Virus record (IMG/VR): IMGVR_UViG_3300025319_000005
Coordinates: 62,001 to 126,000 of that record
Length of the DNA stretch: 64,000 bases
Reading direction: 5' to 3' (one strand)
A model generated the notes under the pieces. It saw nothing but the letters and a program-made list of their open reading frames with translations, was not told the origin of the DNA and made no database searches. How positions within the stretch are numbered: position 1 is the stretch's first letter; every line of letters begins with the position of its first letter. The position numbers and the translations under genes were made by a program. Below are positions 1 through 64,000 of the stretch, piece by piece.

Positions 1-413
1 TCATTTATTTGATTAATTACTTTTTTAGGAACAAGCTCATACAATTTGCCTTTTAATTCACTTTTTTCTACTTCTGCAATTTCTCCTGAAATTTCTGCAA
101 ATATATCACCCTGAAATATACGCTCACTCATATCGGTAACATCTTTAAATGCTTCACGACCTTTTAAAAGTTTAACTACATCATCCAGTAAAACATTTTC
201 CGGCATGGTCATAATTGACATTTTGTGCATTGATTTTAATATATTATGCTTAACAAGTTCTATTTCCCCGCCAAATGCTCTTGCTTTTTTAATAGCTTCT
301 CCCCTTGTGTATTCTTGTATTACTCCATAAGATGCTAAATATCCATTTCGTTTTTGGTCAGCTCTTGCATGGTTGTTTTCTTTTAAAACAACTCTGTATA
401 ATTTCTTTTCCAT
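1..413 (-). CDS. hypothetical protein (runs off window edge)
   Basis: MEKKLYRVVLKE... open to position 1; motif upstream at 437-472. Confidence 0.75.
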   Translation of the reverse strand, partial: MEKKLYRVVLKENNHARADQKRNGYLASYGVIQEYTRGEAIKKARAFGGEIELVKHNILKSMHKMSIMTMPENVLLDDVVKLLKGREAFKDVTDMSERIFQGDIFAEISGEIAEVEKSELKGKLYELVPKKVINQIN

Positions 414-467
414 GAGATATTTTGTTTTTTGGTTATGATGTACTATACAATATTTAATTCTTTGGTG

Positions 468-704
468 TTACAAGGCAGTTATTAAAAATTTAGCTATGGC
501 TTCCAATTCTTCTGCATGAATTAAAATCGAGCCATTACCTTCTGCTTTATCTACTTCCAAGCCAGTAGAACTTAAATGTCCTATTCGACTTCGTTGTCCA
601 TCAATTGTTCTGAATATCCAGAAGTTTCCAACACCATCATCAATAAATTCAAGTTTATGATTTTTGAATACAGGGTTTTCTATTATTTTGGTTATTGTTT
701 TCAT
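468..704 (-). CDS. hypothetical protein
   Basis: Array orientation; stop lies in TGTAAC box. Confidence 0.75.
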   Translation of the reverse strand: MKTITKIIENPVFKNHKLEFIDDGVGNFWIFRTIDGQRSRIGHLSSTGLEVDKAEGNGSILIHAEELEAIAKFLITAL

Positions 705-707
705 GGC

Positions 708-893
708 TTATTTTCTTTCGTTGATTACCTGATAAATTAAATCCTCAACCACAAGACTCCAATTTGCTGTTTCATCCTGGTTTTGAGCTGCCGGATACCT
801 TTTTAATACTTCTTGAATTTCCGCGTCAGTCAGTTCTTTTTTTAATGAATCGGCGATTGTTTCGACATCTAAGTCAATTATTTCGTTTTCCAT
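708..893 (-). CDS. small acidic hypothetical protein
   Basis: Tightly packed operon. Confidence 0.7.
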   Translation of the reverse strand: MENEIIDLDVETIADSLKKELTDAEIQEVLKRYPAAQNQDETANWSLVVEDLIYQVINERK

Positions 894-897
894 GTTG

Positions 898-1116
898 TTA
901 AGGTATTGAAATTATAACTTTTGCTTCAGGGAGAAACTGAGGCGTTACTTCAACTTTGGTTGTGTAAAATTCAGCATCATCAGGAGCAAGTCCTTGATGG
1001 TCAGCAACATCCTGCAACCCTCCTGCAATGTTGTTAGTAATTGTTTTTATATCTTCATCAGATGTGATTTTATCTGAAAAGGTAAGTGTTACTAAAAATG
1101 TGTGTGTCTTACTCAT
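898..1116 (-). CDS. hypothetical protein
   Basis: Motif upstream. Confidence 0.75.
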   Translation of the reverse strand: MSKTHTFLVTLTFSDKITSDEDIKTITNNIAGGLQDVADHQGLAPDDAEFYTTKVEVTPQFLPEAKVIISIP

Positions 1117-1175
1117 GGCGTTATGTTTTGTTTACAATGTACTATACAAGAAATAATTGAATGGTGTTACAAATA

Positions 1176-1373
1176 TTATTCGACTTGTAAAATCCTATCA
1201 AGAATCATTCTCTCAACATTCCCATTCTTTATTTTGTTCGCCCACATACCGGCAATTGCTATAAACTCATCCAATGTATCGGCTTCATCAATTTCTTCTG
1301 TTATTTGTTCTAAATCATCTCCCTCTAAGGTGATGGATTTTTTGTATTCTGATTTCAATTTGTCTAATGTCAT
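1176..1373 (-). CDS. small acidic hypothetical protein
   Basis: Array orientation. Confidence 0.7.
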   Translation of the reverse strand: MTLDKLKSEYKKSITLEGDDLEQITEEIDEADTLDEFIAIAGMWANKIKNGNVERMILDRILQVE

Positions 1374-1378
1374 AGCGT

Positions 1379-1555
1379 TTAGTTTTTTACGTTAATTTCA
1401 GTCATTAATATAAAGTCTTCAAGTTCAGCTCCGTCAAGTGATTTACCACCGTCAGCATAAAATGAAGCAAGCATCATTTCACTTAACTCTTTGAGTTTTG
1501 TTGCAATTTCAACGGCTGTTCCACTTCCTGTTATTTTAATTTCTAATTCTTCCAT
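1379..1555 (-). CDS. hypothetical protein (58 aa, not in ORF track)
   Basis: MEELEIKITGSG...; motif upstream at 1576. Confidence 0.7.
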   Translation of the reverse strand: MEELEIKITGSGTAVEIATKLKELSEMMLASFYADGGKSLDGAELEDFILMTEINVKN

Positions 1556-1629
1556 GATATTTTGTTTTTGTTTACAATGTACTATACAAGAAATAATTGA
1601 ATGGTGTTACAGATACGTGAATATATTTG

Positions 1630-2442
1630 TTACGCTTCCACCGCAATTTTACTGTTTTCTATTCGGGCGTTTTTCATTTCCTCCCTGTTTTGTGGGAAAA
1701 TATCCCCAAGTTCCTCAACAGTTAAAGTTTTAAATCCTTTAAAACGTTCAAGAAATTTTTTATTGATTGAAATGTTTTGTTCAAATTCAATTGGTTTTTT
1801 ATCTTCTTTTGCACTCTTCAATTCATCTTTTGAACAATCGTTTTTGCTTTCAGGATAGTATGCTTTCAAATAAGTAGAAGCATCAACAGGTGTCATACGT
1901 TTTAGTTTTTCAACTGTGCTATCTCCACCGATATTAACAAAGCAGTATTTTGGATTTTTAAGTGTAAAATCCATAATTAACACGCCATCATTATTATCTC
2001 CCTTATCAAAAGAACTACTATATATCAATTCGTTCTCGTCTATATGTTCTTCATTTAAAAGACTTAAATGGTCAATGCCAATACGACAATATTTACCCAA
2101 CTCAAAATCAAACATATTTTGCATATAATTTTTAAACCATTCGATTACATCATTTGGATTTTTTATGCTATCACATTTTTTGTGTAGTAAATTATTATAA
2201 CCATAGGTATCTTCGTGAAAATCTTTAACGGCGAATAAGACTTGAGAAGCCACTAAAGCAAAAGAGCGACCGTATAACCATTGGTGATGAAAAGCAACTA
2301 TAATGGTATTTTCTTCACCATACATTTGTTTCCATTTTTTGTATATTTCCTGGTTTGCTACATAACCGGTAATATCCTCTCTCCATTCCTTTTTGGAATC
2401 AATTTTTATTCTTTTTGCCCATGTTTTGCCAATATTTGGCAT
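1630..2442 (-). CDS. hypothetical protein
   Basis: 270-aa ORF, motif upstream. Confidence 0.75.
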   Translation of the reverse strand: MPNIGKTWAKRIKIDSKKEWREDITGYVANQEIYKKWKQMYGEENTIIVAFHHQWLYGRSFALVASQVLFAVKDFHEDTYGYNNLLHKKCDSIKNPNDVIEWFKNYMQNMFDFELGKYCRIGIDHLSLLNEEHIDENELIYSSSFDKGDNNDGVLIMDFTLKNPKYCFVNIGGDSTVEKLKRMTPVDASTYLKAYYPESKNDCSKDELKSAKEDKKPIEFEQNISINKKFLERFKGFKTLTVEELGDIFPQNREEMKNARIENSKIAVEA

Positions 2443-2592
2443 CTGGATATAAATTTGGCTGCGTTGTCCGATAATTTTAACGACCTTTTGGGTTCGCCCT
2501 CGTTTTAATTAATACTTATTTATAATGTACTATACAAGAAATAATTTGATTGTGTTACAACTTCGTTGGGTTACACCACAAATAATATGTTT

Positions 2593-2892
2593 TTATTTCA
2601 CCAGTTCTCCCTCGCCGTGTTTTCCGGTTAATATTTCTGTGTGGATTTTACTGCAGAATGCAAGAATATCTCCCTGTGGATAATCTCCGCTACTATAAGG
2701 GCAAGTTATTCTAAGAAACAATTTTGACTCCAGCCGGCTGATGAATTTATGTATTGTTCCGGATTTTACAATATTGATTTGATTATCTAAGAAAAACTTA
2801 AAGTGTGTTGAATACTCAACATCTTCGTTTATCCTGTACCACTGTTTTTCTTTTGATTTTTCTCCCATGATTTTTATTTTTAAATATGACAA
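2593..2892 (-). CDS. hypothetical protein
   Basis: Array orientation; start uncertain. Confidence 0.6.
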   Translation of the reverse strand: MSYLKIKIMGEKSKEKQWYRINEDVEYSTHFKFFLDNQINIVKSGTIHKFISRLESKLFLRITCPYSSGDYPQGDILAFCSKIHTEILTGKHGEGELVK

Positions 2893-3641
2893 TCTAAAAT
2901 TGTTATTTGAAAATTCCTATCTTCTGTTTTGTTTAAGTTTAAAAAATAGTTATACTTTTCGATAAGAAATTTCTCATTAATGTTTTCATCTCCCTCATAA
3001 TATGTTTCTTCATCTCCGTTTTCATCTTCAATGATAATATTACAAATCATTCTTTTTACAGCATCTTCTTTCGACATATTTTCATTCCAACTCTTTTGTA
3101 TTGCCTTGAATTTGTTTATTATATCTTGTGCTGAAATATCTTCAGAAATTAGCATTTCACTTTGTCCATCTAATTCCAAATGCGAACACGCTTCTATTAA
3201 TTCCATTTCGCTTATTTTAACGTATTCTTGTACGTTATCTCGATATTTTTCTGCTACCTTTTCATCTTTTAAGTTAAGAGCTTTTTTCAAAAGAGCCTTT
3301 AATTCTTCTTCGCTTTTACAGGTTGGCAATATATTTTTCCAACGACCACCTACCTCACACCAATCATACATCGAATCGCTGTTATAGCTATTTCCATATT
3401 CTCCATATTTTAAATCGAGATGTGAGTATTCTCCCTCCATAAACTCGGCTAATGTTGGATATGTTTTTTCTATTTCAGGAACTTCTTTTATTGTGTTCTT
3501 ATATAGCTTTTTTGCTTGTTTTGCAGTATATTCAACTTCAAATGTTATTTCTGCTCCATCGTCTTCGGTTGCATCGCAATTATGTTTTGCCATTATGGAA
3601 GATTCTTCGCTTTCGTGGATTAATAAAACTGAGAAGTGCAT
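2880..3641 (-). CDS. phage hypothetical protein (MHFSVL...YDWCEVGGRW...ILDCHI)
   Basis: DW-x-x-GGRW and C-terminal DCH pattern typical of a recurrent phage family. Confidence 0.75.
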   Translation of the reverse strand: MHFSVLLIHESEESSIMAKHNCDATEDDGAEITFEVEYTAKQAKKLYKNTIKEVPEIEKTYPTLAEFMEGEYSHLDLKYGEYGNSYNSDSMYDWCEVGGRWKNILPTCKSEEELKALLKKALNLKDEKVAEKYRDNVQEYVKISEMELIEACSHLELDGQSEMLISEDISAQDIINKFKAIQKSWNENMSKEDAVKRMICNIIIEDENGDEETYYEGDENINEKFLIEKYNYFLNLNKTEDRNFQITILDCHI

Positions 3642-3705
3642 AGGATATAATTTTAGTTTGTGTTATAATGTACTATACCAAGAAAAATTGAGCTACGTTA
3701 CAAAA

Positions 3706-4038
3706 TCAATCATCATTTTCAACTTCTTCTTCACCTGTTTCCCATTCTTTTTCTGTGATGATATATCCAAAACGATTAACATAATGAAATCCTGCAGAAA
3801 TAATAAGTTTGCCATCTACATCTAAAATAGTCCAAACACGTTTTTTGGTTTTTTCATCTTGTGCCATTTTAAGGATATATGCTTCTTCCTCTCTATAAGT
3901 TTCATACATTGTTCCACCAAAAGAACAAACATCTTCATCTTTAATTAAAATGTTGGTTTCAGCTCTAATAATATGATTTATTTGAGGCTTATACTCTTTG
4001 TAAAAAACTTCGTCTTTTATTTTCTTTATCTTTTTCAT
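3706..4038 (-). CDS. hypothetical protein
   Basis: Start reassigned downstream of motif at 4058. Confidence 0.7.
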   Translation of the reverse strand: MKKIKKIKDEVFYKEYKPQINHIIRAETNILIKDEDVCSFGGTMYETYREEEAYILKMAQDEKTKKRVWTILDVDGKLIISAGFHYVNRFGYIITEKEWETGEEEVENDD

Positions 4039-4103
4039 GATTTTGTAATTTTTTATTATTGCACTATACAAAAAATTAAATTCCTGTGTTACAAAAAGAA
4101 ACT

Positions 4104-4439
4104 TCACACTCTATCTTGCAGATTTTGGATTAGTTCTTCTAAAATAAACTGCTCCTTATATGGCATTTCAGAATCAACGTTCTTAGCTTCTTTTTTGATT
4201 TCTTTACAAACTTGAGATGCAATTTTTGCTACAACTTCCTTAAATTCGGGATACCTTTCAAGACCAATTAAGGGTTTGACTTTATAGTAGTTATCATTAA
4301 CATATTTAAGGTCATCTTCATAACTGATAGAAACAATCGCTTTCATGTAGGGACTATATGCTAAATTGCCGACTTTGATTTTTGAATAATCATCTTTTTC
4401 AATCTTGTATTTGACGTTATTATAAGTTGCTGTTTCCAT
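4104..4439 (-). CDS. hypothetical protein
   Basis: Motif upstream. Confidence 0.75.
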   Translation of the reverse strand: METATYNNVKYKIEKDDYSKIKVGNLAYSPYMKAIVSISYEDDLKYVNDNYYKVKPLIGLERYPEFKEVVAKIASQVCKEIKKEAKNVDSEMPYKEQFILEELIQNLQDRV

Positions 4440-4494
4440 TTTGTTTTTGGTTTATAATGTACTATACCAATTTTAATTTAATCGCGTTACACTT

Positions 4495-4689
4495 TTAAAT
4501 ATGTTTCTCCGCATTTTCTCTATTCTTGAAATAAACAGTATCCATTGTTCCTGCAAAAGGGTTTTGTTCTTTTATAGTAAATGCTTTATCTCCAGCTTCA
4601 ATTGAAATTCCTGTGTCTTTAAATAAAAACAAGCCTGCTTCATCTTTCCCGATGGTTACTTCCTTAACTTTTTCTCCTGTGATTTTCAT
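4495..4689 (-). CDS. hypothetical protein
   Basis: Motif upstream. Confidence 0.65.
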   Translation of the reverse strand: MKITGEKVKEVTIGKDEAGLFLFKDTGISIEAGDKAFTIKEQNPFAGTMDTVYFKNRENAEKHI

Positions 4690-4857
4690 ACTGTTTAATT
4701 AAATTATGTTTATATTTTTTCATGTTATATTGGTTGTTGGTTTGTGATGTGATATTTTGTTTGTTATAATGTACTATACAAATTTTAATTCTTTTGTGTT
4801 ACAAAGAAGGCGGATGTGGCGTCACAGGCTGGTTTCAGGCGATTTTTTGATTTATTA

Positions 4858-4939
4858 GATATACGTAAAATCCAATTCAATTTTTGTCACAAACTTAATT
4901 CTTTTTGTGACAGAATTTCAGATTTATGTTTCGTATATC
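4858..4939. repeat. Nested palindromic element copy 1
   Basis: GATATACG..TGTCAC-N16-GTGACA..CGTATATC. Confidence 0.95.
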
Positions 4940-5071
4940 CAAATAAAAATTAAATCCTACTTTAGGAGCCCTGGGAAATTCTGAAGCTCCGGTGCTTCAG
5001 AATCAGGATTTTACGCAAACAAAAAGCCCAGGAATTTTCCCGGGCTTCGTGTGAAATGTAAAAATATATCT

Positions 5072-5458
5072 TTAATCAATGCACAAATATCCTTTAAGAT
5101 TTACTGCTGGACAAAACATTAGCAACTCATCAATTGCTGTAACATCGCCACTTGCACATTGCTCTTTAATGAGTTCTAAACATTCGTCAATTAATAACTG
5201 CTTGCGTTTCTTTTGCTCTTCCTGTACTTCTGCGATTGCGTTTTTCACAAGGATACAATCGAAATCAGAGGATTTTACTTCTGGATTTGTTTTTCCTATA
5301 TTTGAAATAATTTCACCGTCAATAGTAATTGTAGCAATTACTCTTGCATTTTCAGAGTTCGGGTTGGTATCGGGATAACAGTCAATTGAAATTTCTCCTG
5401 TTTCTTCATTAGTATAATCTGTTATTACCTCTGCAAAAATTTGGATTTTGTTTTTCAT
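5072..5458 (-). CDS. hypothetical protein
   Basis: ATG overlaps upstream stop. Confidence 0.7.
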   Translation of the reverse strand: MKNKIQIFAEVITDYTNEETGEISIDCYPDTNPNSENARVIATITIDGEIISNIGKTNPEVKSSDFDCILVKNAIAEVQEEQKKRKQLLIDECLELIKEQCASGDVTAIDELLMFCPAVNLKGYLCID

Positions 5459-5778
5459 TATATTTGTTTTGGGTTTATAGTAAATTTCCAATGCAACAAT
5501 TGTTTCTTTCCAACCTCATAGTAAATTTCCAGTATAGCAATTGCTTCTTTCCAACCTCCTTTATATTTGTGTTGTTTTATACCTTGCTCAACAAATTTTT
5601 CAAGTATATTTGATGACTGTTCTAAAAGAAGTGGTGTTTCTGCAACAATAACTTCCCACGTAAATGCTTTTTTCCCTGCTCTAAAACTAAACTTCTCCCC
5701 ATTAAGCGTTTCATAAACATGAATTTCTTTTGGACCGGGGTTTAATACTTCTTTAAGTGTGAGAGTTAGTTTTGCCAT
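5458..5778 (-). CDS. hypothetical protein
   Basis: Motif upstream. Confidence 0.75.
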   Translation of the reverse strand: MAKLTLTLKEVLNPGPKEIHVYETLNGEKFSFRAGKKAFTWEVIVAETPLLLEQSSNILEKFVEQGIKQHKYKGGWKEAIAILEIYYEVGKKQLLHWKFTINPKQI

Positions 5779-5828
5779 GATGTTTCGTTTTGGTTATAAT
5801 GTACTATACAAGAAATAATTGGATTGCG

Positions 5829-6029
5829 TTACACCTCTTCGTTTTCTTGTATATTTATATCATCTGCATCAATGCCAGAGCTTAAAATTTGTGCGCCTAA
5901 ACAACTCGGTTCATTCTGCAGAGCTAAATTAATTAGGTCAATTGCAGTTAGAGCATCTGCTACCATGTTTCCATGAATTCTAGGTATGTCTACTTGTATT
6001 GTCAGGTTTTTGATTGTGATTGTTTTCAT
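5829..6029 (-). CDS. hypothetical protein
   Basis: Motif upstream; stop in TGTAAC. Confidence 0.7.
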   Translation of the reverse strand: MKTITIKNLTIQVDIPRIHGNMVADALTAIDLINLALQNEPSCLGAQILSSGIDADDINIQENEEV

Positions 6030-6089
6030 AAGCTATGTTTTTTTGGTTTATAATGCACTATACAAGATTTAATTTAATGGCGTTACAAC

Positions 6090-6530
6090 TTATTGAGAAA
6101 TCAAAGTTTGTCTGTAAGAGTTTGATATTTCATTACTCCAATGATAGGGTTCTACACATTCCTTAAAGTATTGTTCTGGAGTTAAATCTCTTGTATAAAC
6201 ATATTTAAAGAAATTTTCTTTTATAAGTTCTTTATAGCGAACATCTCTACTCTCTTTAGTTGGAAAATTTTGATAAATTCTACCGACTTTAGGAGAAATA
6301 TAACTTAACTCAAATGGAGTTTCAAAGTTTTTAATATTCATTACAAAATCAATTCCATAAGACCATTCATCTTTGGTATCAATAACGGTAAAATCCCTTT
6401 TCAACCCTTTTAAATCATTCCTGGATTTTCCTTCTATAAACAAATGCACAATAGAAATACACTCCATTCTTTTAGCTGAAAGCTCCATCGCATATTTCTC
6501 AGCATCAAGATATTTTTTAAAAGTTTTCAT
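6090..6530 (-). CDS. hypothetical protein
   Basis: Motif upstream. Confidence 0.75.
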   Translation of the reverse strand: MKTFKKYLDAEKYAMELSAKRMECISIVHLFIEGKSRNDLKGLKRDFTVIDTKDEWSYGIDFVMNIKNFETPFELSYISPKVGRIYQNFPTKESRDVRYKELIKENFFKYVYTRDLTPEQYFKECVEPYHWSNEISNSYRQTLISQ

Positions 6531-6590
6531 TTGTTTGTGTTTTGGTTATAATGTACTATACAAATTTTAATTTAAGGGCGTTACAATTTT

Positions 6591-7208
6591 TCAGTTTTTT
6601 TCTATCTCTTTCAACATTTCAACTTCTTCTGTTTCAAGTTGAGCGTATTCGTTTAATTTATTTGTGTGTTCAGTTGCAAGTTTTTCGATTACCTTTTCTT
6701 TATCAATTTTCAATTTTTTTATACAAGTGAGTACTTCTATTTGAACTTCACGTTTGTTTTTGGAAATATTTACTTTATCACCATGAACAGCACCCCAAAC
6801 ATTTTTACCAACTTCTTCTTGAATTGATATTTCACAACATACTATTCCCAATATGTTTAAGTCAAACAAATTAATTTTATATACCCCTATTTTAGAATTA
6901 TGCTTTTCAAAGTAAGCAAATCTAGGTGTAATCTTTGTAATTACGTCCGACCATACTTTATGAGAATAAACACTGGAGAACCAAAACACATCACCAACTT
7001 TAACATCAGATTTTATTCGTGTATCAACAAAATAGGATTTGTCAGCTTGAATGTAAATTCCCATTAGTTTGGGATGTTTAACTGTATAAACATTTTCAAA
7101 AGTGTGAATTTCTACTTCTACCTCCGTTCCTTTCTCAATTGGACAGACAGCGTGCGACCATTTAGGACATTTTAGGCTCTTTGCTAATATTAGTTTCTTC
7201 GTTTCCAT
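6591..7208 (-). CDS. hypothetical protein
   Basis: Motif upstream. Confidence 0.75.
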   Translation of the reverse strand: METKKLILAKSLKCPKWSHAVCPIEKGTEVEVEIHTFENVYTVKHPKLMGIYIQADKSYFVDTRIKSDVKVGDVFWFSSVYSHKVWSDVITKITPRFAYFEKHNSKIGVYKINLFDLNILGIVCCEISIQEEVGKNVWGAVHGDKVNISKNKREVQIEVLTCIKKLKIDKEKVIEKLATEHTNKLNEYAQLETEEVEMLKEIEKN

Positions 7209-7509
7209 AGAAAATTCTGTTTTTATTGGTTTGTAATGTACTATACCAAAAATTAAATTGCCGTGTTACACTTTTAAATTGATATTCTCAGCTATTAAAA
7301 ATAGGCTTTCGTCTATTAAAAATCAGTTTTTAACTATTTTATTAAATTGTTAATAATATCCAGCCTACTTTTACAGTGAATGTCAAATATGATACAGATC
7401 ACCAAAATTAGTGATAAACATCACTTAGTTTTAAGAAACAGATAAATAACTCTATCGTTTAATTTTATATAAACTGAACCGTCAGAAACGGCAACTTAAA
7501 AAACAGATT

Positions 7510-7827
7510 ATGGAAACAAATTATGTCAACGTTGAAAATTTGGATTTAAAAAACTTAACATCAAAAGAGCTTTTTCTATACACTTTAAATAAAATTGGCA
7601 GACCTTCACTAGCAAGGGATATGGCTGAATATTTGGAAAGAAATAAATTAATTTCAATGAAAAAAGAGGAAATATTAATCAGATTATATACTGGTGCGAC
7701 ACAATTAAACAAATCAAAAGTAGTTAGTAGGATGCCCTATGATGGCAGAATGTATATGTATGCTATCATAAAACAACAACAATTTGTTAATTTGACAGCT
7801 CAGAATAAATTTAAAATGGTTGCATAA
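7510..7827 (+). CDS. putative winged-helix DNA-binding protein, paralog 1
   Basis: Shares DL-x-x-LT-x-x-E-x-FL...IG-x-P...RDM...Y with next two ORFs; basic; fold is inference. Confidence 0.6.
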   Translation: METNYVNVENLDLKNLTSKELFLYTLNKIGRPSLARDMAEYLERNKLISMKKEEILIRLYTGATQLNKSKVVSRMPYDGRMYMYAIIKQQQFVNLTAQNKFKMVA

Positions 7828-7975
7828 CAAATAAATGTGTGAATTATATAACACAAAAATAAAATTGTGTAATAGCTACATGTTCATAAATTGCAACCTT
7901 TGTTGCGTTAAAAAGTATAAACAATAAAGATTTTAACTGTACCGACAGAATCGGCAATTTAAAAACAAAAACAAA

Positions 7976-8377
7976 ATGAATACAATTAGCAAAAAAAAGG
8001 TTAAGGTTAAAGTTCCAACTCCTTCGGCAAAAGCCGTAAAGTCAAAAACTAAAGAAGAAAAAACAACGAAAAAAGCGATAGAAGAAAAAACAAAAGATGT
8101 TGATTTGAATAATTTAACAGCAGATGAAATCTTTTTACAGACCCTAAAAGAGATAGGCGCACCTTCTCGCGTTAGAGATATGGTTGCTTTACTTAAAAAG
8201 AATAAACGAGTTTCAATAGCAAAGAAAAAATTGTTGATAAAATTTTATGCCAGTGCATCACACTTAAATCGAGATGGTGTAGTAAAAAGAACCCCGGTAA
8301 ATGGAAGTATGTATGCTTACAGTCTTTTGGGCTGGAAGAAAAATAAAACCAAAGCTAAACTATCTGTGGCTGCATAA
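7976..8377 (+). CDS. putative winged-helix DNA-binding protein, paralog 2, Lys-rich N-tail
   Basis: As above. Confidence 0.6.
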   Translation: MNTISKKKVKVKVPTPSAKAVKSKTKEEKTTKKAIEEKTKDVDLNNLTADEIFLQTLKEIGAPSRVRDMVALLKKNKRVSIAKKKLLIKFYASASHLNRDGVVKRTPVNGSMYAYSLLGWKKNKTKAKLSVAA

Positions 8378-8398
8378 CACACGTTTATTTTTGTATTA

Positions 8399-8445
8399 AA
8401 GGGAGAGAATATAGACCAAAAATCCTATTCTCTCCCTTATTTTTT
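8399..8445. terminator. Bidirectional terminator between convergent paralogs
   Basis: aagggagagaata...tattctctccctt. Confidence 0.75.
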
Positions 8446-8452
8446 GGGAATA

Positions 8453-8803
8453 TTATGCAACCTTTTTCTCTTTTGCTTTACCAAATTTCCAACCAGACAT
8501 ACCATAAACAAACATACTTTTATTTACTGGCTCTCTTTTTACGAATCCTACCTTATTCAAAAGAGAAGCACTGGCATAGAGTTTTATCAAAAGTTTAGCT
8601 TCTTCTGTTTTTAGTGATTCATCCTTTTTGAGCTCCTTAACCATATCCCTCACAATAGCCGGTTTTCCAATTTGCTTTAAAGCGTGTAAAAACAATTCGT
8701 CTGCCGTTAATGTGTTTAAATCAATAGCCTTTGCTTTCCTTGCTTGTGCTTTTAAAGCTGAAGTATTTAATACTTTAACTTTACCAATGCTTTGAGTTTC
8801 CAT
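8453..8803 (-). CDS. putative winged-helix DNA-binding protein, paralog 3
   Basis: As above; array motif upstream. Confidence 0.6.
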   Translation of the reverse strand: METQSIGKVKVLNTSALKAQARKAKAIDLNTLTADELFLHALKQIGKPAIVRDMVKELKKDESLKTEEAKLLIKLYASASLLNKVGFVKREPVNKSMFVYGMSGWKFGKAKEKKVA

Positions 8804-8880
8804 TTTGTTTGATTTTTTAGATTAATTTATAATGCACTATACAAAAAATACTGGAGAGGTGTTACAAAAAGGGAGAATTA

Positions 8881-9201
8881 TTACCATTTCTTTTTTCCAT
8901 TGCGACCTTTAGGGGATGGCCAGGGATTATTCTCCCTTAATAAATCAACATTTATAAGTTCATTAAGACGATAATTTCTTATTGGTATTGGCTCTCTATC
9001 AAATACTGTGGATTTTATCTTTACTTCTTCCGGCAAATCCTTTATATCAATGCCAGTCTTTTTTGACAATTCTTCTATTGAGTCAATAATGATTATCTCC
9101 CCAGCTTCTATCAATTTTTCTGCAATCCTTTGAGCTTCTTCTCCAACCAGACCCATTCCAATTACAATTATCTTTGCTTTATTTTTCTTTTTAGAGTTCA
9201 T
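8881..9201 (-). CDS. hypothetical protein
   Basis: Operon with 9198-9416. Confidence 0.65.
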   Translation of the reverse strand: MNSKKKNKAKIIVIGMGLVGEEAQRIAEKLIEAGEIIIIDSIEELSKKTGIDIKDLPEEVKIKSTVFDREPIPIRNYRLNELINVDLLRENNPWPSPKGRNGKKKW

Positions 9202-9416
9202 GTTGTTTTATTTTCTATTAATTTATATGCTCCAGAATCTAATCCATGTTGAAATTGTTTAACCGAAGTCCAAGCCATACTCATTGTGTTTCTCCCTAAA
9301 TTATGTGTAGGAACGTTCCAGCTAATCCTTTTTTCAGTTACTTTTACAACTTCAAACTCTTTTCCGGTTGGAGTGAATAAAAATATTGTTCCAATCTTTA
9401 CATCTGTTGCTTTCAT
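9198..9416 (-). CDS. hypothetical protein (likely leaderless)
   Basis: ATG directly follows motif. Confidence 0.7.
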   Translation of the reverse strand: MKATDVKIGTIFLFTPTGKEFEVVKVTEKRISWNVPTHNLGRNTMSMAWTSVKQFQHGLDSGAYKLIENKTT

Positions 9417-9454
9417 ATTGTACTATACAATAAACAATTGAATTATGTTACAAA

Positions 9455-10003
9455 TTATGAGGGGAGAACATCAGGAAAAACAACTGTATGACTTGCTATA
9501 TAAATTCCTTTTGTAATATCAGATAGTTTATCAGCCACTCTTTCTTTTCCTTCTGCTGTTAATAAGTCAGTAAAAAGTATGCCGTTTAAATGATCAATCT
9601 CATGAGAGAAAACCACTGCATCAAATCCTCTTAATCTAAGTTTCTGTTTATTGAAATCAATATCATAAAATTCGACATCAATTATCTCGTTTCTAACAAA
9701 CACATCTTCATAGACACCAGCAATACTTAAACAGCCCTCGTGTGATTTTTGAATTCCTCTTTGTTTTTTTATAATTGGATTAACAACAACAATCTCTTTA
9801 TTGCCCATTTTCATTACAAACACACGACTATTAACATTTAGTTGTGGACTTGCTAATCCTACTGCTGTACCTATACTTTTCATTGTAAAAAGCATATCAT
9901 TAGCCAAAGTTTTAATCTCTGGAGTATTTTCAGCTTCAATACATACTTCCCGAAGCATTTTAGAGCCGTAGCCAATGATGGGTAGGATTTTATTTTCTTC
10001 CAT
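9455..10003 (-). CDS. def: peptide deformylase
   Basis: VGLASPQ, EGCLS and HEIDH motifs. Confidence 0.95.
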   Translation of the reverse strand: MEENKILPIIGYGSKMLREVCIEAENTPEIKTLANDMLFTMKSIGTAVGLASPQLNVNSRVFVMKMGNKEIVVVNPIIKKQRGIQKSHEGCLSIAGVYEDVFVRNEIIDVEFYDIDFNKQKLRLRGFDAVVFSHEIDHLNGILFTDLLTAEGKERVADKLSDITKGIYIASHTVVFPDVLPS

Positions 10004-10178
10004 ATTTTAACATATTTGTTAATTGAGCCATTTCATCTTCTGATAGAAAATTATAATCAGTAATCCCGTTAAGTTCTCTATCTAAATAGATTTTGCGTTT
10101 CAAGTTATCAACAAACCACTTAAAGCCATTTATATTTACCTCTATAAGTCTTTTCTTTATTTGTTCTTTTTCTGTCAT
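9990..10178 (-). CDS. hypothetical protein (likely leaderless)
   Basis: ATG directly follows motif. Confidence 0.7.
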   Translation of the reverse strand: MTEKEQIKKRLIEVNINGFKWFVDNLKRKIYLDRELNGITDYNFLSEDEMAQLTNMLKYGRK

Positions 10179-10291
10179 ATTGTACTATACAATAAATTAA
10201 AACACTACGTTACAATTTTTAAACTTGAGGCCACCGGGATTAAATCCGGGCCAGCCAGGAGGCTCCCAATACCCATTTTTTTAATTTTTTA

Positions 10292-10372
10292 GATATACGA
10301 TTAATCAAAGTCAATTTATGTCACAAAGATAAATAATTTGTGACAGAAATACAGTTTTATATTTCATATATC
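10292..10372. repeat. Nested palindromic element copy 2
   Basis: Same architecture, CATATATC variant. Confidence 0.9.
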
Positions 10373-10638
10373 TACAAGTCAAAAAAACAGGCTTTTTCTT
10401 GCTGCTGGTTAGCCGCCATTCTGCTGCTTTTTTCTGGTTTTTTAACCAGTTGAAATTCTAATTTATCAATGTTTATAGCACTTACAGAGCTTTGTTTAGC
10501 CGCTGGTTCCTGGAAATCCTGAAGTTGGCGAGTTCTAAAAAAGAAAACCCCGGAGAATGTCCGAGGTTATTAGTGTTGATGTTAAAAAATAAAATCCACC
10601 AAACGGAAGAGCCGAAGGTGGATTTTACTTTATAATCG

Positions 10639-10735
10639 TGGAAACAAAAGGACTCGAACCTATACATCTACTTTTTCAGGGTAGCACTCTACCGAACTTT
10701 TGACAGCTCTCCTTTCGGAGTTGAGTTACATTTCC
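10639..10735 (-). tRNA. tRNA-Phe(GAA)-like gene with enlarged D-loop (possibly pseudo)
   Basis: Acceptor GGAAATG/TGTTTCC, D stem ACTC/GAGT enclosing extra CTCC-GAAA-GGAG hairpin, loop CTGAAAA, T loop TTCGAGT; mismatches in anticodon and T stems. Confidence 0.6.
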
Positions 10736-10789
10736 TTGTTACATTATAAAACGAATATGTTTTATAATTGTTTCACAAAACTAAAAAAA

Positions 10790-11023
10790 TTATTCTACTA
10801 TTCCAAGTTTATTTAAAAAATTATTTGCGTATTCTACTGCATTTTTAATAGATGCTTGATGGTCATCCTTGAAATCATAAGCAACGGCATCAATAGCAGA
10901 ATGTATTTCATTCATTAATTCACACATCGCTTTTAAATTCTCTAATCTTTTAGCATCCACTTCTGATTTCCCAACTGGTCTAATTTCACCAATTAGCTTT
11001 TTTACTACATCGTAATTTGTCAT
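10790..11023 (-). CDS. hypothetical protein between two tRNA-like genes
   Basis: ORF track. Confidence 0.7.
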   Translation of the reverse strand: MTNYDVVKKLIGEIRPVGKSEVDAKRLENLKAMCELMNEIHSAIDAVAYDFKDDHQASIKNAVEYANNFLNKLGIVE

Positions 11024-11045
11024 CGTTTTATGTTTTGAGTTTTAG

Positions 11046-11119
11046 TGGAAGAAATTGGATTTGAACCAATGGCACAAACGTTTTCGGCGTTTTGCTCTAC
11101 CAGACTGAGCTACCCTTCC
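11046..11119 (-). tRNA. tRNA-Phe(GAA), non-canonical C33
   Basis: GGAAGGG TA GCTC AGTCTGGTA GAGC A AAACG CCGAAAA CGTTT GTGCC ATTGG TTCAAAT CCAAT TTCTTCC A; starts just after a promoter motif. Confidence 0.85.
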
Positions 11120-11156
11120 AGTTATAATGTACTATACAAAAAGAATTATTGCTACG

Positions 11157-11411
11157 TTACAAAAGTGCGATTTTTATGCTTGTTTGTAGGTCTTTAAGGA
11201 ATTTTGTTTCATCTTCCATTTCAGCGCCACCAAATTCAATATTACGTTGAATGGCTCTTTCTGTGAATTTGCCCATTTGGAACGCTTCTAATGGAGTTAA
11301 ATCTTTTGGTGATGTTTCTGCTTTAGTACAGACTTTTTGCCAAGTTTGTGTTTGAAGTGTATTTAATTCACCGCTGAAGGTAAATAATGGTCTTATGATT
11401 TCAAATAGCAT
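11157..11411 (-). CDS. hypothetical protein
   Basis: Motif upstream; stop in TGTAAC. Confidence 0.7.
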   Translation of the reverse strand: MLFEIIRPLFTFSGELNTLQTQTWQKVCTKAETSPKDLTPLEAFQMGKFTERAIQRNIEFGGAEMEDETKFLKDLQTSIKIALL

Positions 11412-11476
11412 GAGATATGTTTTTTAGTTATAATGTACTATACAAATTAAAATCGAGTTGCGTTACAAAAAATGTT

Positions 11477-11749
11477 TTATCTAATTTCTTCAGAAATACG
11501 TTCTGCTTCTGCAAGTGTCCAAATGTTATCTTCCATTGCTTTCTCCCTTTTAAATAAAGTAAAACCCCAGACTCCATTTGTATTGTATTTAATCTCGATA
11601 CCATTCTTAGTAGAAATATGACGATAGGATATTTTCCCTTCTTTTACTTTAAATGGTTCATTAGAGCCAATTTGTTGAAACAATCTCCCTTTAGCATCAG
11701 CAAGGAATGTTACATCACCTTTTTTCTCTATAAAATTAAGTCCTTCCAT
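11477..11749 (-). CDS. hypothetical protein
   Basis: Operon. Confidence 0.7.
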   Translation of the reverse strand: MEGLNFIEKKGDVTFLADAKGRLFQQIGSNEPFKVKEGKISYRHISTKNGIEIKYNTNGVWGFTLFKREKAMEDNIWTLAEAERISEEIR

Positions 11750-11755
11750 TTTGTT

Positions 11756-12298
11756 TTATTTTAAATCATTTCTAAATACCAATACATTCGCTTGAAGTAC
11801 AGAACTATACACTAAAGCCTTTTTAGCATATTTCTTTGGCTCTTCGATTAATTCAACACAATCAACAATCCGAGTTCCTTCATGTTGACTAACTCTGTAA
11901 GTATCAATAGCGTATTCTTGCTTTACGTTTTTCAAAAACTCTTTAACTTTTTCGTCTATTTCTTTTTCATTTAATTCACTTATTTTCAAGTAAGTTAAAT
12001 TTTCAAAAAATTCTCCCTCTCTGCCTGCTATTAACCAATCAGCCATTTCTTGTAAGTGAGAAGGCAAAATATCATCTTCATTTTCAAAATCAAACAGGGA
12101 AGAATTTGAGCTATCATTAACCATTTTCTCAAAGGCATAAGCATAATCCTTTTTTAAAAATCTTCCATTTAAGCGTTCCCTGTAACATTGTCCAACCAGA
12201 TGCTCCCCATTATGCCAAATAATTGCTACACCGCCATCTTCTGCTAATAAAGTGCCATCGCTTCCACCTTCGTTTATATATAAGAATTTGTTTTCCAT
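11756..12298 (-). CDS. hypothetical protein (likely leaderless)
   Basis: ATG directly follows motif. Confidence 0.75.
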   Translation of the reverse strand: MENKFLYINEGGSDGTLLAEDGGVAIIWHNGEHLVGQCYRERLNGRFLKKDYAYAFEKMVNDSSNSSLFDFENEDDILPSHLQEMADWLIAGREGEFFENLTYLKISELNEKEIDEKVKEFLKNVKQEYAIDTYRVSQHEGTRIVDCVELIEEPKKYAKKALVYSSVLQANVLVFRNDLK

Positions 12299-12329
12299 AA
12301 TGCACTATACAAGTTTTAATTTAACTGCG

Positions 12330-12644
12330 TTACAAAAAAGAACAATTGGATAGAAATTCTTTTTGCTTATCAGTAAGTTCTCCAACAAATTCATATTCAA
12401 TTTCATCGCAAGTAAAAACCTTGCCTTCTATTACTGTTGTAGTTGTTTTTACAATAATAAGTTCAGCTCCAAGTAGCCGTTCAAATCCCATTCCCGAATC
12501 CAAAGAACCGTCAAGTCCTTTTGTTGCCTGTTTGATTATTTCATCTTTGGTTTTTCCAGTTAATTTTGTTGCTGGATATGCTCCAGTACCTCCACCCCAA
12601 AGATTTCCTAATACTGTTCCTGTCGATTTAAATGAAGTTTTCAT
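12330..12644 (-). CDS. Gly-rich hypothetical protein
   Basis: Start reassigned downstream of motif; stop in TGTAAC. Confidence 0.7.
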   Translation of the reverse strand: MKTSFKSTGTVLGNLWGGGTGAYPATKLTGKTKDEIIKQATKGLDGSLDSGMGFERLLGAELIIVKTTTTVIEGKVFTCDEIEYEFVGELTDKQKEFLSNCSFL

Positions 12645-12710
12645 GGTGTTTGTTTTTGGTTTATAACGCACTATACAAAAAAGAATTTAATTGCGTTACA
12701 TTAACTAATA

Positions 12711-12962
12711 TTATTCAAGTTCTTTACCGTTTTCGTCCATTTGAAAAAAGTCTATTGAACTACCTTGTTTTTGAACAAGTTTAACAGCTTTTAACCCTTT
12801 TACTTTTTGATTTCTAATTTTAAAATCATGTACTCCCGAAAATGAGCCAGTGTTACATTCTTCTTCAATATCATCAATACTCATATTTCTATCAATCGGT
12901 TCTTCTGACAGAACTTCAACTTGATATACTGTTCTGTAAAGTGTTTTTGTTTTAGGCTTCAT
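12711..12962 (-). CDS. hypothetical protein
   Basis: Motif upstream. Confidence 0.7.
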   Translation of the reverse strand: MKPKTKTLYRTVYQVEVLSEEPIDRNMSIDDIEEECNTGSFSGVHDFKIRNQKVKGLKAVKLVQKQGSSIDFFQMDENGKELE

Positions 12963-13020
12963 GGCTGTTTTTATTTAAGTTATAATGTACTATACAAATT
13001 TTAATTTGATTGTGTTACAA

Positions 13021-13230
13021 CTATTTTACATCAGAATAAACACATTCGTAAGAACACCCAAGTGAACTTCCACCTTCTAACATAAAACTAACTGTTAAAT
13101 CTTTGTCATTATGCTTAAGAACAATAAAGTTTTCGCCGATTGTATTACCACCATATTCAATAACTTCGTAATCATTATCATTAGCAAAATTACTAATTTC
13201 TTCATAGTTGCAAATTTGTCCTTTTTTCAT
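13021..13230 (-). CDS. hypothetical protein
   Basis: Motif upstream. Confidence 0.7.
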   Translation of the reverse strand: MKKGQICNYEEISNFANDNDYEVIEYGGNTIGENFIVLKHNDKDLTVSFMLEGGSSLGCSYECVYSDVK

Positions 13231-13362
13231 AACGTTTGTTTTTGGTTGTAATGTACTATACGAATTTAAAACATATCGCGTTACAAAAACATAAAATAAC
13301 AGGCGGATGTTTCTGGAGAAGCCCGTCGCCGGCGAGTTCTGGAGCTATTTTTGATTTTAAAA

Positions 13363-13444
13363 GATATACGTAAAATCCAACTCAATTTTTGTCACAAACT
13401 TAATTCTTTTCGTGACACAATTTCAGATTTATATTTCGTATATC
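13363..13444. repeat. Nested palindromic element copy 3
   Basis: Same architecture. Confidence 0.95.
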
Positions 13445-13534
13445 CAAATCAAAGAAAATTCTACTCCAGGAGCCTCCAGGGATTCTGAAGCACCGGAGGC
13501 TTCATATATTTATCTTCAGGATTTTACAAAAAAC

Positions 13535-13565
13535 AAAAGCCCCAACATTTCTGCCGGGGCTTTTC
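13535..13565 (-). terminator. Conserved intrinsic terminator family ending each array block
   Basis: AAAGCCCCGGCAGAAATGTTGGGGCTTTTGTTTT on minus strand; related copies near 5022, 10543, 16060, 18360, 21505, 23370, 25207, 25960, 27405, 29420. Confidence 0.85.
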
Positions 13566-13583
13566 TTTAAATTTGAAACTTTA

Positions 13584-13865
13584 CTATTCTTCACCGAATA
13601 CATGACAAGCAAACGTATCAATGAACTCTTGATCGTTATAGTCGCTGAATTTATCTCCTATGATGGTATCATCGCCTTCAAATTTGAACTGGTAATGAAA
13701 TCCATTCCTCACAGTTCTTATATAGAAGTATTCTTCTCCCTTTTTGTGTTCTATGCCGTTATTTGCTTCTTTAATGGTGTAAATTCTTTCTTCACCATAT
13801 TTGGTAATCTTTAAGGATTTTCCTGATAGGATAACTTTAAATCCGTTGTGGGTTATTTTGTTCAT
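13584..13865 (-). CDS. hypothetical protein
   Basis: Operon; terminator downstream. Confidence 0.7.
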   Translation of the reverse strand: MNKITHNGFKVILSGKSLKITKYGEERIYTIKEANNGIEHKKGEEYFYIRTVRNGFHYQFKFEGDDTIIGDKFSDYNDQEFIDTFACHVFGEE

Positions 13866-13880
13866 GGGAATAGGTTTTGG

Positions 13881-14105
13881 TTAGTTTAATTTAATACCTG
13901 ATTTTTCAATTACTTCTTTTACGTTTCCGCAGGGGAACATCAAACCATTAATATTACCGTTTCTTAAAAACCTATCTAAATAATGAACTATCATTTCTAA
14001 ATCGGCTCTACTGCAAGTAATACCAAGAACTTTCACTCCCCTGTATTCACTGTTGTCAATTATGTTTTGAACTTTTGCTTTTAAAGCTGTTGCCTTGTTT
14101 TTCAT
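13881..14105 (-). CDS. hypothetical protein
   Basis: Motif upstream. Confidence 0.7.
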   Translation of the reverse strand: MKNKATALKAKVQNIIDNSEYRGVKVLGITCSRADLEMIVHYLDRFLRNGNINGLMFPCGNVKEVIEKSGIKLN

Positions 14106-14291
14106 GGTGTTTTGTTTTGGTTATAATGTACTATACCAAAAATTAAAACACGGTGTTACAAATAAAGGGAGAATAAACGAAGAAAGTCCGAAAAGGGTTT
14201 TGTTATTCCCTGTCGGACTTTCTATATGTTGAGCCTTAGCTCTTGTGGCTTATAGCCTATGTTTTGTTTTTTTCTTTCCGGGGCAGTTAAT

Positions 14292-14678
14292 TTAACAATA
14301 AAATGATTGCGATAAACCAAATTTGTTTGGTAAAACGTGCCGGGTAATTGTTTCAATAGTTTCATTATATAAGTAATTCGGGATTACGCTGCATAAATCC
14401 ACGTCACGCTCTCTCCGTATTCCTTTACATATAACCATTTCATTTCTTTTTTCCGAGTTTCTCGCTACGATTCCAAGATTTTCTTCGTTGAATACTTCCG
14501 AAGCAACTATTGAAATTCCTAAAATATTCGCAGGTAATTCAATATTAACAATAGAAGTTTCAAAAATTAGAGGTTGTCCTCTTGCTGATTTTCCATGCTC
14601 TGTAATTCTCGGAGCAGTTACCGCCGACAATGTAAAAATAATTTGCGTCAGCATAAAAATTAAGCCAATTCGTTTCAT
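14292..14678 (-). CDS. hypothetical protein with signal-peptide-like N-terminus
   Basis: MKRIGLIFMLTQIIFTLSA; AAGGAGG upstream. Confidence 0.55.
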   Translation of the reverse strand: MKRIGLIFMLTQIIFTLSAVTAPRITEHGKSARGQPLIFETSIVNIELPANILGISIVASEVFNEENLGIVARNSEKRNEMVICKGIRRERDVDLCSVIPNYLYNETIETITRHVLPNKFGLSQSFYC

Positions 14679-14877
14679 GTGTTTTAGTCCTCCTTTGTTT
14701 TAATGGTTAATACTACTTTACTACTTGCCTGAGCTTGCGCCTCAAGTTCCTTTGCGTGGAAATGATACATTTCACATTCGCGATTCATAATCTCTTTTTG
14801 CTCCTTCATGCTTTTTTGATTATTTTAAGTTTATTTATAATGTACTATACCAAAATTAAAAGACAGGTGTTACACTT

Positions 14878-15162
14878 TTAAAACAATTTATTGTACTTAT
14901 TTTCGTAGGTAACAGGGAGAACTATCTCTCTTTCAAAAACATCAAACCACGTAGTATCAGATAATTCATGAAAATCGCCATCTCCAGTAATTTCGTCAAT
15001 CACTTTTAAATCTTCTTCAAGCACTTCTGCGTTTTTAGTACCTTCGTGTATTATATCAACAACGGATTTTACTTCGGCTTTAACTTCTTCAATACTATTA
15101 TGAACAGTTAAGCCGTGTTCGCCTGATTTGTGGCTCATAAAAAGAATAAATACCTTTTTCAT
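14878..15162 (-). CDS. hypothetical protein
   Basis: Operon. Confidence 0.7.
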   Translation of the reverse strand: MKKVFILFMSHKSGEHGLTVHNSIEEVKAEVKSVVDIIHEGTKNAEVLEEDLKVIDEITGDGDFHELSDTTWFDVFEREIVLPVTYENKYNKLF

Positions 15163-15173
15163 TTTGTTTGGTT

Positions 15174-15425
15174 TTAGTTATAAGCAAAATTTCTGTTTTT
15201 ATTGATAGCGATGGTCATCAGAACAATTTTTTCAGTAAAGTGCATTTTATATTTTTGTTCTAATAATGTACCTTCTGAATCAATCACTTCCAATTCTTTT
15301 TTATCATTCAAATTTTCAGCAGTTGCATATCTTTCGTTTATTTTTTTAAACTCTTCTAATAGTTTCGCTTCTTTTTCAACAATTTTAACTATTTTTGCTT
15401 CTAAATTTTGTCCGTTGAGTAGCAT
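15174..15425 (-). CDS. hypothetical coiled-coil protein
   Basis: Motif upstream. Confidence 0.7.
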   Translation of the reverse strand: MLLNGQNLEAKIVKIVEKEAKLLEEFKKINERYATAENLNDKKELEVIDSEGTLLEQKYKMHFTEKIVLMTIAINKNRNFAYN

Positions 15426-15524
15426 GATGTTTTAGATTTAGTTGGTTTATAATGTGATACTTTGTTGTTTGCAATGTACTATACCAAAAGAAATTGTATT
15501 GCGTTACAACTTTATTGAACTATG

Positions 15525-15734
15525 TTACACAAATACAATATTATGTTTCTTTGCCCAAGACTTAGCACGTTGTTCTGCCTTATCTATTTCAGAAGTAAAG
15601 CATTTAATAAATCCCCAAGCCTGTCCTACTGGAACAATTCTTGACCGTTGAACATTCCACATTCCACCTCTCCAATGAATATAATCAGTAAGAAGGTAAT
15701 ACTTTTGAACTTTGATTTCTGTTTTCGTTTCCAT
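15525..15734 (-). CDS. hypothetical protein (likely leaderless)
   Basis: ATG directly follows motif. Confidence 0.7.
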   Translation of the reverse strand: METKTEIKVQKYYLLTDYIHWRGGMWNVQRSRIVPVGQAWGFIKCFTSEIDKAEQRAKSWAKKHNIVFV

Positions 15735-15839
15735 AATGTACTATACAAAAAAGAATTTAATCGCGTTACAGAAATATTAGAATAGTTGGCGGATGTTTCT
15801 GGAGGAGAAGCCCGTCCAGTAAGGATTTAAACAGATTTT

Positions 15840-15921
15840 GATATACGTAAAATCCAATTAAATTCCTGTCACGAAAAGAATTTAATTAGTGACAGGATTT
15901 CGGATTTATATTTCGTATATC
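15840..15921. repeat. Nested palindromic element copy 4
   Basis: Same architecture; central spacer in reverse orientation. Confidence 0.95.
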
Positions 15922-15960
15922 TATTTTAAAATAAAATTCATCAGCTGGTCGCCGGCTCCT

Positions 15961-16050
15961 GGGATTTTTCGGGATTTTTCGGGATTTGTCAGGATTCGTC
16001 GGGATTTTTCGGGATTCGTCGGGATTTTACGGGATTCATCAGGATTTTAC
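15961..16050. repeat. Tandem 10-bp repeat x9 (consensus GGGATTTTTC)
   Basis: gggatttttc gggatttttc gggatttgtc aggattcgtc gggatttttc gggattcgtc gggattttac gggattcatc aggattttac. Confidence 0.95.
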
Positions 16051-16287
16051 CAAAAACAAAAAAGCCACACATTTCTGCATGGCTCTTTAAATAAAATTTG
16101 CTCAACTTATAACTACGCTTGATTCCCCTTAATTGTTGTGACTCGTTCGGGTATTGTATCTGGTTTCAATGCGTTTATATTTATTTGTGTATCTGTTGCT
16201 TGGATAAATTCTTTTTTAAGGTCAGCCCAAAATCCAATTCTTTCAATTTCTAACATAATATGTTTTTTTAAATAAATATGATTGATT

Positions 16288-16503
16288 TTAACGTGTATAA
16301 ATTAAACCATCATTTTTTGCCTTAAGACGTTCTTTCATGCTTCCATCTTTCTTTAGACATTCTTCAACTGGAAAATCCCGATAATGTGTTGCGCCTTCTC
16401 CAAACTTAATTTCCAATGCCGTTGGCTTTCTATGGTACGTTAATTCTTTTATATTCCTTTCTGCAAAAATTTCTTTGTCGGTAGGAAGTGCTTTCTTTTT
16501 CAT
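16288..16503 (-). CDS. hypothetical protein
   Basis: ATGA overlap with upstream ORF. Confidence 0.7.
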   Translation of the reverse strand: MKKKALPTDKEIFAERNIKELTYHRKPTALEIKFGEGATHYRDFPVEECLKKDGSMKERLKAKNDGLIYTR

Positions 16504-16730
16504 TTGCTTTGGTTTTTTAAATCGTCAGGAAGTCCAACACCATCAAAATTATAATTTCCTTTTTTACATTCTGCAAGTTCAGCATCACACGCTTCTCTGT
16601 ATTTCGGATGCAGTTTTTCTTTATCTATACAAGAGATACATAAAATTTCTCTGTTGAACATAGACATTTTTGTAATGTTATTGGTGGGTTCATTACACCT
16701 ATCGCAGATACCTTTTACTTTCTCGTCCAT
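16500..16730 (-). CDS. small putative Zn-binding protein
   Basis: CDRC...CISC. Confidence 0.7.
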   Translation of the reverse strand: MDEKVKGICDRCNEPTNNITKMSMFNREILCISCIDKEKLHPKYREACDAELAECKKGNYNFDGVGLPDDLKNQSK

Positions 16731-16811
16731 GACATTTTATTTTGGTTATAATGTACTATACAAAAAATTAAATTGTTGCGTTACAACTTCGTTGGGTTTC
16801 ACCACAGATTT

Positions 16812-17222
16812 TTACCCTACCTGTTTTACTTTACCACACTCTTTGCAAATCCAATGATGTTTATCGCACACTTCTGATACACCATCATCAACGTATATAG
16901 CCTTAGTATCACACTCACATTTACACCAAAAATCATCGCTTTCTTCATTTATCTCTTCGATTTGTTCTTTAGCATCGCGTTCCTTTTGTAAATTTTTAAT
17001 AACTTTCCCATCACGAACTTCAAGCGGCCATCCGTATTTAATAAAATCTTTCCCTTTAATGTTTGTTTCATTGGTTCTACGAACTCCTTTTTTGTGAGTT
17101 ATGTTATCTCTTGTCCGAGAATGTGAGCCGGAAGTTTCGCCAAAGTGTTTTTTGTCTTTATGCTTTTTGCGGTCTTTAGCAGTGTACTCTTCTCCCTTAT
17201 ATTTTTTTTTTGTCTTGCTCAT
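16812..17222 (-). CDS. basic protein with C-terminal Cys/His cluster
   Basis: WCKCEC...CDKHHWICKECG. Confidence 0.7.
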   Translation of the reverse strand: MSKTKKKYKGEEYTAKDRKKHKDKKHFGETSGSHSRTRDNITHKKGVRRTNETNIKGKDFIKYGWPLEVRDGKVIKNLQKERDAKEQIEEINEESDDFWCKCECDTKAIYVDDGVSEVCDKHHWICKECGKVKQVG

Positions 17223-17313
17223 TTGATTTCAGTTTTACCATTAATGTTAATTACAATGTACTATACGAACTTTAATTCTTTTGCGTTACAACTTCGTTGA
17301 ACTTCGTTACAAG

Positions 17314-17577
17314 TTATACCATTTCTTCCACATTTGCACCTAATTCTGCTAATACATTTGAAACGCTAATCATTCTTACTGTGTCTGTTTCAGAAATACA
17401 CTCGGTGTCAATTTTGTGATAAGCAACTTCAAGAAGGGTTCCGATTTCATCTACATGGTCTTCTTCTACATACAAAGACGCTGATTCCTTCATTTGAATT
17501 CTTTCAGCTTCATTGCTCGTAAAGTAGTCAATAAAATTCTCAATTATCATTAACTTAAATTCATCTGTTTTTTTCAT
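17314..17577 (-). CDS. acidic hypothetical protein
   Basis: ORF track. Confidence 0.65.
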   Translation of the reverse strand: MKKTDEFKLMIIENFIDYFTSNEAERIQMKESASLYVEEDHVDEIGTLLEVAYHKIDTECISETDTVRMISVSNVLAELGANVEEMV

Positions 17578-17808
17578 GGCTTTATTGTTTGGTTGATTAA
17601 TTTTTACTTCTCCAGATTTTTATTGCATCTTTTATAGAGTAAAACAAAAATTTTTTCCCTTGAATGTTAACAACTCCATTACTGTATTTATAAGCATAAA
17701 CGCCATTTCTAACTTTTGTTTTACTGATTGGGGTTGCGAATAAGTCAGGTTGCATTTGCTTTTAAGTTTTGGTTTGTAATGTACTATACAAAATTAAATA
17801 ATATTACG

Positions 17809-18006
17809 TTACACTTTGCCACAATTCTTTAATTCAGTTTCAGTAGCTATTTTGAATAACTCCCAAAACTGTTTGCTTTCCAATAAACACAACTGAATAA
17901 CACCAAATAACTCCAACATGGTTTTCCGATTATCTCTTTCATTCCATTCTAAAAGATAATAATAACATCGTGCAGGAACTTCTATATCATCTAAGCATTT
18001 TTTCAT
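17809..18006 (-). CDS. hypothetical protein
   Basis: Stop in TGTAAC. Confidence 0.6.
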   Translation of the reverse strand: MKKCLDDIEVPARCYYYLLEWNERDNRKTMLELFGVIQLCLLESKQFWELFKIATETELKNCGKV

Positions 18007-18185
18007 AATGTACTGCCGTTAGGCGTATGTTATTTATAACGTACTATACGAAAAAGAATTGAGCCATGTTACACGTTACGGGTGCGTTTAGGATTTTACA
18101 ACAATTAATTGCATCTAACGGATGGCGGATATACGCAGTTTTGCAGCGTTTTGCAGCGAAAATTTAAGTGATTTTAAAACTAAAA

Positions 18186-18267
18186 GATATACGTAAAATC
18201 CAATTCAATTTGTGTCACGAATTTAATTCTTTTCGTGACATAATCTCATTTTTATATTTCGTATATC
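18186..18267. repeat. Nested palindromic element copy 5
   Basis: Same architecture. Confidence 0.95.
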
Positions 18268-18632
18268 AAAATCAAAGTAAAATTCCACTGCGGAGCCTCC
18301 AGGAAATCTAAAGTTCCGGTGCTTCAGAACTTTGGGCATCAGGATTTTACCACAAAACAAAAACCCCAACATTTCTGCCGGGGCTTTTTTATTAATCTTT
18401 TATCTAATATATAAGTAATCATTATTATAAATTACCTCTTGGGGGCATCTCTTGTCCGATTCATCTCGTCTGAGTTTAAGGGTTAATACTAATTAACGCG
18501 AATAATGTGTTTAGCTACCAATTCAGCTACAATTACGCTGTTTATTTTTTGTATTGCTTGGTCTATTGTAAGTCCTAAAAGCAACCATTGTTTTAAGTCC
18601 ATGTGATTTAATATTAAAGTTAACGTTTGAGT

Positions 18633-18785
18633 TTATAAATTGCGATTTCCACAAGTACAACAATATTTTGCTATCATTAACCTGTTAGTTTTGCAATGAT
18701 TACAGTAGTGGTTGATTTTTGCTACAACGTATTTTACTTCTGCATTGACAACTTTTGATTTGGATTTTATTTCTGTCGTTTCCAT
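18633..18785 (-). CDS. small Zn-ribbon protein
   Basis: METTEIK...CNHC...CCTCG; start reassigned. Confidence 0.6.
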   Translation of the reverse strand: METTEIKSKSKVVNAEVKYVVAKINHYCNHCKTNRLMIAKYCCTCGNRNL

Positions 18786-18876
18786 GACTTTAAGTTTTGG
18801 TTTGTAATGTACTGCCTTCGGCGGCGTTCTTAACGCACTATACCAAAAGAAATTGTATTGTGTTACAAAAACGGAG

Positions 18877-19122
18877 TTAATCCCAATCTTTTGCAAGTTC
18901 AATGTTTTCTATTAATGTTGAATTACTTTTTAACCATTGGATAGGTTCAGGACAGTTTGGAGTTTGATCGATTACTGCAACACCATAGTATTTATTGGAT
19001 TTCCAAATTTCTTTTGCTTGGTCAACTGCAGTCTTAAATGGAAGTCCAGTTGCAACTGGAACTGCTCCATGCACATCGCTTTTAAATGTGGCTATTTCAA
19101 ATTTTGTTGTGGCGTTTTTCAT
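18877..19122 (-). CDS. hypothetical protein
   Basis: Operon. Confidence 0.7.
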   Translation of the reverse strand: MKNATTKFEIATFKSDVHGAVPVATGLPFKTAVDQAKEIWKSNKYYGVAVIDQTPNCPEPIQWLKSNSTLIENIELAKDWD

Positions 19123-19139
19123 GGTTGGTTGTTTTTTGT

Positions 19140-19478
19140 TTAAAATTTATAGTCAGCAATCTTTTCAATTTTTTCATCCAATAGATTAAAAATTTCATCT
19201 ATATAAATTTCATTAAAAATCTGCTGTATTGTTCCTTGCGTAGAAGTTAAATAAATATCAAAGGCATCCATAAAATTAAGATAAATATAAACATGACCTT
19301 TGTGGTGATGCCCATTAACTTTGAAACGCAAAGCTGATTCAGTCATTTTAGTAAAGCCATGAGCTCCCCAAGACCAAAATTTTGCTTTATGGGCATAAAG
19401 AAAATCTACAATCTCTTTATGATCCATTATTCTCCCCTCCCTTAATCCTTCAATATTTATTTTTTCTCCGATTTTCAT
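19140..19478 (-). CDS. phage hypothetical protein
   Basis: FWSWGA...FKVNGHHHKGHVYI; motif upstream. Confidence 0.75.
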   Translation of the reverse strand: MKIGEKINIEGLREGRIMDHKEIVDFLYAHKAKFWSWGAHGFTKMTESALRFKVNGHHHKGHVYIYLNFMDAFDIYLTSTQGTIQQIFNEIYIDEIFNLLDEKIEKIADYKF

Positions 19479-19528
19479 GGTTGGTTATTTTGGTTATAAT
19501 GGACTATACGAATTTTAATTCTTTCGTG

Positions 19529-19933
19529 TTACAAATCTCCTTTAATTCCAAGTTTATCTTTCCGCTCCTTTGCCATTTCTTCCAGTTTTAATTGAAAACT
19601 ACTTTTTTTCTTGGGAAGCATCCAACCGTCTGTTTGTACTGGTGCAGAAGTAGCAGAATTTTCCTTTAAAAGACGCCTATTATCTTTGTATCTGCCACTT
19701 TTAGGGAGAATTATATTTAAAATTCCTAATGCAATAATAGATGCAAGCATAGTAAGTAAAATCACAATTCCACTTGTATAAACAATCATTACTATAACAA
19801 GTATGATTTTGATTAATCCAAGCCATTCAGTTTGTGGTATCGCGTTTATAATTAGGTCATACAACAGAGTATCTAAATATATGACAAACCAAGCGCAAAG
19901 ACCTACGATAATAATTTTTAATAATGTGTTCAT
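19529..19933 (-). CDS. membrane protein
   Basis: 2-3 hydrophobic segments; stop in TGTAAC. Confidence 0.75.
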   Translation of the reverse strand: MNTLLKIIIVGLCAWFVIYLDTLLYDLIINAIPQTEWLGLIKIILVIVMIVYTSGIVILLTMLASIIALGILNIILPKSGRYKDNRRLLKENSATSAPVQTDGWMLPKKKSSFQLKLEEMAKERKDKLGIKGDL

Positions 19934-19945
19934 GTTTTTTTGGTT

Positions 19946-20239
19946 TTAAGGTTTGATTTCTATTTGTTTTGTGTTTCCGTTCCAATCTCCAATTCTCCCC
20001 TCCCATACCCTTCCGTTATATGATACGTGAGCGATGATTTTATTGTTTTCATCGAGTATCTCCCCGCCACTCCAGTTACCACTCCCCAAATCATTATTAT
20101 CAATAAAATCTCGACAAACATCACTTGCTTCTTTGAAAGACGTTACGGTAACAACTTTATTCTTTTCAGAGCCGTATAATCTTTGATTTGGATTTTGACC
20201 GAAGTCGGGATTTCCTACTGAACTTAATTTGACTTTCAT
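19946..20239 (-). CDS. phage hypothetical protein
   Basis: GNPDFGQ...GNWSGG...VSYNGRVW; motif upstream. Confidence 0.75.
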   Translation of the reverse strand: MKVKLSSVGNPDFGQNPNQRLYGSEKNKVVTVTSFKEASDVCRDFIDNNDLGSGNWSGGEILDENNKIIAHVSYNGRVWEGRIGDWNGNTKQIEIKP

Positions 20240-20291
20240 GGAATATGGTTTTTGGTTTGTAGTGTACTATACCAATTTTAATTTAAGGGTG

Positions 20292-20561
20292 TTACAGATA
20301 TAATCCAATTTCTTTAATGTCCTTTTTCATTTGTTTTTCAAATGAAGTGCCCGAAACATCATATTGTTCAGACTCATCATTAAGAATTGCTACTACAATT
20401 GCTTTCGGAATAAGCATTGGATTGGAATTTGGACTCCAAGCATCAATGTCTATTGCTCCACAATTAAGAGCTTTATCAACTTTTTTCTTCGCTTGTTCAA
20501 AACTTTCTTTTAACATTTGAACTGCCAACTTTTTGATTTGAGATTTCTTTTTATTTGTCAT
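20292..20561 (-). CDS. hypothetical protein
   Basis: Stop in TGTAAC. Confidence 0.7.
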   Translation of the reverse strand: MTNKKKSQIKKLAVQMLKESFEQAKKKVDKALNCGAIDIDAWSPNSNPMLIPKAIVVAILNDESEQYDVSGTSFEKQMKKDIKEIGLYL

Positions 20562-20567
20562 GATTTT

Positions 20568-20924
20568 TTATTTAGTTTGATAAACAATTTGGTGTACTGT
20601 TCTAACTTTACCGCTTTCGAGGATTTTACTTGAACTTTCTTCTACGAAAAACACTTTGTTTTTGAACGCTTGTTTCATTAAGTTTGCTTTTTGTCTTGCT
20701 TTGCCGATTGGAACAATACCTTTTGTCCTATCACATTTATAAGTATCAATAGGTTCTCTTTGACCACTTACTTCGTTATTGTGAGTTGAAAATATTTTAT
20801 AATCTAAAGGAACAAGTATAAAATTTTCTTCTTCAACTACTTCAATGCTTTTTGTAATATTCAAATCACATATCACATCTAAGTTCAAACTATCTAAATC
20901 TCCAAATATGTCATCAATTTCCAT
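20568..20924 (-). CDS. hypothetical protein
   Basis: Motif upstream. Confidence 0.7.
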   Translation of the reverse strand: MEIDDIFGDLDSLNLDVICDLNITKSIEVVEEENFILVPLDYKIFSTHNNEVSGQREPIDTYKCDRTKGIVPIGKARQKANLMKQAFKNKVFFVEESSSKILESGKVRTVHQIVYQTK

Positions 20925-20975
20925 AGCTTTAAGTTGTTGGTTATAATGTACTATACCAAAAAAAATTGGATTGCG

Positions 20976-21212
20976 TTACATATCAGTTAAACATAAATGA
21001 GAATTTTTAGACAAAACGTCCTTATAAAACTCCTGCTTTTCAACAATTTCCTGTTCAACTGTTTTTTCAGCTTCCCATATATCTATTTTTTTTGTTTGAT
21101 AGTAAGAAAGTTTCCAACATTTGCGGATTCCTTTAATTGCTTCTTTTTTGTTATTAGCATTAATGCTATAACAATTTGCACTTTCTGATAAATAATACTT
21201 ATATCTTTTCAT
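20976..21212 (-). CDS. hypothetical protein filling exactly the space between two motifs
   Basis: ATG follows motif, TAA in next TGTAAC. Confidence 0.75.
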   Translation of the reverse strand: MKRYKYYLSESANCYSINANNKKEAIKGIRKCWKLSYYQTKKIDIWEAEKTVEQEIVEKQEFYKDVLSKNSHLCLTDM

Positions 21213-21336
21213 AATGTACTATACAAGAAAAAAACGAATTTCGTTACAACTTCGTTGGGTTACACCACAAATATCCGTGCATAAAAACTGGGACTCCAGC
21301 CGGCGTACATCTCTGGCGTAAAAATCCTAAATATTT

Positions 21337-21418
21337 GATATACGTAAAATCCAATTCAATTTCTGTCACGAATTAATTTATTTTTGTGACAGGATTTCAC
21401 TTTTATATTTCGTATATC
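21337..21418. repeat. Nested palindromic element copy 6
   Basis: Same architecture. Confidence 0.95.
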
Positions 21419-21603
21419 CTTATCCGGTAAAATCCTCTAGCTGGCCACCGCCTGGGGAATTTTTTTCAAGCTCTTACTTTGGGCATCAGGATTTTACACA
21501 AAACAAAAAGCCCCAACATTTCTGTTGAGGCCTTTGTCAATAAGTTCACTCCGTATTACTCCGCAGTGCCTATTCGAGGAAAATGGTGCGCCATATCCCT
21601 ATA

Positions 21604-21858
21604 TTAAAAAAACTTAATTTCTGATTTTGGAAAATTATATTTAATACCTTGAACAATAGTTAAGTGAATAACCGCATAATCTCCATTCATATACTCTATA
21701 AGCTGTCCTACTTTTATGGCTGGACAACCAATAGTATTAACACGAAATAAATCCCATCTGTTGTTTATTTGTCCGAAATTATCTTCTTGTGTAGTTGGTT
21801 TACTCGCACAATTAAATTCATTATTTTGTATTTTTACAACTTTTTTATCTGTGTTCAT
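21604..21858 (-). CDS. hypothetical protein
   Basis: Motif upstream. Confidence 0.7.
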   Translation of the reverse strand: MNTDKKVVKIQNNEFNCASKPTTQEDNFGQINNRWDLFRVNTIGCPAIKVGQLIEYMNGDYAVIHLTIVQGIKYNFPKSEIKFF

Positions 21859-21928
21859 GGCTTTGGGTTTTGTTATGTCGTACTATACAAAAGAAATTAA
21901 AACTACGTTACAACTCCGTTGAACTTTG

Positions 21929-22210
21929 TTACACATAAAACGCTTTAACACTCATATTAAAATATTTAATTTTTGATACAGGTTCAAACAAATCATTAAT
22001 GATTATTTTATCTACAATAGGAATAGATTTGATTTTCAGACTCGTACTTTCTCCATAGGCTTCGATTTCTACTTCTCTACGCATTATCTTTACATTTACA
22101 AACCCTGCTGAATACACTTTTTTAAAACCTTTAGCTACTTGTTTGTGAATTGTGTTTTCATTAAATAATATAGCACCGCTGTCAGTAATTATGTATTTGA
22201 ATATTGGCAT
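21929..22210 (-). CDS. phage hypothetical protein
   Basis: H...SAGF...YGESTSL pattern. Confidence 0.7.
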   Translation of the reverse strand: MPIFKYIITDSGAILFNENTIHKQVAKGFKKVYSAGFVNVKIMRREVEIEAYGESTSLKIKSIPIVDKIIINDLFEPVSKIKYFNMSVKAFYV

Positions 22211-22220
22211 AGATACACTC

Positions 22221-22415
22221 TTAATTCATTGAATATTTTATATGGGTTTCTGGATATAGATTTTTATCACCTAACCACACATACAAAACTATCCACGAAG
22301 GGAATTTCTTTAATTCATAATTTAAAATAGGTTGAAAGCATTTCAAATTAGCCCTCATGTCTAACCATTCATTTTCAATATAACCTCTGAATTTTATGTT
22401 TTTATTTTCCATCAC
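22221..22415 (-). CDS. hypothetical protein
   Basis: Motif upstream. Confidence 0.65.
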   Translation of the reverse strand: MMENKNIKFRGYIENEWLDMRANLKCFQPILNYELKKFPSWIVLYVWLGDKNLYPETHIKYSMN

Positions 22416-22461
22416 TTAAATGTTGGTTGTAATGTACTATACGAAAAAGAATAGAGCTATG

Positions 22462-22647
22462 TTACAACTCATCATCTTTAGATTTGTGTTTTGTTTTTCT
22501 ACTATGTTTAGTTCCGCTACACATATAACAGCTACAAGGCTTACCCTGCTCTTTATATTCATAGTGTTCTTTAGGATTTAAGCCTAATTCGTTACACCTC
22601 TTCTTCTGTTTTAGTTTAGATATCTCTTGTCGTCTTGCCTTATTCAT
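22462..22647 (-). CDS. small basic Cys-cluster protein
   Basis: PCSCYMC; stop in TGTAAC; start reassigned. Confidence 0.65.
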   Translation of the reverse strand: MNKARRQEISKLKQKKRCNELGLNPKEHYEYKEQGKPCSCYMCSGTKHSRKTKHKSKDDEL

Positions 22648-22795
22648 TATCGTTTTTAGATTTTTTACGGTTGTACTTTGTTTTGTCTTTAAAAGTTTTA
22701 GGCATAAACCTACCATCGTATGCACCAGCTTCTTTCATAGCTTCACGCTTACGTTCTAATATTAAGGATTTTACGGTACGTTTTTTCTTTGCCAT
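22640..22795 (-). CDS. small basic protein
   Basis: GAYDGRF...KDKTKYNRK; start reassigned. Confidence 0.6.
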   Translation of the reverse strand: MAKKKRTVKSLILERKREAMKEAGAYDGRFMPKTFKDKTKYNRKKSKNDNE

Positions 22796-22805
22796 TATGA
22801 TTTGA

Positions 22806-23042
22806 TTAATTTGCACAAAGTTTATCTTGGTCTTTAACACTTATTTTTATTCCAGTACTCAACATTTGCTTATAAGAGTTAATAATATCTCTTTGATTTT
22901 CTATCGTTTGTCTTTGAAATTCTGATGAACTTTCTTTAAGGTAGTACGCTTTTCTCCAATTAATAACATTTTTAATCAAACGAACAATAAGAAGCATTGC
23001 CATTCCTAATAAAATTGCGAGTATCATTGTGGTTGTTGTCAT
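22806..23042 (-). CDS. single-pass membrane protein
   Basis: Hydrophobic N-terminus; motif upstream. Confidence 0.7.
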   Translation of the reverse strand: MTTTTMILAILLGMAMLLIVRLIKNVINWRKAYYLKESSSEFQRQTIENQRDIINSYKQMLSTGIKISVKDQDKLCAN

Positions 23043-23173
23043 AGTTTTAAATTATTGGTTATTGTACTATACAAATATAAATAGTATTACGTTACGAAAA
23101 ATCAGAATAACATGGCGGATGTTTCTGGAGAAGCCCGTCGCCGGCGAGTTCTGGAGCTATTTTTGATTTATTA

Positions 23174-23255
23174 GATATACGTTTAATCAAAGCCAATTTG
23201 TGTCACGAAAAGAATTTAATTAGTGACAGGATTTCGGGTTTAAATTTCGTATATC
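23174..23255. repeat. Nested palindromic element copy 7
   Basis: Same architecture; alternative left arm, reversed central spacer. Confidence 0.95.
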
Positions 23256-23424
23256 TAAATTAAAAGAAAAATCCTGTTCTGGAGCCTCCTGGCCGGATTT
23301 CCTTCAGCTTCAGTTTCTTGCGGTGAATGGGTTAGTTTAACTCCGCAAAAGTGCGTCGAACAGAAAACAAAAAACCCCCGCATTTCTGCAAAGGGCTTTC
23401 TGAACCAACCAATAAATTAAAAAG

Positions 23425-23497
23425 TGGAAAGGGTAGGAATTGAACCCACGACACGAGTGCTTTCGACACCCTGCTCTACCAACTGAGCTACCTCACC
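23425..23497 (-). tRNA. tRNA-Phe(GAA), non-canonical C33
   Basis: GGTGAGG TA GCTC AGTTGGTA GAGC A GGGTG TCGAAAG CACTC GTGTC GTGGG TTCAATT CCTAC CCTTTCC A. Confidence 0.85.
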
Positions 23498-23664
23498 ATA
23501 GTTTCGTTCTTCCTGATGTTAGGCATTTATACTCAAGCATCTTCCCCGAACGACAAAGGCTTGAGATTTTCTTTAATGGCGCATGATTTCTAAGTTTTAG
23601 TGAGTCGTTATCTCGTTAATAATGTTGCTTTAGAATGTACTATACGAATTTTAATTCTTTGGTG

Positions 23665-23901
23665 TTACAATTTTATTTCTTTTTCAGTTCCGCAAATAGC
23701 ACAGGTGCTTCTTTTTGGATCAGAAATAGTTGGAGTTTCAGCATCGCATAGAATACATTTATGATAAGCCAATTTAACTTTATTAGCATAATCATAAACT
23801 GCTGTTGCTCCAGTTGCAGTATATAACTTTTCACATATCTCTCTTGTTACATTAGCTAAACTCTCTCTAAGAAATTTCGGTTTTTGTGGTTTCCTTGCCA
23901 T
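23665..23901 (-). CDS. Zn-ribbon protein
   Basis: CILC...CAICG; stop in TGTAAC. Confidence 0.7.
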   Translation of the reverse strand: MARKPQKPKFLRESLANVTREICEKLYTATGATAVYDYANKVKLAYHKCILCDAETPTISDPKRSTCAICGTEKEIKL

Positions 23902-24059
23902 AGCGTTATAATTTGTTTTTAATCAGCCTACCACTTGTTGTCTTTAGTGCCTCGACATCTTTTGACCAATTTTATTGGCTCGATTTCTCTGCTGATAATG
24001 TACTATACAAAATTAAATCGGATTGCGTTACAAAAAGAATATAATAGGGAGAGTTTATT

Positions 24060-24881
24060 TTAGATAAGTGTTTTAAGATACAAAACAAAAGCGTTCATAT
24101 CTACCTCATTTGCGTTTTCAAATTTATCATTTATTGAATGGCAAAGACTCCATGTATAACAAAAACCTCTTGTTATTACATTGTTCATACACACATCATT
24201 TAAAGAACCAATACAAATGCTTGGAAGTCCATTTTTTTCAAAAGTATTTGAATCACTTGGCGGTATTCTAACCCTACGGATTTCGGGCTTATCAATCATA
24301 TTTGACATTCTATAACCCATCCAATAATTTTGCCCATTTGCCGTGAGTTCTAACACAAATATTTTATTCACATTTCCATATTTGTTTTCTAATATTTGTT
24401 TAGCTATTTTTGTTGCACCCGATGTTGTTAAACTCACTCTTTCTTCCGAATCGTTAAAACATATTACTACATTGTTTGCTGGTTTTTCTTTTGATAATTG
24501 AATACATAAATCCAAGAGATTACATACACTCGCACTGTTATCTTGACATGATTCACTATTTATATTTGCAACGTCATGGTGTGCCGTAAATATAGTAGTT
24601 ATTTCTTTATTATGTCCTTCAATCTCAACTACAATATTAACTTCGGCAGGCAATCCTTCAACAAAGTCAGGAACGTCCAAAATCGGTTGATACATACTAA
24701 CAATAAATTTTATATCATTAATTTCAAGTTGGTGCATAATATACTGCACTCTATTTGTAATTGGGTTTAAGTTATTTGTGAAAGCATTAAAGTCTGCATT
24801 GAACGCACATAACTCACGGAGCATTTCATACCCATTCTTAATTTTTATCGGCTTTTCTATTTTCTCTGTATCTGTGTCCAT
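24060..24881 (-). CDS. M28-family Zn metallopeptidase-like protein
   Basis: TAHHD, QDNSASV, DSEE, SDS and late CHS-x-x-D motifs. Confidence 0.85.
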   Translation of the reverse strand: MDTDTEKIEKPIKIKNGYEMLRELCAFNADFNAFTNNLNPITNRVQYIMHQLEINDIKFIVSMYQPILDVPDFVEGLPAEVNIVVEIEGHNKEITTIFTAHHDVANINSESCQDNSASVCNLLDLCIQLSKEKPANNVVICFNDSEERVSLTTSGATKIAKQILENKYGNVNKIFVLELTANGQNYWMGYRMSNMIDKPEIRRVRIPPSDSNTFEKNGLPSICIGSLNDVCMNNVITRGFCYTWSLCHSINDKFENANEVDMNAFVLYLKTLI

Positions 24882-25011
24882 AATGTACTATACGAAATAT
24901 AATTTATATTTGTTACAAAGTTAATATTAAATAATTGCAAATGAAACAGTTAAAACAAAACGAGAACTACTGGAGAAGCTCCGTCGAGCTGGTTCTAAAT
25001 TATTTATTCGA

Positions 25012-25093
25012 GATATACGTAAAATCCAACTCAATTTGTGTCACGAATTAAATTATTTTCGTGACAGGATTTCGCTTTTATATTTCGTATATC
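25012..25093. repeat. Nested palindromic element copy 8
   Basis: Same architecture. Confidence 0.95.
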
Positions 25094-25257
25094 CTTATCT
25101 GGTAAAAATCCACGAGCTGGACGCCTGGCCAGGAATTTCCTTCAGCTCCTCCGGGGTAAACTATATTTTGGCACCAGTTTCAATCTGCTGTCGAATTATA
25201 GAAAACAAAAAACCCCTGCATTTCTGCAAGGGCTTCTCGTACCAACCAACCAATAAT

Positions 25258-25488
25258 TTACATTTTCGCCTTCTCAATGGCTTTTACAATATCTTTTATT
25301 CCAATGTTTTGAGTTTTGCTTGCATATAAATAACTTTGAATGTATGCTTCCGAGTAACCTGTTTTTACCATTGCTTTAGCTTTTAATTCTAAAGGTGGTA
25401 TTTCATACATTTGGGCACGTTGCTTATCTCTTAAAATTTGCAAGTTGCGTTCAGCTTCTTTGATTTCACTTTTTAATGGATTTTTCAT
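25258..25488 (-). CDS. hypothetical protein
   Basis: ORF track. Confidence 0.65.
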   Translation of the reverse strand: MKNPLKSEIKEAERNLQILRDKQRAQMYEIPPLELKAKAMVKTGYSEAYIQSYLYASKTQNIGIKDIVKAIEKAKM

Positions 25489-25757
25489 AGTTACATTTGT
25501 TTTTCAGTACTTACAATAACGGAATTTCCATCTTCTTTACAAAGTAGTGTTCCTTCAATTTGAACATTAACACAACCTTTTTCAGATAGTTGTTCTAATT
25601 CAAAAATTAGTTTGTTTATGTTTATCGTTTCCATTGTGTTTAATTGTTGGTTATAATGTACTATACCAAAAATAAAATTACTGCGTTACAATAATATATC
25701 CCGTGCATAAAACTGGGACTCCAGCCGGCGAGCTCTGGTGTAAAATCCTAAATTTAT

Positions 25758-25839
25758 AATATACACTTAATCAAACTCAATTTGTGTCACAAAATAAATT
25801 CTTTTCGTGACAAACTATCACTTTTAGTTTGCGTATATC
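25758..25839. repeat. Nested palindromic element copy 9
   Basis: Same architecture, AATATACA variant. Confidence 0.9.
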
Positions 25840-26009
25840 TCCCTAAGGTAAAATACACCACCGGCCAGCCTGCTGAGCCCAGGAATTTTTCAGGAATAGG
25901 CATCAGGATTTCATTTTGGCTTTAAGTGGGTCAAAAACATGAGTTATGGCCAAAAACAAAAAACCCCTGCATTTCTGCAAGGGCTTTCTGAACCGAACCA
26001 ACCAATGTA

Positions 26010-26369
26010 TTATATTTCTCTTCGTATTTCTCTGCGTGATTCTAATATTTTTGAATTGGGATACCAAAAACTTTGCTTGTGTATTTGAGAGTACCCTTTC
26101 TCCCCCGTGAAATAATCAACCCAAAATGCGAACAGTTCTATTTCGCCATTCTTGTCCTCTGTCAGCAACAATGTCCTTGATAACTCTTTTAACTGTGCAA
26201 ATCTTTTCATTGCCCAATCTCCATAACTGAATCGGTCTTTCCAAAAATGATATGCGACCTCTCTCCCTCATTGTTCATCAACAGCACGATGTAGGATTTT
26301 ACGTTCATTTTCCTCATTTTTGAAAACATAGGGAAAGTTAGCTAATATGTAGGGAGTGCTTAGTATCAT
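26010..26369 (-). pseudogene. hypothetical gene interrupted by one in-frame TGA (26268-26270)
   Basis: MILSTPY...DEQ*GREVAYHFW...MKRFAQ in one frame. Confidence 0.5.
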
Positions 26370-26519
26370 TATATTTTTTGAGATTTCGGGTGTTTTATTT
26401 TTTTGTTTTTCAACAAAGTCTGATAAGCCTTACCATACTTATCGTTTGAATACTTACCACGACTAACTTTTTCTTTTTCTGCTTTCATAATGTACTATAC
26501 AAGTTTTAATTCTTCTGCG

Positions 26520-27104
26520 TTACATTTGTAAAACACTTCTAATTTCAGCTTCTTTTGTTTTTGGAAAAATCCAACCTGCACCACAAGTTAAACGAAAATT
26601 GAAACGACCGCCCAATGCTTTTAAAGTATCTTTGATAGGTTTAGTATCTCCAATTATTGCAATTGCCTTTTCTGAATAATCAACTACTTTAATTTTACCA
26701 TCATTTTCAATTGGTTCAACTTTTACATTTGTTGGTTTTTTCGGTAACTCTGTTTTAGGAATGTATTTAAAAGGTTTATCCCATTCTCCAATACTTAAAC
26801 TTGTGTAAAACTTTGGAATAGCACCATAATCTCCATCAATAGAAACTATTTCATTGTTTCCTTCCATTATATCAACAATCTTTTGCAATGCTTCTGCTAC
26901 TTCAGTATTGTCTTTATAGTGGTCTTTGATGTAGTAATGATTAACCCCTTCATAATCTTTTTCTGTCAGCTTAATATCAGTTTCCAAAATAACAACGTTA
27001 ATACTCGAATAGTGTCGTCTTGTAATACTGAATTTCCAATTAGGAAATGCTAATTTAATTGCTTTCCTTTTTTCTGCGATTTGTTCCGTTGAAATATATG
27101 GCAT
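26520..27104 (-). CDS. LPD29-like domain protein with C-terminal DYSEKA...GGRFN...GWIF domain
   Basis: AFPNWKFSI..YSSINV N-terminus resembles polyvalent-protein-associated domain; recalled, not searched. Confidence 0.55.
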   Translation of the reverse strand: MPYISTEQIAEKRKAIKLAFPNWKFSITRRHYSSINVVILETDIKLTEKDYEGVNHYYIKDHYKDNTEVAEALQKIVDIMEGNNEIVSIDGDYGAIPKFYTSLSIGEWDKPFKYIPKTELPKKPTNVKVEPIENDGKIKVVDYSEKAIAIIGDTKPIKDTLKALGGRFNFRLTCGAGWIFPKTKEAEIRSVLQM

Positions 27105-27248
27105 AACGATTGGTTTATTTGGTTAATGTACTATACGATATTAAATCATATCGCGTTACAACTTCGTTGACTATACCACAAATATTCTATGCAGGAAAAC
27201 TGGGACTCCAGCCGGCGTGAGGCTCTGGCGTAAAATCCTGAAGTATTT

Positions 27249-27331
27249 GATATACGATTAATCAAAGTCAATTTGTGTCACAAATTTAAATTCTTTTTGT
27301 GACAGGAAATCAATTGGATTTTACGTATATC
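27249..27331. repeat. Nested palindromic element copy 10
   Basis: Right arm is reverse complement of the usual left arm. Confidence 0.95.
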
Positions 27332-27554
27332 TTTTCAAAGTAAAATCCACCGCCGGCCAGCCGCTGAGCCCAGGGATTTTTCCTCCGGGGGAGAGAATCC
27401 CAAAAACAAAAACCCTCACATTTCTGCGAGGGCTTTCCAAACCAACCAATTGGTATAGGGCAATACATTACTGCAAGACTACAAACCCCTATCTTTGAGT
27501 GAAAACATCTACACGTAGCTATGCAAATTCATGTTTTCATACTATCTTAAATAT

Positions 27555-27737
27555 CTATTTGTGCTTTTTCTTTTCACGCTGTTCTTTTTCATACTTTTGA
27601 ACTCTTATTTTTTCTTCACGAGTTAGCGGAATTTTACCTGCCGTTTGTTTATATAATAAATCACTCAAGTAAGGAAAATCAGCTTGTCTTTGCAGTTTAC
27701 TTTTGCCGTCATGTATTCTATAACTGTATTCTCTCAT
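27555..27737 (-). CDS. hypothetical protein
   Basis: Operon. Confidence 0.6.
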   Translation of the reverse strand: MREYSYRIHDGKSKLQRQADFPYLSDLLYKQTAGKIPLTREEKIRVQKYEKEQREKKKHK

Positions 27738-27741
27738 TATT

Positions 27742-27945
27742 TTAAATTTTATTTATTAAATCAAAAATGTGAACTAAATTTCCTTTGTGCTTTCCACTTA
27801 CGATTTCATAAAACGCATCGTTGTACCTTTTAGCTTTTTCGGTTAGGATTTTACCCTCACTCCAAAATTTGATTTCTTTTGCTTCTGCTAATGTCTGAAT
27901 TTCAGATTTCACATAAGGATTTTTACCGCAGTGGATACAACTCAT
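27742..27945 (-). CDS. hypothetical protein
   Basis: Motif upstream. Confidence 0.65.
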   Translation of the reverse strand: MSCIHCGKNPYVKSEIQTLAEAKEIKFWSEGKILTEKAKRYNDAFYEIVSGKHKGNLVHIFDLINKI

Positions 27946-28333
27946 AGTTTTAAATTTAATTGGTTATATTGTACTATACAAGTTTTAATCCTCTTGCGTT
28001 ACAGATTTATGCTCTTTATATCTTTTATTTGCTTCTAATACCTCAATAATAGTTTCTTCTACATCAGCGTAAGTGAGTTTTGTTATTTTAGCGTAAAATT
28101 CAAAAGGTGTCCGTAAGTAAGCCAATGCAGTTACCAATCTCGTAGCCGAACCGAAGCAACCAATATTTATGTGTTACAAATTCGCTTTCTGATAGGATTT
28201 TACTTCAAAGTCAGTAGCAACACGAATGTCATCATCGTCATTTATTAAATGTGATATCGAACCGTATTGACAAATAACACCTTGCCAAACTATAATGGCG
28301 AACGAATAAAAAGAGTTTTTGTTGTTCATAGTT

Positions 28334-28567
28334 TTAATTTTTAGAATCAATGTAAATTACTATTGCCATATAAGGAATAAGTATTCCAAACATTAAGTAC
28401 CAATTCGGCTTAGATAAAATTCCAATCAACATAGGAATGAAATAATAAATAGCAAGTCTGAATATCGTTTTTAATACCATAATATGTGATAGATTGGGAT
28501 ACCATAATCGTATCCGATTATTATTATAATTTTTTTTCATGTTTTTGATTGTTTTAGTTATTACCAA
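28334..28567 (-). CDS. small membrane protein
   Basis: Two hydrophobic segments; start uncertain. Confidence 0.55.
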   Translation of the reverse strand: MVITKTIKNMKKNYNNNRIRLWYPNLSHIMVLKTIFRLAIYYFIPMLIGILSKPNWYLMFGILIPYMAIVIYIDSKN

Positions 28568-28798
28568 TACTTTACTACAAAATGCGTTATAACATAAGTG
28601 ACTGAAATAATACCAAGTAATCCAATTGCCATAACAATAACTATTGGTAAATATATTTGGATTTTACAGACAATTCTCACTATTCTCATTTGAATGTTTG
28701 TAAGTTTCTTTCCTGATTTGTAATTAAATAAATTCATGGAGTTGGTTGTTGGTTACAATGTACTATACGAAATATTAAATTCCTATGTTACAACTATT

Positions 28799-29149
28799 CT
28801 ATTTTGCAGTACCTTCATATTCATAAATTCTTGTTTCTCCTTCTATCTTCACAAGTCGAAATATACAAATAGCAGAGTCAAAATTTTCTTTTTCGCAGTC
28901 AATCATTACACAAGCATTGGTATTATCCCCATCTTTTTCAACGTGAGTTATAACACCCTTTCTTCCTTGTGTTGATTGTGGCTGTTCCCTTTTATCATTC
29001 AAATCTAAGAAACTATTTGCGACAAACAAATCATTACAAATTTCAATTGCTGTTTTATAATTTTTGCCAATTGGAGTAGTTAGTCCAAATTGTTCTTTAA
29101 CTACTTTCCAATTGCTGATTTTTGGTCTTACTGATGTTATTGATTGCAT
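28799..29149 (-). CDS. hypothetical protein
   Basis: Motif upstream. Confidence 0.7.
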   Translation of the reverse strand: MQSITSVRPKISNWKVVKEQFGLTTPIGKNYKTAIEICNDLFVANSFLDLNDKREQPQSTQGRKGVITHVEKDGDNTNACVMIDCEKENFDSAICIFRLVKIEGETRIYEYEGTAK

Positions 29150-29269
29150 ATCTTTATAGTTGTTGGTTATTGTACTATACGAAAAAGAATTGAATCATGT
29201 TACAAGGGAGAACACACCGTGCGAGAAAACTGGAGTACCAGATCGCCGAGGGTGAGCCTGAGAATTTAA

Positions 29270-29351
29270 GATATACGCTTAATCAATACCAATTTGTGTC
29301 ACTAATTAAATTATTTTCGTGACAGGATTTTAGGTTTAAATTTCGTATATT
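29270..29351. repeat. Nested palindromic element copy 11
   Basis: Same architecture. Confidence 0.9.
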
Positions 29352-29475
29352 AATATGCGATGCACTCCGGGGAGAGTCGCCTCTGAGGTGGAGCTATTTT
29401 TTTCGGATTTGTAGAAAACAAAAAAGGCAACCCGATTTTCGGATTGCCTTTTGTTTTGCATAAGGGAGAGAGTGA

Positions 29476-30063
29476 TTAATCGCGGTATTCAATTTCGATC
29501 ACAATTTCTTCTCTATCCTCGCCATCAATGTTTATTACTTGTTTGTTCACTTTTACCGTTCCTGCTAAGTTCTTCAATAAAAACGAACGAAACTGTGAAG
29601 ATTTTAAGGATTTTTCAATTACCTTTTTTGCAATGGTCTTTGCTCTTGACTTAACAACTTTGTAAGTACACGCTTCCAACACTTCTTTTTTCTCACTTTT
29701 AGCGAACAAGTAAAGTTCTTCTGTATTCATGTTGTATTTCACACTTCCGTTGTCCTCATTTAAAACAACATAAGCATTAGTTTGACCTAAAGAACGATTT
29801 TCGTCAGGTTTAATAAGTGATTGCTTTTTTTCAGCCATAGCCAAATCCCAATCAATTTTTGTGTATTTTTCAGATGCAACATAAGGAATACCATCGGCAA
29901 TCAACTCCAAATCTGATTTTTTGGCATTTTCAATTTTTGCACCAACATTCAACAGTCGTCTGCTCAATTCGCCCTCTTTGCTACGATATTTTAGTGAAAC
30001 AAATCCACAGCCTCTGTATTTCATGAAGGCATCTAACAATTCATTAAAAATTCCATTTTCCAT
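29476..30063 (-). CDS. hypothetical protein, first gene of leftward array
   Basis: Own promoter and terminator, between palindrome copies 11 and 12. Confidence 0.8.
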   Translation of the reverse strand: MENGIFNELLDAFMKYRGCGFVSLKYRSKEGELSRRLLNVGAKIENAKKSDLELIADGIPYVASEKYTKIDWDLAMAEKKQSLIKPDENRSLGQTNAYVVLNEDNGSVKYNMNTEELYLFAKSEKKEVLEACTYKVVKSRAKTIAKKVIEKSLKSSQFRSFLLKNLAGTVKVNKQVINIDGEDREEIVIEIEYRD

Positions 30064-30181
30064 GTTTTCTAAGTTTAGTTGGTTTCTATATTGTACTATA
30101 CGAAAAAAAATATATCCATGTTACAAAACTGAAAAAGTTTTTATCGACCGAAAAATCCTGGAAATCTGTGCTTTTCTTTAT

Positions 30182-30264
30182 AATATACGTAAAATCCAAC
30201 TCATTTCCTGTCACTAATTTTAATTATTTTCGTGACAGAATATTAGATTTATGTTTCGTATATC
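30182..30264. repeat. Nested palindromic element copy 12 (at divergence point)
   Basis: Same architecture, between divergent promoters. Confidence 0.9.
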
Positions 30265-30492
30265 TACAAGTCAAAAAAAACGTGATCTGGGACTCTGTGG
30301 ACCCCTGAAAAAACTCCTGAGCCGACATCTAAAATCCTTTGAAACGCTTGCTATCATTGAGAATTTTCTTCCAGTCAGGACCTGGATGCCTTCCGTATAA
30401 ATTTTGACTCAAGAACTCAAAACAAGTGGTAAAATCCTCCATTTGTATCCCGAAAATAATTTATTTTTATTTGTTGTATAACTCACTGAAAG

Positions 30493-30528
30493 TGTAACGC
30501 AGTAGTTTATCATTTCGTATAGTACATT
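30493..30528 (+). promoter_or_regulatory. Plus-strand copy of the TGTAAC-N17-CGTATAG motif
   Basis: tgtaac gcagtagtttatcattt cgtatagtacatt upstream of ORF 30546; further + copies at 30916-30951 and 31323-31358. Confidence 0.85.
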
Positions 30529-30545
30529 AACCAATAACAAGTACC

Positions 30546-30872
30546 ATGAATTTATTGAATGTAATTTATTCAAAAAACACCTACAAAAAAGCAATCTGTA
30601 AAGGTTGTAGCAATAAACTAATTGAAGGCAGTACAATTCTTTCGATAGTACGTACACAAGGTCGTTTTACATCGGTCAGCAACTATTGTCAAAAATGTGC
30701 AGAAAAAGAACTGCAGGATGCTTTGAATGAAGTTTTACCATTGGCACAACGAATAATAAAAATCCAAGAAACATTGGATAATGACTTAATAATGGCAAAA
30801 AAGATTGAAGGGATAGCAAAGGAAGCTATGGAAAAATATGATACCACTATGAAAAAATTGGGTAACGAGTAA
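30546..30872 (+). CDS. Zn-finger/coiled-coil protein
   Basis: CKGC...CQKC; + strand motif upstream. Confidence 0.75.
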   Translation: MNLLNVIYSKNTYKKAICKGCSNKLIEGSTILSIVRTQGRFTSVSNYCQKCAEKELQDALNEVLPLAQRIIKIQETLDNDLIMAKKIEGIAKEAMEKYDTTMKKLGNE

Positions 30873-30951
30873 TCAACATACGAAAGTTCATAACTTTAAT
30901 GAAATTTTATAAATCTGTAACATAGTTCTTTTTAAATTTGTATAGCACAAT

Positions 30952-31314
30952 ATGGAAACAAAGACATTAGATAACCTAAAAGACTTACATTCAAAATTGG
31001 AAGTTGTTTTTAAAGCCGAAAATGAAGCTATAAAGACAAAACAAAAAGATGTGTTAAGTGAACAACTTAAATTACAAGTCAATTTAATATATGACTTTGT
31101 AAAAGAAAACAACTTAATACTTGTTGAATTAAACACTGCTTGGGTGGAAAAAAATGAAGCTCGTAGAACTATATATAACCCAAAAACTTTAGAACATAAA
31201 AGTTTTAAAAATTTATCCGATAAAGACTTTGTAAACAAATTCAATAAAGGAAAAAATAATTGTTTATTTGTACATAGCACATTTTGGGGTATGGATTATA
31301 TGTTAATAATGTAG
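30952..31314 (+). CDS. hypothetical protein (likely leaderless)
   Basis: ATG directly follows + strand motif. Confidence 0.75.
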   Translation: METKTLDNLKDLHSKLEVVFKAENEAIKTKQKDVLSEQLKLQVNLIYDFVKENNLILVELNTAWVEKNEARRTIYNPKTLEHKSFKNLSDKDFVNKFNKGKNNCLFVHSTFWGMDYMLIM

Positions 31315-31576
31315 CTGTATTTTGTAACACCGGAATTTTATATTTTGTATAGTATATTAGAAACAAAAACTTAAAGCCATGATAATTTTATACTACTACT
31401 TTAATCCAAATCAAATAGAATTTCTTAACCTCAAAAACCTAAACACCATGAAACAACAACTCGCAGTAATCGCAAACAATCTTACCAAAATGGAACGTTA
31501 CGAACAAATGGAACGCATCGCGCAGAATCTACTTGATATGGAAATCGAGTAGAATAGTTTTAAACATTGTTAGAGG

Positions 31577-31606
31577 AAAAGCACGGACATCATCCGTGCT
31601 TTTTTC
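31577..31606 (+). terminator. Intrinsic terminator of plus-strand block
   Basis: aaaagcacgga-catca-tccgtgctttttt. Confidence 0.85.
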
Positions 31607-31680
31607 GTATGCAATAAATCGAGATGGCGTAATGGCACATCCGGTCGCCGGGGCTGGAAAAGTTTTATACATTATCTTTT

Positions 31681-31764
31681 GATATACGAAAGATAAAACT
31701 AAAATCCTGTCACTAATTTTAATTATATTTCGTGACAGGAAATGAATTGGATTTTACGTATATC
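31681..31764. repeat. Nested palindromic element copy 13 (arms inverted)
   Basis: Arms reverse-complemented relative to the other copies. Confidence 0.9.
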
Positions 31765-32318
31765 TATAAGGTGAGAAAAATCGGAAAAGTGGCTCCGGAT
31801 TTTTCATACCCGGTGGCGTTAGACTTAGGATTTTACATCCAAAGAAATTCATCAATATCTCCACCCTTAATCAACGTCTTATTTAAGTAGGCAATCCACA
31901 AGTTCCTTAATTAAGGTCTTAATCGGTATATAACGCCTTAATTGACTATTTAAGGGCTTATTTAGCCCGTATCGATATTTAGCTCTAAAAACCCCTATTC
32001 TGGGCGTGGAAAGGGAGGCTCAAAAATTATGGAGCCAACTTTTAAAAATGGATTTATCAAACCATCCGAATTAGCACCGGAGTAAAATCCTACAATCCTG
32101 CTTCCATATATATAATACCTGTTGCTCGATTATATGCAAGAACATATAATAATGCCTAAAATACACCATTTTTAACTTTTTATATGCATTGGCATATACA
32201 CATTAAATTTTCGAACTGGCAATTTCCAAAAAAATAACCAATTTCGCCCTTTCAAAAAATTTCCAGCCAAAAAATTTTTTCAAAATATTAAGACCTATTT
32301 ATATCAAAACTTATTTCC

Positions 32319-32852
32319 ATGAAAACAAAGATGACCATCACCGAATTAAAACAATATGTAAATTCAGAAGCAAAAAGGATTATAAAGGAGCAAAAGCTTA
32401 ACAAAGAAAAATCCAGGATAATTAGTGAAATATCCAAATTAGATGAGACAGAAGAAACCTTTAAGTCCTATAAATTTAAAGTAAAACACGATAAAGGATT
32501 TACAACAATAAGCACGACTGGTTCAAGTGAAGAAGTTGCAAAGAAAAAAATAGCAAAATCAGAAGGTTGTCCGGAAAGTGCAATTACTTTAATGAATAAA
32601 AAATTGAATGAAATGAGCACATCTTCTGAATTAGATGGAACTTTCAATAAAAGTGCAGACTCAGTAAGAAGAAAAGATAAAACTTGGTCAGATGGAAATT
32701 TAACTTATGATTTTAATGAAAGCAATGAATTTGACAGATTAAAATGTAGGAACTGTGGTGGAACAACTTTTGAAGTATTACACACTGACGATTGGCAAAC
32801 ATCAGCAAAATGTAATAATTGCGGTATGTATTACATAGTTCACAGTGGATAA
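32319..32852 (+). CDS. hypothetical protein with C-terminal Zn ribbon
   Basis: CRNC...CNNC; TATTTATA upstream. Confidence 0.75.
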   Translation: MKTKMTITELKQYVNSEAKRIIKEQKLNKEKSRIISEISKLDETEETFKSYKFKVKHDKGFTTISTTGSSEEVAKKKIAKSEGCPESAITLMNKKLNEMSTSSELDGTFNKSADSVRRKDKTWSDGNLTYDFNESNEFDRLKCRNCGGTTFEVLHTDDWQTSAKCNNCGMYYIVHSG

Positions 32853-32861
32853 TCAAAGCAA

Positions 32862-33701
32862 ATGAATTCCCTTTCAGAAAATATTATCCGGACCCAAATC
32901 CGTAAAATCCTGTTAAAAGAAGAATTTTTAAAAGAAGTTTTTTTAAAAGAGCTTACCGGTAAATTCAAGGACGAAGTAGAAATCATCTATCGTGATAAAA
33001 ACATTGTGTGTTTGATTCCAAAAAGTCAAATGACTTCTTACATATATGGAAACAAAGCTAATTGGTGTCAAAAAGAGAAGAATGGATTTGAGGGGTGGTC
33101 AAAAGCCGGTTTACTAATTAGGTTTTTATTTAAAGAAGGAGGAAGGAAAATCAGGTTTACGTATTTTACGGGTCAAAATGAATCGAGAGGATTTTACTGG
33201 GCAAATGAATCTGGCCATCATATTTTATCAGAAGAAGGAAAAGGTAAAAATCCATTTGAGGCATCTTCCAAGAATAAAACTCTATGGCCAAACGAAATAG
33301 ACACATTAAATTTAATAAATCAAATACCAGAAGAATGTAAACAAAAAGTTTTAGAGTTTATAGAAAAGCATAAAGAAGCGTATGAATATTGTTATAAAGA
33401 TACTGAGTACAAGCCTGTAGGTTTAAAAGCAAAAATGGATGAGTTTGAAAGTATATATAATTATTACATAGATGCGTTTCATGCCATACATGAGCATAAT
33501 CAAAACATTATTATTTCAATACACTTTGATAAATCGACAAAAGAATTTACTATAAATCATTCAAACGAATATGGAATAAAAATTAATTACCTTGTACAAA
33601 ACGAACGTTTTAAAGACTCTAAATCTTTTGAGAAAAGGATTAAAGAATTGATAGTCATGTATCGAAAACAATTCAACATTTTTTCTTCTCCGGAAAAATA
33701 A
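32862..33701 (+). CDS. phage protein, distant paralog of 61213-62778
   Basis: IPKS...S-x-x-YG-x-x-A-x-WC motif. Confidence 0.65.
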   Translation: MNSLSENIIRTQIRKILLKEEFLKEVFLKELTGKFKDEVEIIYRDKNIVCLIPKSQMTSYIYGNKANWCQKEKNGFEGWSKAGLLIRFLFKEGGRKIRFTYFTGQNESRGFYWANESGHHILSEEGKGKNPFEASSKNKTLWPNEIDTLNLINQIPEECKQKVLEFIEKHKEAYEYCYKDTEYKPVGLKAKMDEFESIYNYYIDAFHAIHEHNQNIIISIHFDKSTKEFTINHSNEYGIKINYLVQNERFKDSKSFEKRIKELIVMYRKQFNIFSSPEK

Positions 33702-33872
33702 ACATCATCATCATTTTATTACAACATTTTTCGTATCTTCGCCTCATGAAACAAATACAAATTTCATGACCCATACAAATCTTATAACTGAAAATACAGA
33801 TTTTATGACCGGAGATATAATTTCTGTTTTTCGTATGGAAGAAAATTTCAAAGAAAAAGGAGAAAACTACTA

Positions 33873-34142
33873 ATGGAAAGCTTTTCAATAGGAGATACGG
33901 TTAGTATGAGAAGGAATGGGAATTCTATAGGAGCTGGTTATTATATAAAACCAATTTGTATTGATGGATTTATTACAAATAATAGAGTGTTTCATAGAAA
34001 TCAAGTTATTTACCAGATATTAGTAAATAAAGGCGAAACTCATCACATTGATACAAGATACAAATATGAAGCAGAATTATATACTTGCCGGTTAGTTTTG
34101 ACTGAAAAGATTAAATTTAAGATTAAAGAAGAAATGAGATGA
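33873..34142 (+). CDS. GDT...TCRxVLxEK family paralog
   Basis: FSIGDTV...YTCRLVLTEK. Confidence 0.8.
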   Translation: MESFSIGDTVSMRRNGNSIGAGYYIKPICIDGFITNNRVFHRNQVIYQILVNKGETHHIDTRYKYEAELYTCRLVLTEKIKFKIKEEMR

Positions 34143-34402
34143 AAGAGATTCTTGAAAATACATTCACGGAAAACATTGGGAACCAGGAATATCATTTTTT
34201 TGATACAGTACGTTGCGTTTCCATAACGGGTCATGTATTCGACGGATTATTATTTGAAGTTGGAAACTCTTGTTTTATTAAAGTACTTTACAATGAGTGG
34301 TTATATGAATTTAGATACAAAACTGTTAACCCATTAAGAAAAGTCCTAATAGAAAAGGTGGAAAAGATGATTTATTTAAATTTTGAATTCTCAAATAAAT
34401 GA
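34139..34402 (+). CDS. RxVLxEK-motif protein
   Basis: FFDTV...LRKVLIEK. Confidence 0.7.
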   Translation: MKEILENTFTENIGNQEYHFFDTVRCVSITGHVFDGLLFEVGNSCFIKVLYNEWLYEFRYKTVNPLRKVLIEKVEKMIYLNFEFSNK

Positions 34403-34749
34403 TAGATTGGATAAATATAAATTGTGATAAACTAATCGAAAAACCAAGTTCAGAAGAACTCAAGCGTTATATTAGAAGATTTCGATTTATTAACTTTATG
34501 CGAGGTGATACTGTTCATATTTATTCTTTAGATTCCAATCGCGAAAGTCTTGTTAAGGGTTTTTATCGAAATAGAGAAGATTATGGTGTTGCGGATTATT
34601 CTCCAAATTCTATTTTTGAGATAATTAAAAACAATGGTCAAATAATAGTTGGTACGATTGGTATTGACAATATAAACAGGAAAATAAATACCTGCAGGCT
34701 CGTATTAACTGAAAAAATAATTGAGTCAGATAAAACGATTTGGTATTAA
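34399..34749 (+). CDS. GDT...TCRxVLxEK family paralog
   Basis: FMRGDTV...NTCRLVLTEK. Confidence 0.8.
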   Translation: MIDWININCDKLIEKPSSEELKRYIRRFRFINFMRGDTVHIYSLDSNRESLVKGFYRNREDYGVADYSPNSIFEIIKNNGQIIVGTIGIDNINRKINTCRLVLTEKIIESDKTIWY

Positions 34750-34790
34750 ATTCCTCAAAAAACAATTAAACTCAAATAAAATATAAAACA

Positions 34791-35240
34791 ATGTTAGAAT
34801 TAGAAAAAATAACAGAAGCAATTATTAACATAGAAGATGGTGTTATTAATATTACAATTGGAAATATAAACAAGACTCATGATGACTTTCATGACAGAGT
34901 TCGTATTAATATAGTAGAAAACGAGATATTAATTTCGGGACATAAACTTGAATGTAAAAAGATTTATGGTCACGTTACTGAATTAAATAAAGAATTTGAA
35001 ATATATAGAAAAAAACTTATTGGATTTGAAGAAGATATAATAGAAAGTAAATTTTTATCTTGGTATGAATGTTTAACTATATCAGAATTTAAAAAAATCT
35101 TCTCTTGGAAAAAATTACGTTTTAATAAATTCAAAATGATTAAAAACGGTTATTACACAACAAAATACATCTATAAACCAGAATTTTGGACACAGAAAGA
35201 ATATAGGGCAAACAATTGGGTTATTACAGAATATAAATAA
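34791..35240 (+). CDS. hypothetical protein
   Basis: ORF track. Confidence 0.7.
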   Translation: MLELEKITEAIINIEDGVINITIGNINKTHDDFHDRVRINIVENEILISGHKLECKKIYGHVTELNKEFEIYRKKLIGFEEDIIESKFLSWYECLTISEFKKIFSWKKLRFNKFKMIKNGYYTTKYIYKPEFWTQKEYRANNWVITEYK

Positions 35241-35245
35241 TACTA

Positions 35246-35506
35246 ATGACTGAAAAAACAATATTTCACAAAGGAGACACAATAGAAATGCGTTCTGAGG
35301 GATATAGAGTCAGGTACAAATCAATTATCTCTTCTGAGCTCGATTTTAAATTCGTTAGCGCATTTTGCACTAGGATGGTTTTGACTGAAAACATGTTTAT
35401 TTCAATTAAGCTATATTTGTACACAAAAGATAAGATAATATGGAAGATTTTTTACGCGAACAGAAAGAAGAATATAAACAAGGTGATACGGTTAGTTACT
35501 ATTTGA
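35246..35506 (+). CDS. GDT family paralog (3' end possibly frameshifted)
   Basis: FHKGDTI...CTRMVLTEN; overlaps next ORF by 67 bp. Confidence 0.6.
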   Translation: MTEKTIFHKGDTIEMRSEGYRVRYKSIISSELDFKFVSAFCTRMVLTENMFISIKLYLYTKDKIIWKIFYANRKKNINKVIRLVTI

Positions 35507-35703
35507 AAGACGTTAATAGACATGTAAAACTATTTTTTAAAAGCGTAGAAACAAAGGTTAAATACGACATCATAGAGACTCTTTCGATGAAGAAAAAGAG
35601 ATTTTCATTTCCAATAAGAAATTACTCTTTAGTTTTGTGCACCTGCAGGACTGTTTTAACTGAAAAAACTATAAACTGGGATATTGAAATTGAATCAAAT
35701 TAA
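35440..35703 (+). CDS. GDT...TCRxVLxEK family paralog
   Basis: YKQGDTV...CTCRTVLTEK. Confidence 0.8.
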   Translation: MEDFLREQKEEYKQGDTVSYYLKDVNRHVKLFFKSVETKVKYDIIETLSMKKKRFSFPIRNYSLVLCTCRTVLTEKTINWDIEIESN

Positions 35704-35705
35704 GT

Positions 35706-35981
35706 ATGGAAGAATTTTTAAAAGGTGATACGATTGAATTGATAAATCCTTACTGGCGCTCAAAGCGTTTTATAGTTTCTACTGAAGTATATCACACTTT
35801 GACAAAAGACATGAAAACAATTAAAGAAACGAAATATACTATTGTATCACTAAATCTCTATAACCAAATAAGAACTAATTACGTTTCAAACCTTTATAAC
35901 ACTTTAAAAATCTTAACTTGCCGGATGGTATTAACTGAAAAAAGAAATAAAAAATTAAATTTATACTTTGACTTTGAATGA
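35706..35981 (+). CDS. GDT...TCRxVLxEK family paralog
   Basis: FLKGDTI...LTCRMVLTEK. Confidence 0.8.
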   Translation: MEEFLKGDTIELINPYWRSKRFIVSTEVYHTLTKDMKTIKETKYTIVSLNLYNQIRTNYVSNLYNTLKILTCRMVLTEKRNKKLNLYFDFE

Positions 35982-36250
35982 AAGATTTTAAATTAGGTGA
36001 TACAGTTGATATAATTAATTTTGGTACAAATAAAACTGAAGAACGAAGTTTGAAAACTTTTTTATGTGGATGCGACAAATATAAGAGTATTAATTCAAAA
36101 GGTACTGTGCATGAAAATTATTATTTTTACGCATTTGATAATCAAAATGTATTGCGTGAGTATTATGCTGGAGATTCTTATCCATATATGAGGATTTATA
36201 CCTGTAGGATGGTTCTATTTGAAAAACAAAATAAATATTTAATTTTATAA
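35978..36250 (+). CDS. GDT...TCRxVLxEK family paralog
   Basis: FKLGDTV...YTCRMVLFEK. Confidence 0.8.
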   Translation: MKDFKLGDTVDIINFGTNKTEERSLKTFLCGCDKYKSINSKGTVHENYYFYAFDNQNVLREYYAGDSYPYMRIYTCRMVLFEKQNKYLIL

Positions 36251-36504
36251 TGGAAGAGATAGAGTTTGAATTAGGAGATACGATTGCTTTTATTTCCCAG
36301 CATGGATATAACAAAAAAGGGTTTATAATATTTAAAAATTCATGGTTTTATAACAAAGATTGTTTCACCTATAGATTAATTGAATATAGCGGCAGAAGAT
36401 ATCAAGTAGATAGAGGTTGTGGATTTGAAAGCACAATGCGTACTTGCCGGATGGTTTTGTTTGAAAAGACGCATAAATGTTTGAGGAAACGCATAATTAT
36501 ATAA
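36250..36504 (+). CDS. GDT...TCRxVLxEK family paralog
   Basis: FELGDTI...RTCRMVLFEK. Confidence 0.8.
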   Translation: MEEIEFELGDTIAFISQHGYNKKGFIIFKNSWFYNKDCFTYRLIEYSGRRYQVDRGCGFESTMRTCRMVLFEKTHKCLRKRIII

Positions 36505-36514
36505 AGAAATTACA

Positions 36515-36751
36515 ATGGAAGAAATTTTATTTTTAGAAGGAGATACTATTAATTTAAAAAATAGTGATGTAAAAGGGTTTTTGTTTAAGATTCTTGATTG
36601 GATTCTTATTAATTCATATGATGATGAAACACCTTACAAAACAATAATAATTGAAAATTGTAAAGAAGAAAGAGGATTTTACATTGTGAAAAAAAAAGAT
36701 TTAAGTTTATATACCTGCAGGATGGTTTTGATTGAGAAAAATAAACTGTGA
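36515..36751 (+). CDS. GDT...TCRxVLxEK family paralog
   Basis: FLEGDTI...YTCRMVLIEK. Confidence 0.8.
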   Translation: MEEILFLEGDTINLKNSDVKGFLFKILDWILINSYDDETPYKTIIIENCKEERGFYIVKKKDLSLYTCRMVLIEKNKL

Positions 36752-36764
36752 TTAAATGAAAACA

Positions 36765-36796
36765 AAAGGCAAGTGATAATTTACCACTTGCCTTCC
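36765..36796. terminator. Terminator hairpin between convergent operons
   Basis: aaggcaagtg...cacttgcctt. Confidence 0.7.
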
Positions 36797-36815
36797 GGTT
36801 TAATAAAAAATAAAT

Positions 36816-36995
36816 TTATTGGTCATTTTCTGAATTAGAATCTTTGCTCCATTGCAATAAAAATCCTATTCCGAAGAACAATACGGTAATCCAACTAAGT
36901 ACAGTACAAAAAAATGATGCATTATCATCAGTATTTTTCCTGGTTATTACATAAGCTATTATAGCTCCTATCAAATATATTATAAAAATCGTCAT
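36816..36995 (-). CDS. small membrane protein
   Basis: Two hydrophobic helices; start reassigned. Confidence 0.65.
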   Translation of the reverse strand: MTIFIIYLIGAIIAYVITRKNTDDNASFFCTVLSWITVLFFGIGFLLQWSKDSNSENDQ

Positions 36996-37008
36996 TATAT
37001 TTATTGTT

Positions 37009-37752
37009 TTAAATTTTTTCTTTTTCTTCTCCGTTGTCAGATAGTAAAGTATCACTAAAATTAGAATCCATTGTTGCAAATGATGCACTTCTCATACGTT
37101 TTACTGAGCTACTCATATTCATATAAGCCACATTAACTCCTCTTAAAGTATTAGAATAAGACATTGTATTTCCTGCAGAAACACCCATTCCTCCACCGGC
37201 TTGCATTGTATCTATATTGGCTCCAATGAATAAAAACGCCCATTTGTCATCATCTTTTCTTTTTTGAATTAAATCAAAAACAGATTTTTGGGTATATTCC
37301 TTACTGGAATTTTCCTGACCATCGGTCATGATAAGGAAAATCACTTTATCAGATTTATCTTTAGAATCTTTCCATTTAGTATAAACAGAGTCAATAGTTG
37401 CGCCAATGGCATCAAACATGGCGGTCATTCCTCTTGGAACAAATGTATCTTTATTTAATTCCGGAACATCTTTAATGTCGAGTCTTTCATGAATGATTTC
37501 ATATGTCTTACCATCAACAGCTCCATAACTGGAACCGCCATCAAATAAGCATAATGTTAATTTTGCTTTACCGGTAGATTTTTTTTGATCTGCAAGGAAA
37601 GAGTTAAATCCTTCGATTGTTTTTTCTGTTAGTCCGGAAGTTCTAATAGAAGTTGAGCGGTCAAGAACACAAATAATGTCTGTAGTTTCGTCTGTTGCTT
37701 TTGTGGTTTTCTTCTTACTTGTTTTTTCTTTTTTTGCTTTAGTTTTTGCCAT
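37009..37752 (-). CDS. von Willebrand factor A domain protein
   Basis: MIDAS VLDRSTS, T-A-M-F-DAIG, IMTDGQENSS, FLFIGAN. Confidence 0.9.
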   Translation of the reverse strand: MAKTKAKKEKTSKKKTTKATDETTDIICVLDRSTSIRTSGLTEKTIEGFNSFLADQKKSTGKAKLTLCLFDGGSSYGAVDGKTYEIIHERLDIKDVPELNKDTFVPRGMTAMFDAIGATIDSVYTKWKDSKDKSDKVIFLIMTDGQENSSKEYTQKSVFDLIQKRKDDDKWAFLFIGANIDTMQAGGGMGVSAGNTMSYSNTLRGVNVAYMNMSSSVKRMRSASFATMDSNFSDTLLSDNGEEKEKI

Positions 37753-37826
37753 TGTTATTTTGTTTTTAATTGGTTAATTGCAAATATAATATATTTTCTT
37801 AAAAAATGAAATAGTTATTGTTTCAT

Positions 37827-38093
37827 TTAAAAATGTTTGTTTAAAAGTTGAAATAAATTTTCTTTTTCTTGAGAATTGTCTAAGCGATTAACTTCTGAAA
37901 ATATTTCATTTCTTACGGTTTTTTCCTTTATTTTATTGTTCAGTTCCAATAAAGAAGTCTCATCTATAATAGAATTTGAAATGGTTGATAAATCGCTTAA
38001 ATATTTATCAAAAGAAACATTTTCATATCCACTAGGTTCCATTTTAGCGATAAGTTCATTTACTAATTTTAGTGTTGTTGTCATATTTTTCAC
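37827..38093 (-). CDS. hypothetical protein
   Basis: Operon. Confidence 0.6.
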   Translation of the reverse strand: MKNMTTTLKLVNELIAKMEPSGYENVSFDKYLSDLSTISNSIIDETSLLELNNKIKEKTVRNEIFSEVNRLDNSQEKENLFQLLNKHF

Positions 38094-38323
38094 ATTTTTC
38101 TTTTTCCTCTGTTTGGTCCGCTTGCGTAATAATCATCTTCGTCATCGTCATATGTAGCTATTTTTTTAACTTCATATAAACAAGTAATAAATAAAAATGG
38201 AGCCAATATCCACCACCATGCACTTGAATAGATTGCGTCATTTATACAGACTCCGGTAGCTAAACCAGTTATGATAGCCCAAATAATATTCCAGAGCATA
38301 GAGCGTTTATTGATTGTTGTCAT
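38090..38323 (-). CDS. membrane protein
   Basis: Two hydrophobic segments. Confidence 0.7.
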   Translation of the reverse strand: MTTINKRSMLWNIIWAIITGLATGVCINDAIYSSAWWWILAPFLFITCLYEVKKIATYDDDEDDYYASGPNRGKRKM

Positions 38324-38326
38324 TGT

Positions 38327-38590
38327 CTAATCTATTAATTTATCTTGTTTAGTTTTTCTCACTCTTACAGAACTCGGAATATTAACATCAGTTTGAACGC
38401 CACATTCACAGCATTCGAATGTAGTATATATTTCACGTCCTCCACCATAATCTTCGTTATATGTATTATAAAAATCTCCTTCTTCAACCAACAAAATAGA
38501 ACCACATCCGCCTTCTCCATTTCCTTTACCGGTACATTCAATTTCTTTAACCCAACCTTTTTGTGCTCTTCCTTTTTTTATTGTTTTCAT
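38327..38590 (-). CDS. Zn-ribbon protein
   Basis: CTGKGNGEGGCG...CCECG. Confidence 0.7.
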   Translation of the reverse strand: MKTIKKGRAQKGWVKEIECTGKGNGEGGCGSILLVEEGDFYNTYNEDYGGGREIYTTFECCECGVQTDVNIPSSVRVRKTKQDKLID

Positions 38591-38931
38591 TGTTGTTTTT
38601 TTTGAGTTGAAATTATCTGGGATAATATATTTCTACTTACTTCTGCTTTAAATTCAAGATGCACAACATAAGCAGTAATTCTATCTAACAAATAAGCGTT
38701 GAGCAATTTATCTTGCAATATGTTAGAATCAGATACTGGATAAGCGTCATGAATTGTAAATTCCTCTTTATGAATATAATAAAACTGTTTAATATTTTTA
38801 CTATCAGGTTTATTTGTCCTAAGAACTTTGGTACCGCCATCTCTTACAATGTCAATTAATTCGATGTGAAATAATTCTCCGGATGATTTTATATATTCTA
38901 AAATTAGAGCTTCTGAAGTTTCTTTGTTCAT
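38587..38931 (-). CDS. hypothetical protein
   Basis: TACATTTG promoter upstream. Confidence 0.7.
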   Translation of the reverse strand: MNKETSEALILEYIKSSGELFHIELIDIVRDGGTKVLRTNKPDSKNIKQFYYIHKEEFTIHDAYPVSDSNILQDKLLNAYLLDRITAYVVHLEFKAEVSRNILSQIISTQKKQQ

Positions 38932-39032
38932 TTATTATTTTACGTTAGATGACTACAAATGTAAAACATGTTTTTTATATATTCAAGAAATCTGGATATT
39001 ATTTTGAAAAAAAATTTTAATTTCTCACATCC

Positions 39033-39270
39033 ATTGAGTAATTTGTTTTTTAAAGTTTCTTCGTCATCATTGTGTAATTAATTTTTTTGAGCTTCTTTAC
39101 AGGGTATTGTGTAACTTTTTTAAATTTTATATTTTTCATTCTTTGCTAGGATTGTGTAACTTTATAATTTTGAGATTCTTCCATCATTGTGTAACTTTTT
39201 TAAATTTGTTATATTCATGTTGTGTAAAATCCATTTAAATTTACTTCTTCTAACCCATTGTATAACTTTT
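39033..39270. repeat. Seven spaced direct repeats ATTGTGTAAC(TTTT) in AT-rich intergenic gap
   Basis: Copies at ~39033, 39069, 39106, 39151, 39186, 39219, 39257 (spacing 33-45 bp). Confidence 0.8.
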
Positions 39271-39620
39271 ATAAAAGTAGTTATTTTTTGTTACTTTTAT
39301 GTCTATATTTATAGTGCTCATTTTAAGGTGGTTATGTGTTAAATAACAAAAAAGTTATGCAATGATATGAGAAGCTATTTAATTATGACAAATGTAATTA
39401 TTTTTTCGGTGATATACTTATGATATTGTAAAATAACATATGATACTATTTTTTGCTGTGACATAAAAAATTAAGGTTAAAAAAACAATTGATATTTATT
39501 ATTACGGAACAAAACAAGTTTAAAAAATAAAAATACCGGCTAAAAATACCGGCGGTGCGGCTTCGCCAAAATATTAGTTATTTATAAAATAATGCAGTAT
39601 TTATTATTAAACACAAAACA

Positions 39621-39959
39621 ATGAAAAAAGACTTATTAAAAGAGGAGCTTGGCAGAATGAGAAAGCTGGCTGGTATAATTAATGAAAATTCATTTTTAGA
39701 AGATGTTAACATTACAGAAGCTCAAGACGTAATGGTAGCAGACATGAAAGAAGAGGCTCAAGGACTTATGATTGAAGTGAAAGATTCATTGGATTTTGCA
39801 AGTGCAAAGCTCTATGAACTACAAAAAATGGCGAGTGCTATAATAATGGATTATCCTGAACTTTCAATTTATATATCCGGAACGGTAGAACCAATGATGG
39901 AAGCATTTGAAAAAACATATCCCACTCAATTAAAAGAACTATTAAAAAAGTTTCATTAA
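39621..39959 (+). CDS. hypothetical (putative late/virion) protein
   Basis: LLKEELGRMRKLAGI N-terminus; TATTTATT upstream. Confidence 0.7.
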   Translation: MKKDLLKEELGRMRKLAGIINENSFLEDVNITEAQDVMVADMKEEAQGLMIEVKDSLDFASAKLYELQKMASAIIMDYPELSIYISGTVEPMMEAFEKTYPTQLKELLKKFH

Positions 39960-40073
39960 TATAACCATAATTTTATTTATCTTTGACGGTAGCAACTTTT
40001 GGTTGCTATTTTCGTTTAATGTGATATAAGAAACATTAAAGTGTTATAATTAGTTCACCAAATAAATAAAACA

Positions 40074-40352
40074 ATGGATAGTAGCCAAATATACAGAATG
40101 ATGATTTATTTTGCTCATAGCACAATAATAATTTACGGCAAAACAATAATTGACAAAAAGGAAATGACAATTAAAGAGTTTAGAGAACAAAACAAGGAAG
40201 TTGTTCAACGTATTTTTGATGAAGGATTATCGATTTTTAACTATGAACTATCTTACGACCAAGTAAGTAAAGCTATTGCTGTGTATTTGAAATCAAAATA
40301 CGACCCTTCGTCTGTTTTTGAAAGAAAAATCTATCAAACAAAATCCGTTTAA
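40074..40352 (+). CDS. hypothetical protein
   Basis: ORF track; start uncertain. Confidence 0.55.
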   Translation: MDSSQIYRMMIYFAHSTIIIYGKTIIDKKEMTIKEFREQNKEVVQRIFDEGLSIFNYELSYDQVSKAIAVYLKSKYDPSSVFERKIYQTKSV

Positions 40353-40355
40353 ATT

Positions 40356-40541
40356 ATGGAAAAACAGGAAACTTTCACCAAAGAAAACTTTGAAAACTTA
40401 AAAAATGTATGCGAAAAGATAATTGCTCTTTCCGATGAAAACATTGATGGAAAGCTTATGTTCTCTCAACTCCAGTGTTTGGGTGAAAGAATAAAAGATT
40501 TTAAACAAAATCCAATTATAAATAATTCCGGATTAATATGA
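40356..40541 (+). CDS. hypothetical protein
   Basis: Operon. Confidence 0.6.
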   Translation: MEKQETFTKENFENLKNVCEKIIALSDENIDGKLMFSQLQCLGERIKDFKQNPIINNSGLI

Positions 40542-41017
40542 AAGAATTCTTAAAAGAAGCACAATCTTATTTATCGGTATTTAGTTCATTGTTGATGATT
40601 GGGTTGATTTATCAACTATATACTCTTCCGGATAAAATAAGTAATGTATTTGGAATTAAAGACATTACACACGACACTGTAACTATAACGAAAACAGTTA
40701 CTGCTACTTTGCAGACATCTGGTAATTTTGTTTATTTTGAAGGCACATTGACTTCGGAAAAATTCAGATTTAGAGATAAATTTGAATACGATACAAGATA
40801 TCCGACCGAAATTTATCAAGGCTGGCTGATACTTGCCGAATCAAAGGCAAAAGGAAAATTTTTTCTTTGGAATAGAAATGAGCCTCCTAATTTAAGTATT
40901 CCTATTCAAGGATGGTTTTTTGGTGATAATTTAAGTGTATTTGGAACTAATGAAAATAAAGAATTTTGTCAGGTATTATATCCGATAGTGGAAAAACAAT
41001 GGAAAGATAATAACTAA
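40538..41017 (+). CDS. membrane-anchored hypothetical protein
   Basis: N-terminal TM segment. Confidence 0.7.
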   Translation: MKEFLKEAQSYLSVFSSLLMIGLIYQLYTLPDKISNVFGIKDITHDTVTITKTVTATLQTSGNFVYFEGTLTSEKFRFRDKFEYDTRYPTEIYQGWLILAESKAKGKFFLWNRNEPPNLSIPIQGWFFGDNLSVFGTNENKEFCQVLYPIVEKQWKDNN

Positions 41018-41031
41018 TTTAAAAAAATAAA

Positions 41032-41214
41032 ATGGGCATAATAGATGGGCAAGCTTGGGAACATACATATCCTGATGACGTTAGAAAAGTAAAAGAAGAA
41101 GAAAAAATTTCAGAAGAAGATTTTAGAAACTTTATTCGAGCCAATCACTTGACGGACTTATGGGAAACTTGGATTAAAAACAACATTCAAAATAGCAAGG
41201 AAAGAAGTAAATGA
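41032..41214 (+). CDS. hypothetical protein
   Basis: Operon. Confidence 0.6.
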   Translation: MGIIDGQAWEHTYPDDVRKVKEEEKISEEDFRNFIRANHLTDLWETWIKNNIQNSKERSK

Positions 41215-41399
41215 AAACAGTATTAACATTTTTATTCGGAACATTAATGGTGATTGGATTAATCATTGGAATAATATTCGTATTTGTATTTATTTTCAAT
41301 CCTTCTGTTATATATTTTAAAATTTTAATATCAGGATGGGCAGCATATTTAATTTTTGGAAGGTTGGTTCCAGATTAATTTAAAATAATCAATCATAAA

Positions 41400-41723
41400 A
41401 TGAAAAAAGTATTATTAGTTATTGTTGCATTTTCGTTGTCGAATTGCGACATAAGCGTTAGAAAAACAAACGCACAATCAGAAATATTTTATCAGACTTA
41501 CACAAGAGAAATAGTAGAATTCGATGGAATGAAATATTTACTTTTATATGTTGTTAATAAATCATCGCAAACCGGATATTCAATAACGACAATTAACCTA
41601 ACAAAAGACAAGTTAGAAGTTGAATTATTACGGCACCAATTGACAGTCGTTAATTGTATATTCAATATCCAATTTGTTTTTTACCAACTTATTACTATAA
41701 ACGGTTCTGACCACATAAGATAA
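41400..41723 (+). CDS. putative lipoprotein
   Basis: MKKVLLVIVAFSLSNC; 3' end overlaps convergent cytolysin-like gene. Confidence 0.6.
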   Translation: MKKVLLVIVAFSLSNCDISVRKTNAQSEIFYQTYTREIVEFDGMKYLLLYVVNKSSQTGYSITTINLTKDKLEVELLRHQLTVVNCIFNIQFVFYQLITINGSDHIR

Positions 41724-42749
41724 TGGAACCCCTGTTTTAAGGTCAGATGATTGACCTAATAAAGTAGTTAAAGAGCTTAAAGAATTGCTGTTAATTGCTG
41801 AAAAAGTACTGGTAGTACTACCTCCAAGTGCAATTACTTTAATTGACAAATTTTCTAATGTAGATAAATAATTCGCATCAATATTTCCAGATACCGGTAT
41901 ACCATCAAAAGAAACATTAATTGCAGCTGTTATTTCTTCTTTTGAAGAAGTAGATTCAATGAGTAGATAAAATACACGTCCATAAGTTACATCTGATACA
42001 TAACATGCCGGATTATCTTTGCCAACATACTTAGCAAGATCCATAGGTTTAACGGTTGGGTCAAAGAAATCATCATATGATGGTGGTATATCATAACTCA
42101 TAGTAAAAAATGTTTGTTTTAATTCTACCAAATAATGATTTGCTGTTGAATTATTTAAAAAAGACAAATTAGCAACTATAGTTACCGGTGAAATTTCAAC
42201 ATTTAATCCAAGTGCTAATGATAATTCTTCATTCGTTTTAACTAACTCATGATTAAAAGTAAATCTTGCCGGCATAACTTTATTGTTACTAAAAATAATA
42301 TTATTTAATGCTTGTGTAACTACGCTTTTTTTAATTTCATTTAAATTCACATACACAGAGCCGGAACCATTAATAATATCAATAGACACTGTTCCTCCAC
42401 CACGTTTTACTGCAATAACATCTGGAGTTGCATTATTTAAAGAAGCTCCTTGTAATAAACTTCCAGGATAAACTACTGATACGTTAGGGTCATATAATGG
42501 ATAATACATATTTCCTTGCAAAACACTCCAAGTACTATTTGTACAATTCCAATTACCACTATCAACAGGTACTGAAGTTGTATTTACATCAATAAGATTT
42601 TTATAATCACTAAATGGAGCAAATTCACCTCCTGATTTTAAAACTTCTTCATATGATACATTTTCACTTGGTGATACGTCTTTTTTACAAGAGTTTAAAG
42701 TGATTAAAGTAATAAACATTAGACTGATAAAATAAAAGTGTTTTTTCAT
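41628..42749 (-). CDS. thiol-activated/cholesterol-dependent cytolysin-like (CDCL) lipoprotein lacking domain 4
   Basis: Lipobox LNSCKKD; VYPGSLLQG, YVSDVTYGRVFY, IALGG and GVPLSY motifs of CDC domains 1-3; no undecapeptide. Confidence 0.85.
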   Translation of the reverse strand: MKKHFYFISLMFITLITLNSCKKDVSPSENVSYEEVLKSGGEFAPFSDYKNLIDVNTTSVPVDSGNWNCTNSTWSVLQGNMYYPLYDPNVSVVYPGSLLQGASLNNATPDVIAVKRGGGTVSIDIINGSGSVYVNLNEIKKSVVTQALNNIIFSNNKVMPARFTFNHELVKTNEELSLALGLNVEISPVTIVANLSFLNNSTANHYLVELKQTFFTMSYDIPPSYDDFFDPTVKPMDLAKYVGKDNPACYVSDVTYGRVFYLLIESTSSKEEITAAINVSFDGIPVSGNIDANYLSTLENLSIKVIALGGSTTSTFSAINSNSLSSLTTLLGQSSDLKTGVPLSYVVRTVYSNKLVKNKLDIEYTINDCQLVP

Positions 42750-42885
42750 TTGTTTATGGATTAGGTGTGTATGTTCTATGTAAATATTTAGTTTTTTCCG
42801 TTTTACAAATATATATTTTTTATTTTAGATTGTCAATTATTGAGTTTATTTGATTTTAATTGTTTTTTTATTTAAATTTGTGGAA

Positions 42886-43188
42886 ATGAATGAATTTTCA
42901 AAATACGATACTGTTATGGCTATAAAAGGAGATAGACTTAGATTTGAAAAAGGATTATATCTAACTTCTTTTAAACGGCATGTTGAATTTGAGAGTGAAT
43001 ATAAAACAATTATTTTGTATAATACTGAAAGAAAAAGAATAATAAAATTTTATGGAAAGAGACATATAATCAGAATTTTTTCTACACGAATGGTTTTAAC
43101 TGAAAAAAGCATAGTTAAAAAAGTAACAATAGCTATTGAAAATAACGTAGGATTTAAAAATAGAATAAATAGTAATACTTTTTTTTAA
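42886..43188 (+). CDS. dispersed GDT...RMVLTEK family paralog
   Basis: FSKYDTV...STRMVLTEK; start reassigned. Confidence 0.7.
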   Translation: MNEFSKYDTVMAIKGDRLRFEKGLYLTSFKRHVEFESEYKTIILYNTERKRIIKFYGKRHIIRIFSTRMVLTEKSIVKKVTIAIENNVGFKNRINSNTFF

Positions 43189-43205
43189 AAATTCTCATTT
43201 TAAAA

Positions 43206-43236
43206 TTTGCTGGATAGAAATAAATTCCTACATTTG
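43206..43236 (+). promoter_or_regulatory. Bacteroidota primary-sigma promoter (-33 TTTG / -7 TAnnTTTG)
   Basis: TTTG-N19-TACATTTG; TAnnTTTG also upstream of genes near 37785(-), 38960(-), 39980(+), 42880(+), 49990(-), 63157(-). Confidence 0.75.
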
Positions 43237-43286
43237 CAATCTCAATTAATTAAAATCAAATTAAACATTATCAAATCTTAAACATC

Positions 43287-44084
43287 ATGAAATTAAAATT
43301 AAACACTCTATTAGCTAAGACAGACCACTTAGCTACGTCTTACAAAAACTCTATTAAAGATTACATTGGTTTCTTCAAAGATAAACAATCCGCTTTTAAA
43401 GGCGAGAAGAAAACTTATGATCCAAAATCAGGGACAATCGACATTCCTTCTGAAAGAGGAAATAAAATGGTTGTTACAACCGTAAAAGAAAAGCTTGACT
43501 GGTTAAAAGAAACCAATACCGAATATATTAATGCGTTATTTTCTCAGGAAGCTACAAACGCAAATGGATTAGCTAAAGCGAAACTTGCAATTGACGGAAT
43601 TGAATTCGGAGAATTTTCTTCTCTTGAGCTTTTGCGTTTGAAATCTCTTATTGAAAACGGTGAGCTTGAACAAATGTATGCCAACATTCCAGTTCGTGCT
43701 GACGATGAAGAATGGAATAAAACAGATGAAGACCAATACGTAGAAAGAGAAATCTTTGAAGGTAAGAAACAAGAAGGGATTAAAAAATCCATCACAAAAG
43801 AAAGTTATATACTTTCTGACCCCAACATCAAAGAATTAAAAGATTCTTCTTCTTATAAGCCACAAATGGCTTCTAAAGACACTATTATTGAACTTGGGGA
43901 TTATTCTTATCAAAAATTTTCCGGTGAATGGTCTCACAGAGAAAGAGCAGAATTGCTTCGCAGAAGAACAAAACTTTTGAGTGCTGTAATTGAAGCGTTG
44001 AAAATTGCAAATGAAGCAGAAGTAATTAATTCAAATATGACTGCAGATAAGTTGTTCAATTTTTTACATACCGGTAAAATTTAA
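43287..44084 (+). CDS. conserved-looking hypothetical protein upstream of ncRNA locus
   Basis: 265-aa helical/coiled-coil protein MKLKLNTLLAK...KFSGEW...ALKIANEAEV. Confidence 0.85.
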   Translation: MKLKLNTLLAKTDHLATSYKNSIKDYIGFFKDKQSAFKGEKKTYDPKSGTIDIPSERGNKMVVTTVKEKLDWLKETNTEYINALFSQEATNANGLAKAKLAIDGIEFGEFSSLELLRLKSLIENGELEQMYANIPVRADDEEWNKTDEDQYVEREIFEGKKQEGIKKSITKESYILSDPNIKELKDSSSYKPQMASKDTIIELGDYSYQKFSGEWSHRERAELLRRRTKLLSAVIEALKIANEAEVINSNMTADKLFNFLHTGKI

Positions 44085-44090
44085 AAACTA

Positions 44091-44270
44091 ATGGACAAAG
44101 ATAAACTTAATTGGGGATTGATTTCTTGGGTGTTGTATTCAATTAGTGCGTATGTTTTACTAATACCATTTTTTGAATATTCCTTAAAAACACTGAGTGG
44201 TTCCATAATATTAGGTTTTTTCGGAAGTTTATTAAACATCATAATACAGTTATTAAATAAAAAAAATTAA
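44091..44270 (+). CDS. small membrane protein (59 aa, not in ORF track)
   Basis: MDKDKLNWGLISWVLY... two hydrophobic segments. Confidence 0.6.
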   Translation: MDKDKLNWGLISWVLYSISAYVLLIPFFEYSLKTLSGSIILGFFGSLLNIIIQLLNKKN

Positions 44271-44384
44271 ACGTTCACTGCTGGAAGTTACAATATGTCG
44301 TACGTAACAGTTGCAAATTGAGTTAAATGGTTCCAGCGCCTCAAGGTGAACACTTATTAAAATCGTTCTTTAAAATATTTAAAA

Positions 44385-44665
44385 TACTGACGGAGCGTGA
44401 ACTTCATAATTAGCCTTACATTTAAAATTGCGGTTTTAATGTTGAGTCAGAAGCTTCATAATCATGTTAAAAACGAATAGAAAATCAAGTAAAAAAGCAA
44501 GAAACTGGTGGTTCGAATCCACTCCCATCCTCTTTAAAAACAAAAAACAAGGACGGGCAGTTTGAGCGGGGAAACGCTTGTTAAATAAACTATAAACTTG
44601 GTTAATTTCTATTCATACATTTTCAGTAATGTACAGCCCCGGAGCTAGGATATATGCTACGGGGC
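44385..44665 (+). ncRNA. structured ncRNA with circularly permuted tRNA-like domain (YrlA/Y-RNA-like topology)
   Basis: T arm GGTGG-TTCGAAT-CCACT and acceptor 3' strand CCCATCC precede acceptor 5' strand GGACGGG and D arm GTTT..AAAC; closed by GCAAG/CTTGT, ATCAAGT/ACTTGGT, GAATAGAAA/TTTCTATTC, TACTGA/TCAGTA. Confidence 0.75.
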
Positions 44666-44669
44666 ATTT

Positions 44670-44771
44670 GGGAAAATACGAGAATTGGTATATCGGCTAT
44701 GAAAAAGAAATCCGCAAAGCTTTTTTTAGTGACCGAAAGGTGTAGGGGTTCGATGCCCTTTTTTCCCACCA
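44670..44771 (+). tRNA. aberrant class-II tRNA-like gene with elongated anticodon arm, ends ACCA
   Basis: GGGAAAA/TTTTCCC acceptor, GAATTGGTATA D loop, ACC-GAAA-GGT variable arm, TTCGATG T loop; anticodon not assignable. Confidence 0.65.
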
Positions 44772-44775
44772 AATA

Positions 44776-45180
44776 ATGAACACAGAAGAACAAGAAATAA
44801 TAAAAGAATTCTCAATTCTTGAAGATTGGATGGAAAAATACGACCATCTTATCAAACTTGGAAAATCCATGAAAACCATGGATGAAAATAATAAAATCGA
44901 TGAAAATTTAATTAAAGGATGCCAGAGCCGAGTTTGGTTGCATTCTGAATTTTTGAATGACAAAGTTATTTTCACTGCGGATAGTGATACTACAATTACA
45001 AAAGGAATGGTTTCAATGCTGGTAAGAGTTTTTTCTAACCGGACCGCATTAGAAATTATAAATGGTAATCTTGATTTTATTTCCGAAATAGGATTAATGC
45101 AACACATTTCACCAACCAGGAGCAATGGTTTAGTTAGTATGTTCAAACAAATGAAGAACGACGCTCGTGAATTTATTTAA
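44776..45180 (+). CDS. sufE: SufE-family sulfur acceptor protein
   Basis: DWMEKYDHLI, IKGCQSRVWL, ADSD, HISPTRSNGL. Confidence 0.95.
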   Translation: MNTEEQEIIKEFSILEDWMEKYDHLIKLGKSMKTMDENNKIDENLIKGCQSRVWLHSEFLNDKVIFTADSDTTITKGMVSMLVRVFSNRTALEIINGNLDFISEIGLMQHISPTRSNGLVSMFKQMKNDAREFI

Positions 45181-45377
45181 TCTATTCTATTAGAGTGGTG
45201 ATGTGGATTTGATTTCCTTTTTTCTTTAACATCTTCTTTATAAGCCTTTTTTGCATCTTTCATGTGCTGAGATACATTCTGATTATTTATAGATATTGCA
45301 TCATTAGACATTGCATCCTCATAACCTTTCTTATATAAATAAGCTGCGATAAAATTCGTCTTATATTCTTTTTCCAT
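45177..45377 (-). CDS. hypothetical protein
   Basis: ORF track. Confidence 0.55.
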   Translation of the reverse strand: MEKEYKTNFIAAYLYKKGYEDAMSNDAISINNQNVSQHMKDAKKAYKEDVKEKRKSNPHHHSNRID

Positions 45378-45434
45378 TTTATCATGTTTTAGTTCCGGTG
45401 ATAAATAGAAGAAAATTGGAAATTCCGTGATTAT

Positions 45435-45755
45435 TTATTCGTTTTTTCTATTTTTTATAGAATTAAACAACTCAAGTTGCCCCTTCATAAGTTCTACATC
45501 TTTGCAATATTCGAACAATTCAAGGTCTATTAAAGTGTCGAGTGTTTTTTGTAAGAATTTCTCAGCATCTTTTTTGCTGGTATTAGAAACCCATTCAGTA
45601 AACCAACCTGGATTTTTCCATTCTTTAACTGTTCTAATAATGATTTGAGATAATATCTCAATAATACGCTCTTCAGATATGTTTCTATCATTAGCTTCGC
45701 GTTGCAACTCTTCTGTTGAAACGTTTTCATCTTTAGGGTTTAGTGCCATGTTCAT
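45435..45755 (-). CDS. hypothetical protein
   Basis: Operon. Confidence 0.65.
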   Translation of the reverse strand: MNMALNPKDENVSTEELQREANDRNISEERIIEILSQIIIRTVKEWKNPGWFTEWVSNTSKKDAEKFLQKTLDTLIDLELFEYCKDVELMKGQLELFNSIKNRKNE

Positions 45756-45767
45756 TTTAATAAATTA

Positions 45768-45968
45768 TTACTTACTTTCACAACCACATATATCACATTT
45801 ATAGTAATCATTATGTGAATCATGACCATCATATTTCATTGCATCCAAGCCACTTACATGCGCATGAGCACAAACTTCTCGAAATGCGTTTATTGCATTA
45901 TCAATTTTTTTAACTCGTTCAAGCAATGTTGACTTTTCGATTTCTAATTTTTTAATTTCTTCTTTCAT
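45768..45968 (-). CDS. small coiled-coil/Zn-binding protein
   Basis: CAH...CDICG. Confidence 0.65.
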   Translation of the reverse strand: MKEEIKKLEIEKSTLLERVKKIDNAINAFREVCAHAHVSGLDAMKYDGHDSHNDYYKCDICGCESK

Positions 45969-45969
45969 G

Positions 45970-46947
45970 TTATTGTAAATTTATTATGCTTTTTATTTTA
46001 GTATAATCAAAATCTATAATAAATAAAAAATTATATCCATTTTTTATTGTATTTCTTCTTTTTGAAAAGTTTTTCTTTAAATCATATCTTAAAGTATAAA
46101 GTGATTTTATTTCAATAATTAAATTATATTTTGGAAGTAAAAAATCTGAATAATAACATCTTTCTTTATTATCAAAAAAATATTTAATAGATTTTCCTTT
46201 TTCAACTTGTATTTTATTGTTAATGCAAAAATCTAAAAAATCTTTTTCATTTAAACCTTGATACTTTAATCCAGTACCAATATGTATTCTATTTCTAAAA
46301 GCGTTTTTTAAACTTTTTTGATGTATTTTATCATTGTGCATTGCGCTTTTAACGCCATACCTTTTTAAATTTGTTTCTTCTAATCTTGAAATCTGTAAAT
46401 CTCTTAAATATTGTGGTCTATCTTTTTTAGTTTTTGAAGTTCTTTTAATTATTTCATCTTTTTCTTCAAATGATTTATTGTTTACTGTAATTTTCGTTTT
46501 TTCTTTATTGTTGAAGTTTTTGTCACCATATTTTTTTTCTTTAATTATGCTGTGTTTTTCTCTTTCATTTTTATCTGAAAAATTGCTTACATAACCATAT
46601 TTCTTTAAATTTGTATTTTTTGCTTTTTCTATATTAACATAATTCTCATCACCATATTTTTCAAATAATGTGTTTTTATTCTTTCTTAAATTGTGTGCAC
46701 ATTGTTCAGAACAAGAATATAAATTATATTTTTTTATGTTTTTTAAATAATGTCTATATTGTATATTTTTTTTATTTCCACAACAATCACATTGTACATC
46801 AATTCGTGAATGACTGTTTGGTGAAAGGTCTTCAACTTTAACAGTTATATTAATACCAGCAGTTTCAAAATCATATCCTTTATTTTGATAATATTTTAAT
46901 AATGTATTGTTTGATATTCTTGTATTTGCTTTTGTGCTTAAAATCAT
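45970..46947 (-). CDS. putative free-standing endonuclease: Zn finger + (T)NLKKYG repeats + PD-(D/E)XK domain
   Basis: CDCCG...CSEQC; TLFEKYG/TNLKKYG/TNLKRYG repeats; YYSDF...IIEIKS. Confidence 0.75.
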   Translation of the reverse strand: MILSTKANTRISNNTLLKYYQNKGYDFETAGINITVKVEDLSPNSHSRIDVQCDCCGNKKNIQYRHYLKNIKKYNLYSCSEQCAHNLRKNKNTLFEKYGDENYVNIEKAKNTNLKKYGYVSNFSDKNEREKHSIIKEKKYGDKNFNNKEKTKITVNNKSFEEKDEIIKRTSKTKKDRPQYLRDLQISRLEETNLKRYGVKSAMHNDKIHQKSLKNAFRNRIHIGTGLKYQGLNEKDFLDFCINNKIQVEKGKSIKYFFDNKERCYYSDFLLPKYNLIIEIKSLYTLRYDLKKNFSKRRNTIKNGYNFLFIIDFDYTKIKSIINLQ

Positions 46948-46997
46948 AAAATATACTTTTTTATAAATAGTATATTTTATACATAACACACTAACAA

Positions 46998-47213
46998 TCA
47001 ATCATTTTTTATTCGTTTAAGTATTTGTTCATTTGTTTGTAAATCACTACTACTTACATCGTCTCCAATTATGTAATCTTGCCAACCTATTTCATAAGCT
47101 TTTTTTAATAAAGGACTTTCATTAAAAGATAAAATATTTGTATCATCACCAGAAAAGCAATCATCCCATCCTAATTTATATGCCTGTAATATTATTTCTT
47201 TTTCTTCATCCAT
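46998..47213 (-). CDS. hypothetical protein
   Basis: AY-x-x-GW-x-D duplicated. Confidence 0.65.
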   Translation of the reverse strand: MDEEKEIILQAYKLGWDDCFSGDDTNILSFNESPLLKKAYEIGWQDYIIGDDVSSSDLQTNEQILKRIKND

Positions 47214-47664
47214 TATTTTCTAATTTTTCAGTCAAAACTTTTCTTTCTAAAGAAACACCTCCCATATTTTCTATTTTCACAATAAGAGCATTTGCATTTA
47301 AAATAATTTCTTCCAACTCTTCAAGTTTTTTTATTATAGATTCACAATAAAGTTTATACGCCAAAAAAGGACTGTCATATTTTTCAACATTACTATTTGG
47401 AGCAGTCCAAAATAAGGGGCAAGATTTCTCGCCAGAAAAATCCATTGCAAAAAAACTATTATCAGCAGAGAAAAAAAGTATTTTATTATTGCTTGTTATA
47501 CGAAATTCTTTCAAACCTTTAACTTCTTCACATTTAGCTTCTTCAATTCCAAGCCTATTTAATGCATTAATTATTCTTGGATAAATTTGCTGAGCCATCA
47601 ATTCAGCTAAATATATATTTTTAGGGTCGCTTCTATATAATTTATTTTGTAAATCTGTAGCCAT
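47206..47664 (-). CDS. hypothetical protein with C-terminal RKVLTEK
   Basis: ORF track. Confidence 0.7.
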   Translation of the reverse strand: MATDLQNKLYRSDPKNIYLAELMAQQIYPRIINALNRLGIEEAKCEEVKGLKEFRITSNNKILFFSADNSFFAMDFSGEKSCPLFWTAPNSNVEKYDSPFLAYKLYCESIIKKLEELEEIILNANALIVKIENMGGVSLERKVLTEKLENNG

Positions 47665-48311
47665 TATTTAGAAAGTTCTTTTAACTTGTTTTCTAATTCA
47701 ATTTTAAATGTAAGATATTTTTCTCGGAAGTATTCCCATTCTGTTTCATCACATTCGTTTATTTCTTTATGAAGATAATTTGCAGCTGTAAAATCCACTA
47801 TTTTTCCATATTCCATAATTTGGATTGCAAAAATAAGCATTTTAAGTGAATGAAATATACTTTTTAATGCACGATATATATCCCCTTCATTAAGTTTATG
47901 TTTTCCACCTCTCCAGCTGTTAAATGATTGAGCTATAATATTTTTAGCAAGCTTCTTTTTGTTTAAAACAAATTTCAAACTTTCTTTTTCCTGGAACCTT
48001 GCCCATGTCGGAGAAAAGAAACACTCAAGGTTCATGATGTCATGATTTTCTAAATCACGTTTGAATTTATCCGGAGTAATAACATGAATATTGAGACGAC
48101 AATTATCTATTTCTGCTGTCATTTCGTTATGTTCTAATAGTGCAGCTCCAATAATTATAATATCGTAATCAGAATCTACTCTATTGTTAGAGTATACTCT
48201 TGATCCATATAAAAATATGTTTCTTATTTTAATAGGATGAATTCCGGCTTTTTCTATGATTTCTGCAACCGTAAATGGAATATCAAATATTGTACGTGTT
48301 GTTGTGTTCAT
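47664..48311 (-). CDS. pol-beta-superfamily nucleotidyltransferase domain protein
   Basis: FLYGSRVY...DSDYD followed by helical domain. Confidence 0.85.
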   Translation of the reverse strand: MNTTTRTIFDIPFTVAEIIEKAGIHPIKIRNIFLYGSRVYSNNRVDSDYDIIIIGAALLEHNEMTAEIDNCRLNIHVITPDKFKRDLENHDIMNLECFFSPTWARFQEKESLKFVLNKKKLAKNIIAQSFNSWRGGKHKLNEGDIYRALKSIFHSLKMLIFAIQIMEYGKIVDFTAANYLHKEINECDETEWEYFREKYLTFKIELENKLKELSK

Positions 48312-48690
48312 TTTTATATTTTTCGGTTAATACTTTTCTATCATTTAAAAATTGCAACGGAACCTTACTTAATGTGACGTAATAGATTTTCCACTTTTCA
48401 GTTTTATCATTAAAAAAGAATGAAATAGTTCCAATCTTATCATGAGAAATATATTTAGAATTATTTAAATTATTTTTATAATTAAAAGGCTCACTTATAA
48501 AAAAATAAATTTGTCTTCCATTTTTATCTCTTCTTATTGATTTATCTTTTTCAAAATATCCAATATTTTTATTGTTAAAATATACAAAATAAAGATTCCA
48601 AATTTTAGAAGGCCTTACTTCAAATTCTTTTAATTTGTGTTTTTTACATACAAAATACGGATAAACTTGTTTCATGATATTAATTATCAA
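48283..48690 (-). CDS. hypothetical protein with C-terminal RKVLTEK
   Basis: ORF track. Confidence 0.65.
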   Translation of the reverse strand: MIINIMKQVYPYFVCKKHKLKEFEVRPSKIWNLYFVYFNNKNIGYFEKDKSIRRDKNGRQIYFFISEPFNYKNNLNNSKYISHDKIGTISFFFNDKTEKWKIYYVTLSKVPLQFLNDRKVLTEKYKNEHNNTYNI

Positions 48691-49216
48691 ACCAAAAAAC
48701 TATCCTTACATCATCCAAATTTCCAAGTTCTGACAATTCTTCAATATGTTTACAAAAAGTACCATCCGGACCACCAATAATGTCATAATAAGTTTTGTCT
48801 TCCCAATCTTCATCATACTCTCGTGGAAATGATATTTTTTCGAATATAACATTCCTTGAATTTGTAGAAAATTCCTGTTCTGGTGTTCTTAAATCTTGAT
48901 TAAAATCAAATTCAACCAATTCTCTAAGCGTTACAAAAGAAATAGTATGACCATCACCTTCCCATCCTATCCAGTTGCTTTTAACTGCAATAGAAACATC
49001 AATCGGCAATTTATAAGAAGGCTCTTTTATTGGTTTTACGTTACTTCTAACACCAGCTAAAAAACCAAACATACTATAAGAGCGCCAATCAAAAGGTGAA
49101 CTGGATTTTTCCGTATCAAAACTATATGATGGAGTAAAATGTTTACCGGTAAATAATTCCCATTTACATTTACCGTTTTTTCTTGTTTCAACGTGAATAT
49201 GAATATCAGCTCCCAT
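48680..49216 (-). CDS. phage hypothetical protein (MGADIH...RIVFWFDN)
   Basis: Recurrent phage-family termini; internal RNVIFEK. Confidence 0.8.
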   Translation of the reverse strand: MGADIHIHVETRKNGKCKWELFTGKHFTPSYSFDTEKSSSPFDWRSYSMFGFLAGVRSNVKPIKEPSYKLPIDVSIAVKSNWIGWEGDGHTISFVTLRELVEFDFNQDLRTPEQEFSTNSRNVIFEKISFPREYDEDWEDKTYYDIIGGPDGTFCKHIEELSELGNLDDVRIVFWFDN

Positions 49217-49902
49217 TATTTTAAAATATTTACTTTTTCAATTAAAACATTTCTTGAATATGTATTTGCTTTTAAAATATAATAGTTTAACATATCTTCA
49301 TATTTATCATGCTTTCTATCTAAATATACACTCGCATCTTTATATAACCAATTTAAAATACTCATAATTTGTTGATTACCTTTTTTATAAACTCTATATA
49401 TCATTTTCATTTTTCCATATCCAAGGACAATATTTGTTTCTTTCAAAAATATATCATAAATTTTTTTCATAAGCTGTTCAGTTCCAACAATACTAAATTG
49501 ATAACGTCTATAATTTTTATCCATCGTATAACAAATAGAACCATCTCCATCAAACAAACCTCTAATAAAATGCCTATATAAATGCTCTTTTATAATAGGA
49601 AATTTAGCTATTTTACTTTTTCTTGGAACGACTCCATAGTTGTTTAAATTGTTTATTATTTCTTTTTTTGTACAACTGAAATAATATATAGGCCCAAATC
49701 CATGGTCTGTAATTGAAATTGGTTTTTCATCTATATAAATTAATTTAGATAACTTTTCTAAGTGTCCCTTATCTTTAATATTAACTCTTAAATTCTTATT
49801 TCCAATATTACAACCATCAGCAAGAATAAATCCTAACCAATATGCTTCTTCTTCTGTATTTATATTTTTAAATACATTTTTGTTATATTCATATTTTTTC
49901 AT
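49216..49902 (-). CDS. LAGLIDADG homing endonuclease
   Basis: AYWLGFILADG and HFIRGLFDGDG; YLDRK; extra C-terminal RNVLIEK. Confidence 0.9.
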   Translation of the reverse strand: MKKYEYNKNVFKNINTEEEAYWLGFILADGCNIGNKNLRVNIKDKGHLEKLSKLIYIDEKPISITDHGFGPIYYFSCTKKEIINNLNNYGVVPRKSKIAKFPIIKEHLYRHFIRGLFDGDGSICYTMDKNYRRYQFSIVGTEQLMKKIYDIFLKETNIVLGYGKMKMIYRVYKKGNQQIMSILNWLYKDASVYLDRKHDKYEDMLNYYILKANTYSRNVLIEKVNILK

Positions 49903-50085
49903 GTTAATAAATATGGAAAAAATAATTAGTTACAACCCATCACAACCCACAATAACAATTAAACATAATTTGTGTTTTTTTTTCTTGCAAATGTAAAAAA
50001 AAAATTTGATAATATTTATTAAAAGCTAATAAAAATAGCAAAGATATTTAAGATACGACTTAGGAGTTCCAAAAAACATAGAGAC

Positions 50086-51642
50086 TTATAGAAAGAGCAT
50101 AGTTTTCACTTTGCTTTTTTCTGTTTTATTCTGTGCGTTTTGCTGAAACAAATAATTGTTCTTATTTGCCCTACGAACACTCTTCTTCGTAAGTTGGAGG
50201 CGTTTACACATTTCTTTCCAAGAACTTATGTTCTGTAATTCGTTATAATCCATCTGTGTGATATTACTCACGTTGGTTATAACTCCTTCATGGAAAGAAG
50301 GCATAAACTTTCCTCCTTTAATATATTTTATCATCCCTCTCCTACAAATCTCAATGCTTGCTGCGATTGGATCAAATGTATTATAATTTATATTTCCGAT
50401 AAAACTCGAATAACATGGGTTTATCTCAATCTTCTTTATTCCATAAAATGAACACCACTTATCTGAAAGTTGAGCAATTAAATTTCGACACCAGATATTG
50501 TTTATCTGTCTATTTGAATTCTTATTTCCATTGTCTTTACCAGAAATGTTGGTTAGTTCCTCAATAACAAAATTACACGTATGATAATGTTCTAGTTCTG
50601 AAAAAAGATTTTTTATTGCAATTGACAATTCATGTTTTCTTTTGTCTGAAGACACTTCTTTTTCTGAGAGTTTTACGAAATCAATAAATCCTTTTTTTAT
50701 TATCTTAAAATCACCTTCCAATGAACTACTTAATTCATTTTTGTCACAAATTGAATAACCGATTCCTTTTGGATTTAAATCTATTCCACAATATCTATTT
50801 TGCATTTTTATACCAAACATGCGTTGTTCGTGATCTCTGTGTGCTTGTGAAATAAGTTGTTTTCGTTCGGTTTTATCTGTAACGTGTTTTATGTCTTTAT
50901 AGAGTTGTTTTTCGTTAAACCATTTTCCACTAATCCTACTTTCTTCATATGTGATACAAATGTATGTTGAAGTCAATTTAATTGTAACAGGTATTTCTTT
51001 TTGCTGACACAACAAAGCAATAATTTTTAATATTCCTTTTTGTTTTTGTGTTGCATAAAACGAAATGTTAACTTTTCTTTTTGAATTTTCATATTTAAAA
51101 ATAACATTTCCATTTCCGAGTTCTTTTAAATTAAAAAAACGGTTACCTTTGCTGGCTGAATCTCCATAAAAAGTAATTGGCAACAATCTATTTTCTTTAA
51201 ATTTCTGTTTGTTTTTTAAATATAATTCTGGATTAGAAATCTTTTGTTTTGTTATAACTTGCAATAATTTTCTCCCGCCAAAAACAACATTCAAATTTAA
51301 AGACTTGTTTAAAGAAGAAATTTTTCTTTGCAATTTTTTCTTTAAATTTGGTTTTGTTTCGTTTTTAAGTTTTTCATGCAATTTAATAATATTCTTGTTA
51401 ATCCTTTCTTTGTTGGATTTCTCTCGTTCTTTAAAAGCGATTACTTCTTTTATAAGATAACTATATGCTTTATTTGAGTGAATGTGTTTAGAAATAATTT
51501 CATCGATAAAATTCTTATCCTCAATTAACTCAATATTGCGATACATTTTTCTGAAGGCAATCGAATATTGTTTTTGTAAAGAAATGATAAACTCTTTGTC
51601 TTCTTGATTGATGTTTGTTATTTTGAGTTTAAGGGTTAACAT
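50086..51642 (-). CDS. tnpB: TnpB-like RNA-guided RuvC nuclease
   Basis: VVFGGR, GNRFF, GIDLNP, VIEEL, INPCYSSFIG, DPIAASIEICRRG; D/E/D intact; no C4 Zn finger. Confidence 0.85.
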   Translation of the reverse strand: MLTLKLKITNINQEDKEFIISLQKQYSIAFRKMYRNIELIEDKNFIDEIISKHIHSNKAYSYLIKEVIAFKEREKSNKERINKNIIKLHEKLKNETKPNLKKKLQRKISSLNKSLNLNVVFGGRKLLQVITKQKISNPELYLKNKQKFKENRLLPITFYGDSASKGNRFFNLKELGNGNVIFKYENSKRKVNISFYATQKQKGILKIIALLCQQKEIPVTIKLTSTYICITYEESRISGKWFNEKQLYKDIKHVTDKTERKQLISQAHRDHEQRMFGIKMQNRYCGIDLNPKGIGYSICDKNELSSSLEGDFKIIKKGFIDFVKLSEKEVSSDKRKHELSIAIKNLFSELEHYHTCNFVIEELTNISGKDNGNKNSNRQINNIWCRNLIAQLSDKWCSFYGIKKIEINPCYSSFIGNINYNTFDPIAASIEICRRGMIKYIKGGKFMPSFHEGVITNVSNITQMDYNELQNISSWKEMCKRLQLTKKSVRRANKNNYLFQQNAQNKTEKSKVKTMLFL

Positions 51643-51645
51643 AAC

Positions 51646-51801
51646 TTATTTGTTATTGTTTTTTAAATCATTTTCCATAAATTGTCTAATCCGTTCAGAC
51701 ATATTATATTCATTATTCATACAAAAAATTCTATAATTATTTTTGAGATTTTTGTTAACTCGAATGATTAGCAATTTATTTTCTTTCTCTTTTGTTTTCA
51801 T
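51646..51801 (-). CDS. ribbon-helix-helix-like protein upstream of tnpB
   Basis: LLIIRVNKNLK...NMSERIRQFM; start reassigned. Confidence 0.7.
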   Translation of the reverse strand: MKTKEKENKLLIIRVNKNLKNNYRIFCMNNEYNMSERIRQFMENDLKNNNK

Positions 51802-51946
51802 GTCTATAAATATAAACAAAAAAATTAAAATCGCAATAAATAAATATTTTAAAGATAAATAAAATTTTGTAATATTTATTAAAGCCGATAGAAATGGCAA
51901 AGACATTCAAAATACAGCTTAGGCCGTTATTGTTGCAAAACAATAA

Positions 51947-51980
51947 AAATCCCATCCAGTTCGCTGCCGGATGGGATTTT
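51947..51980. terminator. Intrinsic terminator
   Basis: aaaatcccatcc...ggatgggatttt. Confidence 0.8.
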
Positions 51981-52003
51981 GCTTTATGGATATGTTTTAA
52001 ATC

Positions 52004-52432
52004 TTAAGATCTAAGAATATATTTTGCTATTTTTGAAGTCCGGCCACTTTTGTTTACAAAAGAATGAACGGATGTCTCAATATTCATTCCTCCTTTTTTT
52101 AAATCAAAAACAAGAGCTCCAAGTCTCAAAACTCCATATAATTCAATGGCTTCTAACACATTGATAGAACCTTTCTTCATAAGATGTTTAAGAACCATAT
52201 CATATTGAGAACTTGGTTTTACATATTTTTTAATAATTGTTTTTTTTGCTACCGGTGTTTTTAATGCTGGTCTTACTTTTGATAACATTTTTTTTGCTAC
52301 AGGCGCTTTTTTTGTTGTTGTAACTGATTTAGTTAAGCGATTTGCACTTTTCTTTAGTGGAGATTTTGTTGCTGCTTTTTTTAAGCGAGCTGGCTTTGCA
52401 GTTTTCGCACTGCTTTTAGTTGTTTTTTTCAT
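52004..52432 (-). CDS. winged-HTH protein with histone-H1-like Lys/Ala/Thr N-tail
   Basis: AKK/KKT repeats then SQ..VL.HL...GSI..LEA...YG..RL.A.V.DL. Confidence 0.8.
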   Translation of the reverse strand: MKKTTKSSAKTAKPARLKKAATKSPLKKSANRLTKSVTTTKKAPVAKKMLSKVRPALKTPVAKKTIIKKYVKPSSQYDMVLKHLMKKGSINVLEAIELYGVLRLGALVFDLKKGGMNIETSVHSFVNKSGRTSKIAKYILRS

Positions 52433-52559
52433 TGTTTTTTAGATTTGATTATTGATTGATATTTTATTATTGGCAGCTAAGATAATAATTTATTTGTTAT
52501 TTCCAGCAATTATGGTTAAATTCTTAAAAATTTAGCATATTTATATTAAAACTGACTAA

Positions 52560-52772
52560 ATGAAAAACTTTTTGATTAATTTATGGAAAGAATTATTTGG
52601 AAAAACACCAAATACAACAATAATTATACCTGCAGAAACTATTTCCGAAAAAACTATTGAAGTACATAAGGTTGATTGTGCTTGTAAAGAAAAAAAAGAA
52701 GTTAAAAAGGTGAAGCCAGTTAAAAAGACACAACCTGCAAAAATAGCTCCAAAAACAAAGAAGAAAAAGTGA
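52560..52772 (+). CDS. small basic protein
   Basis: TATTTATA upstream; Lys/Pro-rich tail. Confidence 0.6.
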   Translation: MKNFLINLWKELFGKTPNTTIIIPAETISEKTIEVHKVDCACKEKKEVKKVKPVKKTQPAKIAPKTKKKK

Positions 52773-53043
52773 TGTTAATCCATGTCCATGAACATATGTT
52801 CAGTGACAACACTGTCTGATAGTTCTTTATTTGCTCTTTTTGGAAATTTAATAATTCTTTTTCTCTGTTTATTATAATTTCAGCAATTTCTTTTTTTGGA
52901 AATGAAAGAGCTTTTGTTGGGTCATTTGTCCATCCTCTCATCGGAGAGTCTACTGTGTGATTGTGATTTTCTAAATCTAAACTCATAAAATACCATAATC
53001 TGGTTATTGAATTTTCTATAAAATATATGCAATTCGTTTCCAC
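52720..53043 (-). CDS. hypothetical protein
   Basis: Operon; GTG start. Confidence 0.5.
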   Translation of the reverse strand: METNCIYFIENSITRLWYFMSLDLENHNHTVDSPMRGWTNDPTKALSFPKKEIAEIIINREKELLNFQKEQIKNYQTVLSLNICSWTWINITFSSLFLELFLQVVSF

Positions 53044-53274
53044 TTATTTTTTTAAAACTAAGTTATGGCTTATTTCTACTATTTTTTTACCACTAACTAT
53101 TATGGCGCCATTTTCTATAGCTTTTAACATAATGGTTTTGTTGGTTAAGTCGTAATGCGGATGTCCTTTTCTAACTCCTTCAAAAAAATGTCTCTTGAGT
53201 CCTATTTTTTCAGCGAAAGAATGTAGCTCTTTTAAACTATCTGCTACCATATGGACTCTATCCACATATACCAT
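53044..53274 (-). CDS. DUF4031-like protein
   Basis: MVYVD..HMVADS..ELH.FA..IGLKR..F...HPHYDL. Confidence 0.85.
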   Translation of the reverse strand: MVYVDRVHMVADSLKELHSFAEKIGLKRHFFEGVRKGHPHYDLTNKTIMLKAIENGAIIVSGKKIVEISHNLVLKK

Positions 53275-53925
53275 TTAAACAGTTTTATCTAAATTATATT
53301 TTTCATAATAAAACTTTCTGGTTTTATCAATATAAGATTTATCAACTCTTGAAACCTCTAAAAGATAAAGATAAGCGTCAAGTGCAATTTTAGCACGAGA
53401 ATTCATCGGAAAAATATCTGCATTTTTTACCAGAAAATACTTAACAATATCTTTTGCATGTGTTTTTGCGTCTTCTGGAATCATTTTAAAAATATAACCT
53501 TTACCAAGAAGTGGTTTTGACCTTTTCGACCTAAACAAACTATATAGTTCCAAAATTCCAGGAAACTCAGATACTCCATTGTTGAATAGATTATCATAAT
53601 GTTTTATAAAAGCTTCTTTTTCATTTTTAAGATTTTCTTCTACAAACTTAGGACTTTTCCCTTTAAGGTTCTTCCTTATTATTATAATACTTTTAATATC
53701 TTCATCAGAATGTATTCTGCCGGGAAATAAGTCTTCGCCAGAAAAATCATTATTAGTTTTTGGAACGTCAATATTTTTTATTTTCGAAACAGCTTTTTTT
53801 ACTATTCTTGGTGGAATTCCTAATGATTTTAACTTATTTGCAACTACTATTGGATTTCTTTTAGAATTATCGGCTTCTAAAAGCACATCTAATTGTTTTG
53901 AAATGTATTTTTTTAACTGGCTCAT
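53275..53925 (-). CDS. hypothetical (putative late/virion) protein
   Basis: LKKYISKQLDVLLEA N-terminus; TATTTATT upstream. Confidence 0.7.
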   Translation of the reverse strand: MSQLKKYISKQLDVLLEADNSKRNPIVVANKLKSLGIPPRIVKKAVSKIKNIDVPKTNNDFSGEDLFPGRIHSDEDIKSIIIIRKNLKGKSPKFVEENLKNEKEAFIKHYDNLFNNGVSEFPGILELYSLFRSKRSKPLLGKGYIFKMIPEDAKTHAKDIVKYFLVKNADIFPMNSRAKIALDAYLYLLEVSRVDKSYIDKTRKFYYEKYNLDKTV

Positions 53926-53959
53926 GACATTGTTTTATAATAAATAGGTCAACAAAACA

Positions 53960-54175
53960 TTAATTATCTGATTTTTCAAATAGCACTTTTCTTGTTTGAT
54001 TCTCTCTATATATTATATCTGTTCTAAAATTATCATTATTTGACCCAAATACCGTTGTGTTCATACTAATAAAGGCGTGTCCCTCTAAAGAAATAAATGC
54101 TAAAGCAGAACTTATCGCTTCTGAATCTATTTGTTCTTGACTACTATGAGATGTTATTTTTATATGTTTTAGCAT
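53960..54175 (-). CDS. hypothetical protein with C-terminal RKVLFEK
   Basis: ORF track. Confidence 0.7.
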   Translation of the reverse strand: MLKHIKITSHSSQEQIDSEAISSALAFISLEGHAFISMNTTVFGSNNDNFRTDIIYRENQTRKVLFEKSDN

Positions 54176-54178
54176 TAT

Positions 54179-54421
54179 TTAAGGTCTAAATCTTCCAAAG
54201 TCAATTATTTTTTCAGTCAATACTATTCTGGTTATTTTATTTTCTCCTTCAATTGTCGCTGAATAATGAGGGTAAATGTTAAATTTTATAGAAAATTTTT
54301 TAATTTTTTGTCCAGAATTTGCAAAAAAAGCAAAACACTCTTCTATTTCTGGCGTTATGAAATGTATTTGAAATCCGTCAATCGGATTAATTATTCCATT
54401 TATTATCATTTCTTTAGTCAT
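54179..54421 (-). CDS. hypothetical protein with C-terminal RIVLTEK
   Basis: ORF track. Confidence 0.7.
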   Translation of the reverse strand: MTKEMIINGIINPIDGFQIHFITPEIEECFAFFANSGQKIKKFSIKFNIYPHYSATIEGENKITRIVLTEKIIDFGRFRP

Positions 54422-54689
54422 GATTTTAATCTATTATCTTCCAGCAACAGCATATTTTGTTATTCCTATGAATTCTTTTTTTGCCCAATTATCAATTATT
54501 GATAATTCCTTGTCTGTTGGACGTTTATTATGTGGACCACGTATTTGCACTGCTCTACCATCTCTAACCTCTATAGTTACCATACTTATACCGAACAGTC
54601 TTAAAGAGAAAATTGAACATGACCATTTTAAACAAGAGCTTAAATAAGAATACACACAATGAGCCATACTTTTTCCCTCATCAGACACC

Positions 54690-56426
54690 TTAAACAATAG
54701 AAGATAGATATAAACATGATTCTTTTTGTTTTGTTTGTTTTGCATTCAAAACAAAAACATGTTTATCTATTTTGCTATGTCGAAGTTTCGCTGAACGAAG
54801 GTGAAAAAAAGTTGCCTCCTTTTCCTGTTCATCCAGCCACAAGTCTCGTAAAGACTTTCGGTATCTGAGTCCCGATAATTGGATTTTGTCGTGAAGTTCT
54901 TTCCAATTACAACACTCCTCCAATGCCTCAACATCTCGCAGAGAACCTGAGTTCATCCGTCTCATAGCGTGAAGACCAGTTTGTGATATACTTGGATAGA
55001 ATGTGCCTTTTGTGAATTTAAAAGCACCACGCCTACCAATTTCAATTGCCGCATTTACACAATCAACAAAGGAATTGTTTATGTTTCCTATAGTGGTTGA
55101 ATAAGCACAGTTTATTTCTAATTTTTTTATTCCAATTTTTGTGCAATAAGAATTAATTATCTCTTCGGAAAGAGTTCTGTGCCACACATTGTAAATCTGC
55201 CTGTTTGCTTCTTTTGGTTTATCATTTGAATCTTTTTTGTTGAAATTAAGTTCCTCACAAATGAAATATGCACACTTAAAGTATCTCGCTGTCTTAAACA
55301 CGTCTTTCCAAATGTGGCTTATTCCGTGTGTTCTTTTATTTGTTATGCAAGCTCGTTCTTCTTTTGTTGCTTCTTTTGGTGGGTTTGCATTAAGCTCTTT
55401 TAAGTCGTAATATGAGCCATGAACAAACGAAAAATCACCGGTATCGTTATTTTTATCTATTATTGCAACTCCAATATAATTGGGGTTTGAATCGTAAGCG
55501 ATATATCTGTTTTTATTTTTTCCAAACAACATTTTTTTATCCAACTCATTATAATGTTTTTTGTATATATTACTTATTAATTCTTTTGTTTGTTCTTTTG
55601 AAAGATTTTTCTTTTTTATATCTAAACATTCTTGCCTTCTTTTGGATTTATCGATATTAAATCCTTCCAAAATAGAGTCGTCATAAGCAATGGATATTGT
55701 TTTTGTTGACAAATAAACTGATAAAGATATTTCTTTTTTATCAGACATAGCCTGCAGTTCAGAAAGAAGATTTTTTCTTTTGTCAGAAAATTCTATTTTT
55801 ATTTTTTTGCCTTTTCCTGGTTTATAGATTATAATTCCATTGCATAAATCAAATGTAAAAAACCTATTTCCTTTTTGGTTTGATTCACCAAGAATGTATA
55901 AACTATTATTTCTTTGTTCTTGATATTCTTCTTTTGTTTTTGCTAATTTTCCTGCAAAATCTTGTTTTTTATCTTCTTCTTTTTCTGCTGAAACCATATT
56001 TGACAAATAAGAAATATACCTTAAATTTTCTTTGCCTCCGAAAGTGATGTCTTTTGGCATTAAAAAATTTAATTCCGAAAGTTTATTTTTGAGTTTGTAT
56101 AGTTTCTTTTTATTAAATTTATCTTGTTTTTTACCTTTTGCTTCTAATTTCTCAATTGATTTATTTATGTCAATAATTCGATTATTAACTTCTTCTTTGT
56201 TTGATAAAGTTTTTTTAAACAGGCTAATAACTTCTGAAGCAACGCTTCTGGATTCTATAAGATTTAATCCAAGATTATTTTTTGCAAAAGCAACAAGCTC
56301 TTCTTCTTTTGTATTTCCATTTGTCATTCGATATAGCACACGTTTCGCATGAGAATATTGCATTTGTTTTTCAGAAACAAATTCTTCATCAGAAAGCGAT
56401 TTTATATCTAATAGAATAGATTTCAT
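54690..56426 (-). CDS. tnpB: TnpB-like RuvC nuclease of IS607
   Basis: ITFGGK, GNRFF, AYDSNP, ICEEL, INCAYSTTIG, DCVNAAIEIGRRG. Confidence 0.85.
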   Translation of the reverse strand: MKSILLDIKSLSDEEFVSEKQMQYSHAKRVLYRMTNGNTKEEELVAFAKNNLGLNLIESRSVASEVISLFKKTLSNKEEVNNRIIDINKSIEKLEAKGKKQDKFNKKKLYKLKNKLSELNFLMPKDITFGGKENLRYISYLSNMVSAEKEEDKKQDFAGKLAKTKEEYQEQRNNSLYILGESNQKGNRFFTFDLCNGIIIYKPGKGKKIKIEFSDKRKNLLSELQAMSDKKEISLSVYLSTKTISIAYDDSILEGFNIDKSKRRQECLDIKKKNLSKEQTKELISNIYKKHYNELDKKMLFGKNKNRYIAYDSNPNYIGVAIIDKNNDTGDFSFVHGSYYDLKELNANPPKEATKEERACITNKRTHGISHIWKDVFKTARYFKCAYFICEELNFNKKDSNDKPKEANRQIYNVWHRTLSEEIINSYCTKIGIKKLEINCAYSTTIGNINNSFVDCVNAAIEIGRRGAFKFTKGTFYPSISQTGLHAMRRMNSGSLRDVEALEECCNWKELHDKIQLSGLRYRKSLRDLWLDEQEKEATFFHLRSAKLRHSKIDKHVFVLNAKQTKQKESCLYLSSIV

Positions 56427-57026
56427 TTATTTTTCTTGCAGTTCTTTTTTAAATTGATTTAATTTTCTTCTGTGTGAATAAGATTTCATAGAAAAATAAT
56501 GAATAATAGATACGAGGTCTTCCGTAAGTTCTTGTTCATAATTTTTTTCAACAGTTTGTGTTGCGACCACAATTTTTGTTCCAAAAAATCGACAGAAAGT
56601 CTCAAACAAATCAAAGCCAAACCTACAAAGCCTATCTTTGTGTTCTACTACAATATTGTCTATATTTCCTTTTATTACCTCTTCCAATAATTCGTTAAAA
56701 AATTTTCTATCAGAAAAATTCATTCCGGATTTAATATCCTGATATTGTTTATTAATAACAATTCCTTTACTTACGCAAAAATCCATTAATCTTTTTTCTT
56801 GAGAAATTAAATCATTTTTTTGTTTAGATAAGGAAACTCTTGAGTAAGTTACGTTTATTTTTTCTTTTTTTGTGTTTGACAAACCTATTAGTTTATATAC
56901 ATCTTCGTTGTCATACACATAATGATAAGGGTTAATAGCAACATATTTAATTATTCCTTTTTTAGAATAAGAATTTAATGTTTTTTGTGTAATTCCTAAG
57001 GTTTTTCTTACTTCTTTTGCTTTCAT
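56427..57026 (-). CDS. tnpA: IS607 serine transposase
   Basis: N-terminal HTH, YSRVS, QKNDL..Q, DIKSG, EHKDRLCRFGF, ELTEDL. Confidence 0.95.
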   Translation of the reverse strand: MKAKEVRKTLGITQKTLNSYSKKGIIKYVAINPYHYVYDNEDVYKLIGLSNTKKEKINVTYSRVSLSKQKNDLISQEKRLMDFCVSKGIVINKQYQDIKSGMNFSDRKFFNELLEEVIKGNIDNIVVEHKDRLCRFGFDLFETFCRFFGTKIVVATQTVEKNYEQELTEDLVSIIHYFSMKSYSHRRKLNQFKKELQEK

Positions 57027-58285
57027 GTTTTTGTATTAATAAGTATAATTAAAAATACTTTTCTTTTCACAATAGTAAATAGTAATAAAAAAAATTAATC
57101 TGTTTTTATTTGTTTTTATTTAAATCGAGTTCATATAAATCTGCAGCGTTGGATATTTCTGTAATTGTCCAAGTTTTTCTTTTATCATTTTTACCTTCTG
57201 AAAAAGTAAAAGGTCTAACAATAGAGCGATTCCATTTAGAAGTTAAATCCGGCTTATGATAAGAATAAACATTGTTATTTTCTGCTCTGGCTATTCTTCC
57301 TAATTGATTTATTTCTTTGTGCCAAGCGTGTGTATCTCTTATTAGAGCTACAATATTTCTGCCCTTCATATTGAAATTAGGACTTTCTGGTCTATATACA
57401 GCAACCCCATTATTAACCATTCGTTTTGAAACAAATTTCTTTTCATTTATATAATCCAAAACAGTACCAACCTCATCATAGTTTAACATTGGTATATTAA
57501 CAAAAAATTTTATTACAGCTGTCCAAAAATCATTATTTGTAAAATCATGTCTAAGTCTGGACATTAATATTGCGTCAGCCAATCTTGAATCTCCTCCCAA
57601 GCCTAAAACTTGAGAGCGCCTAACTGCATCATCTATTGAATATCCAGGGAATGGAGTTTCAATAAATTCATGAGCCATTTTTTTGGTAATTGGAATAGGA
57701 AATTTAAAAAGCTCTCTTGCACTTTTACCGGATGCTAAATGCAAAAACCATTCTTTATGTTTATCAGTGTTAAATGAACTTTTTTCTGTCCAAGATTGGA
57801 ACATAAATTCTGGAACTTCATATTCACAAAACAAATGTTCTAAAAGTGATTTTAATTACTTGTAAGTATTTTTGCTTTTGAATTCTAAAGTGGAAATATC
57901 TCGAATCCAAAAAATATTCATTTTTAAGACTTCATTAATTACCACATAGTACTCTTTAAGCATTCTAAATGCTTTTATTTTTACAAAAAACTCTAAAACC
58001 TCTTTAACTTTTTTTCTTTCATTTTCATCTTTCATATAGATGAATTGTCCATGAATATTCGTTAATAAAGGTTCAATGATTTTAATTAATTCTTTATTGC
58101 ATCTTCCGGTATTATCAGAAGAGCATTTTTCGGTAGATAATATTTTTAAAGCTTTAGGAAGAGATTTATGCAAATCTATATCAACTGGAAGTTTAGGAAT
58201 AGACTTAACATATTTTTTATGAGCTTCTATTTCTATGATTTCATTATGTATGTATTTTGCATTGGCCATTCCAGTTGTGTGACTA

Positions 58286-58735
58286 TTATTTCTTTATTTT
58301 AAATTTAACCTGTCCAATTCCATCTTTAAATCCAACACCGGTAATAAACATATGTTGGTTTGTTAAAACTTTTAGTTCAGTTTTTTGTTCTATAAATTTG
58401 GCAAGAACGAACCATTTTTTTCCGTCAGAAATACACCTAACTCCTTTATTTATATATGGAAGGACTTCTCCTTTATTTTCTGTTGTTACACTTCCATTAG
58501 TTACTTCTAAGACATGAACAAAAGAAACTATTTCGTCTTTTTCCAGTGCTTCTTTTATGGAGTTAATTATTATTCCAGCTCTTTTTAAGGATACTTTTTC
58601 ATTTTCTTTATAATTGGCAGTAATGATTTTTATGGTTCCTAGGACTTTACCATTCTCGAAAACATCTGCACATTGCATAAATTTGTTCATCTGTTTATTT
58701 CCAGAAATAACCATTAATTTTGCAATTGATTCCAT
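58286..58735 (-). CDS. hypothetical protein
   Basis: Start reassigned. Confidence 0.65.
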   Translation of the reverse strand: MESIAKLMVISGNKQMNKFMQCADVFENGKVLGTIKIITANYKENEKVSLKRAGIIINSIKEALEKDEIVSFVHVLEVTNGSVTTENKGEVLPYINKGVRCISDGKKWFVLAKFIEQKTELKVLTNQHMFITGVGFKDGIGQVKFKIKK

Positions 58736-58801
58736 GATAATACGTTTTAAAAAAGAAAATCCGGAACACAACACTCCGGATTCCTTTTTGTGTGAATGAT
58801 T

Positions 58802-59551
58802 TTATTTATTTGTAAAAACCAATCTATTTTTGCGTTGGAAATTGTAATTGTAAATTTCTTCAAACATCTGCAAATACATTTCGCCGTCAGCACAATGAAC
58901 AAACTTTCTTGGGTTTTTGTCTATTTGACTAATCATCCGGTTGTGATTGTAATCCTTTGTTTTAACAAGTCTTTTACAAGCAGTAACAGCTGAACGGTAA
59001 TCCATTTTCGGAAGATAAGTCCTAAAACTCTTCCAAATATTTAACACCTTTTGAGCTTCATTTATTTGGTTTTGAGTAATTTCAACTATTTCTCCTGCCA
59101 AAATTCCCTTACGAATATCCGAACTTCCCTCTCCTCTCAAAAACGAAACAGCTTGGCTCGGTTTTAATCCGTTTGACATAGAAAAACTTTCAATTGCCTG
59201 GAAAACTTTGTTTCCACTTTTTGCTCGTGCAACAATATGATCATCGGTACTCCAAGGCTTTTGTAAAGAATTTGTTTTTGCAACAGCATCTAAATTAAGA
59301 GTTTGTTCTGCGATGTGAAAATAAATAACAAGACCCAATTCTTTTCTGGCAGTAAGGCGGTGTTGACCATCTCTAACTACGCCATTTTTTGATATGATAA
59401 TTGGATACGATTTACCATAATCGGCAATTTCAATTTCTTTTTTTAATTTTTCAACTCTATTCCTGTCAACAGGACGATTTTGACTAAATTTGAAAGAATT
59501 ATAATTTTTACTATTATAAATCTTTCCCGGTTTGTAATTACTTAGACTCAT
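58802..59551 (-). CDS. ParB/Srx-like N-terminal domain protein
   Basis: QNRPV...YPIII...DGQHRLTA. Confidence 0.85.
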   Translation of the reverse strand: MSLSNYKPGKIYNSKNYNSFKFSQNRPVDRNRVEKLKKEIEIADYGKSYPIIISKNGVVRDGQHRLTARKELGLVIYFHIAEQTLNLDAVAKTNSLQKPWSTDDHIVARAKSGNKVFQAIESFSMSNGLKPSQAVSFLRGEGSSDIRKGILAGEIVEITQNQINEAQKVLNIWKSFRTYLPKMDYRSAVTACKRLVKTKDYNHNRMISQIDKNPRKFVHCADGEMYLQMFEEIYNYNFQRKNRLVFTNK

Positions 59552-59637
59552 GATTTTGTTTTTTTTGGTTTATACTAATTTATATTTGAACTTAAAATTT
59601 ATTAAACGAAAATTGATTTGATATGTTGCAAATTGAA

Positions 59638-60093
59638 TTATTTCGTTTTTTCCTCGCAAATATACGAAATTAAACTCTCAATTGTTTGAAATAATGGTAT
59701 TTTATGCATTTCACATCTTTTACCTATATAACGATTGTTTACTGATTCAGGAGGGAAACCTACAGCTATTTTGCCAGAATGCATAAATTCTCCAAATTCA
59801 ATATTTGTGGTAAATGCCGGCATTGTCTCAAGATTCCTTGGAATCCAATATATGATTAAGCTGGCTTTATTTAAACCTTTTACTTCCCATGCAATTTGTT
59901 TTTCGAAATCATATAAAGAACCTAATATTCTATTTTCGGGAGCAAATACAGAGCCTTTAAATCCTTTTAATTTTAAAGCTTTTATAAACTCAGGCCTCCA
60001 GGATTTAACTGATACATCTCTTGGAGTTGGTCCGGCTAAAAACACACTAAACTCAGGATTGTTAAACTCTTCTCCGGCGTATATGACTTTCAT
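59638..60093 (-). CDS. nucleoside 2-deoxyribosyltransferase-like protein
   Basis: VFLAGPTPR, SWR, QIAWE, TTNIEFG. Confidence 0.85.
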   Translation of the reverse strand: MKVIYAGEEFNNPEFSVFLAGPTPRDVSVKSWRPEFIKALKLKGFKGSVFAPENRILGSLYDFEKQIAWEVKGLNKASLIIYWIPRNLETMPAFTTNIEFGEFMHSGKIAVGFPPESVNNRYIGKRCEMHKIPLFQTIESLISYICEEKTK

Positions 60094-60231
60094 TGTGTTA
60101 TTTTGTTTTTCTTAATTTTAACCTTTTTTGTTTTTTGATTGGTGAATGTATATTTAGTCATGTTACCAATATAATTATTCAAACGCCAATTTATTCTATT
60201 AATTCGTTGCTCTTGTGTCAGTTCTACTTTA

Positions 60232-60504
60232 TCATTTTTTTTCATTTCTGTTATATTTAATTAAGGCAGCGATTATTGGAATAGCCAGACATGCTGAGCC
60301 TACTATTGTCCAAAAAATAACCATATTTTGGTTTTTGCCATCTCCGAGATAAAGAGCTAAGAAAAAAGCTACAAAAACGTCAATAATTATCATCCAAAAT
60401 ATATCACCAATTGTTAAAACCACAATTGGATGTACAAAATGAAAGACGGTAAATATTGCAAGAGATACTGCAATAACAATTCCTACTATAAATGCATTTT
60501 TCAT
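60232..60504 (-). CDS. membrane protein
   Basis: Three hydrophobic segments. Confidence 0.75.
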   Translation of the reverse strand: MKNAFIVGIVIAVSLAIFTVFHFVHPIVVLTIGDIFWMIIIDVFVAFFLALYLGDGKNQNMVIFWTIVGSACLAIPIIAALIKYNRNEKK

Positions 60505-60571
60505 ATTTGTTTTTTAAAATTATGTTGGAAACAAAATTAATAAAAAAAACATTAAAAACAAATTTTGTGGA

Positions 60572-60943
60572 TTAAAATTCTTTATTTGTTTTAGAAACAA
60601 AATCCTGAGCTAACCTAAAAAACACTTGCATATTTTTATCTTTAAGGTCGGTGGATGGGAGGGCAATTATTATTTCGGTTATACATTTTATCCACTCATT
60701 TAATATTTTCACCTCATTCAAAGAAATTTCTATTTTCTTTTCGCTCAAAGAAAGTTTTTCCATTAAGGATAAAAATTTAGGACTTTCTTGAATTATTTTT
60801 CCTTTTTCTATTGAGATTGATTCCATGTATTTAGAGTGGAAAGTAAAACTAACAGCCATTAAATGGGCAAATTTATCATTCTTTAATAATTTGAATGAAT
60901 TATTTATTCCTTTTCTAAATGATATTATATCTTTCTTTGCCAT
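60572..60943 (-). CDS. hypothetical protein
   Basis: Start reassigned to MAKKDI. Confidence 0.65.
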   Translation of the reverse strand: MAKKDIISFRKGINNSFKLLKNDKFAHLMAVSFTFHSKYMESISIEKGKIIQESPKFLSLMEKLSLSEKKIEISLNEVKILNEWIKCITEIIIALPSTDLKDKNMQVFFRLAQDFVSKTNKEF

Positions 60944-61212
60944 TATATTTGTAAATATAAATTTTAAAAGATAAAAAATAAATGGTAGTGATTTTAAAAA
61001 CAAAAAATGGTCAAATATTGACCAAATTAATTTATAAACGCAATTTGACAAAAAACTTTATATTTATAGAAATAAAACATTAGTCAATGGATAAGAAGCC
61101 CGAAAATACCGAAATGGAAATAAAGCCAGAAAATGAAATTTCAGAAAACTTAGCTATAGTTAGTTGCGAATATGATAATTGGCATTCAGAATAATTATTT
61201 AATAATAAAAAA

Positions 61213-62778
61213 ATGTCAATAATAAGCGAATCATATAAAAATAAATTAATGAGACTTGCTGGAGTAAATTTAAAAACACTTACAGAAGCGTCAAGAATTG
61301 ATTTTTTAAAAAATGACTTTATAGAAAGGGTCGGAAGAAAATATGATAAGTTCTTGAAATTTTATTCTACAGGAATCTGGAATCCAGAAAAAGAGCCGGA
61401 TAACTTTATAAAAAATATATTATGGAACGAAAAATTAGTTTTTACAAATACAAGGAATGTTAAAAATGTTTTAATACCAAGACAAAGATTTGTAGAAACA
61501 ATGACTAATGCATATTTTATACAATTAGAAAATGCAGACCCAACAGAAAATAATCAATATTTAACTTGGTTAATAAATATATTTCTTGCTGGAAATCTTC
61601 CTACAGAAGACATTTATAAAGTCAATGAAGCTCTTACTTTGTTTTATAAAAACAAAGAAAAATTACCGGTAGAGCAAAGAAACATAAACTCTTTTAAAGA
61701 TTTATCATCTCTTTTTTCAACAATTTCCAAATATAGTTCTGAGGATGAATTAAGTACTTCTGAAAAAGAACGAATAATTAAACTTGAAGGTGCAGAACAA
61801 ATTTATGATAGTCCAAATTGGAAAATAATTATCCCAAAAACAAAAGAAGCTGCATGTTTGTATGGAAAAAGTACTAAATGGTGTACAGCATCTGAAGATA
61901 ATAATAGATTTAAGTATTATAGTCAACAAAGTCCTCTCTATATTTTAATAGATAAAAGGATAAAAGATGATAGGGATATATTTAAAAAATTACAATTTCA
62001 TTTTTCATCCAATCAATTTATGGACACAACAGATAGACAAATAAGTGTTAATAAATTTTTTAATGAGAATAGAGAACTAAAAGATTTTTTTAAAAAAATA
62101 GGAGAAATAGATGCTTCTTTTGAGATAGAACATATATTAGTCTCAAAAGAAGAGGGGTTAAATCTTTTAAAAACAACAAAAAATAAAATCGCCTTAATTG
62201 AAAGAAAAAATTTTAATTTTCTTAAGGATTTTTTCCTTGGAATTGGGGCTAAAAAAGAATTTATACAAGCAATATTAACAGATAAAGAATTTATAAAGCA
62301 TTTATTTGAATACGGTTTATTCGATAATTTAATTGACTCTTATAAAGAAATGGATGTTCCCTTAGAAGGTCTTAATGTAATAAAATCATTACCATGGTTA
62401 AATTCATGGATTATGAATAAAGACACTAAGCCTGAAAGAATTCAAGATTTTATATTTAGTATTTCAAAAAATTTAGGAAACGAAGGACAAGAGTTCGTTA
62501 AACATTTACTAACAAAAGGAGGAATTATTTGGAATGCACTTCTTCAGCCTGGAAACATAAGAATAACACATTATTTTAATATGTTATCTTCAAGAAAATC
62601 TCTTGGAACTTCCGGAATGATCATGTCAAAAAAATTATTAAGAAACCCAAGTGTTATAGCTGAATTATTATCAAAAGGGGTGTCTAAAACATCTATTGAA
62701 ATGCTTAATAATTTTTACAATAGCGGAATAAAGGAATGTTATCAAGCACGTTTATATTTAAGAAACATACTTAGGTAA
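61213..62778 (+). CDS. large phage protein (ADPT..QYL.W / AAC.YG..TKWCTA type)
   Basis: 521 aa; KLMRLAGV N-terminal motif; function unknown. Confidence 0.8.
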   Translation: MSIISESYKNKLMRLAGVNLKTLTEASRIDFLKNDFIERVGRKYDKFLKFYSTGIWNPEKEPDNFIKNILWNEKLVFTNTRNVKNVLIPRQRFVETMTNAYFIQLENADPTENNQYLTWLINIFLAGNLPTEDIYKVNEALTLFYKNKEKLPVEQRNINSFKDLSSLFSTISKYSSEDELSTSEKERIIKLEGAEQIYDSPNWKIIIPKTKEAACLYGKSTKWCTASEDNNRFKYYSQQSPLYILIDKRIKDDRDIFKKLQFHFSSNQFMDTTDRQISVNKFFNENRELKDFFKKIGEIDASFEIEHILVSKEEGLNLLKTTKNKIALIERKNFNFLKDFFLGIGAKKEFIQAILTDKEFIKHLFEYGLFDNLIDSYKEMDVPLEGLNVIKSLPWLNSWIMNKDTKPERIQDFIFSISKNLGNEGQEFVKHLLTKGGIIWNALLQPGNIRITHYFNMLSSRKSLGTSGMIMSKKLLRNPSVIAELLSKGVSKTSIEMLNNFYNSGIKECYQARLYLRNILR

Positions 62779-62780
62779 TA

Positions 62781-63137
62781 TTAAAATGGCAAATCCTCTT
62801 TATCATCATAAACAATCCCTGAGTTTTCAGCTGGAGTTTCTACAAAATCAGGAGATTTTTTAATAATCTCTATTCTCCACACTTCTAAAGAATTAAAAAC
62901 TCTAACAATACTATTTTTATCAACAAATTCTTTTCCTTTTAAATCAAATAAAAGTTTCACTTCATCTCCTGGATTTAAACCATCAGCCAAAGAAACATTA
63001 TTTTGAATTAATGTAAATTCTGAAGTCTGTGGATAATTCGTACTTTTAGAATGTTCTACAATCAATCTTCTTTTCTTAAATTTTTCAGAAATCTGTTCCA
63101 GATTTTCTACTCTTATTATTTTTGCTATTATTTCCAT
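62781..63137 (-). CDS. DUF3127-like OB-fold (SSB-like) protein
   Basis: FKKR...YPQ...GDEV...F.LKG.E...FNSL..WRI, acidic tail DLPF. Confidence 0.85.
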   Translation of the reverse strand: MEIIAKIIRVENLEQISEKFKKRRLIVEHSKSTNYPQTSEFTLIQNNVSLADGLNPGDEVKLLFDLKGKEFVDKNSIVRVFNSLEVWRIEIIKKSPDFVETPAENSGIVYDDKEDLPF

Positions 63138-63244
63138 TTTATGTTGTTTTTAGCAAATGTAACTATTTAAAATAGAAAAACACATTATTATTGACTTTTT
63201 CATTAAAAAATGTTTTATTTGAATAATTTTAAAAAAACAAAAAT

Positions 63245-63502
63245 ATGAACGAACCGGATAATCAACAACAAAATAGTGACGAGACTATGCAATATGATTC
63301 TAAAATCAATAACGTAGTAGCTCTTACTCAACTCATAGGTACAATAGTCGATTATTATTCTTTCAAAAGCAAGATAATAGAAGATGAGGATGATGTGGAA
63401 AAATGGAAAAAAAATCCAGATGAGACTCCAATTATACCAACAAAAATAGACGGTGTTATAGAGAAATCCTTTCTATTCCAGCTTAAAAAATTCACCGAAT
63501 AA
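63245..63502 (+). CDS. hypothetical protein
   Basis: ORF track. Confidence 0.65.
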   Translation: MNEPDNQQQNSDETMQYDSKINNVVALTQLIGTIVDYYSFKSKIIEDEDDVEKWKKNPDETPIIPTKIDGVIEKSFLFQLKKFTE

Positions 63503-63504
63503 GG

Positions 63505-64000
63505 ATGGAATTTGATGAATTGATAAGTAATATTGATTTACATTCTCCGTTCCATAAAATGCTGGAAAAAAATAAATTAACAATTACACAAAATGAATTA
63601 TTAAAATATGTTGATGATAATCATTTTACAATAATACATAAAAGAAGGCAAGAAGGAGTTAGTACTGCGTTATCAGTTTATATTTTGTGGTTATTAATTA
63701 ATAATCCGGGACATTCAATTGCTTTGATATTTTCTCAGACAGAAGAGAGGGAAAAATTCAGACAAATTATCAACATGAATTTAACTTTACTTGAAAAAAT
63801 ATTTAAACTTCATGGCTATGATATGGTTTTAACAGCTAAAAACCATAACATAAATGAAACTATATTTCCAAATGGTTCGCGTATTCATTATTGGTCAAAA
63901 AACAATAAACATGCCGGCAGGGGTCATAGTTTAGATTTTGTTTATATATCAGAAGTAACTCACCAAGATAATTACATGGAACTAATTCAATGCCTTTATC
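63505..64000 (+). CDS. terminase large subunit-like ATPase domain (truncated by window, degenerate motifs)
   Basis: Hand translation: HKRRQEGVST, FPNGSRI, AGRGHSLDFVYISE resemble T4 gp17-type Walker A/B region. Confidence 0.7.
   Translation, partial: MEFDELISNIDLHSPFHKMLEKNKLTITQNELLKYVDDNHFTIIHKRRQEGVSTALSVYILWLLINNPGHSIALIFSQTEEREKFRQIINMNLTLLEKIFKLHGYDMVLTAKNHNINETIFPNGSRIHYWSKNNKHAGRGHSLDFVYISEVTHQDNYMELIQCLY

What the first reader, a model, noticed from the sequence alone, without database searches (positions are those of the whole stretch)
437..31358. ~50 copies of one 36-bp motif give almost every small gene its own promoter: a cassette-like array
Seen: TGTAAC-N17-BGTATAGTRCATT lies upstream of nearly every ORF or short operon for 31 kb and I did not see it after 31.4 kb. 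Neighbouring copies can be identical over ~45 bp (ending at 1171 and 1611). Known analogues are the PeSL promoter cassettes of some T4-type phages and the SPO1 host-takeover module. Inference: the motif acts as both promoter and homology unit for gaining, losing and reordering single-gene cassettes (likely anti-defence or host-takeover genes), nested within the larger palindrome-bounded blocks to give two levels of modularity.
Basis: partly seen in the sequence, partly recalled or inferred. Interest (0 to 1): 0.85.

Follow-up and report, generated by a model that had tools for sequence, protein, structure and literature searches.

The report
Phage sigma-factor promoter array
A half-megabase phage of Bacteroidota puts one ECF-type promoter in front of nearly every small gene across 31 kb, probably read by a sigma factor the phage encodes, and these promoter-plus-gene units are what is gained and lost between related phages.

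Summary
The motif occurs 50 times at 437-31358 (about 0.2 expected), always pointing the same way as the genes, and never later in the window.

It is a promoter of the ECF (group 4 sigma) type.
- It has two fixed boxes, TGTAAC and GTATAGTAC, 18 nt apart.
- The start codon is either flush with the motif or 16-23 nt behind it.
- One copy drives a tRNA.
- A Bacteroidota ECF sigma gene carries TGTAAC-N17-CGTAT upstream in 38 of 77 orthologues.

The same phage genome (503 kb, public) encodes an ECF sigma with an extra N-terminal domain. That sigma lies behind a copy of the motif in all four genomes I could check. In IMG/VR, the sigma family and multi-copy motif occur in the same two contigs only.

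The PeSL comparison fails on its defining features: there is no sigma-70 consensus and no stem-loop at each promoter. Terminators occur only once per block of several promoters, next to 13 palindromes.

Cassette-like turnover is real at the level of whole units. Gene adjacency across relatives is kept at 34% of junctions without the motif and at 7% of junctions with it. Whether the motif itself mediates recombination is untested. No transcript data exist.

The parts
437..30125 (-). 47 copies of promoter P1 (36 nt each), with the 1-4 small genes each one heads
   Evidence: Low coordinates of the copies: 437, 1136, 1576, 2524, 3667, 4058, 4456, 4768, 5798, 6052, 6550, 7235, 8831, 9417, 10179, 11126, 11432, 12299, 12665, 12984, 13250, 14125, 14839, 15473, 15735, 16750, 17255, 17778, 18038, 18832, 19498, 20261, 20945, 21213, 21877, 22431, 23061, 23634, 23997, 24882, 25655, 26489, 27125, 27968, 28757, 29169, 30090.
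30493..31358 (+). 3 P1 copies heading the first + strand genes on the other side of the divergence point
   Evidence: copies at 30493, 30916 and 31323. They are followed by ORFs 30546-30872, 30952-31314 and 31379-31552. The divergent arrangement is conserved in L034 and L053.
4858..31764 (.). 13 block-boundary palindromes of 81-84 bp. Each has two outward-facing arms, GTGACA-N19-CGTATAT (motif P2), around an AT-rich centre
   Evidence: 26 paired arms against about 1 expected. Spans: 4858-4939, 10292-10372, 13363-13444, 15840-15921, 18186-18267, 21337-21418, 23174-23255, 25010-25093, 25758-25841, 27249-27331, 29270-29351, 30182-30264, 31681-31764.
5023..29452 (-). 11 strong intrinsic terminators, each about 100 nt upstream of a palindrome in the direction of transcription, closing a block of several P1 units
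   Evidence: Stems at 5048-5023, 10568-10546, 13564-13535, 16088-16059, 18388-18359, 21535-21506, 23394-23375, 25240-25205, 25990-25957, 27437-27408, 29452-29422. Only weak 5-6-pair matches lie between P1 units.
11045..11119 (-). tRNA-Phe(GAA) starting 6 nt after the P1 copy at 11126-11161
   Evidence: A non-coding gene directly behind the motif argues for a transcription signal and against a translation signal.
23424..23497 (-). Second tRNA-Phe(GAA), in the unit headed by P1 at 23634
9455..10214 (-). Conserved anchor unit: P1 (10179-10214), a 62-aa gene with its ATG flush to the motif, then peptide deformylase (9455-10003)
   Evidence: The gene pair and its P1 are conserved in the 518-kb genome and in L051, L053 and L055.
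24060..24917 (-). P1 (24882-24917) with a flush ATG, followed by a 273-aa gene whose homologues in relatives are M28 peptidases
3703..4491 (-). Two single-gene P1 units (P1 4456 with gene 4439-4104; P1 4058 with gene 4038-3706) found only in this genome
   Evidence: The flanking genes 4495-4689 and 2880-3641 are adjacent in the 518-kb genome (L005), L051 and L055. The extra DNA amounts to exactly two P1-headed units.
1126..1611 (-). Two adjacent P1 copies identical over 46 bp (1126-1171, 1566-1611)
   Evidence: The order of these two units is reversed in L051.
7271..8830 (.). The only long stretch of the array without P1. It holds two + strand genes (7510-7827, 7976-8377) paralogous to the - strand gene 8453-8803

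Best explanation
P1 is a promoter class of the ECF (group 4 sigma) type. Its -35 box is TGTAAC, followed by a fixed 17-nt spacer and an extended -10 box, (C/T/G)GTATAGTAC. Host core RNA polymerase most likely reads it with an ECF-family sigma factor that the phage encodes: 368 aa, made of sigma region 2 and region 4 plus a conserved N-terminal beta-rich domain. That sigma gene itself lies behind a P1 copy, so expression would feed back positively. Transcription is inferred to start within a few nucleotides of the motif's 3' end. This would give either leaderless mRNAs (ATG flush with the motif) or mRNAs with a conserved leader of about 20 nt, rich in A and C and lacking a Shine-Dalgarno sequence, as expected in Bacteroidota. 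Each P1 heads 1-4 small, mostly orphan genes. Successive units are not separated by terminators, so about 13 blocks of several promoters each should give nested transcripts ending at one terminator beside a palindrome. In evolution the P1-headed unit is the module gained, lost and moved on a conserved scaffold. Shown by computation: the motif statistics, its geometry, the sigma gene, and the turnover pattern. Inferred: the start site, which sigma reads P1, and when the genes are expressed.
For: Geometry. All 50 copies point the same way as the genes. The ATG is flush with the motif in 8 of 50 copies, and in 17 of 29 in the 518-kb genome, against 0.5% at random positions. It lies 16-23 nt downstream in 28 of 50. 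A tRNA starts 6 nt after one copy. Conserved by function, not by duplication. The downstream genes are unrelated to one another, yet the two boxes are invariant in six genomes while the spacers differ. ECF type. TGTAAC as -35 with a 17-nt spacer is published for B. subtilis SigX and for ECF16 (PMC12153292, PMC8315932). The only genome-collection hit with biological context lies about 43 nt before an ECF sigma gene in Ferruginibacter. TGTAAC-N17-CGTAT is found upstream of 38 of 77 orthologues of that gene, with 37 different spacers. Phage sigma. L008:6963-8066(-), in the same genome, passes the sigma70-ECF model (88.9 bits against a cut-off of 42.9). Its best structural matches are sigma-E, AlgU, SigW and SigH. 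It lies in a P1-headed unit in 4 of 4 genomes. In IMG/VR the sigma family occurs only in the two contigs that carry many P1 copies. The base before GTATAG varies by genome (always C in one, T in others), while the host promoter keeps C, so P1 is not simply the host promoter. Host phylum. Genes outside the array carry TAnnTTTG upstream (8 of 29; p about 1e-4), and the sigma's nearest cellular relatives are all Bacteroidota. Unit turnover.
Against: There are no transcript data. No listed RNA run holds the phage, so the promoter role and start site are inferred. All genomes with P1 belong to one clade, so the co-occurrence of sigma and P1 is not independent evidence. Because almost every gene in that region has a P1, finding the sigma behind one is weak evidence for autoregulation. 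The sigma's nearest cellular relatives have no P1-like motif upstream, so the specificity cannot be inherited by homology. A sigma made only from its own promoter needs something to start it, and I found no host-type promoter in front of the sigma operon. A second two-box motif, the palindrome arms (P2), could be the phage sigma's real target.
Confidence: 0.62

Rival explanations
1. P1 is read by a host ECF sigma of the GFO_1088/PG0214 type, whose own promoter has the same -35 box, -10 box and spacing. Infection stress would release that sigma and fire the array. The phage sigma, made from a P1 unit, would then read a different promoter such as the palindrome arms (P2), giving a two-step cascade.
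For: The host auto-promoter TGTAAC-N17-CGTAT is conserved in 38 of 77 orthologues and matches P1 in both boxes and spacing. This would solve the problem of how expression starts. P2 is also a two-box motif with fixed spacing, in 26 arms. The phage sigma's nearest cellular relatives lack P1-like promoters.
Against: The host promoter keeps C before GTAT, while P1 has T or G there in most copies of four phage genomes. P1 also has a longer invariant -10 box, GTATAGTAC, and lacks the host's T-tract after TGTAAC. The true host species and its sigma repertoire are unknown. The P2 spacer is 3 nt longer than that of P1, which is unfavourable for ECF sigmas (PMC12153292).
Confidence: 0.2
2. One reading: besides being a promoter, the motif is the homology unit at which recombination inserts, deletes and reorders single-gene cassettes, as in T4-type PeSLs, possibly through small circles.
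For: Gene adjacency across relatives is kept at 37 of 109 junctions without P1 and at 9 of 133 with P1 (odds ratio 7, p about 1e-7). In the collinear stretch shared with L051, 12 shared units alternate with 13 units found only in the window and about 13 found only in L051. One extra segment is exactly two P1 units (3703-4491). Two adjacent copies identical over 46 bp head units whose order is reversed in L051.
Against: The same pattern is expected if co-transcribed genes are simply inherited together and indels are tolerated only between genes. The reliably identical sequence per copy is short, about 19 fixed bases in 36, and spacers differ. Neighbouring copies are not generally more alike (p = 0.02 in the window, not significant in L051). 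Orthologous promoters keep their own spacers across genomes, which argues against frequent exchange. No variant or circle-like joints were found in four runs, and all strain copies are 100% identical. The available relatives are too distant (30-80% amino-acid identity) to see chimeric promoters.
Confidence: 0.3
3. P1 is read by a phage-encoded RNA polymerase, or by host polymerase redirected by a non-sigma factor, and its likeness to ECF promoters is coincidental.
For: Huge phages often carry their own polymerases. Only about 100 kb of the 503-kb genome was examined here.
Against: No polymerase subunit was found in the window or the fetched blocks. A two-box layout with a strict 17-nt spacer is the signature of sigma-dependent recognition. 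The motif also recurs in front of a cellular ECF sigma gene family.
Confidence: 0.06
4. The array is integron-like: the palindromes are recombination sites for the Xer-type tyrosine recombinase encoded in the distal part of the array, and blocks are the mobile cassettes.
For: A tyrosine recombinase lies on the array strand (L013:1025-1879). There are 13 conserved palindromes at block boundaries.
Against: The recombinase scores below the integron-integrase cut-off (166 against 265 bits) and matches that model in two separate stretches, and it looks Xer-like. Genes inside blocks have their own promoters, unlike integron cassettes. The palindromes lack the 11-6-11 layout of Xer sites (that layout is my own knowledge).
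Confidence: 0.04

Closest known systems
PeSL (promoter-early stem-loop) cassettes of T4-type phages (Arbiol et al. 2010, PMC2839356; Comeau et al. 2014, PMC4122927)
   Same: About 50 copies of one conserved promoter element per genome. The copies are concentrated in a variable region, sit mostly just upstream of orphan genes, and the element-plus-gene unit differs between related phages.
   Different: PeSLs match the host sigma-70 consensus and each contains a stem-loop terminator. Conservation spans about 100 bp, and circles and chimeric elements were shown by experiment. Here the promoter is ECF-type with no stem-loop at each copy, terminators occur only once per block, and recombination at the motif is not shown.
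Phage-encoded ECF-type sigma of phiEco32 and the Kuravirus phages (Savalia et al. 2008, as cited in PMC7881722)
   Same: A phage supplies its own ECF-family sigma to redirect host core polymerase to phage-specific promoters.
   Different: Those are podophages of about 77 kb infecting Proteobacteria, with few such promoters. Here a 503-kb Bacteroidota phage has at least 66 near-identical promoters, one for roughly every 1.6 genes. Its sigma carries a conserved extra N-terminal domain, and many of the mRNAs would be leaderless.
Autoregulated cellular ECF sigma promoters (B. subtilis SigX: -35 TGTAAC, -10 CGWC, PMC12153292; ECF16: (T/C)GTAAC-N17-CGAA, PMC8315932; the Bacteroidota GFO_1088/PG0214-type family found here)
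   Same: The same -35 hexamer, the same 17-nt spacer and a CGT-type -10 box, with the sigma gene sitting behind its own promoter.
   Different: Cellular regulons are small and controlled by anti-sigma factors. No anti-sigma partner was identified here. The regulon has dozens of promoters in one array, and the -10 box is extended to GTATAGTAC.
SPO1 host-takeover module and the SPO1 gp28 / T4 gp55 sigma cascades
   Same: A cluster of many small genes with many closely spaced strong promoters, and phage sigmas defining temporal classes.
   Different: The SPO1 takeover promoters are host sigma-A early promoters, and its sigmas are not ECF-type. Timing and host-shutoff function are unknown here.

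Membership tests
PeSL cassettes (T4-type phages) | Promoter matches the host sigma-70 early consensus | tested here: not met
   The boxes are TGTAAC and GTATAGTAC. The sigma-70 scan picks P1 copies up only as weak 9-of-12 matches and finds no excess overall (92 against 76 +/- 7, and 63 against 76 +/- 8). The Bacteroidota housekeeping -7 motif is found outside the array, not at P1.
PeSL cassettes (T4-type phages) | A stable stem-loop (terminator or attenuator) inside each element | tested here: not met
   101-nt windows centred on P1 fold more weakly than random windows of the array (mean -10.7 against -13.7 kcal/mol), and none reaches -20. Strong terminators occur once per block.
PeSL cassettes (T4-type phages) | Located upstream of orphan genes in a variable region | tested here: met
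   82 of 85 ORFs have no credible Pfam match and 80 of 85 match no PHROG. Only 18 of 47 units are shared with the closest relative.
PeSL cassettes (T4-type phages) | Indels between close relatives bounded by the elements, chimeric elements, mini-circles | tested here: inconclusive
   Breakpoints concentrate at P1 junctions. The relatives are too distant to see chimeras, and all strain copies are identical with no circle-like joints.
ECF (group 4) sigma-dependent promoter | Two boxes: a -35 box containing AAC and a -10 box of CGT type, separated by a strict spacer of 16-17 nt | tested here: met
   TGTAAC-N17-(C/T/G)GTATAG at invariant spacing in 50 of 50 copies and in six genomes. This matches the published SigX and ECF16 consensus (PMC12153292, PMC8315932).
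ECF (group 4) sigma-dependent promoter | The same motif serves as the auto-promoter of a bona fide ECF sigma gene | tested here: met
   Found in Ferruginibacter and in 38 of 77 metagenomic orthologues, with 37 distinct spacers.
ECF (group 4) sigma-dependent promoter | A cognate ECF sigma is encoded by the same genome, downstream of the motif | tested here: met
   L008:6963-8066(-) scores 88.9 bits on TIGR02937 and has an ECF fold. It lies behind P1 in 4 of 4 genomes.
ECF (group 4) sigma-dependent promoter | Transcription from the motif depends on that sigma | not testable with these tools
   No RNA run holds the phage. This needs in vitro transcription or a reporter assay.
ECF (group 4) sigma-dependent promoter | A partner anti-sigma factor | not tested
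   The co-transcribed upstream gene (168 aa, L008:8104-8607) has no family match. No anti-sigma domain was seen in the scanned ORFs.
Integron | IntI-type integrase, promoterless cassettes each ending in an attC site, one common promoter | tested here: not met
   The recombinase is Xer-like and below the integron-integrase cut-off. Genes carry their own promoters. The palindromes bound blocks of several genes.

The most novel reading that the evidence does not exclude
The phage's promoter class imitates the auto-promoter of a host envelope-stress ECF sigma. Infection itself would then trigger the array through the host sigma, and the phage's own sigma, with its extra N-terminal domain and no anti-sigma partner, would lock expression on. 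Because every orphan gene carries this universal promoter, promoter-tagged units could move among huge phages of the clade and be expressed at once. The 13 palindromes with a second two-box motif would form a further control layer, either a second sigma step or short divergent RNAs.
Probability: 0.15. Interest if true: 0.75.

Novelty: new variant of a known kind. Interest (0 to 1): 0.5.

Why it matters
Huge phages are known almost entirely from metagenomes, and how they programme gene expression is largely unknown. This work gives a concrete, testable transcription programme for a 0.5-Mb Bacteroidota phage clade: a defined promoter, a candidate sigma factor, predicted start sites, and leaderless mRNAs. 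It marks more than 60 orphan genes as one co-regulated set, which is the natural place to screen for host-takeover or anti-defence functions. It shows that gene turnover in these giants proceeds by promoter-headed units. The sigma and promoter pair could also serve as an orthogonal expression tool for Bacteroidota.

Tried and rejected
- Megablast of 32 kb of the window against GenBank phages found nothing.
- Rfam found only the two tRNAs.
- Stop-codon recoding: no sign of it.
- RNA evidence: no listed RNA run holds the stretch.
- Laying contigs of four DNA runs gave no variants. The apparent joints are other copies of the repeats in the same genome.
- Strain copies from six places are 100% identical and carry no structural variants.
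- Paralogy as the source of the repeats is rejected: only one small gene family exists.
- The genome-collection scan gave only singletons, so the motif is not a bulk host promoter or a prophage feature.
- A single-protein scan of viral contigs with the Ferruginibacter sigma found nothing.
- The phage sigma's nearest cellular relatives have no P1-like motif upstream, so specificity could not be transferred by homology.
- The GC-rich flanks of the palindromes have no consensus RNA structure.
- Neighbouring promoters are only weakly or inconsistently more similar.
- The integron-like reading is not supported.
- DNA could not be fetched for two sigma homologues because the sample files were too large.
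- The sigma's N-terminal domain got no structural assignment from the whole-protein search.

Full report
**The observation**

The stated pattern matches 34 times exactly and 50 times with up to three mismatches, against 0.00 and 0.18 expected from shuffles. Forty-seven copies lie on the - strand between 437 and 30125. Three lie on the + strand at 30493, 30916 and 31323. None lies beyond 31358.

The strand switch coincides with the point where gene direction switches. Conservation continues past the stated pattern into a leader, ATAACCAAAA, that has no Shine-Dalgarno sequence.

**Source**

The window is 100% identical to NCBI record CACVIJ010000001.1 (GCA_902731165.1, 503,412 bp) and to part of a 212-kb IMG/VR contig. 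So this is a half-megabase huge phage from groundwater and sediment. The same clone is present in more than 20 samples.

The array continues to the left of the window. At least 66 copies lie in the parts of the genome I could read. There is no stop-codon recoding.

**Why it is a promoter**

- Every copy points the same way as the next gene.
- The first ORF-opening ATG is flush with the motif in 8 of 50 copies, against 0.5% at random positions, and lies 16-23 nt downstream in 28 of 50.
- In a second genome, a 518.8-kb IMG/VR contig, the ATG is flush in 17 of 29 copies.
- One copy is followed after 6 nt by a tRNA-Phe gene. This rules out a purely translational signal.
- The genes behind the copies are unrelated to each other, so function keeps the motif, not duplication.
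- The two boxes, TGTAAC and GTATAGTAC, are invariant at fixed spacing in six different genomes while the spacers vary.

The start site is inferred to lie at or within a few nucleotides of the motif's 3' end. That would make the flush-ATG class leaderless. No transcript data exist.

**Which polymerase**

The layout is that of ECF sigma promoters. TGTAAC is the published -35 box of B. subtilis SigX, and (T/C)GTAAC-N17-CGAA is the ECF16 consensus. ECF promoters tolerate spacer changes poorly (PMC12153292, PMC8315932).

A scan of 185,579 species genomes gave only singletons, as chance predicts. However, in two Ferruginibacter assemblies the motif lies about 43 nt upstream of a gene that is an ECF sigma factor. 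I estimate about 0.01-0.02 such placements by chance. Among 77 metagenomic orthologues of that gene with enough upstream DNA, 38 carry TGTAAC-N17-CGTAT with at most two mismatches, and these have 37 different spacers. That is the signature of an autoregulated ECF promoter.

The phage genome itself encodes an ECF-type sigma, L008:6963-8066(-), 368 aa.
- It scores 88.9 bits on TIGR02937 against a cut-off of 42.9, and its best-scoring model is SigW-like.
- Its predicted fold matches sigma-E, AlgU, SigW and SigH.
- It has a conserved beta-rich N-terminal domain of about 100 residues with no family assignment.
- It is the second gene of a unit headed by a P1 copy.
- The same holds in the three other genomes where I could see a homologue: L105, L106 and L193.
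- In IMG/VR the sigma family occurs in exactly the two contigs that carry many P1 copies.
- A more distant sigma (28% identity, L104) has no P1 nearby.

Two caveats apply. All P1 genomes form one clade, so this co-occurrence is not independent evidence. The sigma's nearest cellular relatives are Bacteroidota ECF sigmas placed behind a glycosyltransferase gene, and they have no P1-like motif.

**Host**

Three lines point to Bacteroidota. The leaders lack a Shine-Dalgarno sequence. The sigma's cellular relatives are all Bacteroidota. The Bacteroidota housekeeping -7 motif TAnnTTTG (identified from my own knowledge) lies upstream of 8 of 29 genes outside the array, against 1.6 expected (p about 1e-4). 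The genome therefore appears to use at least two promoter classes.

**Architecture**

Successive P1 units are packed tightly, without terminators between them. Eleven strong intrinsic terminators lie on the array strand. Each sits about 100 nt before one of 13 palindromes of 81-84 bp.

Each palindrome has two outward-facing arms, GTGACA-N19-CGTATAT. There are 26 paired arms against about 1 expected, and the arms are conserved in relatives. A block is therefore a palindrome, then several P1 units, then one terminator. Transcripts from the promoters within a block should be nested and end at the same place.

The arms look like a second two-box promoter whose spacer is 3 nt longer than that of P1. 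Their role is unknown. Their GC-rich flanks have no shared RNA structure.

**The cassette idea**

PeSLs are defined by a sigma-70 consensus promoter plus a stem-loop in each element (PMC2839356). Neither feature is met here.

- In comparisons among five genomes, gene adjacency is kept at 37 of 109 junctions without P1 and at only 9 of 133 with P1. The odds ratio is 7 and p is about 1e-7. The counts are not fully independent.
- Against the closest relative, L051 (60-80% amino-acid identity), 12 window units have counterparts in the same order. They alternate with 13 units found only in the window and about 13 found only in L051.
- Genes 4495-4689 and 2880-3641 are adjacent in three other genomes but are separated here by exactly two P1 units.

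This fits promoter-guided exchange. It equally fits indels being tolerated only between transcription units. Neighbouring promoters are not generally more alike, orthologous promoters keep their own spacers, and no variants or circles were detected.

**Gene content**

Of 85 array ORFs, only a peptide deformylase, an M28 peptidase and an LPD29 domain have credible Pfam matches. Five ORFs match PHROGs, and only one of those families has a named function. Weak anti-defence hints (Tad4, Lar) appear in relatives' arrays.

**Verdict**

This is a real and striking feature. I read it as the regulon of a phage-encoded ECF sigma in a huge Bacteroidota phage. Phage sigmas with cognate promoters, and promoter-per-orphan-gene arrays, are both known. 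This is a new variant of that kind, with unit-wise gene turnover. It is not a PeSL system. I found no paper describing this motif or an ECF regulon in huge phages, though the library searched is incomplete.

Noticed in passing
window 41628-42749 (-): A 373-aa protein with a strong match to the thiol-activated cytolysin family (PF01289, E = 3e-35), encoded by a phage. It has a host-type TAnnTTTG motif upstream.
   Followed up: no
window 4858-31764 (13 sites): Palindromes of 81-84 bp with two outward arms, GTGACA-N19-CGTATAT. Forward and reverse arms each have their own conserved spacer type. They are flanked by GC-rich stretches of 55-110 nt that fall into a few unrelated sub-families with no shared structure. 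The palindromes are conserved in the 518-kb genome and in L051, L053 and L055.
   Followed up: partly
window 15951-16060: About ten tandem copies of a 10-nt unit (GGGATTTTTC) between a terminator and a palindrome. The related word GGATTTTAC occurs 34 times in the array and 8 times in the rest of the window, which suggests a protein-binding site.
   Followed up: no
window 11045-11119 (-) and 23424-23497 (-): Two tRNA-Phe(GAA) genes sit inside the array, the first only 6 nt behind a P1 copy.
   Followed up: partly
window 7271-8830: The only long stretch of the array without P1. It holds two + strand genes paralogous to the adjacent - strand gene 8453-8803, and the homologue is also inverted in L051, L053 and L055.
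   Followed up: no
window P1 copies at 2524, 15473, 16750, 17255, 21213, 21877, 27125: A sub-family of P1 copies has an extra GTAAC-like box and the word CAACGAAGT just upstream. These may be tandem -35 boxes or remnants of promoter fusion.
   Followed up: no
L008:6963-8066 (-), residues 11-100: The phage ECF sigma has a conserved beta-rich N-terminal domain (pLDDT about 80-88) joined by a disordered linker. It has no family or fold assignment and is shared by about 11 homologues.
   Followed up: partly
L013:1025-1879 (-) and L013:1992-2819 (-): A Xer-type tyrosine recombinase and an N6/N4 DNA methylase lie in the distal part of the array of the same genome.
   Followed up: partly
L105:9206-9616 (-): An HNH/NUMOD4 homing endonuclease gene is inserted inside the sigma operon of a related phage, followed by an extra P1 copy.
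   Followed up: no
window 50086-51642 (-) and 54690-56426 (-): Two large paralogous proteins (518 and 578 aa, 30% identity) with no family assignment.
   Followed up: no
window 32000-64000: Genes outside the array often carry TAnnTTTG 16-64 nt before the ATG (8 of 29). This region also encodes a resolvase, a LAGLIDADG endonuclease, a ParB-like protein and a nucleoside deoxyribosyltransferase.
   Followed up: partly

What the first reader, a model, noticed from the sequence alone, without database searches (positions are those of the whole stretch)
468..27104. ORFs end inside the TGTAAC box and start right after the GTATAG box
Seen: at least 11 ORFs use the TAA of TG-TAA-C as stop (ends at 468, 5829, 11157, 12330, 17809, 19529, 20292, 20976, 22462, 23665, 26520). 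About 8 have ATG directly after GTATAGYRCAWT (9416, 10178, 12298, 15734, 21212, 24881, 26488, 30952). ORF 20976-21212 does both. This recalls integron cassettes, whose stop often lies in the RYYYAAC inverse core. Inference: the repeat supplies stop codon, promoter and a leaderless start, so inserted DNA could be expressed at once.
Basis: partly seen in the sequence, partly recalled or inferred. Interest (0 to 1): 0.65.

Follow-up and report, generated by a model that had tools for sequence, protein, structure and literature searches.

The report
Huge-phage promoter repeat with leaderless starts
The repeated TGTAAC...GTATAG element is a phage promoter present about 70 times in this 213-kb phage genome; it is packed so tightly between small genes that its first box often holds the previous gene's stop codon and the next gene's ATG often sits where transcription should begin, and relatives show the same layout.

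Summary
All 11 stop-in-box ORFs and all 8 ATG-after-box ORFs are at the stated coordinates, and both patterns exceed chance.

The repeat is a bipartite promoter, tTGTAAC-N18-GTATAGTACATTAtaA. It has 50 copies in the window and 69 in the 212,632-bp virus record, always pointing the way the downstream genes run. A 519-kb relative has 52 copies, and at least 15 metagenome contigs have 3-14 each.

Over 213 unique copies:
- **Starts:** the first long ORF starts at exactly +12 from the G of GTATAG in 72, at +13 to +22 in only 3, and otherwise mostly at +23 to +45.
- **Stops:** the nearest upstream ORF is in frame with the box TAA in 87 of 153 cases (1/3 expected, p=2e-9) and stops on it in 47.

The motif follows ECF-sigma grammar (AAC in the -35, CGTA in the -10). 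Both phages encode an orthologous ECF-type sigma behind a copy of the promoter.

Indels between related contigs are single gene units joined at the promoter. This resembles T4-type PeSL shuffling, not integrons: there is no attC-like fold, no IntI and no shared Pc.

Leaderless initiation is inferred, not mapped.

The parts
432..31363 (.). Array of 50 promoter copies (tTGTAAC-N18-GTATAGTACATTAtaA): 47 on the minus strand, then 3 on the plus strand after the divergence point near 30.3 kb
9412..9452 (-). Promoter copy with ATG at +12; drives ORF 9198-9416 (72 aa)
10174..10214 (-). Promoter copy, leaderless type; ORF 9990-10178 (62 aa). Its G001 orthologue has its start at +24
12294..12334 (-). 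Promoter whose box TAA stops ORF 12330-12671 and whose +12 ATG starts ORF 11756-12298 (180 aa)
   Evidence: the N-terminus aligns 3:2 with a leadered G001 orthologue
15730..15770 (-). Leaderless-type promoter; ORF 15525-15734 (69 aa)
21208..21248 (-). Leaderless-type promoter preceded by a second TGTAAC box; starts ORF 20976-21212
20976..21212 (-). 78-aa ORF running from +12 of one promoter to the box TAA of the next (promoter 20940-20980)
24060..24881 (-). 273-aa ORF (Peptidase_M28 domain) starting at +12 of promoter 24877-24917
   Evidence: aligns 1:1 from residue 1 with its G001 orthologue
26484..26524 (-). Promoter whose box TAA ends ORF 26520-27104 (194 aa, LPD29 domain) and whose +12 ATG opens a 39-codon ORF (26369-26488)
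30916..30956 (+). Plus-strand copy (GTATAGCACAAT) with ATG at +12; ORF 30952-31314 (120 aa)
468..704 (-). 78-aa ORF stopping on the TAA of promoter 432-472
5829..6029 (-). 66-aa ORF stopping in the box of promoter 5793-5833. Its G001 orthologue is leaderless and stops at -38
11157..11411 (-). 84-aa ORF ending in the box of the promoter that drives tRNA-Phe
11045..11119 (-). tRNA-Phe(GAA) beginning 6 nt after the predicted start site (A at 11125) of promoter 11121-11161
17809..18006 (-). 65-aa ORF, stop codon inside the box of promoter 17773-17813
19529..19933 (-). 134-aa ORF, stop in the box of promoter 19493-19533
20292..20561 (-). 89-aa ORF, stop in the box of promoter 20256-20296
22462..22725 (-). 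ORF (84 aa from its ATG) ending on the TAA of promoter 22426-22466
23665..23901 (-). 78-aa ORF ending in the box of promoter 23629-23669, which lies upstream of the second tRNA-Phe (23424-23497)

Best explanation
The repeat is the promoter of a dense block of small genes in an uncultivated huge phage. The phage is a 213-kb record and its host is probably a Bacteroidota bacterium.

Positions are counted from the G of GTATAG as 0. The element runs from about -25 to +16 and has two rigidly spaced parts: TGTAAC at -24 to -19 and GTATAGTAC at 0 to +8. This matches the grammar of extracytoplasmic-function (ECF, group 4) sigma promoters: AAC in the -35 element, (C)GTA in the -10 element, 17-bp spacer. 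I infer that host core RNA polymerase reads it together with the ECF-type sigma that this phage and its 519-kb relative both encode behind a copy of the same promoter.

Transcription most likely starts at the conserved A at +12, which is preceded by T.
- In most units a 14-33 nt A/C-rich leader without a Shine-Dalgarno sequence follows.
- In 8 of 50 units in the window, 10 of 69 in the genome, 26 of 52 in the relative and 36 of 92 on other contigs, that A is the A of the start codon. The mRNA would then begin with AUG and be translated as a leaderless message.

The genes are packed against the next promoter. The element has fixed stop codons in all three frames: TAA at -22, TAG at +3 and, in this phage's consensus, TAA at +13. 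An upstream gene can therefore end inside it, and genes are preferentially in the frame that ends on the first of these.

Because some 45 bp are nearly identical at every joint, homologous recombination between copies can delete, duplicate or swap single gene units. Each new junction is automatically terminated, transcribed and translatable.

Shown: the anatomy, the counts, the conservation in relatives and the unit-sized indels. Inferred: the sigma assignment, the exact start site, leaderless translation and the recombination mechanism.
For: Promoter identity:
- The two boxes are invariant with a fixed 18-nt gap in 69 of the 70 loosely matched copies.
- The copies switch strand with the genes at about 30.3 kb.
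- They sit before ORFs and directly before tRNA genes.

Conservation:
- G001 has 52 copies, while its proteins are only 30-62% identical to those of this phage.
- At least 15 further metagenome contigs carry 3-14 copies each.

Starts:
- Start positions are bimodal: +12 in 72 of 213 copies, +13 to +22 in 3, and the rest mostly +23 to +45.
- All 72 ATGs at +12 open 33 or more codons, against a 21% baseline for 39 or more.
- Bases +9 to +11 vary in G001, yet the ATG stays at +12.
- Orthologues that are leaderless in one phage and leadered in the other align from residue 1-3.
- tRNAs start 6-8 nt after +12.

Stops:
- The TAA at -22 is the stop in 47 of 153 nearby upstream ORFs.
- Frame bias is 87 of 153 against 1/3 expected, p=2e-9.
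- Only a few ORFs run past the box.

Sigma:
- The sigmas of G000 and G001 both pass the sigma70-ECF model at 89 and 105 bits (cut-off 43), with SigW as the best or near-best named hit.
- A promoter copy lies upstream of the sigma operon in both phages.
- ECF promoters have AAC at -35 and CGT/CGTA at -10, stay close to consensus and are usually autoregulatory (PMC5758882).
- No RNA polymerase beta or beta' gene was found.

Host:
- Only 5 of 135 long ORFs have a Shine-Dalgarno-like 4-mer.
- TAnnTTTG boxes are enriched on the sense strand before other genes, 26 against 6.

Modularity: indels and replacements of one gene unit lie exactly at promoter copies.
Against: - Both the start site at +12 and leaderless translation are therefore inferred.
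- The genes are co-directional and strong terminators are few (about 5 per 20 kb). The +12 ATGs will thus also lie inside read-through transcripts from upstream promoters.
- The C of CGTA is present in only 22 of 69 copies in this phage, though in nearly all copies in G001.
- If this block is expressed first after injection, an ECF sigma made by the phage would not yet exist. It would have to be packaged, or a host sigma would have to start the circuit.
- No host-type promoter was seen before the sigma operon.
- The host phylum is inferred only from sequence signals. The ribonucleotide reductase is closest (62%) to contigs binned as Bdellovibrio.
- The direction and mechanism of the unit indels cannot be told from five examples at 80-92% identity.
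Confidence: 0.7

Rival explanations
1. The element is an ordinary strong early promoter read by the host's housekeeping sigma (-35-like GTAACA, 18-nt spacer, -10 TATAGT), as in the early gene blocks of T4, T5 or SPO1. The phage ECF sigma would serve another gene class.
For: - TATAGT is one base from TATAAT.
- The simple sigma-70 scan scores several copies 9 of 12.
- In the complete relative the copies cluster at both genome ends, where early genes of terminally redundant phages usually lie. Early genes normally need a sigma that is already present in the host.
Against: - The invariant bases (C at -19, G at 0 and +5, C at +8) are not the ones sigma-70 promoters conserve, and the spacer is at the upper limit.
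- The genome lacks Shine-Dalgarno sites and carries TAnnTTTG boxes before other genes. This points to a Bacteroidota host, whose primary sigma does not use -35/-10 hexamers (PMC7366714).
- The element does not contain TAnnTTTG at a fitting position.
- AAC plus CGTA with 17 bp between them is ECF grammar.
Confidence: 0.2
2. The array is an integron-like cassette system. The repeat is a recombination site (attC-like) at which a tyrosine recombinase inserts promoterless genes.
For: - TGTAAC ends in AAC like the RYYYAAC inverse core.
- Stops lie inside it.
- G000 encodes a tyrosine recombinase at genome 9998-10855 that gives a sub-threshold hit to the integron-integrase model.
- Unit-sized indels occur at the repeat.
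Against: - The element has no dyad symmetry. As single-stranded DNA it folds no better than shuffles in 8 of 8 copies (z from -1.3 to +1.5).
- There is an invariant G at a pyrimidine position of RYYYAAC, and no GTTRRRY partner.
- The recombinase scores best as XerA/XerD. The IntI model reaches 166 bits against a cut-off of 265, split into two stretches.
- G001 has the same architecture and no tyrosine recombinase.
- Every unit has its own promoter.
Confidence: 0.03
3. Stops in the box and ATGs after the box are by-products of AT-richness and tight gene packing, with no constraint of their own.
For: - TAA is the commonest stop in a 29% GC genome.
- Most upstream ORFs end within 25 nt of the box anyway.
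- Positions +12 and +13 are A and T in the promoter consensus, so a single change at +14 creates an ATG.
Against: - Packing alone predicts one third of ORFs in the TAA frame; 57% are observed (p=2e-9).
- Chance ATGs would rarely open long frames, yet 72 of 72 do.
- Chance would not leave +13 to +22 nearly empty.
- The same two patterns recur in a relative with proteins only 30-62% identical and in independent contigs.
Confidence: 0.03

Closest known systems
PeSLs (promoter-early stem-loops) of T4-type phages (PMC2839356; PMC4122927)
   Same: - A short conserved promoter-containing motif is repeated between small variable genes.
- Indels and replacements between related phages are bounded by copies of the motif.
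- This implies homologous recombination between copies as the shuffling mechanism.
- New genes arrive with expression signals.
   Different: - PeSLs are composite terminator stem-loop plus sigma-70 early promoter. This element has no stem-loop and few terminators nearby.
- Its grammar is ECF-like.
- It overlaps the coding sequence on both sides (stop in the first box, ATG at the start site).
- The phages are unrelated to T4.
ECF (group 4) sigma promoters, e.g. Bacillus subtilis sigma-W TGAAAC-N16-CGTA and sigma-X (PMC5758882)
   Same: - AAC in the -35 element.
- CGT(A) in the -10 element.
- Close adherence to consensus.
- A copy sits in front of the sigma's own operon.
- Pyrimidine-purine at the presumed start site.
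   Different: - About 50-70 copies in a phage genome, rather than a small stress regulon.
- The sigma carries a roughly 170-residue N-terminal extension.
- Conservation extends through GTATAGTAC and, in this phage, to +16.
- Sigma dependence is untested.
Leaderless genes recognised by a -10-like box at a fixed short distance before the start codon (Actinobacteria, Deinococcus, archaea; PMC3160421, PMC6028130); lambda cI from PRM (own knowledge)
   Same: - The promoter box is at a fixed distance from the ATG.
- There is no Shine-Dalgarno sequence.
- AUG is the only start codon used.
- Starts are either leaderless or have a leader long enough for ribosome binding.
   Different: - Here the pattern is a property of one phage promoter family, not of a host genome.
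- The likely host phylum uses leaderless mRNAs rarely: 3.7% in B. thetaiotaomicron and 5.5% in F. psychrophilum.
- Mapped early transcripts of the jumbo phages phiKZ and AR9 are not leaderless.
Integron attC sites and gene cassettes
   Same: - An AAC-ending motif lies at cassette borders.
- Stop codons lie within the border motif.
- The arrays are unidirectional and made of small genes.
   Different: - No attC hairpin, no IntI, no common Pc promoter.
- Each unit has its own promoter.
- Exchange is best explained by homologous, not site-specific, recombination.
Host-takeover module in the terminal redundancy of Bacillus phage SPO1 (own knowledge)
   Same: A block of many small genes, each or nearly each with a strong promoter, at the genome terminus of a large phage.
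   Different: SPO1 uses host sigma-A promoters and Shine-Dalgarno-led translation. No stop or start overlap with the promoter has been described.

Membership tests
Integron (attC / cassette array) | attC site: imperfect inverted repeats that fold as a single-stranded hairpin | tested here: not met
   Eight copies folded as ssDNA gave -0.4 to -3.9 kcal/mol and z from -1.3 to +1.5 against shuffles
Integron (attC / cassette array) | Core sites RYYYAAC and GTTRRRY | tested here: not met
   The box is (T/G)TGTAAC with an invariant G at a Y position. The other conserved part is GTATAGTAC, not GTTRRRY
Integron (attC / cassette array) | Integron integrase IntI next to the array | tested here: not met
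   The G000 recombinase scores best as XerA/XerD. The IntI model TIGR02249 gives 165.8 bits against a cut-off of 265, in two stretches. G001 has no PF00589 hit
Integron (attC / cassette array) | Promoterless cassettes expressed from one common promoter Pc | tested here: not met
   The promoter-like element precedes most units individually: 50 copies in 31 kb
ECF (group 4) sigma-dependent promoter | AAC motif in the -35 element | tested here: met
   GTAAC was fixed by the search pattern in all 69 copies of G000 and 52 of G001. The T before it, which the pattern left free, is present in 68 of 69. Rule taken from PMC5758882
ECF (group 4) sigma-dependent promoter | CGT-type -10 element, 14-17 bp from the -35 element | tested here: inconclusive
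   G001 has CGTATAG in nearly all copies with a 17-bp spacer. In G000 the C is present in 22 of 69 and GTA is invariant
ECF (group 4) sigma-dependent promoter | Cognate ECF sigma gene, usually autoregulated from the same promoter | tested here: met
   Orthologous ECF-type sigmas pass TIGR02937 at 88.9 and 104.8 bits (cut-off 42.9). Each lies in an operon behind a promoter copy
ECF (group 4) sigma-dependent promoter | Transcription depends on that sigma | not testable with these tools
   Needs in vitro transcription or a reporter assay
Leaderless mRNA | Transcription start coincides with the A of the AUG | not testable with these tools
Indirect support: fixed +12 position, T-A at -1/+1, tRNAs 6-8 nt downstream
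Leaderless mRNA | Promoter -10 box at a fixed short distance before an ATG that opens a real gene, without a Shine-Dalgarno sequence | tested here: met
   72 of 213 copies have ATG at +12, and all open 33 or more codons. Orthologue N-termini coincide. No Shine-Dalgarno use in the genome
PeSL-type mobile regulatory cassette | Indels or replacements between related phages bounded by copies of the promoter motif | tested here: met
   L199/L216: a 316-nt unit. L207/L185: a 299-nt unit. L192/L197: an insertion at the box edge. L203/L221: different genes joined at +12 of the same promoter
PeSL-type mobile regulatory cassette | Composite of terminator stem-loop plus sigma-70 early promoter, in T4-type phages | tested here: not met
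   No stem-loop in the element. Only about 5 strong terminators per 20 kb. No similarity to known phages
Bacteroidota primary-sigma promoter | TAnnTTTG box at about -7 | tested here: not met
   The element has TATAGTAC at that place. TA is not conserved at -30/-29, so TTTGTAAC is not a -7 box. True TAnnTTTG boxes precede other genes of the phage

The most novel reading that the evidence does not exclude
The element is a self-contained, portable expression joint. It combines a three-frame stop, a promoter for the phage's own ECF sigma, and a start site that doubles as a leaderless AUG. A clade of huge phages would use it as the substrate for recombinase-free cassette exchange. Any small gene recombined between two copies would be terminated, transcribed and translated at once. 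This would explain how these phages accumulate and turn over dozens of small genes.
Probability: 0.35. Interest if true: 0.78.

Novelty: new variant of a known kind. Interest (0 to 1): 0.62.

Why it matters
Huge phages are known almost only from metagenomes, and how they express their hundreds of small unknown genes is largely unstudied. This finding gives three things:
- a precise, testable promoter consensus;
- a candidate cognate sigma;
- a prediction that a third to a half of the transcripts from this promoter are leaderless, although mapped jumbo-phage early transcripts are not and the likely host phylum rarely uses such mRNAs.

It also improves gene calling. Start codons at +12 and stops in the box fix the gene boundaries. 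It suggests a simple route by which these genomes gain and lose genes. Finally, it offers a compact promoter/sigma pair that could be tried as an orthogonal expression part in Bacteroidota.

Tried and rejected
- **Close relatives among isolated phages.** Megablast of 10 kb found nothing and tblastn of the 861-aa ORF found nothing. A helicase gave only distant hits of 27-30%.
- **Loose promoter pattern in IMG/VR.** It returned mostly single chance hits. A stricter pattern found only G001 as a multi-copy record. Protein and profile searches with the 861-aa ORF found only G001.
- **Phage RNA polymerase.** No Rpb2_6 or Rpb1_2 hits in either phage. Very divergent split subunits cannot be excluded.
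- **Host from ribonucleotide reductase.** The best hits (62%) are contigs binned as Bdellovibrio or Pseudobdellovibrionaceae, but those genomes show no enrichment of the motif. This is left unresolved against the Bacteroidota-type signals.
- **Recent promoter exchange within G000.** Identity of the spacers and flanks was inconclusive, because the spacer consensus is strong and AT-rich.
- **Closely related genome for indel analysis.** L205 and L240 turned out to be 100% identical to G000, that is, the same phage.
- **Rfam.** Only the two tRNAs.
- **L237 unit.** My re-extraction of it failed on orientation. That example rests on the BLAST coordinates alone.
- **A second start-region motif** (ATATCACATTA) was not over-represented.

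Full report
**1. Check of the observation**

The window is bases 62,001-126,000 of a 212,632-bp IMG/VR virus record (G000). It has 29% GC and CheckV estimates it as 81% complete.

TGTAAC occurs 80 times against 32 expected, and GTATAGYRCAWT 42 times against 0.02 expected. The two motifs are parts of one element: on the strand of the genes, TGTAAC is followed after exactly 18 nt by GTATAG. With that pattern the window has 50 copies and the genome 69. In the window, 47 lie on the minus strand (448 to 30101) and 3 on the plus strand (30517, 30940, 31347).

Every coordinate in the finding holds:
- The eleven minus-strand ORFs end on the TAA of TG-TAA-C.
- The eight ATGs follow the 12-mer directly and open 39-273 codons.
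- ORF 20976-21212 does both.

**2. Anatomy**

I number from the G of GTATAG as 0. A position matrix of the 69 copies gives tTGTAAC(A/G)C at -25 to -17, then a spacer with a conserved aaTT and a T-run, then GTATAGTACATTAtaAa from 0 to +16. After that, in most copies, comes an A/C-rich stretch (AACCAAAAC-like) up to the ATG.

- The copies always point the way the downstream genes run, including the strand switch near 30.3 kb.
- Two tRNA-Phe genes follow copies. One begins 6 nt after +12.
- The element has no dyad symmetry and does not fold as single-stranded DNA.
- Only about five strong terminators lie on the gene strand in the first 20 kb, so many transcripts must overlap.

This is a promoter, not a recombination site or an RNA structure.

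**3. The element in related phages**

IMGVR_UViG_3300014205_000170 (G001) is 518,809 bp, has direct terminal repeats and is 100% complete. It carries 52 copies, almost all within 0-46 kb and 515-518.8 kb, that is, around the genome ends.

It is a real but distant relative:
- An 861-aa protein is 56% identical.
- About 30 gene pairs in the promoter-rich blocks are 30-62% identical.

A scan of metagenome contigs found at least 15 further contigs with 3-14 copies each. Two of the hits (L205, L240) are the same phage as G000.

**4. Starts**

In G000 the first ATG that opens at least 30 codons lies at +12 in 10 copies, never at +13 to +25, and at +26 to +45 (mode +31/+32) in most others. In G001 it lies at +12 in 26 of 52 copies. 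On the other contigs it lies at +12 in 36 of 92 unique copies.

Pooled over 213 unique copies: +12 in 72, and +13 to +22 in 3.

- All 72 ATGs at +12 open 33 or more codons. Only 21% of all ATGs in the genome open 39 or more.
- In G001 the bases at +9 to +11 vary freely, yet the ATG stays at +12. Distance from the box is therefore what is fixed, not sequence.
- Orthologues differ in state but not in N-terminus:

| G000 gene | Start | G001 orthologue start | Alignment begins at residues |
|---|---|---|---|
| window 24060-24881 | +12 | +15 | 1:1 |
| window 11756-12298 | +12 | +26 | 3:2 |
| window 5829-6029 | +34 | +12 | 1:1 |

A strict choice between "AUG at one fixed position" and "a leader of at least about 11-14 nt" is what is expected if transcription starts at the A at +12. 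That A is preceded by T, giving the usual pyrimidine-purine pair. Ribosomes then need either a 5'-terminal AUG or room to bind.

This is inference. I could obtain no 5' end data. Read-through from upstream promoters will also carry these ATGs internally.

**5. Stops**

Stops of the nearest upstream ORF (40 or more codons) cluster at -45 to -22, with a spike on the box TAA.

| Data set | Stops on the box TAA (-22) | Upstream ORFs in frame with that TAA |
|---|---|---|
| G000 | 12-13 (11 in the window) | 23 of 48 |
| G001 | 15 | 28 of 41 |
| Other contigs | 20 | 36 of 64 |
| Pooled | 47 | 87 of 153 (1/3 expected, p=2e-9) |

Few ORFs run past the box.

A second in-frame class stops at -28 as TAA-xTG-TAA (3, 7 and 9 cases). 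The pair L203/L221 shows the two states in orthologous ORFs...AAA TAA GTG TAA against ...AAA GTG TAA.

The other two frames are closed further in. The TAG of GTA-TAG at +3 is used 8 times. In this phage's consensus the TAA at +13 is used twice.

The stop-in-box pattern is therefore real, and tight packing alone does not explain it. I read it as compaction, plus the advantage that a stop lying in the conserved box survives any exchange between promoter copies. That second part is inference.

**6. Who reads the promoter**

- Neither phage has detectable RNA polymerase beta or beta' genes.
- G000 has a single sigma gene (genome 6960-8066, minus strand).
- That sigma and its G001 orthologue (37.5% identity) pass the sigma70-ECF model. 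Their best or near-best named hit is SigW. Both carry an N-terminal extension of about 170 residues.
- In both phages the sigma is the second gene behind a copy of the promoter.
- G001 also has two RpoD/RpoS-like sigmas elsewhere.

According to PMC5758882, ECF promoters have AAC in the -35 element and CGT in the -10 element (CGTA for sigma-W). They have spacers of 14-17 bp, adhere closely to consensus and usually autoregulate. TGTAAC-N17-(C)GTA fits this. The C is nearly universal in G001 but present in only 22 of 69 copies in G000.

The host is probably a Bacteroidota bacterium:
- Only 5 of 135 long ORFs have a Shine-Dalgarno-like 4-mer.
- The Bacteroidota primary-sigma box TAnnTTTG is enriched on the sense strand 10-40 nt before other phage genes, 26 against 6 antisense. 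The rule is taken from PMC7366714.

The repeat itself does not carry that box. I therefore assign it to the phage ECF sigma with moderate confidence.

Two difficulties remain. It is unclear how the first sigma molecules arise if this block is expressed first. And the ribonucleotide reductase is closest to Bdellovibrio-binned contigs.

**7. Modular exchange**

Between G000 and G001 the block is largely collinear, with single genes displaced. Moderately related contigs (80-92% identity) give sharper cases:
- L199 has one extra 316-nt unit relative to L216: a promoter plus a leaderless 92-aa ORF, lying exactly between two promoter copies.
- L207 has an extra 299-nt unit relative to L185. Its 84-aa ORF ends on the box TAA of the next copy, which drives a tRNA.
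- L192 has a 225-nt promoterless ORF inserted at the left edge of the box, where L197's upstream ORF stops on the box TAA.
- L203 and L221 share the upstream ORF and the promoter, but carry unrelated genes that both start at +12.

At least two other indels in these pairs are not at promoters.

This pattern matches that described for PeSLs in T4-type phages (PMC4122927): homologous recombination between repeated promoter motifs.

**8. The integron comparison**

The comparison fails on each defining feature tested:
- There is no attC-like fold.
- There is a G at a pyrimidine position of RYYYAAC, and no GTTRRRY.
- There is no IntI. The G000 recombinase is Xer-like and below the IntI cut-off, and G001 has none.
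- There is a promoter in nearly every unit.

**9. Novelty**

Each ingredient is known: ECF-type promoters, leaderless genes signalled by a box at a fixed distance (PMC3160421, PMC6028130), and promoter-mediated shuffling.

What I did not find described in the library searches is their combination:
- 50-70 near-identical copies in huge phages;
- a third to a half of them with the start codon at the start site;
- stops embedded in the first box.

Mapped jumbo phages phiKZ and AR9 have no leaderless transcripts from their mapped starts. Bacteroidota hosts have only 3.7-5.5% leaderless mRNAs.

I rate it a new variant of a known kind.

**10. Limits**

- ORFs were called mechanically, with ATG starts only.
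- The sigma assignment, start site, timing, host and recombination mechanism are all inferred.

Noticed in passing
window-wide, e.g. 1187-1195, 16022-16050, 27316-27348; also genome 49,075-49,978 (outside the window): The 9-mer GGATTTTAC occurs 42 times in the window (1 expected) and 86 times in the genome, equally on both strands. Twelve copies are packed into 0.9 kb at genome 49.1-50.0 kb, like iterons or a partition site. The phage encodes a ParB-like protein (window 58802-59551).
   Followed up: partly
window 4873, 13378, 15855, 18201, 21352, 25027, 30197 (minus); 27316, 31749 (plus): A longer repeat, TTCGTGACAGrAAwTGAATT-GGATTTTAC-GTATATC, recurs about a dozen times. It looks like a second bipartite promoter-like or operator element, distinct from the one studied.
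   Followed up: no
window 13535-13564, 16059-16088, 18359-18388 (minus strand): Three strong intrinsic-terminator hairpins share nearly the same sequence (AAAAGCCCCGGCAGAAATGTTGGGGCTTTT type). Each is followed by GTAAAATCC.
   Followed up: no
window 21250-21360 and 27160-27270 (minus strand), also near 25748: A conserved G+C-richer block of about 100 nt (…CGCCAGAG…CGCCGGCTGGAGTCCCAG…) lies upstream of two promoters where no ORF ends. It has no Rfam match and may be a small RNA or a gene remnant.
   Followed up: partly
window 2559-2590, 16785-16810, 17290-17311, 21248-21275, 27160-27185: Some promoters carry an extra upstream box, TTTGTGGTGTAACCCAACGAAGT, directly before TGTAAC. This gives two TGTAAC-like boxes about 21 nt apart, possibly a regulator site or a tandem -35 element.
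   Followed up: no
window 41628-42749 (minus strand): An intact 373-aa ORF carries a thiol-activated cytolysin domain (PF01289, 122 bits). It is preceded by a Bacteroidota-type TTG...TAnnTTTG promoter. This is an unusual cargo for a phage.
   Followed up: no
genome 9998-10855 (minus strand; locus L009), outside the window: A Xer-like tyrosine recombinase (best hits XerA/XerD) is present in G000 but absent from the 519-kb relative.
   Followed up: partly
window 11045-11119 and 23424-23497 (minus strand): Two separate tRNA-Phe(GAA) genes, each downstream of a copy of the promoter. Related contigs also place a tRNA 8 nt after +12 (L185, L207).
   Followed up: partly
window 18049 and 18843; genome 21374: In three units a roughly 28-nt insert with a small hairpin-like GCC…GGC core separates the promoter from a second copy of GTACATTA, as if the start-site region were duplicated.
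   Followed up: no
loci L199 8953-9130 and L207 (about 200 nt, at 1398-1594 in the orientation): Two roughly 200-nt indels between related contigs are not at promoters. One is flanked by a 20-nt overlap, which suggests deletion mediated by a direct repeat.
   Followed up: no

Follow-up and report, generated by a model that had tools for sequence, protein, structure and literature searches.

Two repeated elements in this stretch of phage DNA, a promoter-like motif in an array of small genes and a set of palindromes, raise a single question: are both read by the same factor? The window analysed here comprises 64,000 nt of a 212,632-bp environmental phage contig. The initial annotation took the array motif to be an ECF-sigma-like promoter, described each palindrome half as a mis-spaced copy of it, and suggested that one factor might recognise both, with the palindromes acting as sink, loading site or operator. 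Our analysis supports the ECF reading of the array promoter (class 1). We give about an even chance to the fuller reading that the window is an early-type region in which an ECF-type sigma reads class 1 and the palindromes are pairs of a second promoter-like class (class 2).

The array promoter and the phage sigma factor

The array motif, TGTAAC-N17-(C/T/G)GTATAG, is real and its spacing is invariant. Within the window, TGTAAC-N18-GTATAG has 50 matches against 0.2 expected (at most one mismatch), 47 of them on the minus strand (443-30125) and three on the plus strand (30493, 30916 and 31323). The contig holds 68 exact copies, confined to 5.8-93.4 kb, and a contig-wide scan of spacer lengths from 14 to 25 returned 68 at N18, one at N17 and none at any other length. 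TGTAAC stands in 68 of 68 copies, and likewise in the related contigs G001, L175, L179, L180, L183 and L184. The base 5' of GTATAG is T in 36 copies, C in 22 and G in 10, and CGTATAG is invariable in G001 (41 copies), L179 (3), L180 (1) and L183 (7). The motif also extends past the -10, as GTATAG(TAC). The main class-1 features of the window are as follows.

443..30125, minus strand: array of 47 class-1 promoters, consensus tTGTAAC(a/g)c-N-aaTT-N-T(t/c/g)GTATAGTACATTATAA
1142-1171, 1582-1611, 2530-2559 and 3673-3702, minus strand: first four class-1 promoters within 1136-4939, by motif match
4064-4093, 4462-4491 and 4774-4803, minus strand: last three class-1 promoters within 1136-4939, by motif match
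11045-11119, minus strand: tRNA-Phe
11132..11161, minus strand: class-1 promoter, 12 nt from the tRNA 5' end
30493-30522, 30916-30945 and 31323-31352, plus strand: trio of class-1 promoters beyond the flip in gene direction

Nearly every small gene of the 443..30125 array has a class-1 promoter ahead of it, mostly 20-39 nt from GTATAG to the start codon, with a mode at 25-26. Because one copy lies immediately before a tRNA gene, class 1 is a signal for transcription, not for translation.

The whole-genome sigma search proposed in the initial annotation found exactly one ECF-type sigma, a 368-aa protein encoded outside the window. Like ECF (group 4) members of the sigma-70 family, it has regions 2 and 4 only, both above threshold: Sigma70_r2 (PF04542) scores 36.8 bits (cut-off 24) and Sigma70_r4_2 (PF08281) 46.8 bits (cut-off 25.7). 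The sigma70-ECF model TIGR02937 scores 88.9 bits against a cut-off of 42.9, over residues 184-354. SigW is the top NCBIfam model, but the named equivalogs (SigW, SigX and so on) all stay below their own cut-offs, which leaves the protein an unassigned ECF. The sigma operon runs class-1 promoter, 29 nt, orf168, 34 nt, sigma gene, a layout shared with L175; in G001 a class-1 promoter lies about 1.1 kb upstream of the sigma operon on the same strand. A 170-aa N-terminal extension is common to the sigmas of this phage, G001, L175 and L179. Orthologues of 35-60% identity accompany the unchanged class-1 motif in at least five other contigs (among G001, L175, L179, L180, L183 and L184), with 48 motif copies in G001, a complete 519-kb genome that encodes one ECF sigma and two RpoD-like sigmas. 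We detected no T7-like or multisubunit RNA polymerase in the phage genome, identified no anti-sigma for the phage sigma, and found no host-type promoter for its gene.

These observations agree with the logic of Bacillus sigma-W and sigma-X, with -35 TGAAAC, -10 CGTA and ECF spacers of 14-17 bp (PMC5758882). The class-1 -35 ends in AAC, an invariant 17 nt separate TGTAAC from nGTA, and the cognate sigma lies behind the same motif. Most likely, the phage sigma redirects the host RNA polymerase. Class 1 (TGTAAC-N17-nGTATAG-TAC) would be its promoter, with -35 TGTAAC and -10 (C/T/G)GTATA, and would drive almost all of the small genes, a tRNA and the sigma operon itself, creating positive feedback. 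Two points count against this scheme: the first -10 base is C in 22 of 68 copies, weaker than the canonical ECF CGT, and the sigma operon, if self-dependent, would need its own product for first expression.

Outward-facing pairs between gene blocks

The palindromes and their outward halves are also as first described. GTGAC-N20-CGTATATC has 26 window matches against 0.5 expected (at most two mismatches), which form 13 head-to-head pairs with halves facing outward. Two extra pairs just upstream of the window bring the genome total to 15. The halves fall into three conserved spacer types, A, A' and B, and the first two are found again in G001.

4858..4939: class-2 pair; half A 4858-4890 (minus strand) faces the genes, half B 4907-4939 (plus strand) faces the terminator
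5023-5048, minus strand: strong intrinsic terminator that closes the preceding block, 84 bp before pair 4858..4939
10292..10372: class-2 pair A'/B, by motif match
13363..13444: class-2 pair A/B; terminator 13535-13564 (minus strand), next class-1 promoter 13256-13285
15840..15921: class-2 pair A/B, then a tandem repeat at 15961-16048
18186..18267: class-2 pair A/B, by motif match
21337..21418: class-2 pair A/B, by motif match
23174..23255: class-2 pair A'/B, by motif match
25012..25093: class-2 pair A/B, by motif match
25758..25839: class-2 pair, degenerate A'/B variant, by motif match
27249..27331: class-2 pair A'/A, by motif match
29270..29351: class-2 pair A'/B, by motif match
30182..30264: class-2 pair where class 1 diverges (30096-30125, minus strand; 30493-30522, plus strand)
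31681..31764: last class-2 pair, flipped to match gene direction (B on minus, A on plus), followed by 555 nt without an ORF

Spacing is as strict here as in class 1. With at most one mismatch, a scan of spacings gave 29 matches at N20 and none at any other; N20 is thus kept in 29 of 30 halves, which are not independent observations, as they share three spacer types and the boundary modules, with their terminator and GC-rich flanks, look duplicated. The two halves of a pair are 15-18 nt apart. CGTATATC is exact in 23 window halves, and its C is kept in 29 of 30 halves genome-wide. The halves therefore carry the CGT of an ECF -10, and they depart from ECF promoters in both other respects: the upstream box lacks AAC (GTGAC here, TTGGC in G001; TTAAC in L183 only), and an invariant 20 nt separate GTGAC from CGT. 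On the resemblance of the boxes to the array promoter, and on the additional 3 bp of spacing, the initial annotation is correct. Its comparison of the palindrome centre with promoter spacers holds only loosely: AT-richness and AATTCTTTT-like runs are common to both, at differing relative positions.

A single dyad operator or cruciform fails as a description of these elements. The arms are 70-75% complementary, the centre varies from 15 to 18 nt, and relatives have single or tandem halves. The 20-nt spacers of paired halves agree at only 7-12 of 20 positions, with symmetry confined to the boxes; as the half spacers are not complementary, a hairpin or cruciform is not what is selected. An Rfam search of the window returned only two tRNA matches, with none inside the palindromes or next to them. 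No consensus RNA structure emerged for the sequences downstream of the class-2 halves, and those downstream of gene-facing halves folded no better than shuffles.

Class 2 occurs with the same N20 in two distant relatives, G001 and L183, under an upstream box TRRCA (TGACA in this phage, TGGCA in G001, TAACA in L183). Pairs in the relatives are 16, 25, about 33 or 40 nt apart, and tandem copies are also found. Single copies face the upstream terminator, and two sit 38 nt back-to-back with a class-1 promoter. In G001, a 146-aa ORF has one element 23 nt ahead of its ATG and no class-1 promoter upstream, the sole ORF-proximal case. In every lineage, discriminating bases separate GTATAG-TAC of class 1 from C-GTATAT-C of class 2.

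The setting of the pairs is also recurrent. Strong terminators precede eleven of the 13 window pairs at 71-174 bp, and a class-1 promoter follows 12 of the 13 at 54-112 bp, without helical phasing. A terminator family with loop CAGAAATG, to which the terminator at 5023-5048 belongs, precedes most class-2 pairs, and in two phages GC-rich islands with CGCCGGC stand at a near-fixed distance from the box (+28 to +32). The 9-mer GTAAAATCC occurs 86 times against 2.9 expected, in every A-type half (GGATTTTAC-GTATATC), on both flanks and beside terminators. It forms the tandem array at 15961-16048 (8.8 copies of GGGATTTTTC, 10-bp period), recurs as 13 copies clustered within a 1.1-kb non-coding stretch outside the window, and is conserved across all relatives.

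From these sequence patterns, we read the palindromes as candidate promoters of a second class in divergent pairs. Each palindrome would be not one site but two back-to-back, directional, bipartite promoter-like elements, sharing the GTATA core of the class-1 -10 and yet forming a separate specificity class. It is possible that the -10-reading domain of the sigma contacts both classes. Given the additional 3 bp and the class-specific fixed bases, we infer that class 2 depends either on a further sigma-like factor or on the phage sigma aided by a co-factor, which would alter how far apart the two DNA-reading domains of the sigma reach. We identified neither a second sigma nor an activator that would serve class 2, even in complete G001; if there is only one sigma, class 2 may not fire, since its 20-bp spacer lies beyond the known ECF range. 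The pairs would mark block boundaries, with the gene-facing half offering a second entry into the downstream block. Transcription from the other half would run into the GC-rich stretch and the terminator that closes the preceding block, producing a short RNA, opposing read-through, or both. The 20 public runs that contain this DNA are all DNA libraries.

Alternative readings of the paired elements

In the fullest form of the one-factor proposal, the same sigma holoenzyme binds both motifs, and the over-spaced halves, unable to open, serve as sinks, as reservoirs or loading sites, or as blocks to read-through. The similarity of the boxes is genuine (TGTAAC and (T/C)GTGAC, nGTATAG and CGTATATC), the L183 upstream box TAACA equals the class-1 core, and a single ECF sigma is present both in this phage and in complete G001. 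A 20-bp spacer falls outside the productive ECF range (PMC5758882), and a position just past terminators suits a roadblock. A decoy, however, needs no exact geometry, and the halves are hardly mis-spaced copies when their N20 is as invariant as the spacing of the true promoters, both within and across three lineages. The conserved bases after GTATA differ (G-TAC in class 1, T-C in class 2), the C before GTATA is obligatory only in class 2, and the halves are independent directional units, all of which argues against one factor for both. The G001 element points the same way, since its distance to an ORF start is that of a promoter and no other promoter is present. Nor do the pairs fit a loading or operator site, because the 54-112 bp to the neighbouring class-1 promoter vary without helical phasing. 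We consider the shared-holoenzyme model distinctly unlikely. It is also unlikely, if slightly less so, that phage DNA-binding proteins use the palindromes as operators or architectural sites unrelated to the polymerase, with one protein on the boxes and another on the 9-mer, the early region being organised or silenced and the likeness to promoters coincidental or arising from competition. The abundance, placement and conservation of the 9-mer favour such proteins, as do the conserved spacer types, two of them shared with G001, and the near-fixed GC-rich islands. Single and tandem halves in relatives imply that no palindromic dimer is required, the distance between halves varies, and box order, orientation and -10 core match a sigma-type promoter beyond chance; the ORF-proximal case in G001 is a further difficulty. 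The two ideas are compatible in part, as the 9-mer may be an operator of class-2 promoters.

A recombination model, in which the modules are chiefly substrates for shuffling small genes, as in the promoter-early-stem-loop (PeSL) cassettes of T4-type phages or MITE-like elements, and the palindrome has no regulatory role, would explain why boundary modules are repeated whole with the same terminator and flank families among arrayed small ORFs that are unrelated to one another. A tyrosine recombinase and HNH endonucleases are also encoded on the contig. Target-site duplications are nevertheless absent at the ends of the 82-bp element. Selection on the boxes themselves is indicated, because boxes and N20 are conserved where the sigma is only 35-40% identical and the flanks have diverged. 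Any use in recombination would be a by-product and no alternative to a regulatory role, and we regard this model as very improbable. It is tempting to speculate, as something of a long shot, that the boundary module is a phage device not described before, which would insulate gene blocks and re-time them, in the order terminator, 9-mer, GC-rich island, class-2 pair, GC-rich island, class-1 promoter. Class 2 would then be read by a host stress-type ECF sigma induced by infection, or by the phage sigma in altered geometry; the terminator-facing half would be a convergent promoter enforcing termination, and a GTAAAATCC-binding protein would gate the module. If true, this would solve the start-up of a self-dependent sigma operon.

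Relation to known sigma systems and phage cassettes

Phage-encoded sigma factors are a classic subject; to our knowledge, almost nothing is established about the regulons of the ECF-type sigmas annotated in many phages of Bacteroidota type and many huge environmental ones. Among cellular systems, class 1 most resembles B. subtilis sigma-W (TGAAAC-N16-CGTA) and sigma-X (tGtAAC-N17-CGAC) promoters: the -35 ends in AAC, the -10 starts (C)GTA, 17 nt separate AAC from CGT, and the sigma gene lies behind its own promoter. Unlike those systems, the sigma here is phage-borne, with a 170-aa extension, 68 promoters and a conserved GTACATTATAA block after the -10, and T or G often replaces the C of CGT. 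Between closely related ECF sigmas, one or two -10 positions make the distinction (PMC5758882), and classes 1 and 2 differ by this kind of -10 change.

As in phiEco32, Salmonella phage 7-11, SPO1 (gp28 and gp33/34) and T4 (gp55), a phage sigma is proposed here to retarget the host core polymerase, and a phage-specific motif recurs across the genome. GTATA is also part of tAATGTAtA, the phiEco32 motif (PMC4331800). In phiEco32 and 7-11, however, the promoter is a single extended -10-like element serving middle and late genes, whereas class 1 is bipartite with a canonical ECF -35 and covers an early-looking small-gene region and the sigma gene itself. T4 middle promoters (MotA/AsiA) offer an analogy only: as in class 2, a -10 is kept and the -35 is exchanged for a shifted box, and a co-factor changes sigma geometry, as might be the case for class 2. 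Unlike T4 middle promoters, class 2 forms back-to-back pairs at block boundaries, and our analysis identified neither a MotA nor an AsiA homologue.

In T4-type phages, PeSL cassettes frame small early genes with a conserved promoter and terminator hairpin, and their repeats are usable as recombination points. The arrays described here are similarly framed, except that a phage sigma is proposed in place of host sigma-70, and that a divergent class-2 pair, GC-rich islands and the 9-mer are added.

In summary, the promoter set of this phage is legible from its sequence: 68 near-perfect sites and a sigma to match, conserved in phages of 213-519 kb. The class-1 motif and the phage sigma would be a ready orthogonal sigma/promoter pair. 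Class 2, strictly spaced and placed in divergent pairs at terminators, is a testable case of spacer geometry and one or two -10 bases separating promoter classes within one phage. Even if the explanation proves ordinary, it would still leave the transcription plan of an uncultured huge phage cleanly annotated.

The array promoter and the phage sigma factor

The motif that precedes most small genes of the array, TGTAAC-N18-GTATAG (class 1; the same as TGTAAC-N17-nGTATAG), had been claimed by the initial annotation and was clearly recovered: the window holds 50 matches, where chance predicts 0.2. Across the contig its 68 exact copies are confined to 5.8-93.4 kb, and a scan of spacer lengths from 14 to 25 found N18 in 68 cases, N17 in one, and no other length. 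The extended consensus reads tTGTAAC(a/g)c...aaTT...T(t/c/g)GTATAGTACATTATAA, and the distance from GTATAG to the start codon of the following ORF is mostly 20-39 nt, with a mode of 25-26. One copy lies just before a tRNA gene; the motif therefore acts in transcription, not translation, and class 1 is a promoter.

11132-11161, - strand: class-1 copy, 12 nt 5' of the tRNA-Phe gene
11045-11119, - strand: tRNA-Phe(GAA) gene within the small-gene array
23424-23497, - strand: second tRNA-Phe(GAA) gene within the array

The 19 class-1 promoters upstream of the window (contig 5.8-61.2 kb) stand apart as a subclass: their -35 region is extended (TGTAACACCTCTCA), their genes are more widely spaced, and they may be a separately tuned subset. 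This upstream class-1 region encodes at least three DNA methyltransferases, a helicase, a GNAT protein, an M28 peptidase and a tyrosine recombinase. Scanning bacterial and archaeal genomes with the class-1 pattern returned single chance matches only, and so gave no lead to a host regulon or prophage. Host-type TTTG...TAnnTTTG promoters were set aside as a lead, since their genome-wide enrichment is only modest (27 against 8.7 expected).

The reading of the array promoter as ECF-like holds. The genome-wide sigma search suggested by the initial annotation found exactly one sigma-70-family gene in the whole contig, a 368-aa ORF outside the window (contig 6960-8066, - strand; L001:1156-2262). Its product matches Sigma70_r2 and Sigma70_r4_2 above threshold and scores 88.9 bits against TIGR02937 (sigma70-ECF; cut-off 42.9), and its best-scoring named model is SigW. 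The gene is the second of an operon whose first ORF begins 29 nt past a class-1 promoter, an autoregulatory arrangement of the kind usual for ECF sigmas. The pairing of this sigma with the class-1 motif is conserved across relatives of the phage.

Sigma orthologues and class-1 motifs in related genomes
G001 (complete, 518,809 bp): orthologue 40% identical over its full length; 48 copies of TGTAAC-N17-CGTATAG
L175 (4.3-kb contig): orthologue 60% identical; three motif copies, same gene order
L179, L180, L183 and L184 (related contigs): orthologue and motif both present

Bacillus sigma-W and sigma-X promoters are among the closest known systems. Sigma-W recognizes a -35 TGAAAC and a -10 CGTA, sigma-X a -10 CGAC, and ECF spacers in the Bacillus work span 14-17 bp (PMC5758882); class 1 fits, with the caveat that the C of CGT occurs in only 22 of the 68 copies in this phage. 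The phage sigma regulons of phiEco32 and 7-11 (PMC4331800) are also among the nearest comparisons.

Weak region-4 matches at 184.1 kb and 139.4 kb proved to be HNH endonucleases with HTH repeats and were rejected as a second sigma. Besides its ECF sigma, G001 carries two adjacent RpoD-like sigmas of ~290 aa (G001:305,500-307,300; L165:510-2331, - strand), a kind absent from the present contig. No T7-like or multisubunit RNA polymerase (PF00940, PF00562) was found in the ~81%-complete contig, a search that divergent polymerases would escape and whose PF00940 control cannot ring in bacteria; eight of the ten large ORFs lack a PHROG match. The N-terminal 170-aa extension of the sigma is conserved in the present phage (G000), G001, L175 and L179 and absent from the 220-aa orthologues of L182 and L183; searches for a family or a convincing fold neighbour found neither.

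The 212,632-bp source is a single virus contig, of which the window covers bases 62,001-126,000; IMG/VR classifies it as linear and ~81% complete. Its G+C content is ~31%, and table 11 was the only genetic code used. Near-identical DNA comes from metagenomes of soil, sediment and groundwater only, with no RNA libraries among them. Megablast of GenBank phages with window 32-44 kb gave no match and no close relative, and the only tblastn matches to the phage sigma were distant ECF sigmas (<31% identity) from crAss-like and other phages. Contig-wide, GATC is strongly avoided (66 against ~550 expected), GGATCC is absent (~15 expected) and CCGG is over-represented (331 against 97). An intact 373-aa ORF at 41628-42749 (- strand) matches the thiol-activated (cholesterol-dependent) cytolysin family PF01289 (E 3e-35, Pfam scan only); such an apparently pore-former-like gene is unexpected in a phage of environmental bacteria.

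Palindrome halves with a fixed geometry

The palindromes described by the initial annotation are real. Their half element, GTGAC-N20-CGTATATC (class 2), occurs 26 times in the window (0.5 expected), arranged as 13 head-to-head pairs of outward-facing halves, and two further pairs lie just upstream. Scanning spacer lengths from 14 to 25 gave 29 matches at N20 and none at any other length. The internal N20 is thus invariant while the gap between halves varies from 15 to 18 nt. The two spacers of a pair agree at only 7-12 of 20 positions, so that symmetry is confined to the boxes, and each palindrome appears to be a pair of autonomous units. Three conserved types of class-2 spacer can be distinguished, A (..TTGGATTTTA-CGTATATC), A' (..TTTGATTAAn-CG..) and B (..TTTATATTT-CG..). 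Usually an A or A' half faces the gene and a B half faces back, an orientation that inverts where gene direction inverts.

Each class retains its distinguishing bases throughout: class 1 has GTATAG-TAC, class 2 C-GTATAT-C. When class 2 is aligned on its -10-like box (CGTATATC), all three lineages show TRRCA as the upstream box (TGACA, TGGCA and TAACA); that of class 1 is TAACA. Relatives carry the same element, both in pairs and otherwise.

Class-2 elements in related genomes
G001, consensus: upstream box TTGGCAG, then N20, then CGTATATC
G001, three pairs: halves 16, 25 and 40 nt apart
G001, four singles: all face an upstream terminator; two lie 38 nt back-to-back with a class-1 promoter
L183: upstream box TTTAACAA, then N20, then CGTATATC; one pair ~33 nt apart, a tandem copy and an isolated copy

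In G001, a 146-aa ORF without a class-1 promoter has one of these elements 23 nt upstream of its ATG. A possible homologue of this ORF in the present phage was rejected, as the match is marginal (E 0.005) and has no class-2 element upstream. The fixed N20 with its flexible gap, the symmetry of the boxes only, the recurrence of the element in relatives, the gene-proximal case and the class-specific bases suggest that class 2 is a separate promoter-like class with a geometry of its own. The suggestion that the halves are mis-spaced class-1 copies is therefore not borne out, given also the single and tandem copies in relatives.

Scanning IMG/VR with the class-2 pattern gave single chance matches only. 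Several known elements were considered and rejected: sigma-54 promoters (no TTGC 5 nt after TGGCA), a CRP/FNR-type dyad (wrong order and spacing), an integron attC or dif-like site (wrong box spacing), a MITE (no target-site duplication), and host Bacteroidota -33/-7 promoters within the halves (wrong spacing).

Boundary modules and a recurrent 9-mer

The pairs sit at junctions between gene blocks. A strong - strand terminator lies 71-174 bp upstream of eleven of the 13 window pairs. These terminators belong to one family, with a stem around a CAGAAATG loop; compensatory stem changes occur among the copies, and G001 carries the same type. The next class-1 promoter follows 54-112 bp downstream of twelve of the 13 pairs, without helical phasing.

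Terminators with a CAGAAATG loop, all - strand
5023-5048
13535-13564
16059-16088
18359-18388
21506-21535
23375-23394
25205-25240
25957-25990
27408-27437

Flanks on both sides of the pairs are GC-rich (43-48%, against 26% within the pair and 31% for the genome), in islands ~15-80 bp either side of each pair that are full of CCAG/CTGG and GCCGGC (e.g. 4805-4845, 4960-5005 and 13295-13345). The count of GCCGGC is 21, with 1.7 expected and one third of the copies in pair flanks, and CGCCGGC often lies ~28-32 nt past the -10-like box in this phage and G001 alike. RNAalifold found no consensus RNA structure in either flank family, and Rfam no small-RNA gene beside the halves. Gene-facing flanks fold like shuffled sequences; the good folding of terminator-facing flanks is due mainly to the terminator within them. 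After the last class-2 pair, a 555-nt ORF-free stretch (31765-32318) separates the sigma-promoter region from the remaining genome.

The 9-mer GTAAAATCC(T) has 86 copies in the whole contig against 2.9 expected, mostly at 40-100 kb. It lies within A-type halves, in both pair flanks and directly after terminators, and is conserved in G001, L179, L180 and L183.

4865-4873, 5006-5014, 13370-13378 and 13519-13527: example copies of GTAAAATCC
15961-16048: tandem array of 8.8 copies of GGGATTTTTC, 10-bp period, between a class-2 half and a terminator
Contig 48,990-50,130 (outside the window): 13 copies of GTAAAATCC in both orientations in 1.1 kb of non-coding DNA adjoining a DNA-methylase-like gene

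The GGGATTTTTC units are degenerate copies of the complement of GTAAAATCC. The 9-mer looks like an iteron or operator of a putative DNA-binding protein, possibly sited at an origin, and may serve as an operator of class-2 promoters.

Candidate roles of the two classes

We propose that class 1 is read by the host core polymerase with the phage sigma, and that class-2 halves would be promoters of a second class, divergent at block boundaries. With its 20-bp spacer, class 2 falls beyond the ECF range and should therefore depend either on a further sigma-like factor or on the phage sigma plus a co-factor that adjusts the distance spanned by the two domains of that sigma; T4 middle promoters would be a functional analogy. 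The N-terminal extension was dropped as an extra reader of the class-2 box, as the sigmas of L182 and L183 lack it, yet L183 has class 2. The terminator-facing half would yield a short RNA and/or oppose read-through, and the gene-facing half would provide a second entry into the block.

The initial annotation suggested that one factor may recognize both sites, with the palindromes acting as sink, loading site or operator. This model retains some weight because a single ECF sigma was found and the boxes of the two classes are alike. The view of the palindromes as operator or architectural sites gains from the abundance of GTAAAATCC in A-type halves, in flanks and beside terminators. Recombination cassettes are the least likely reading of the boundary modules as a sole function.

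If two promoter classes are indeed present, what appears to be new is so large a phage ECF-type regulon, readable straight from sequence, together with a strictly spaced second class that would form divergent pairs at terminators.
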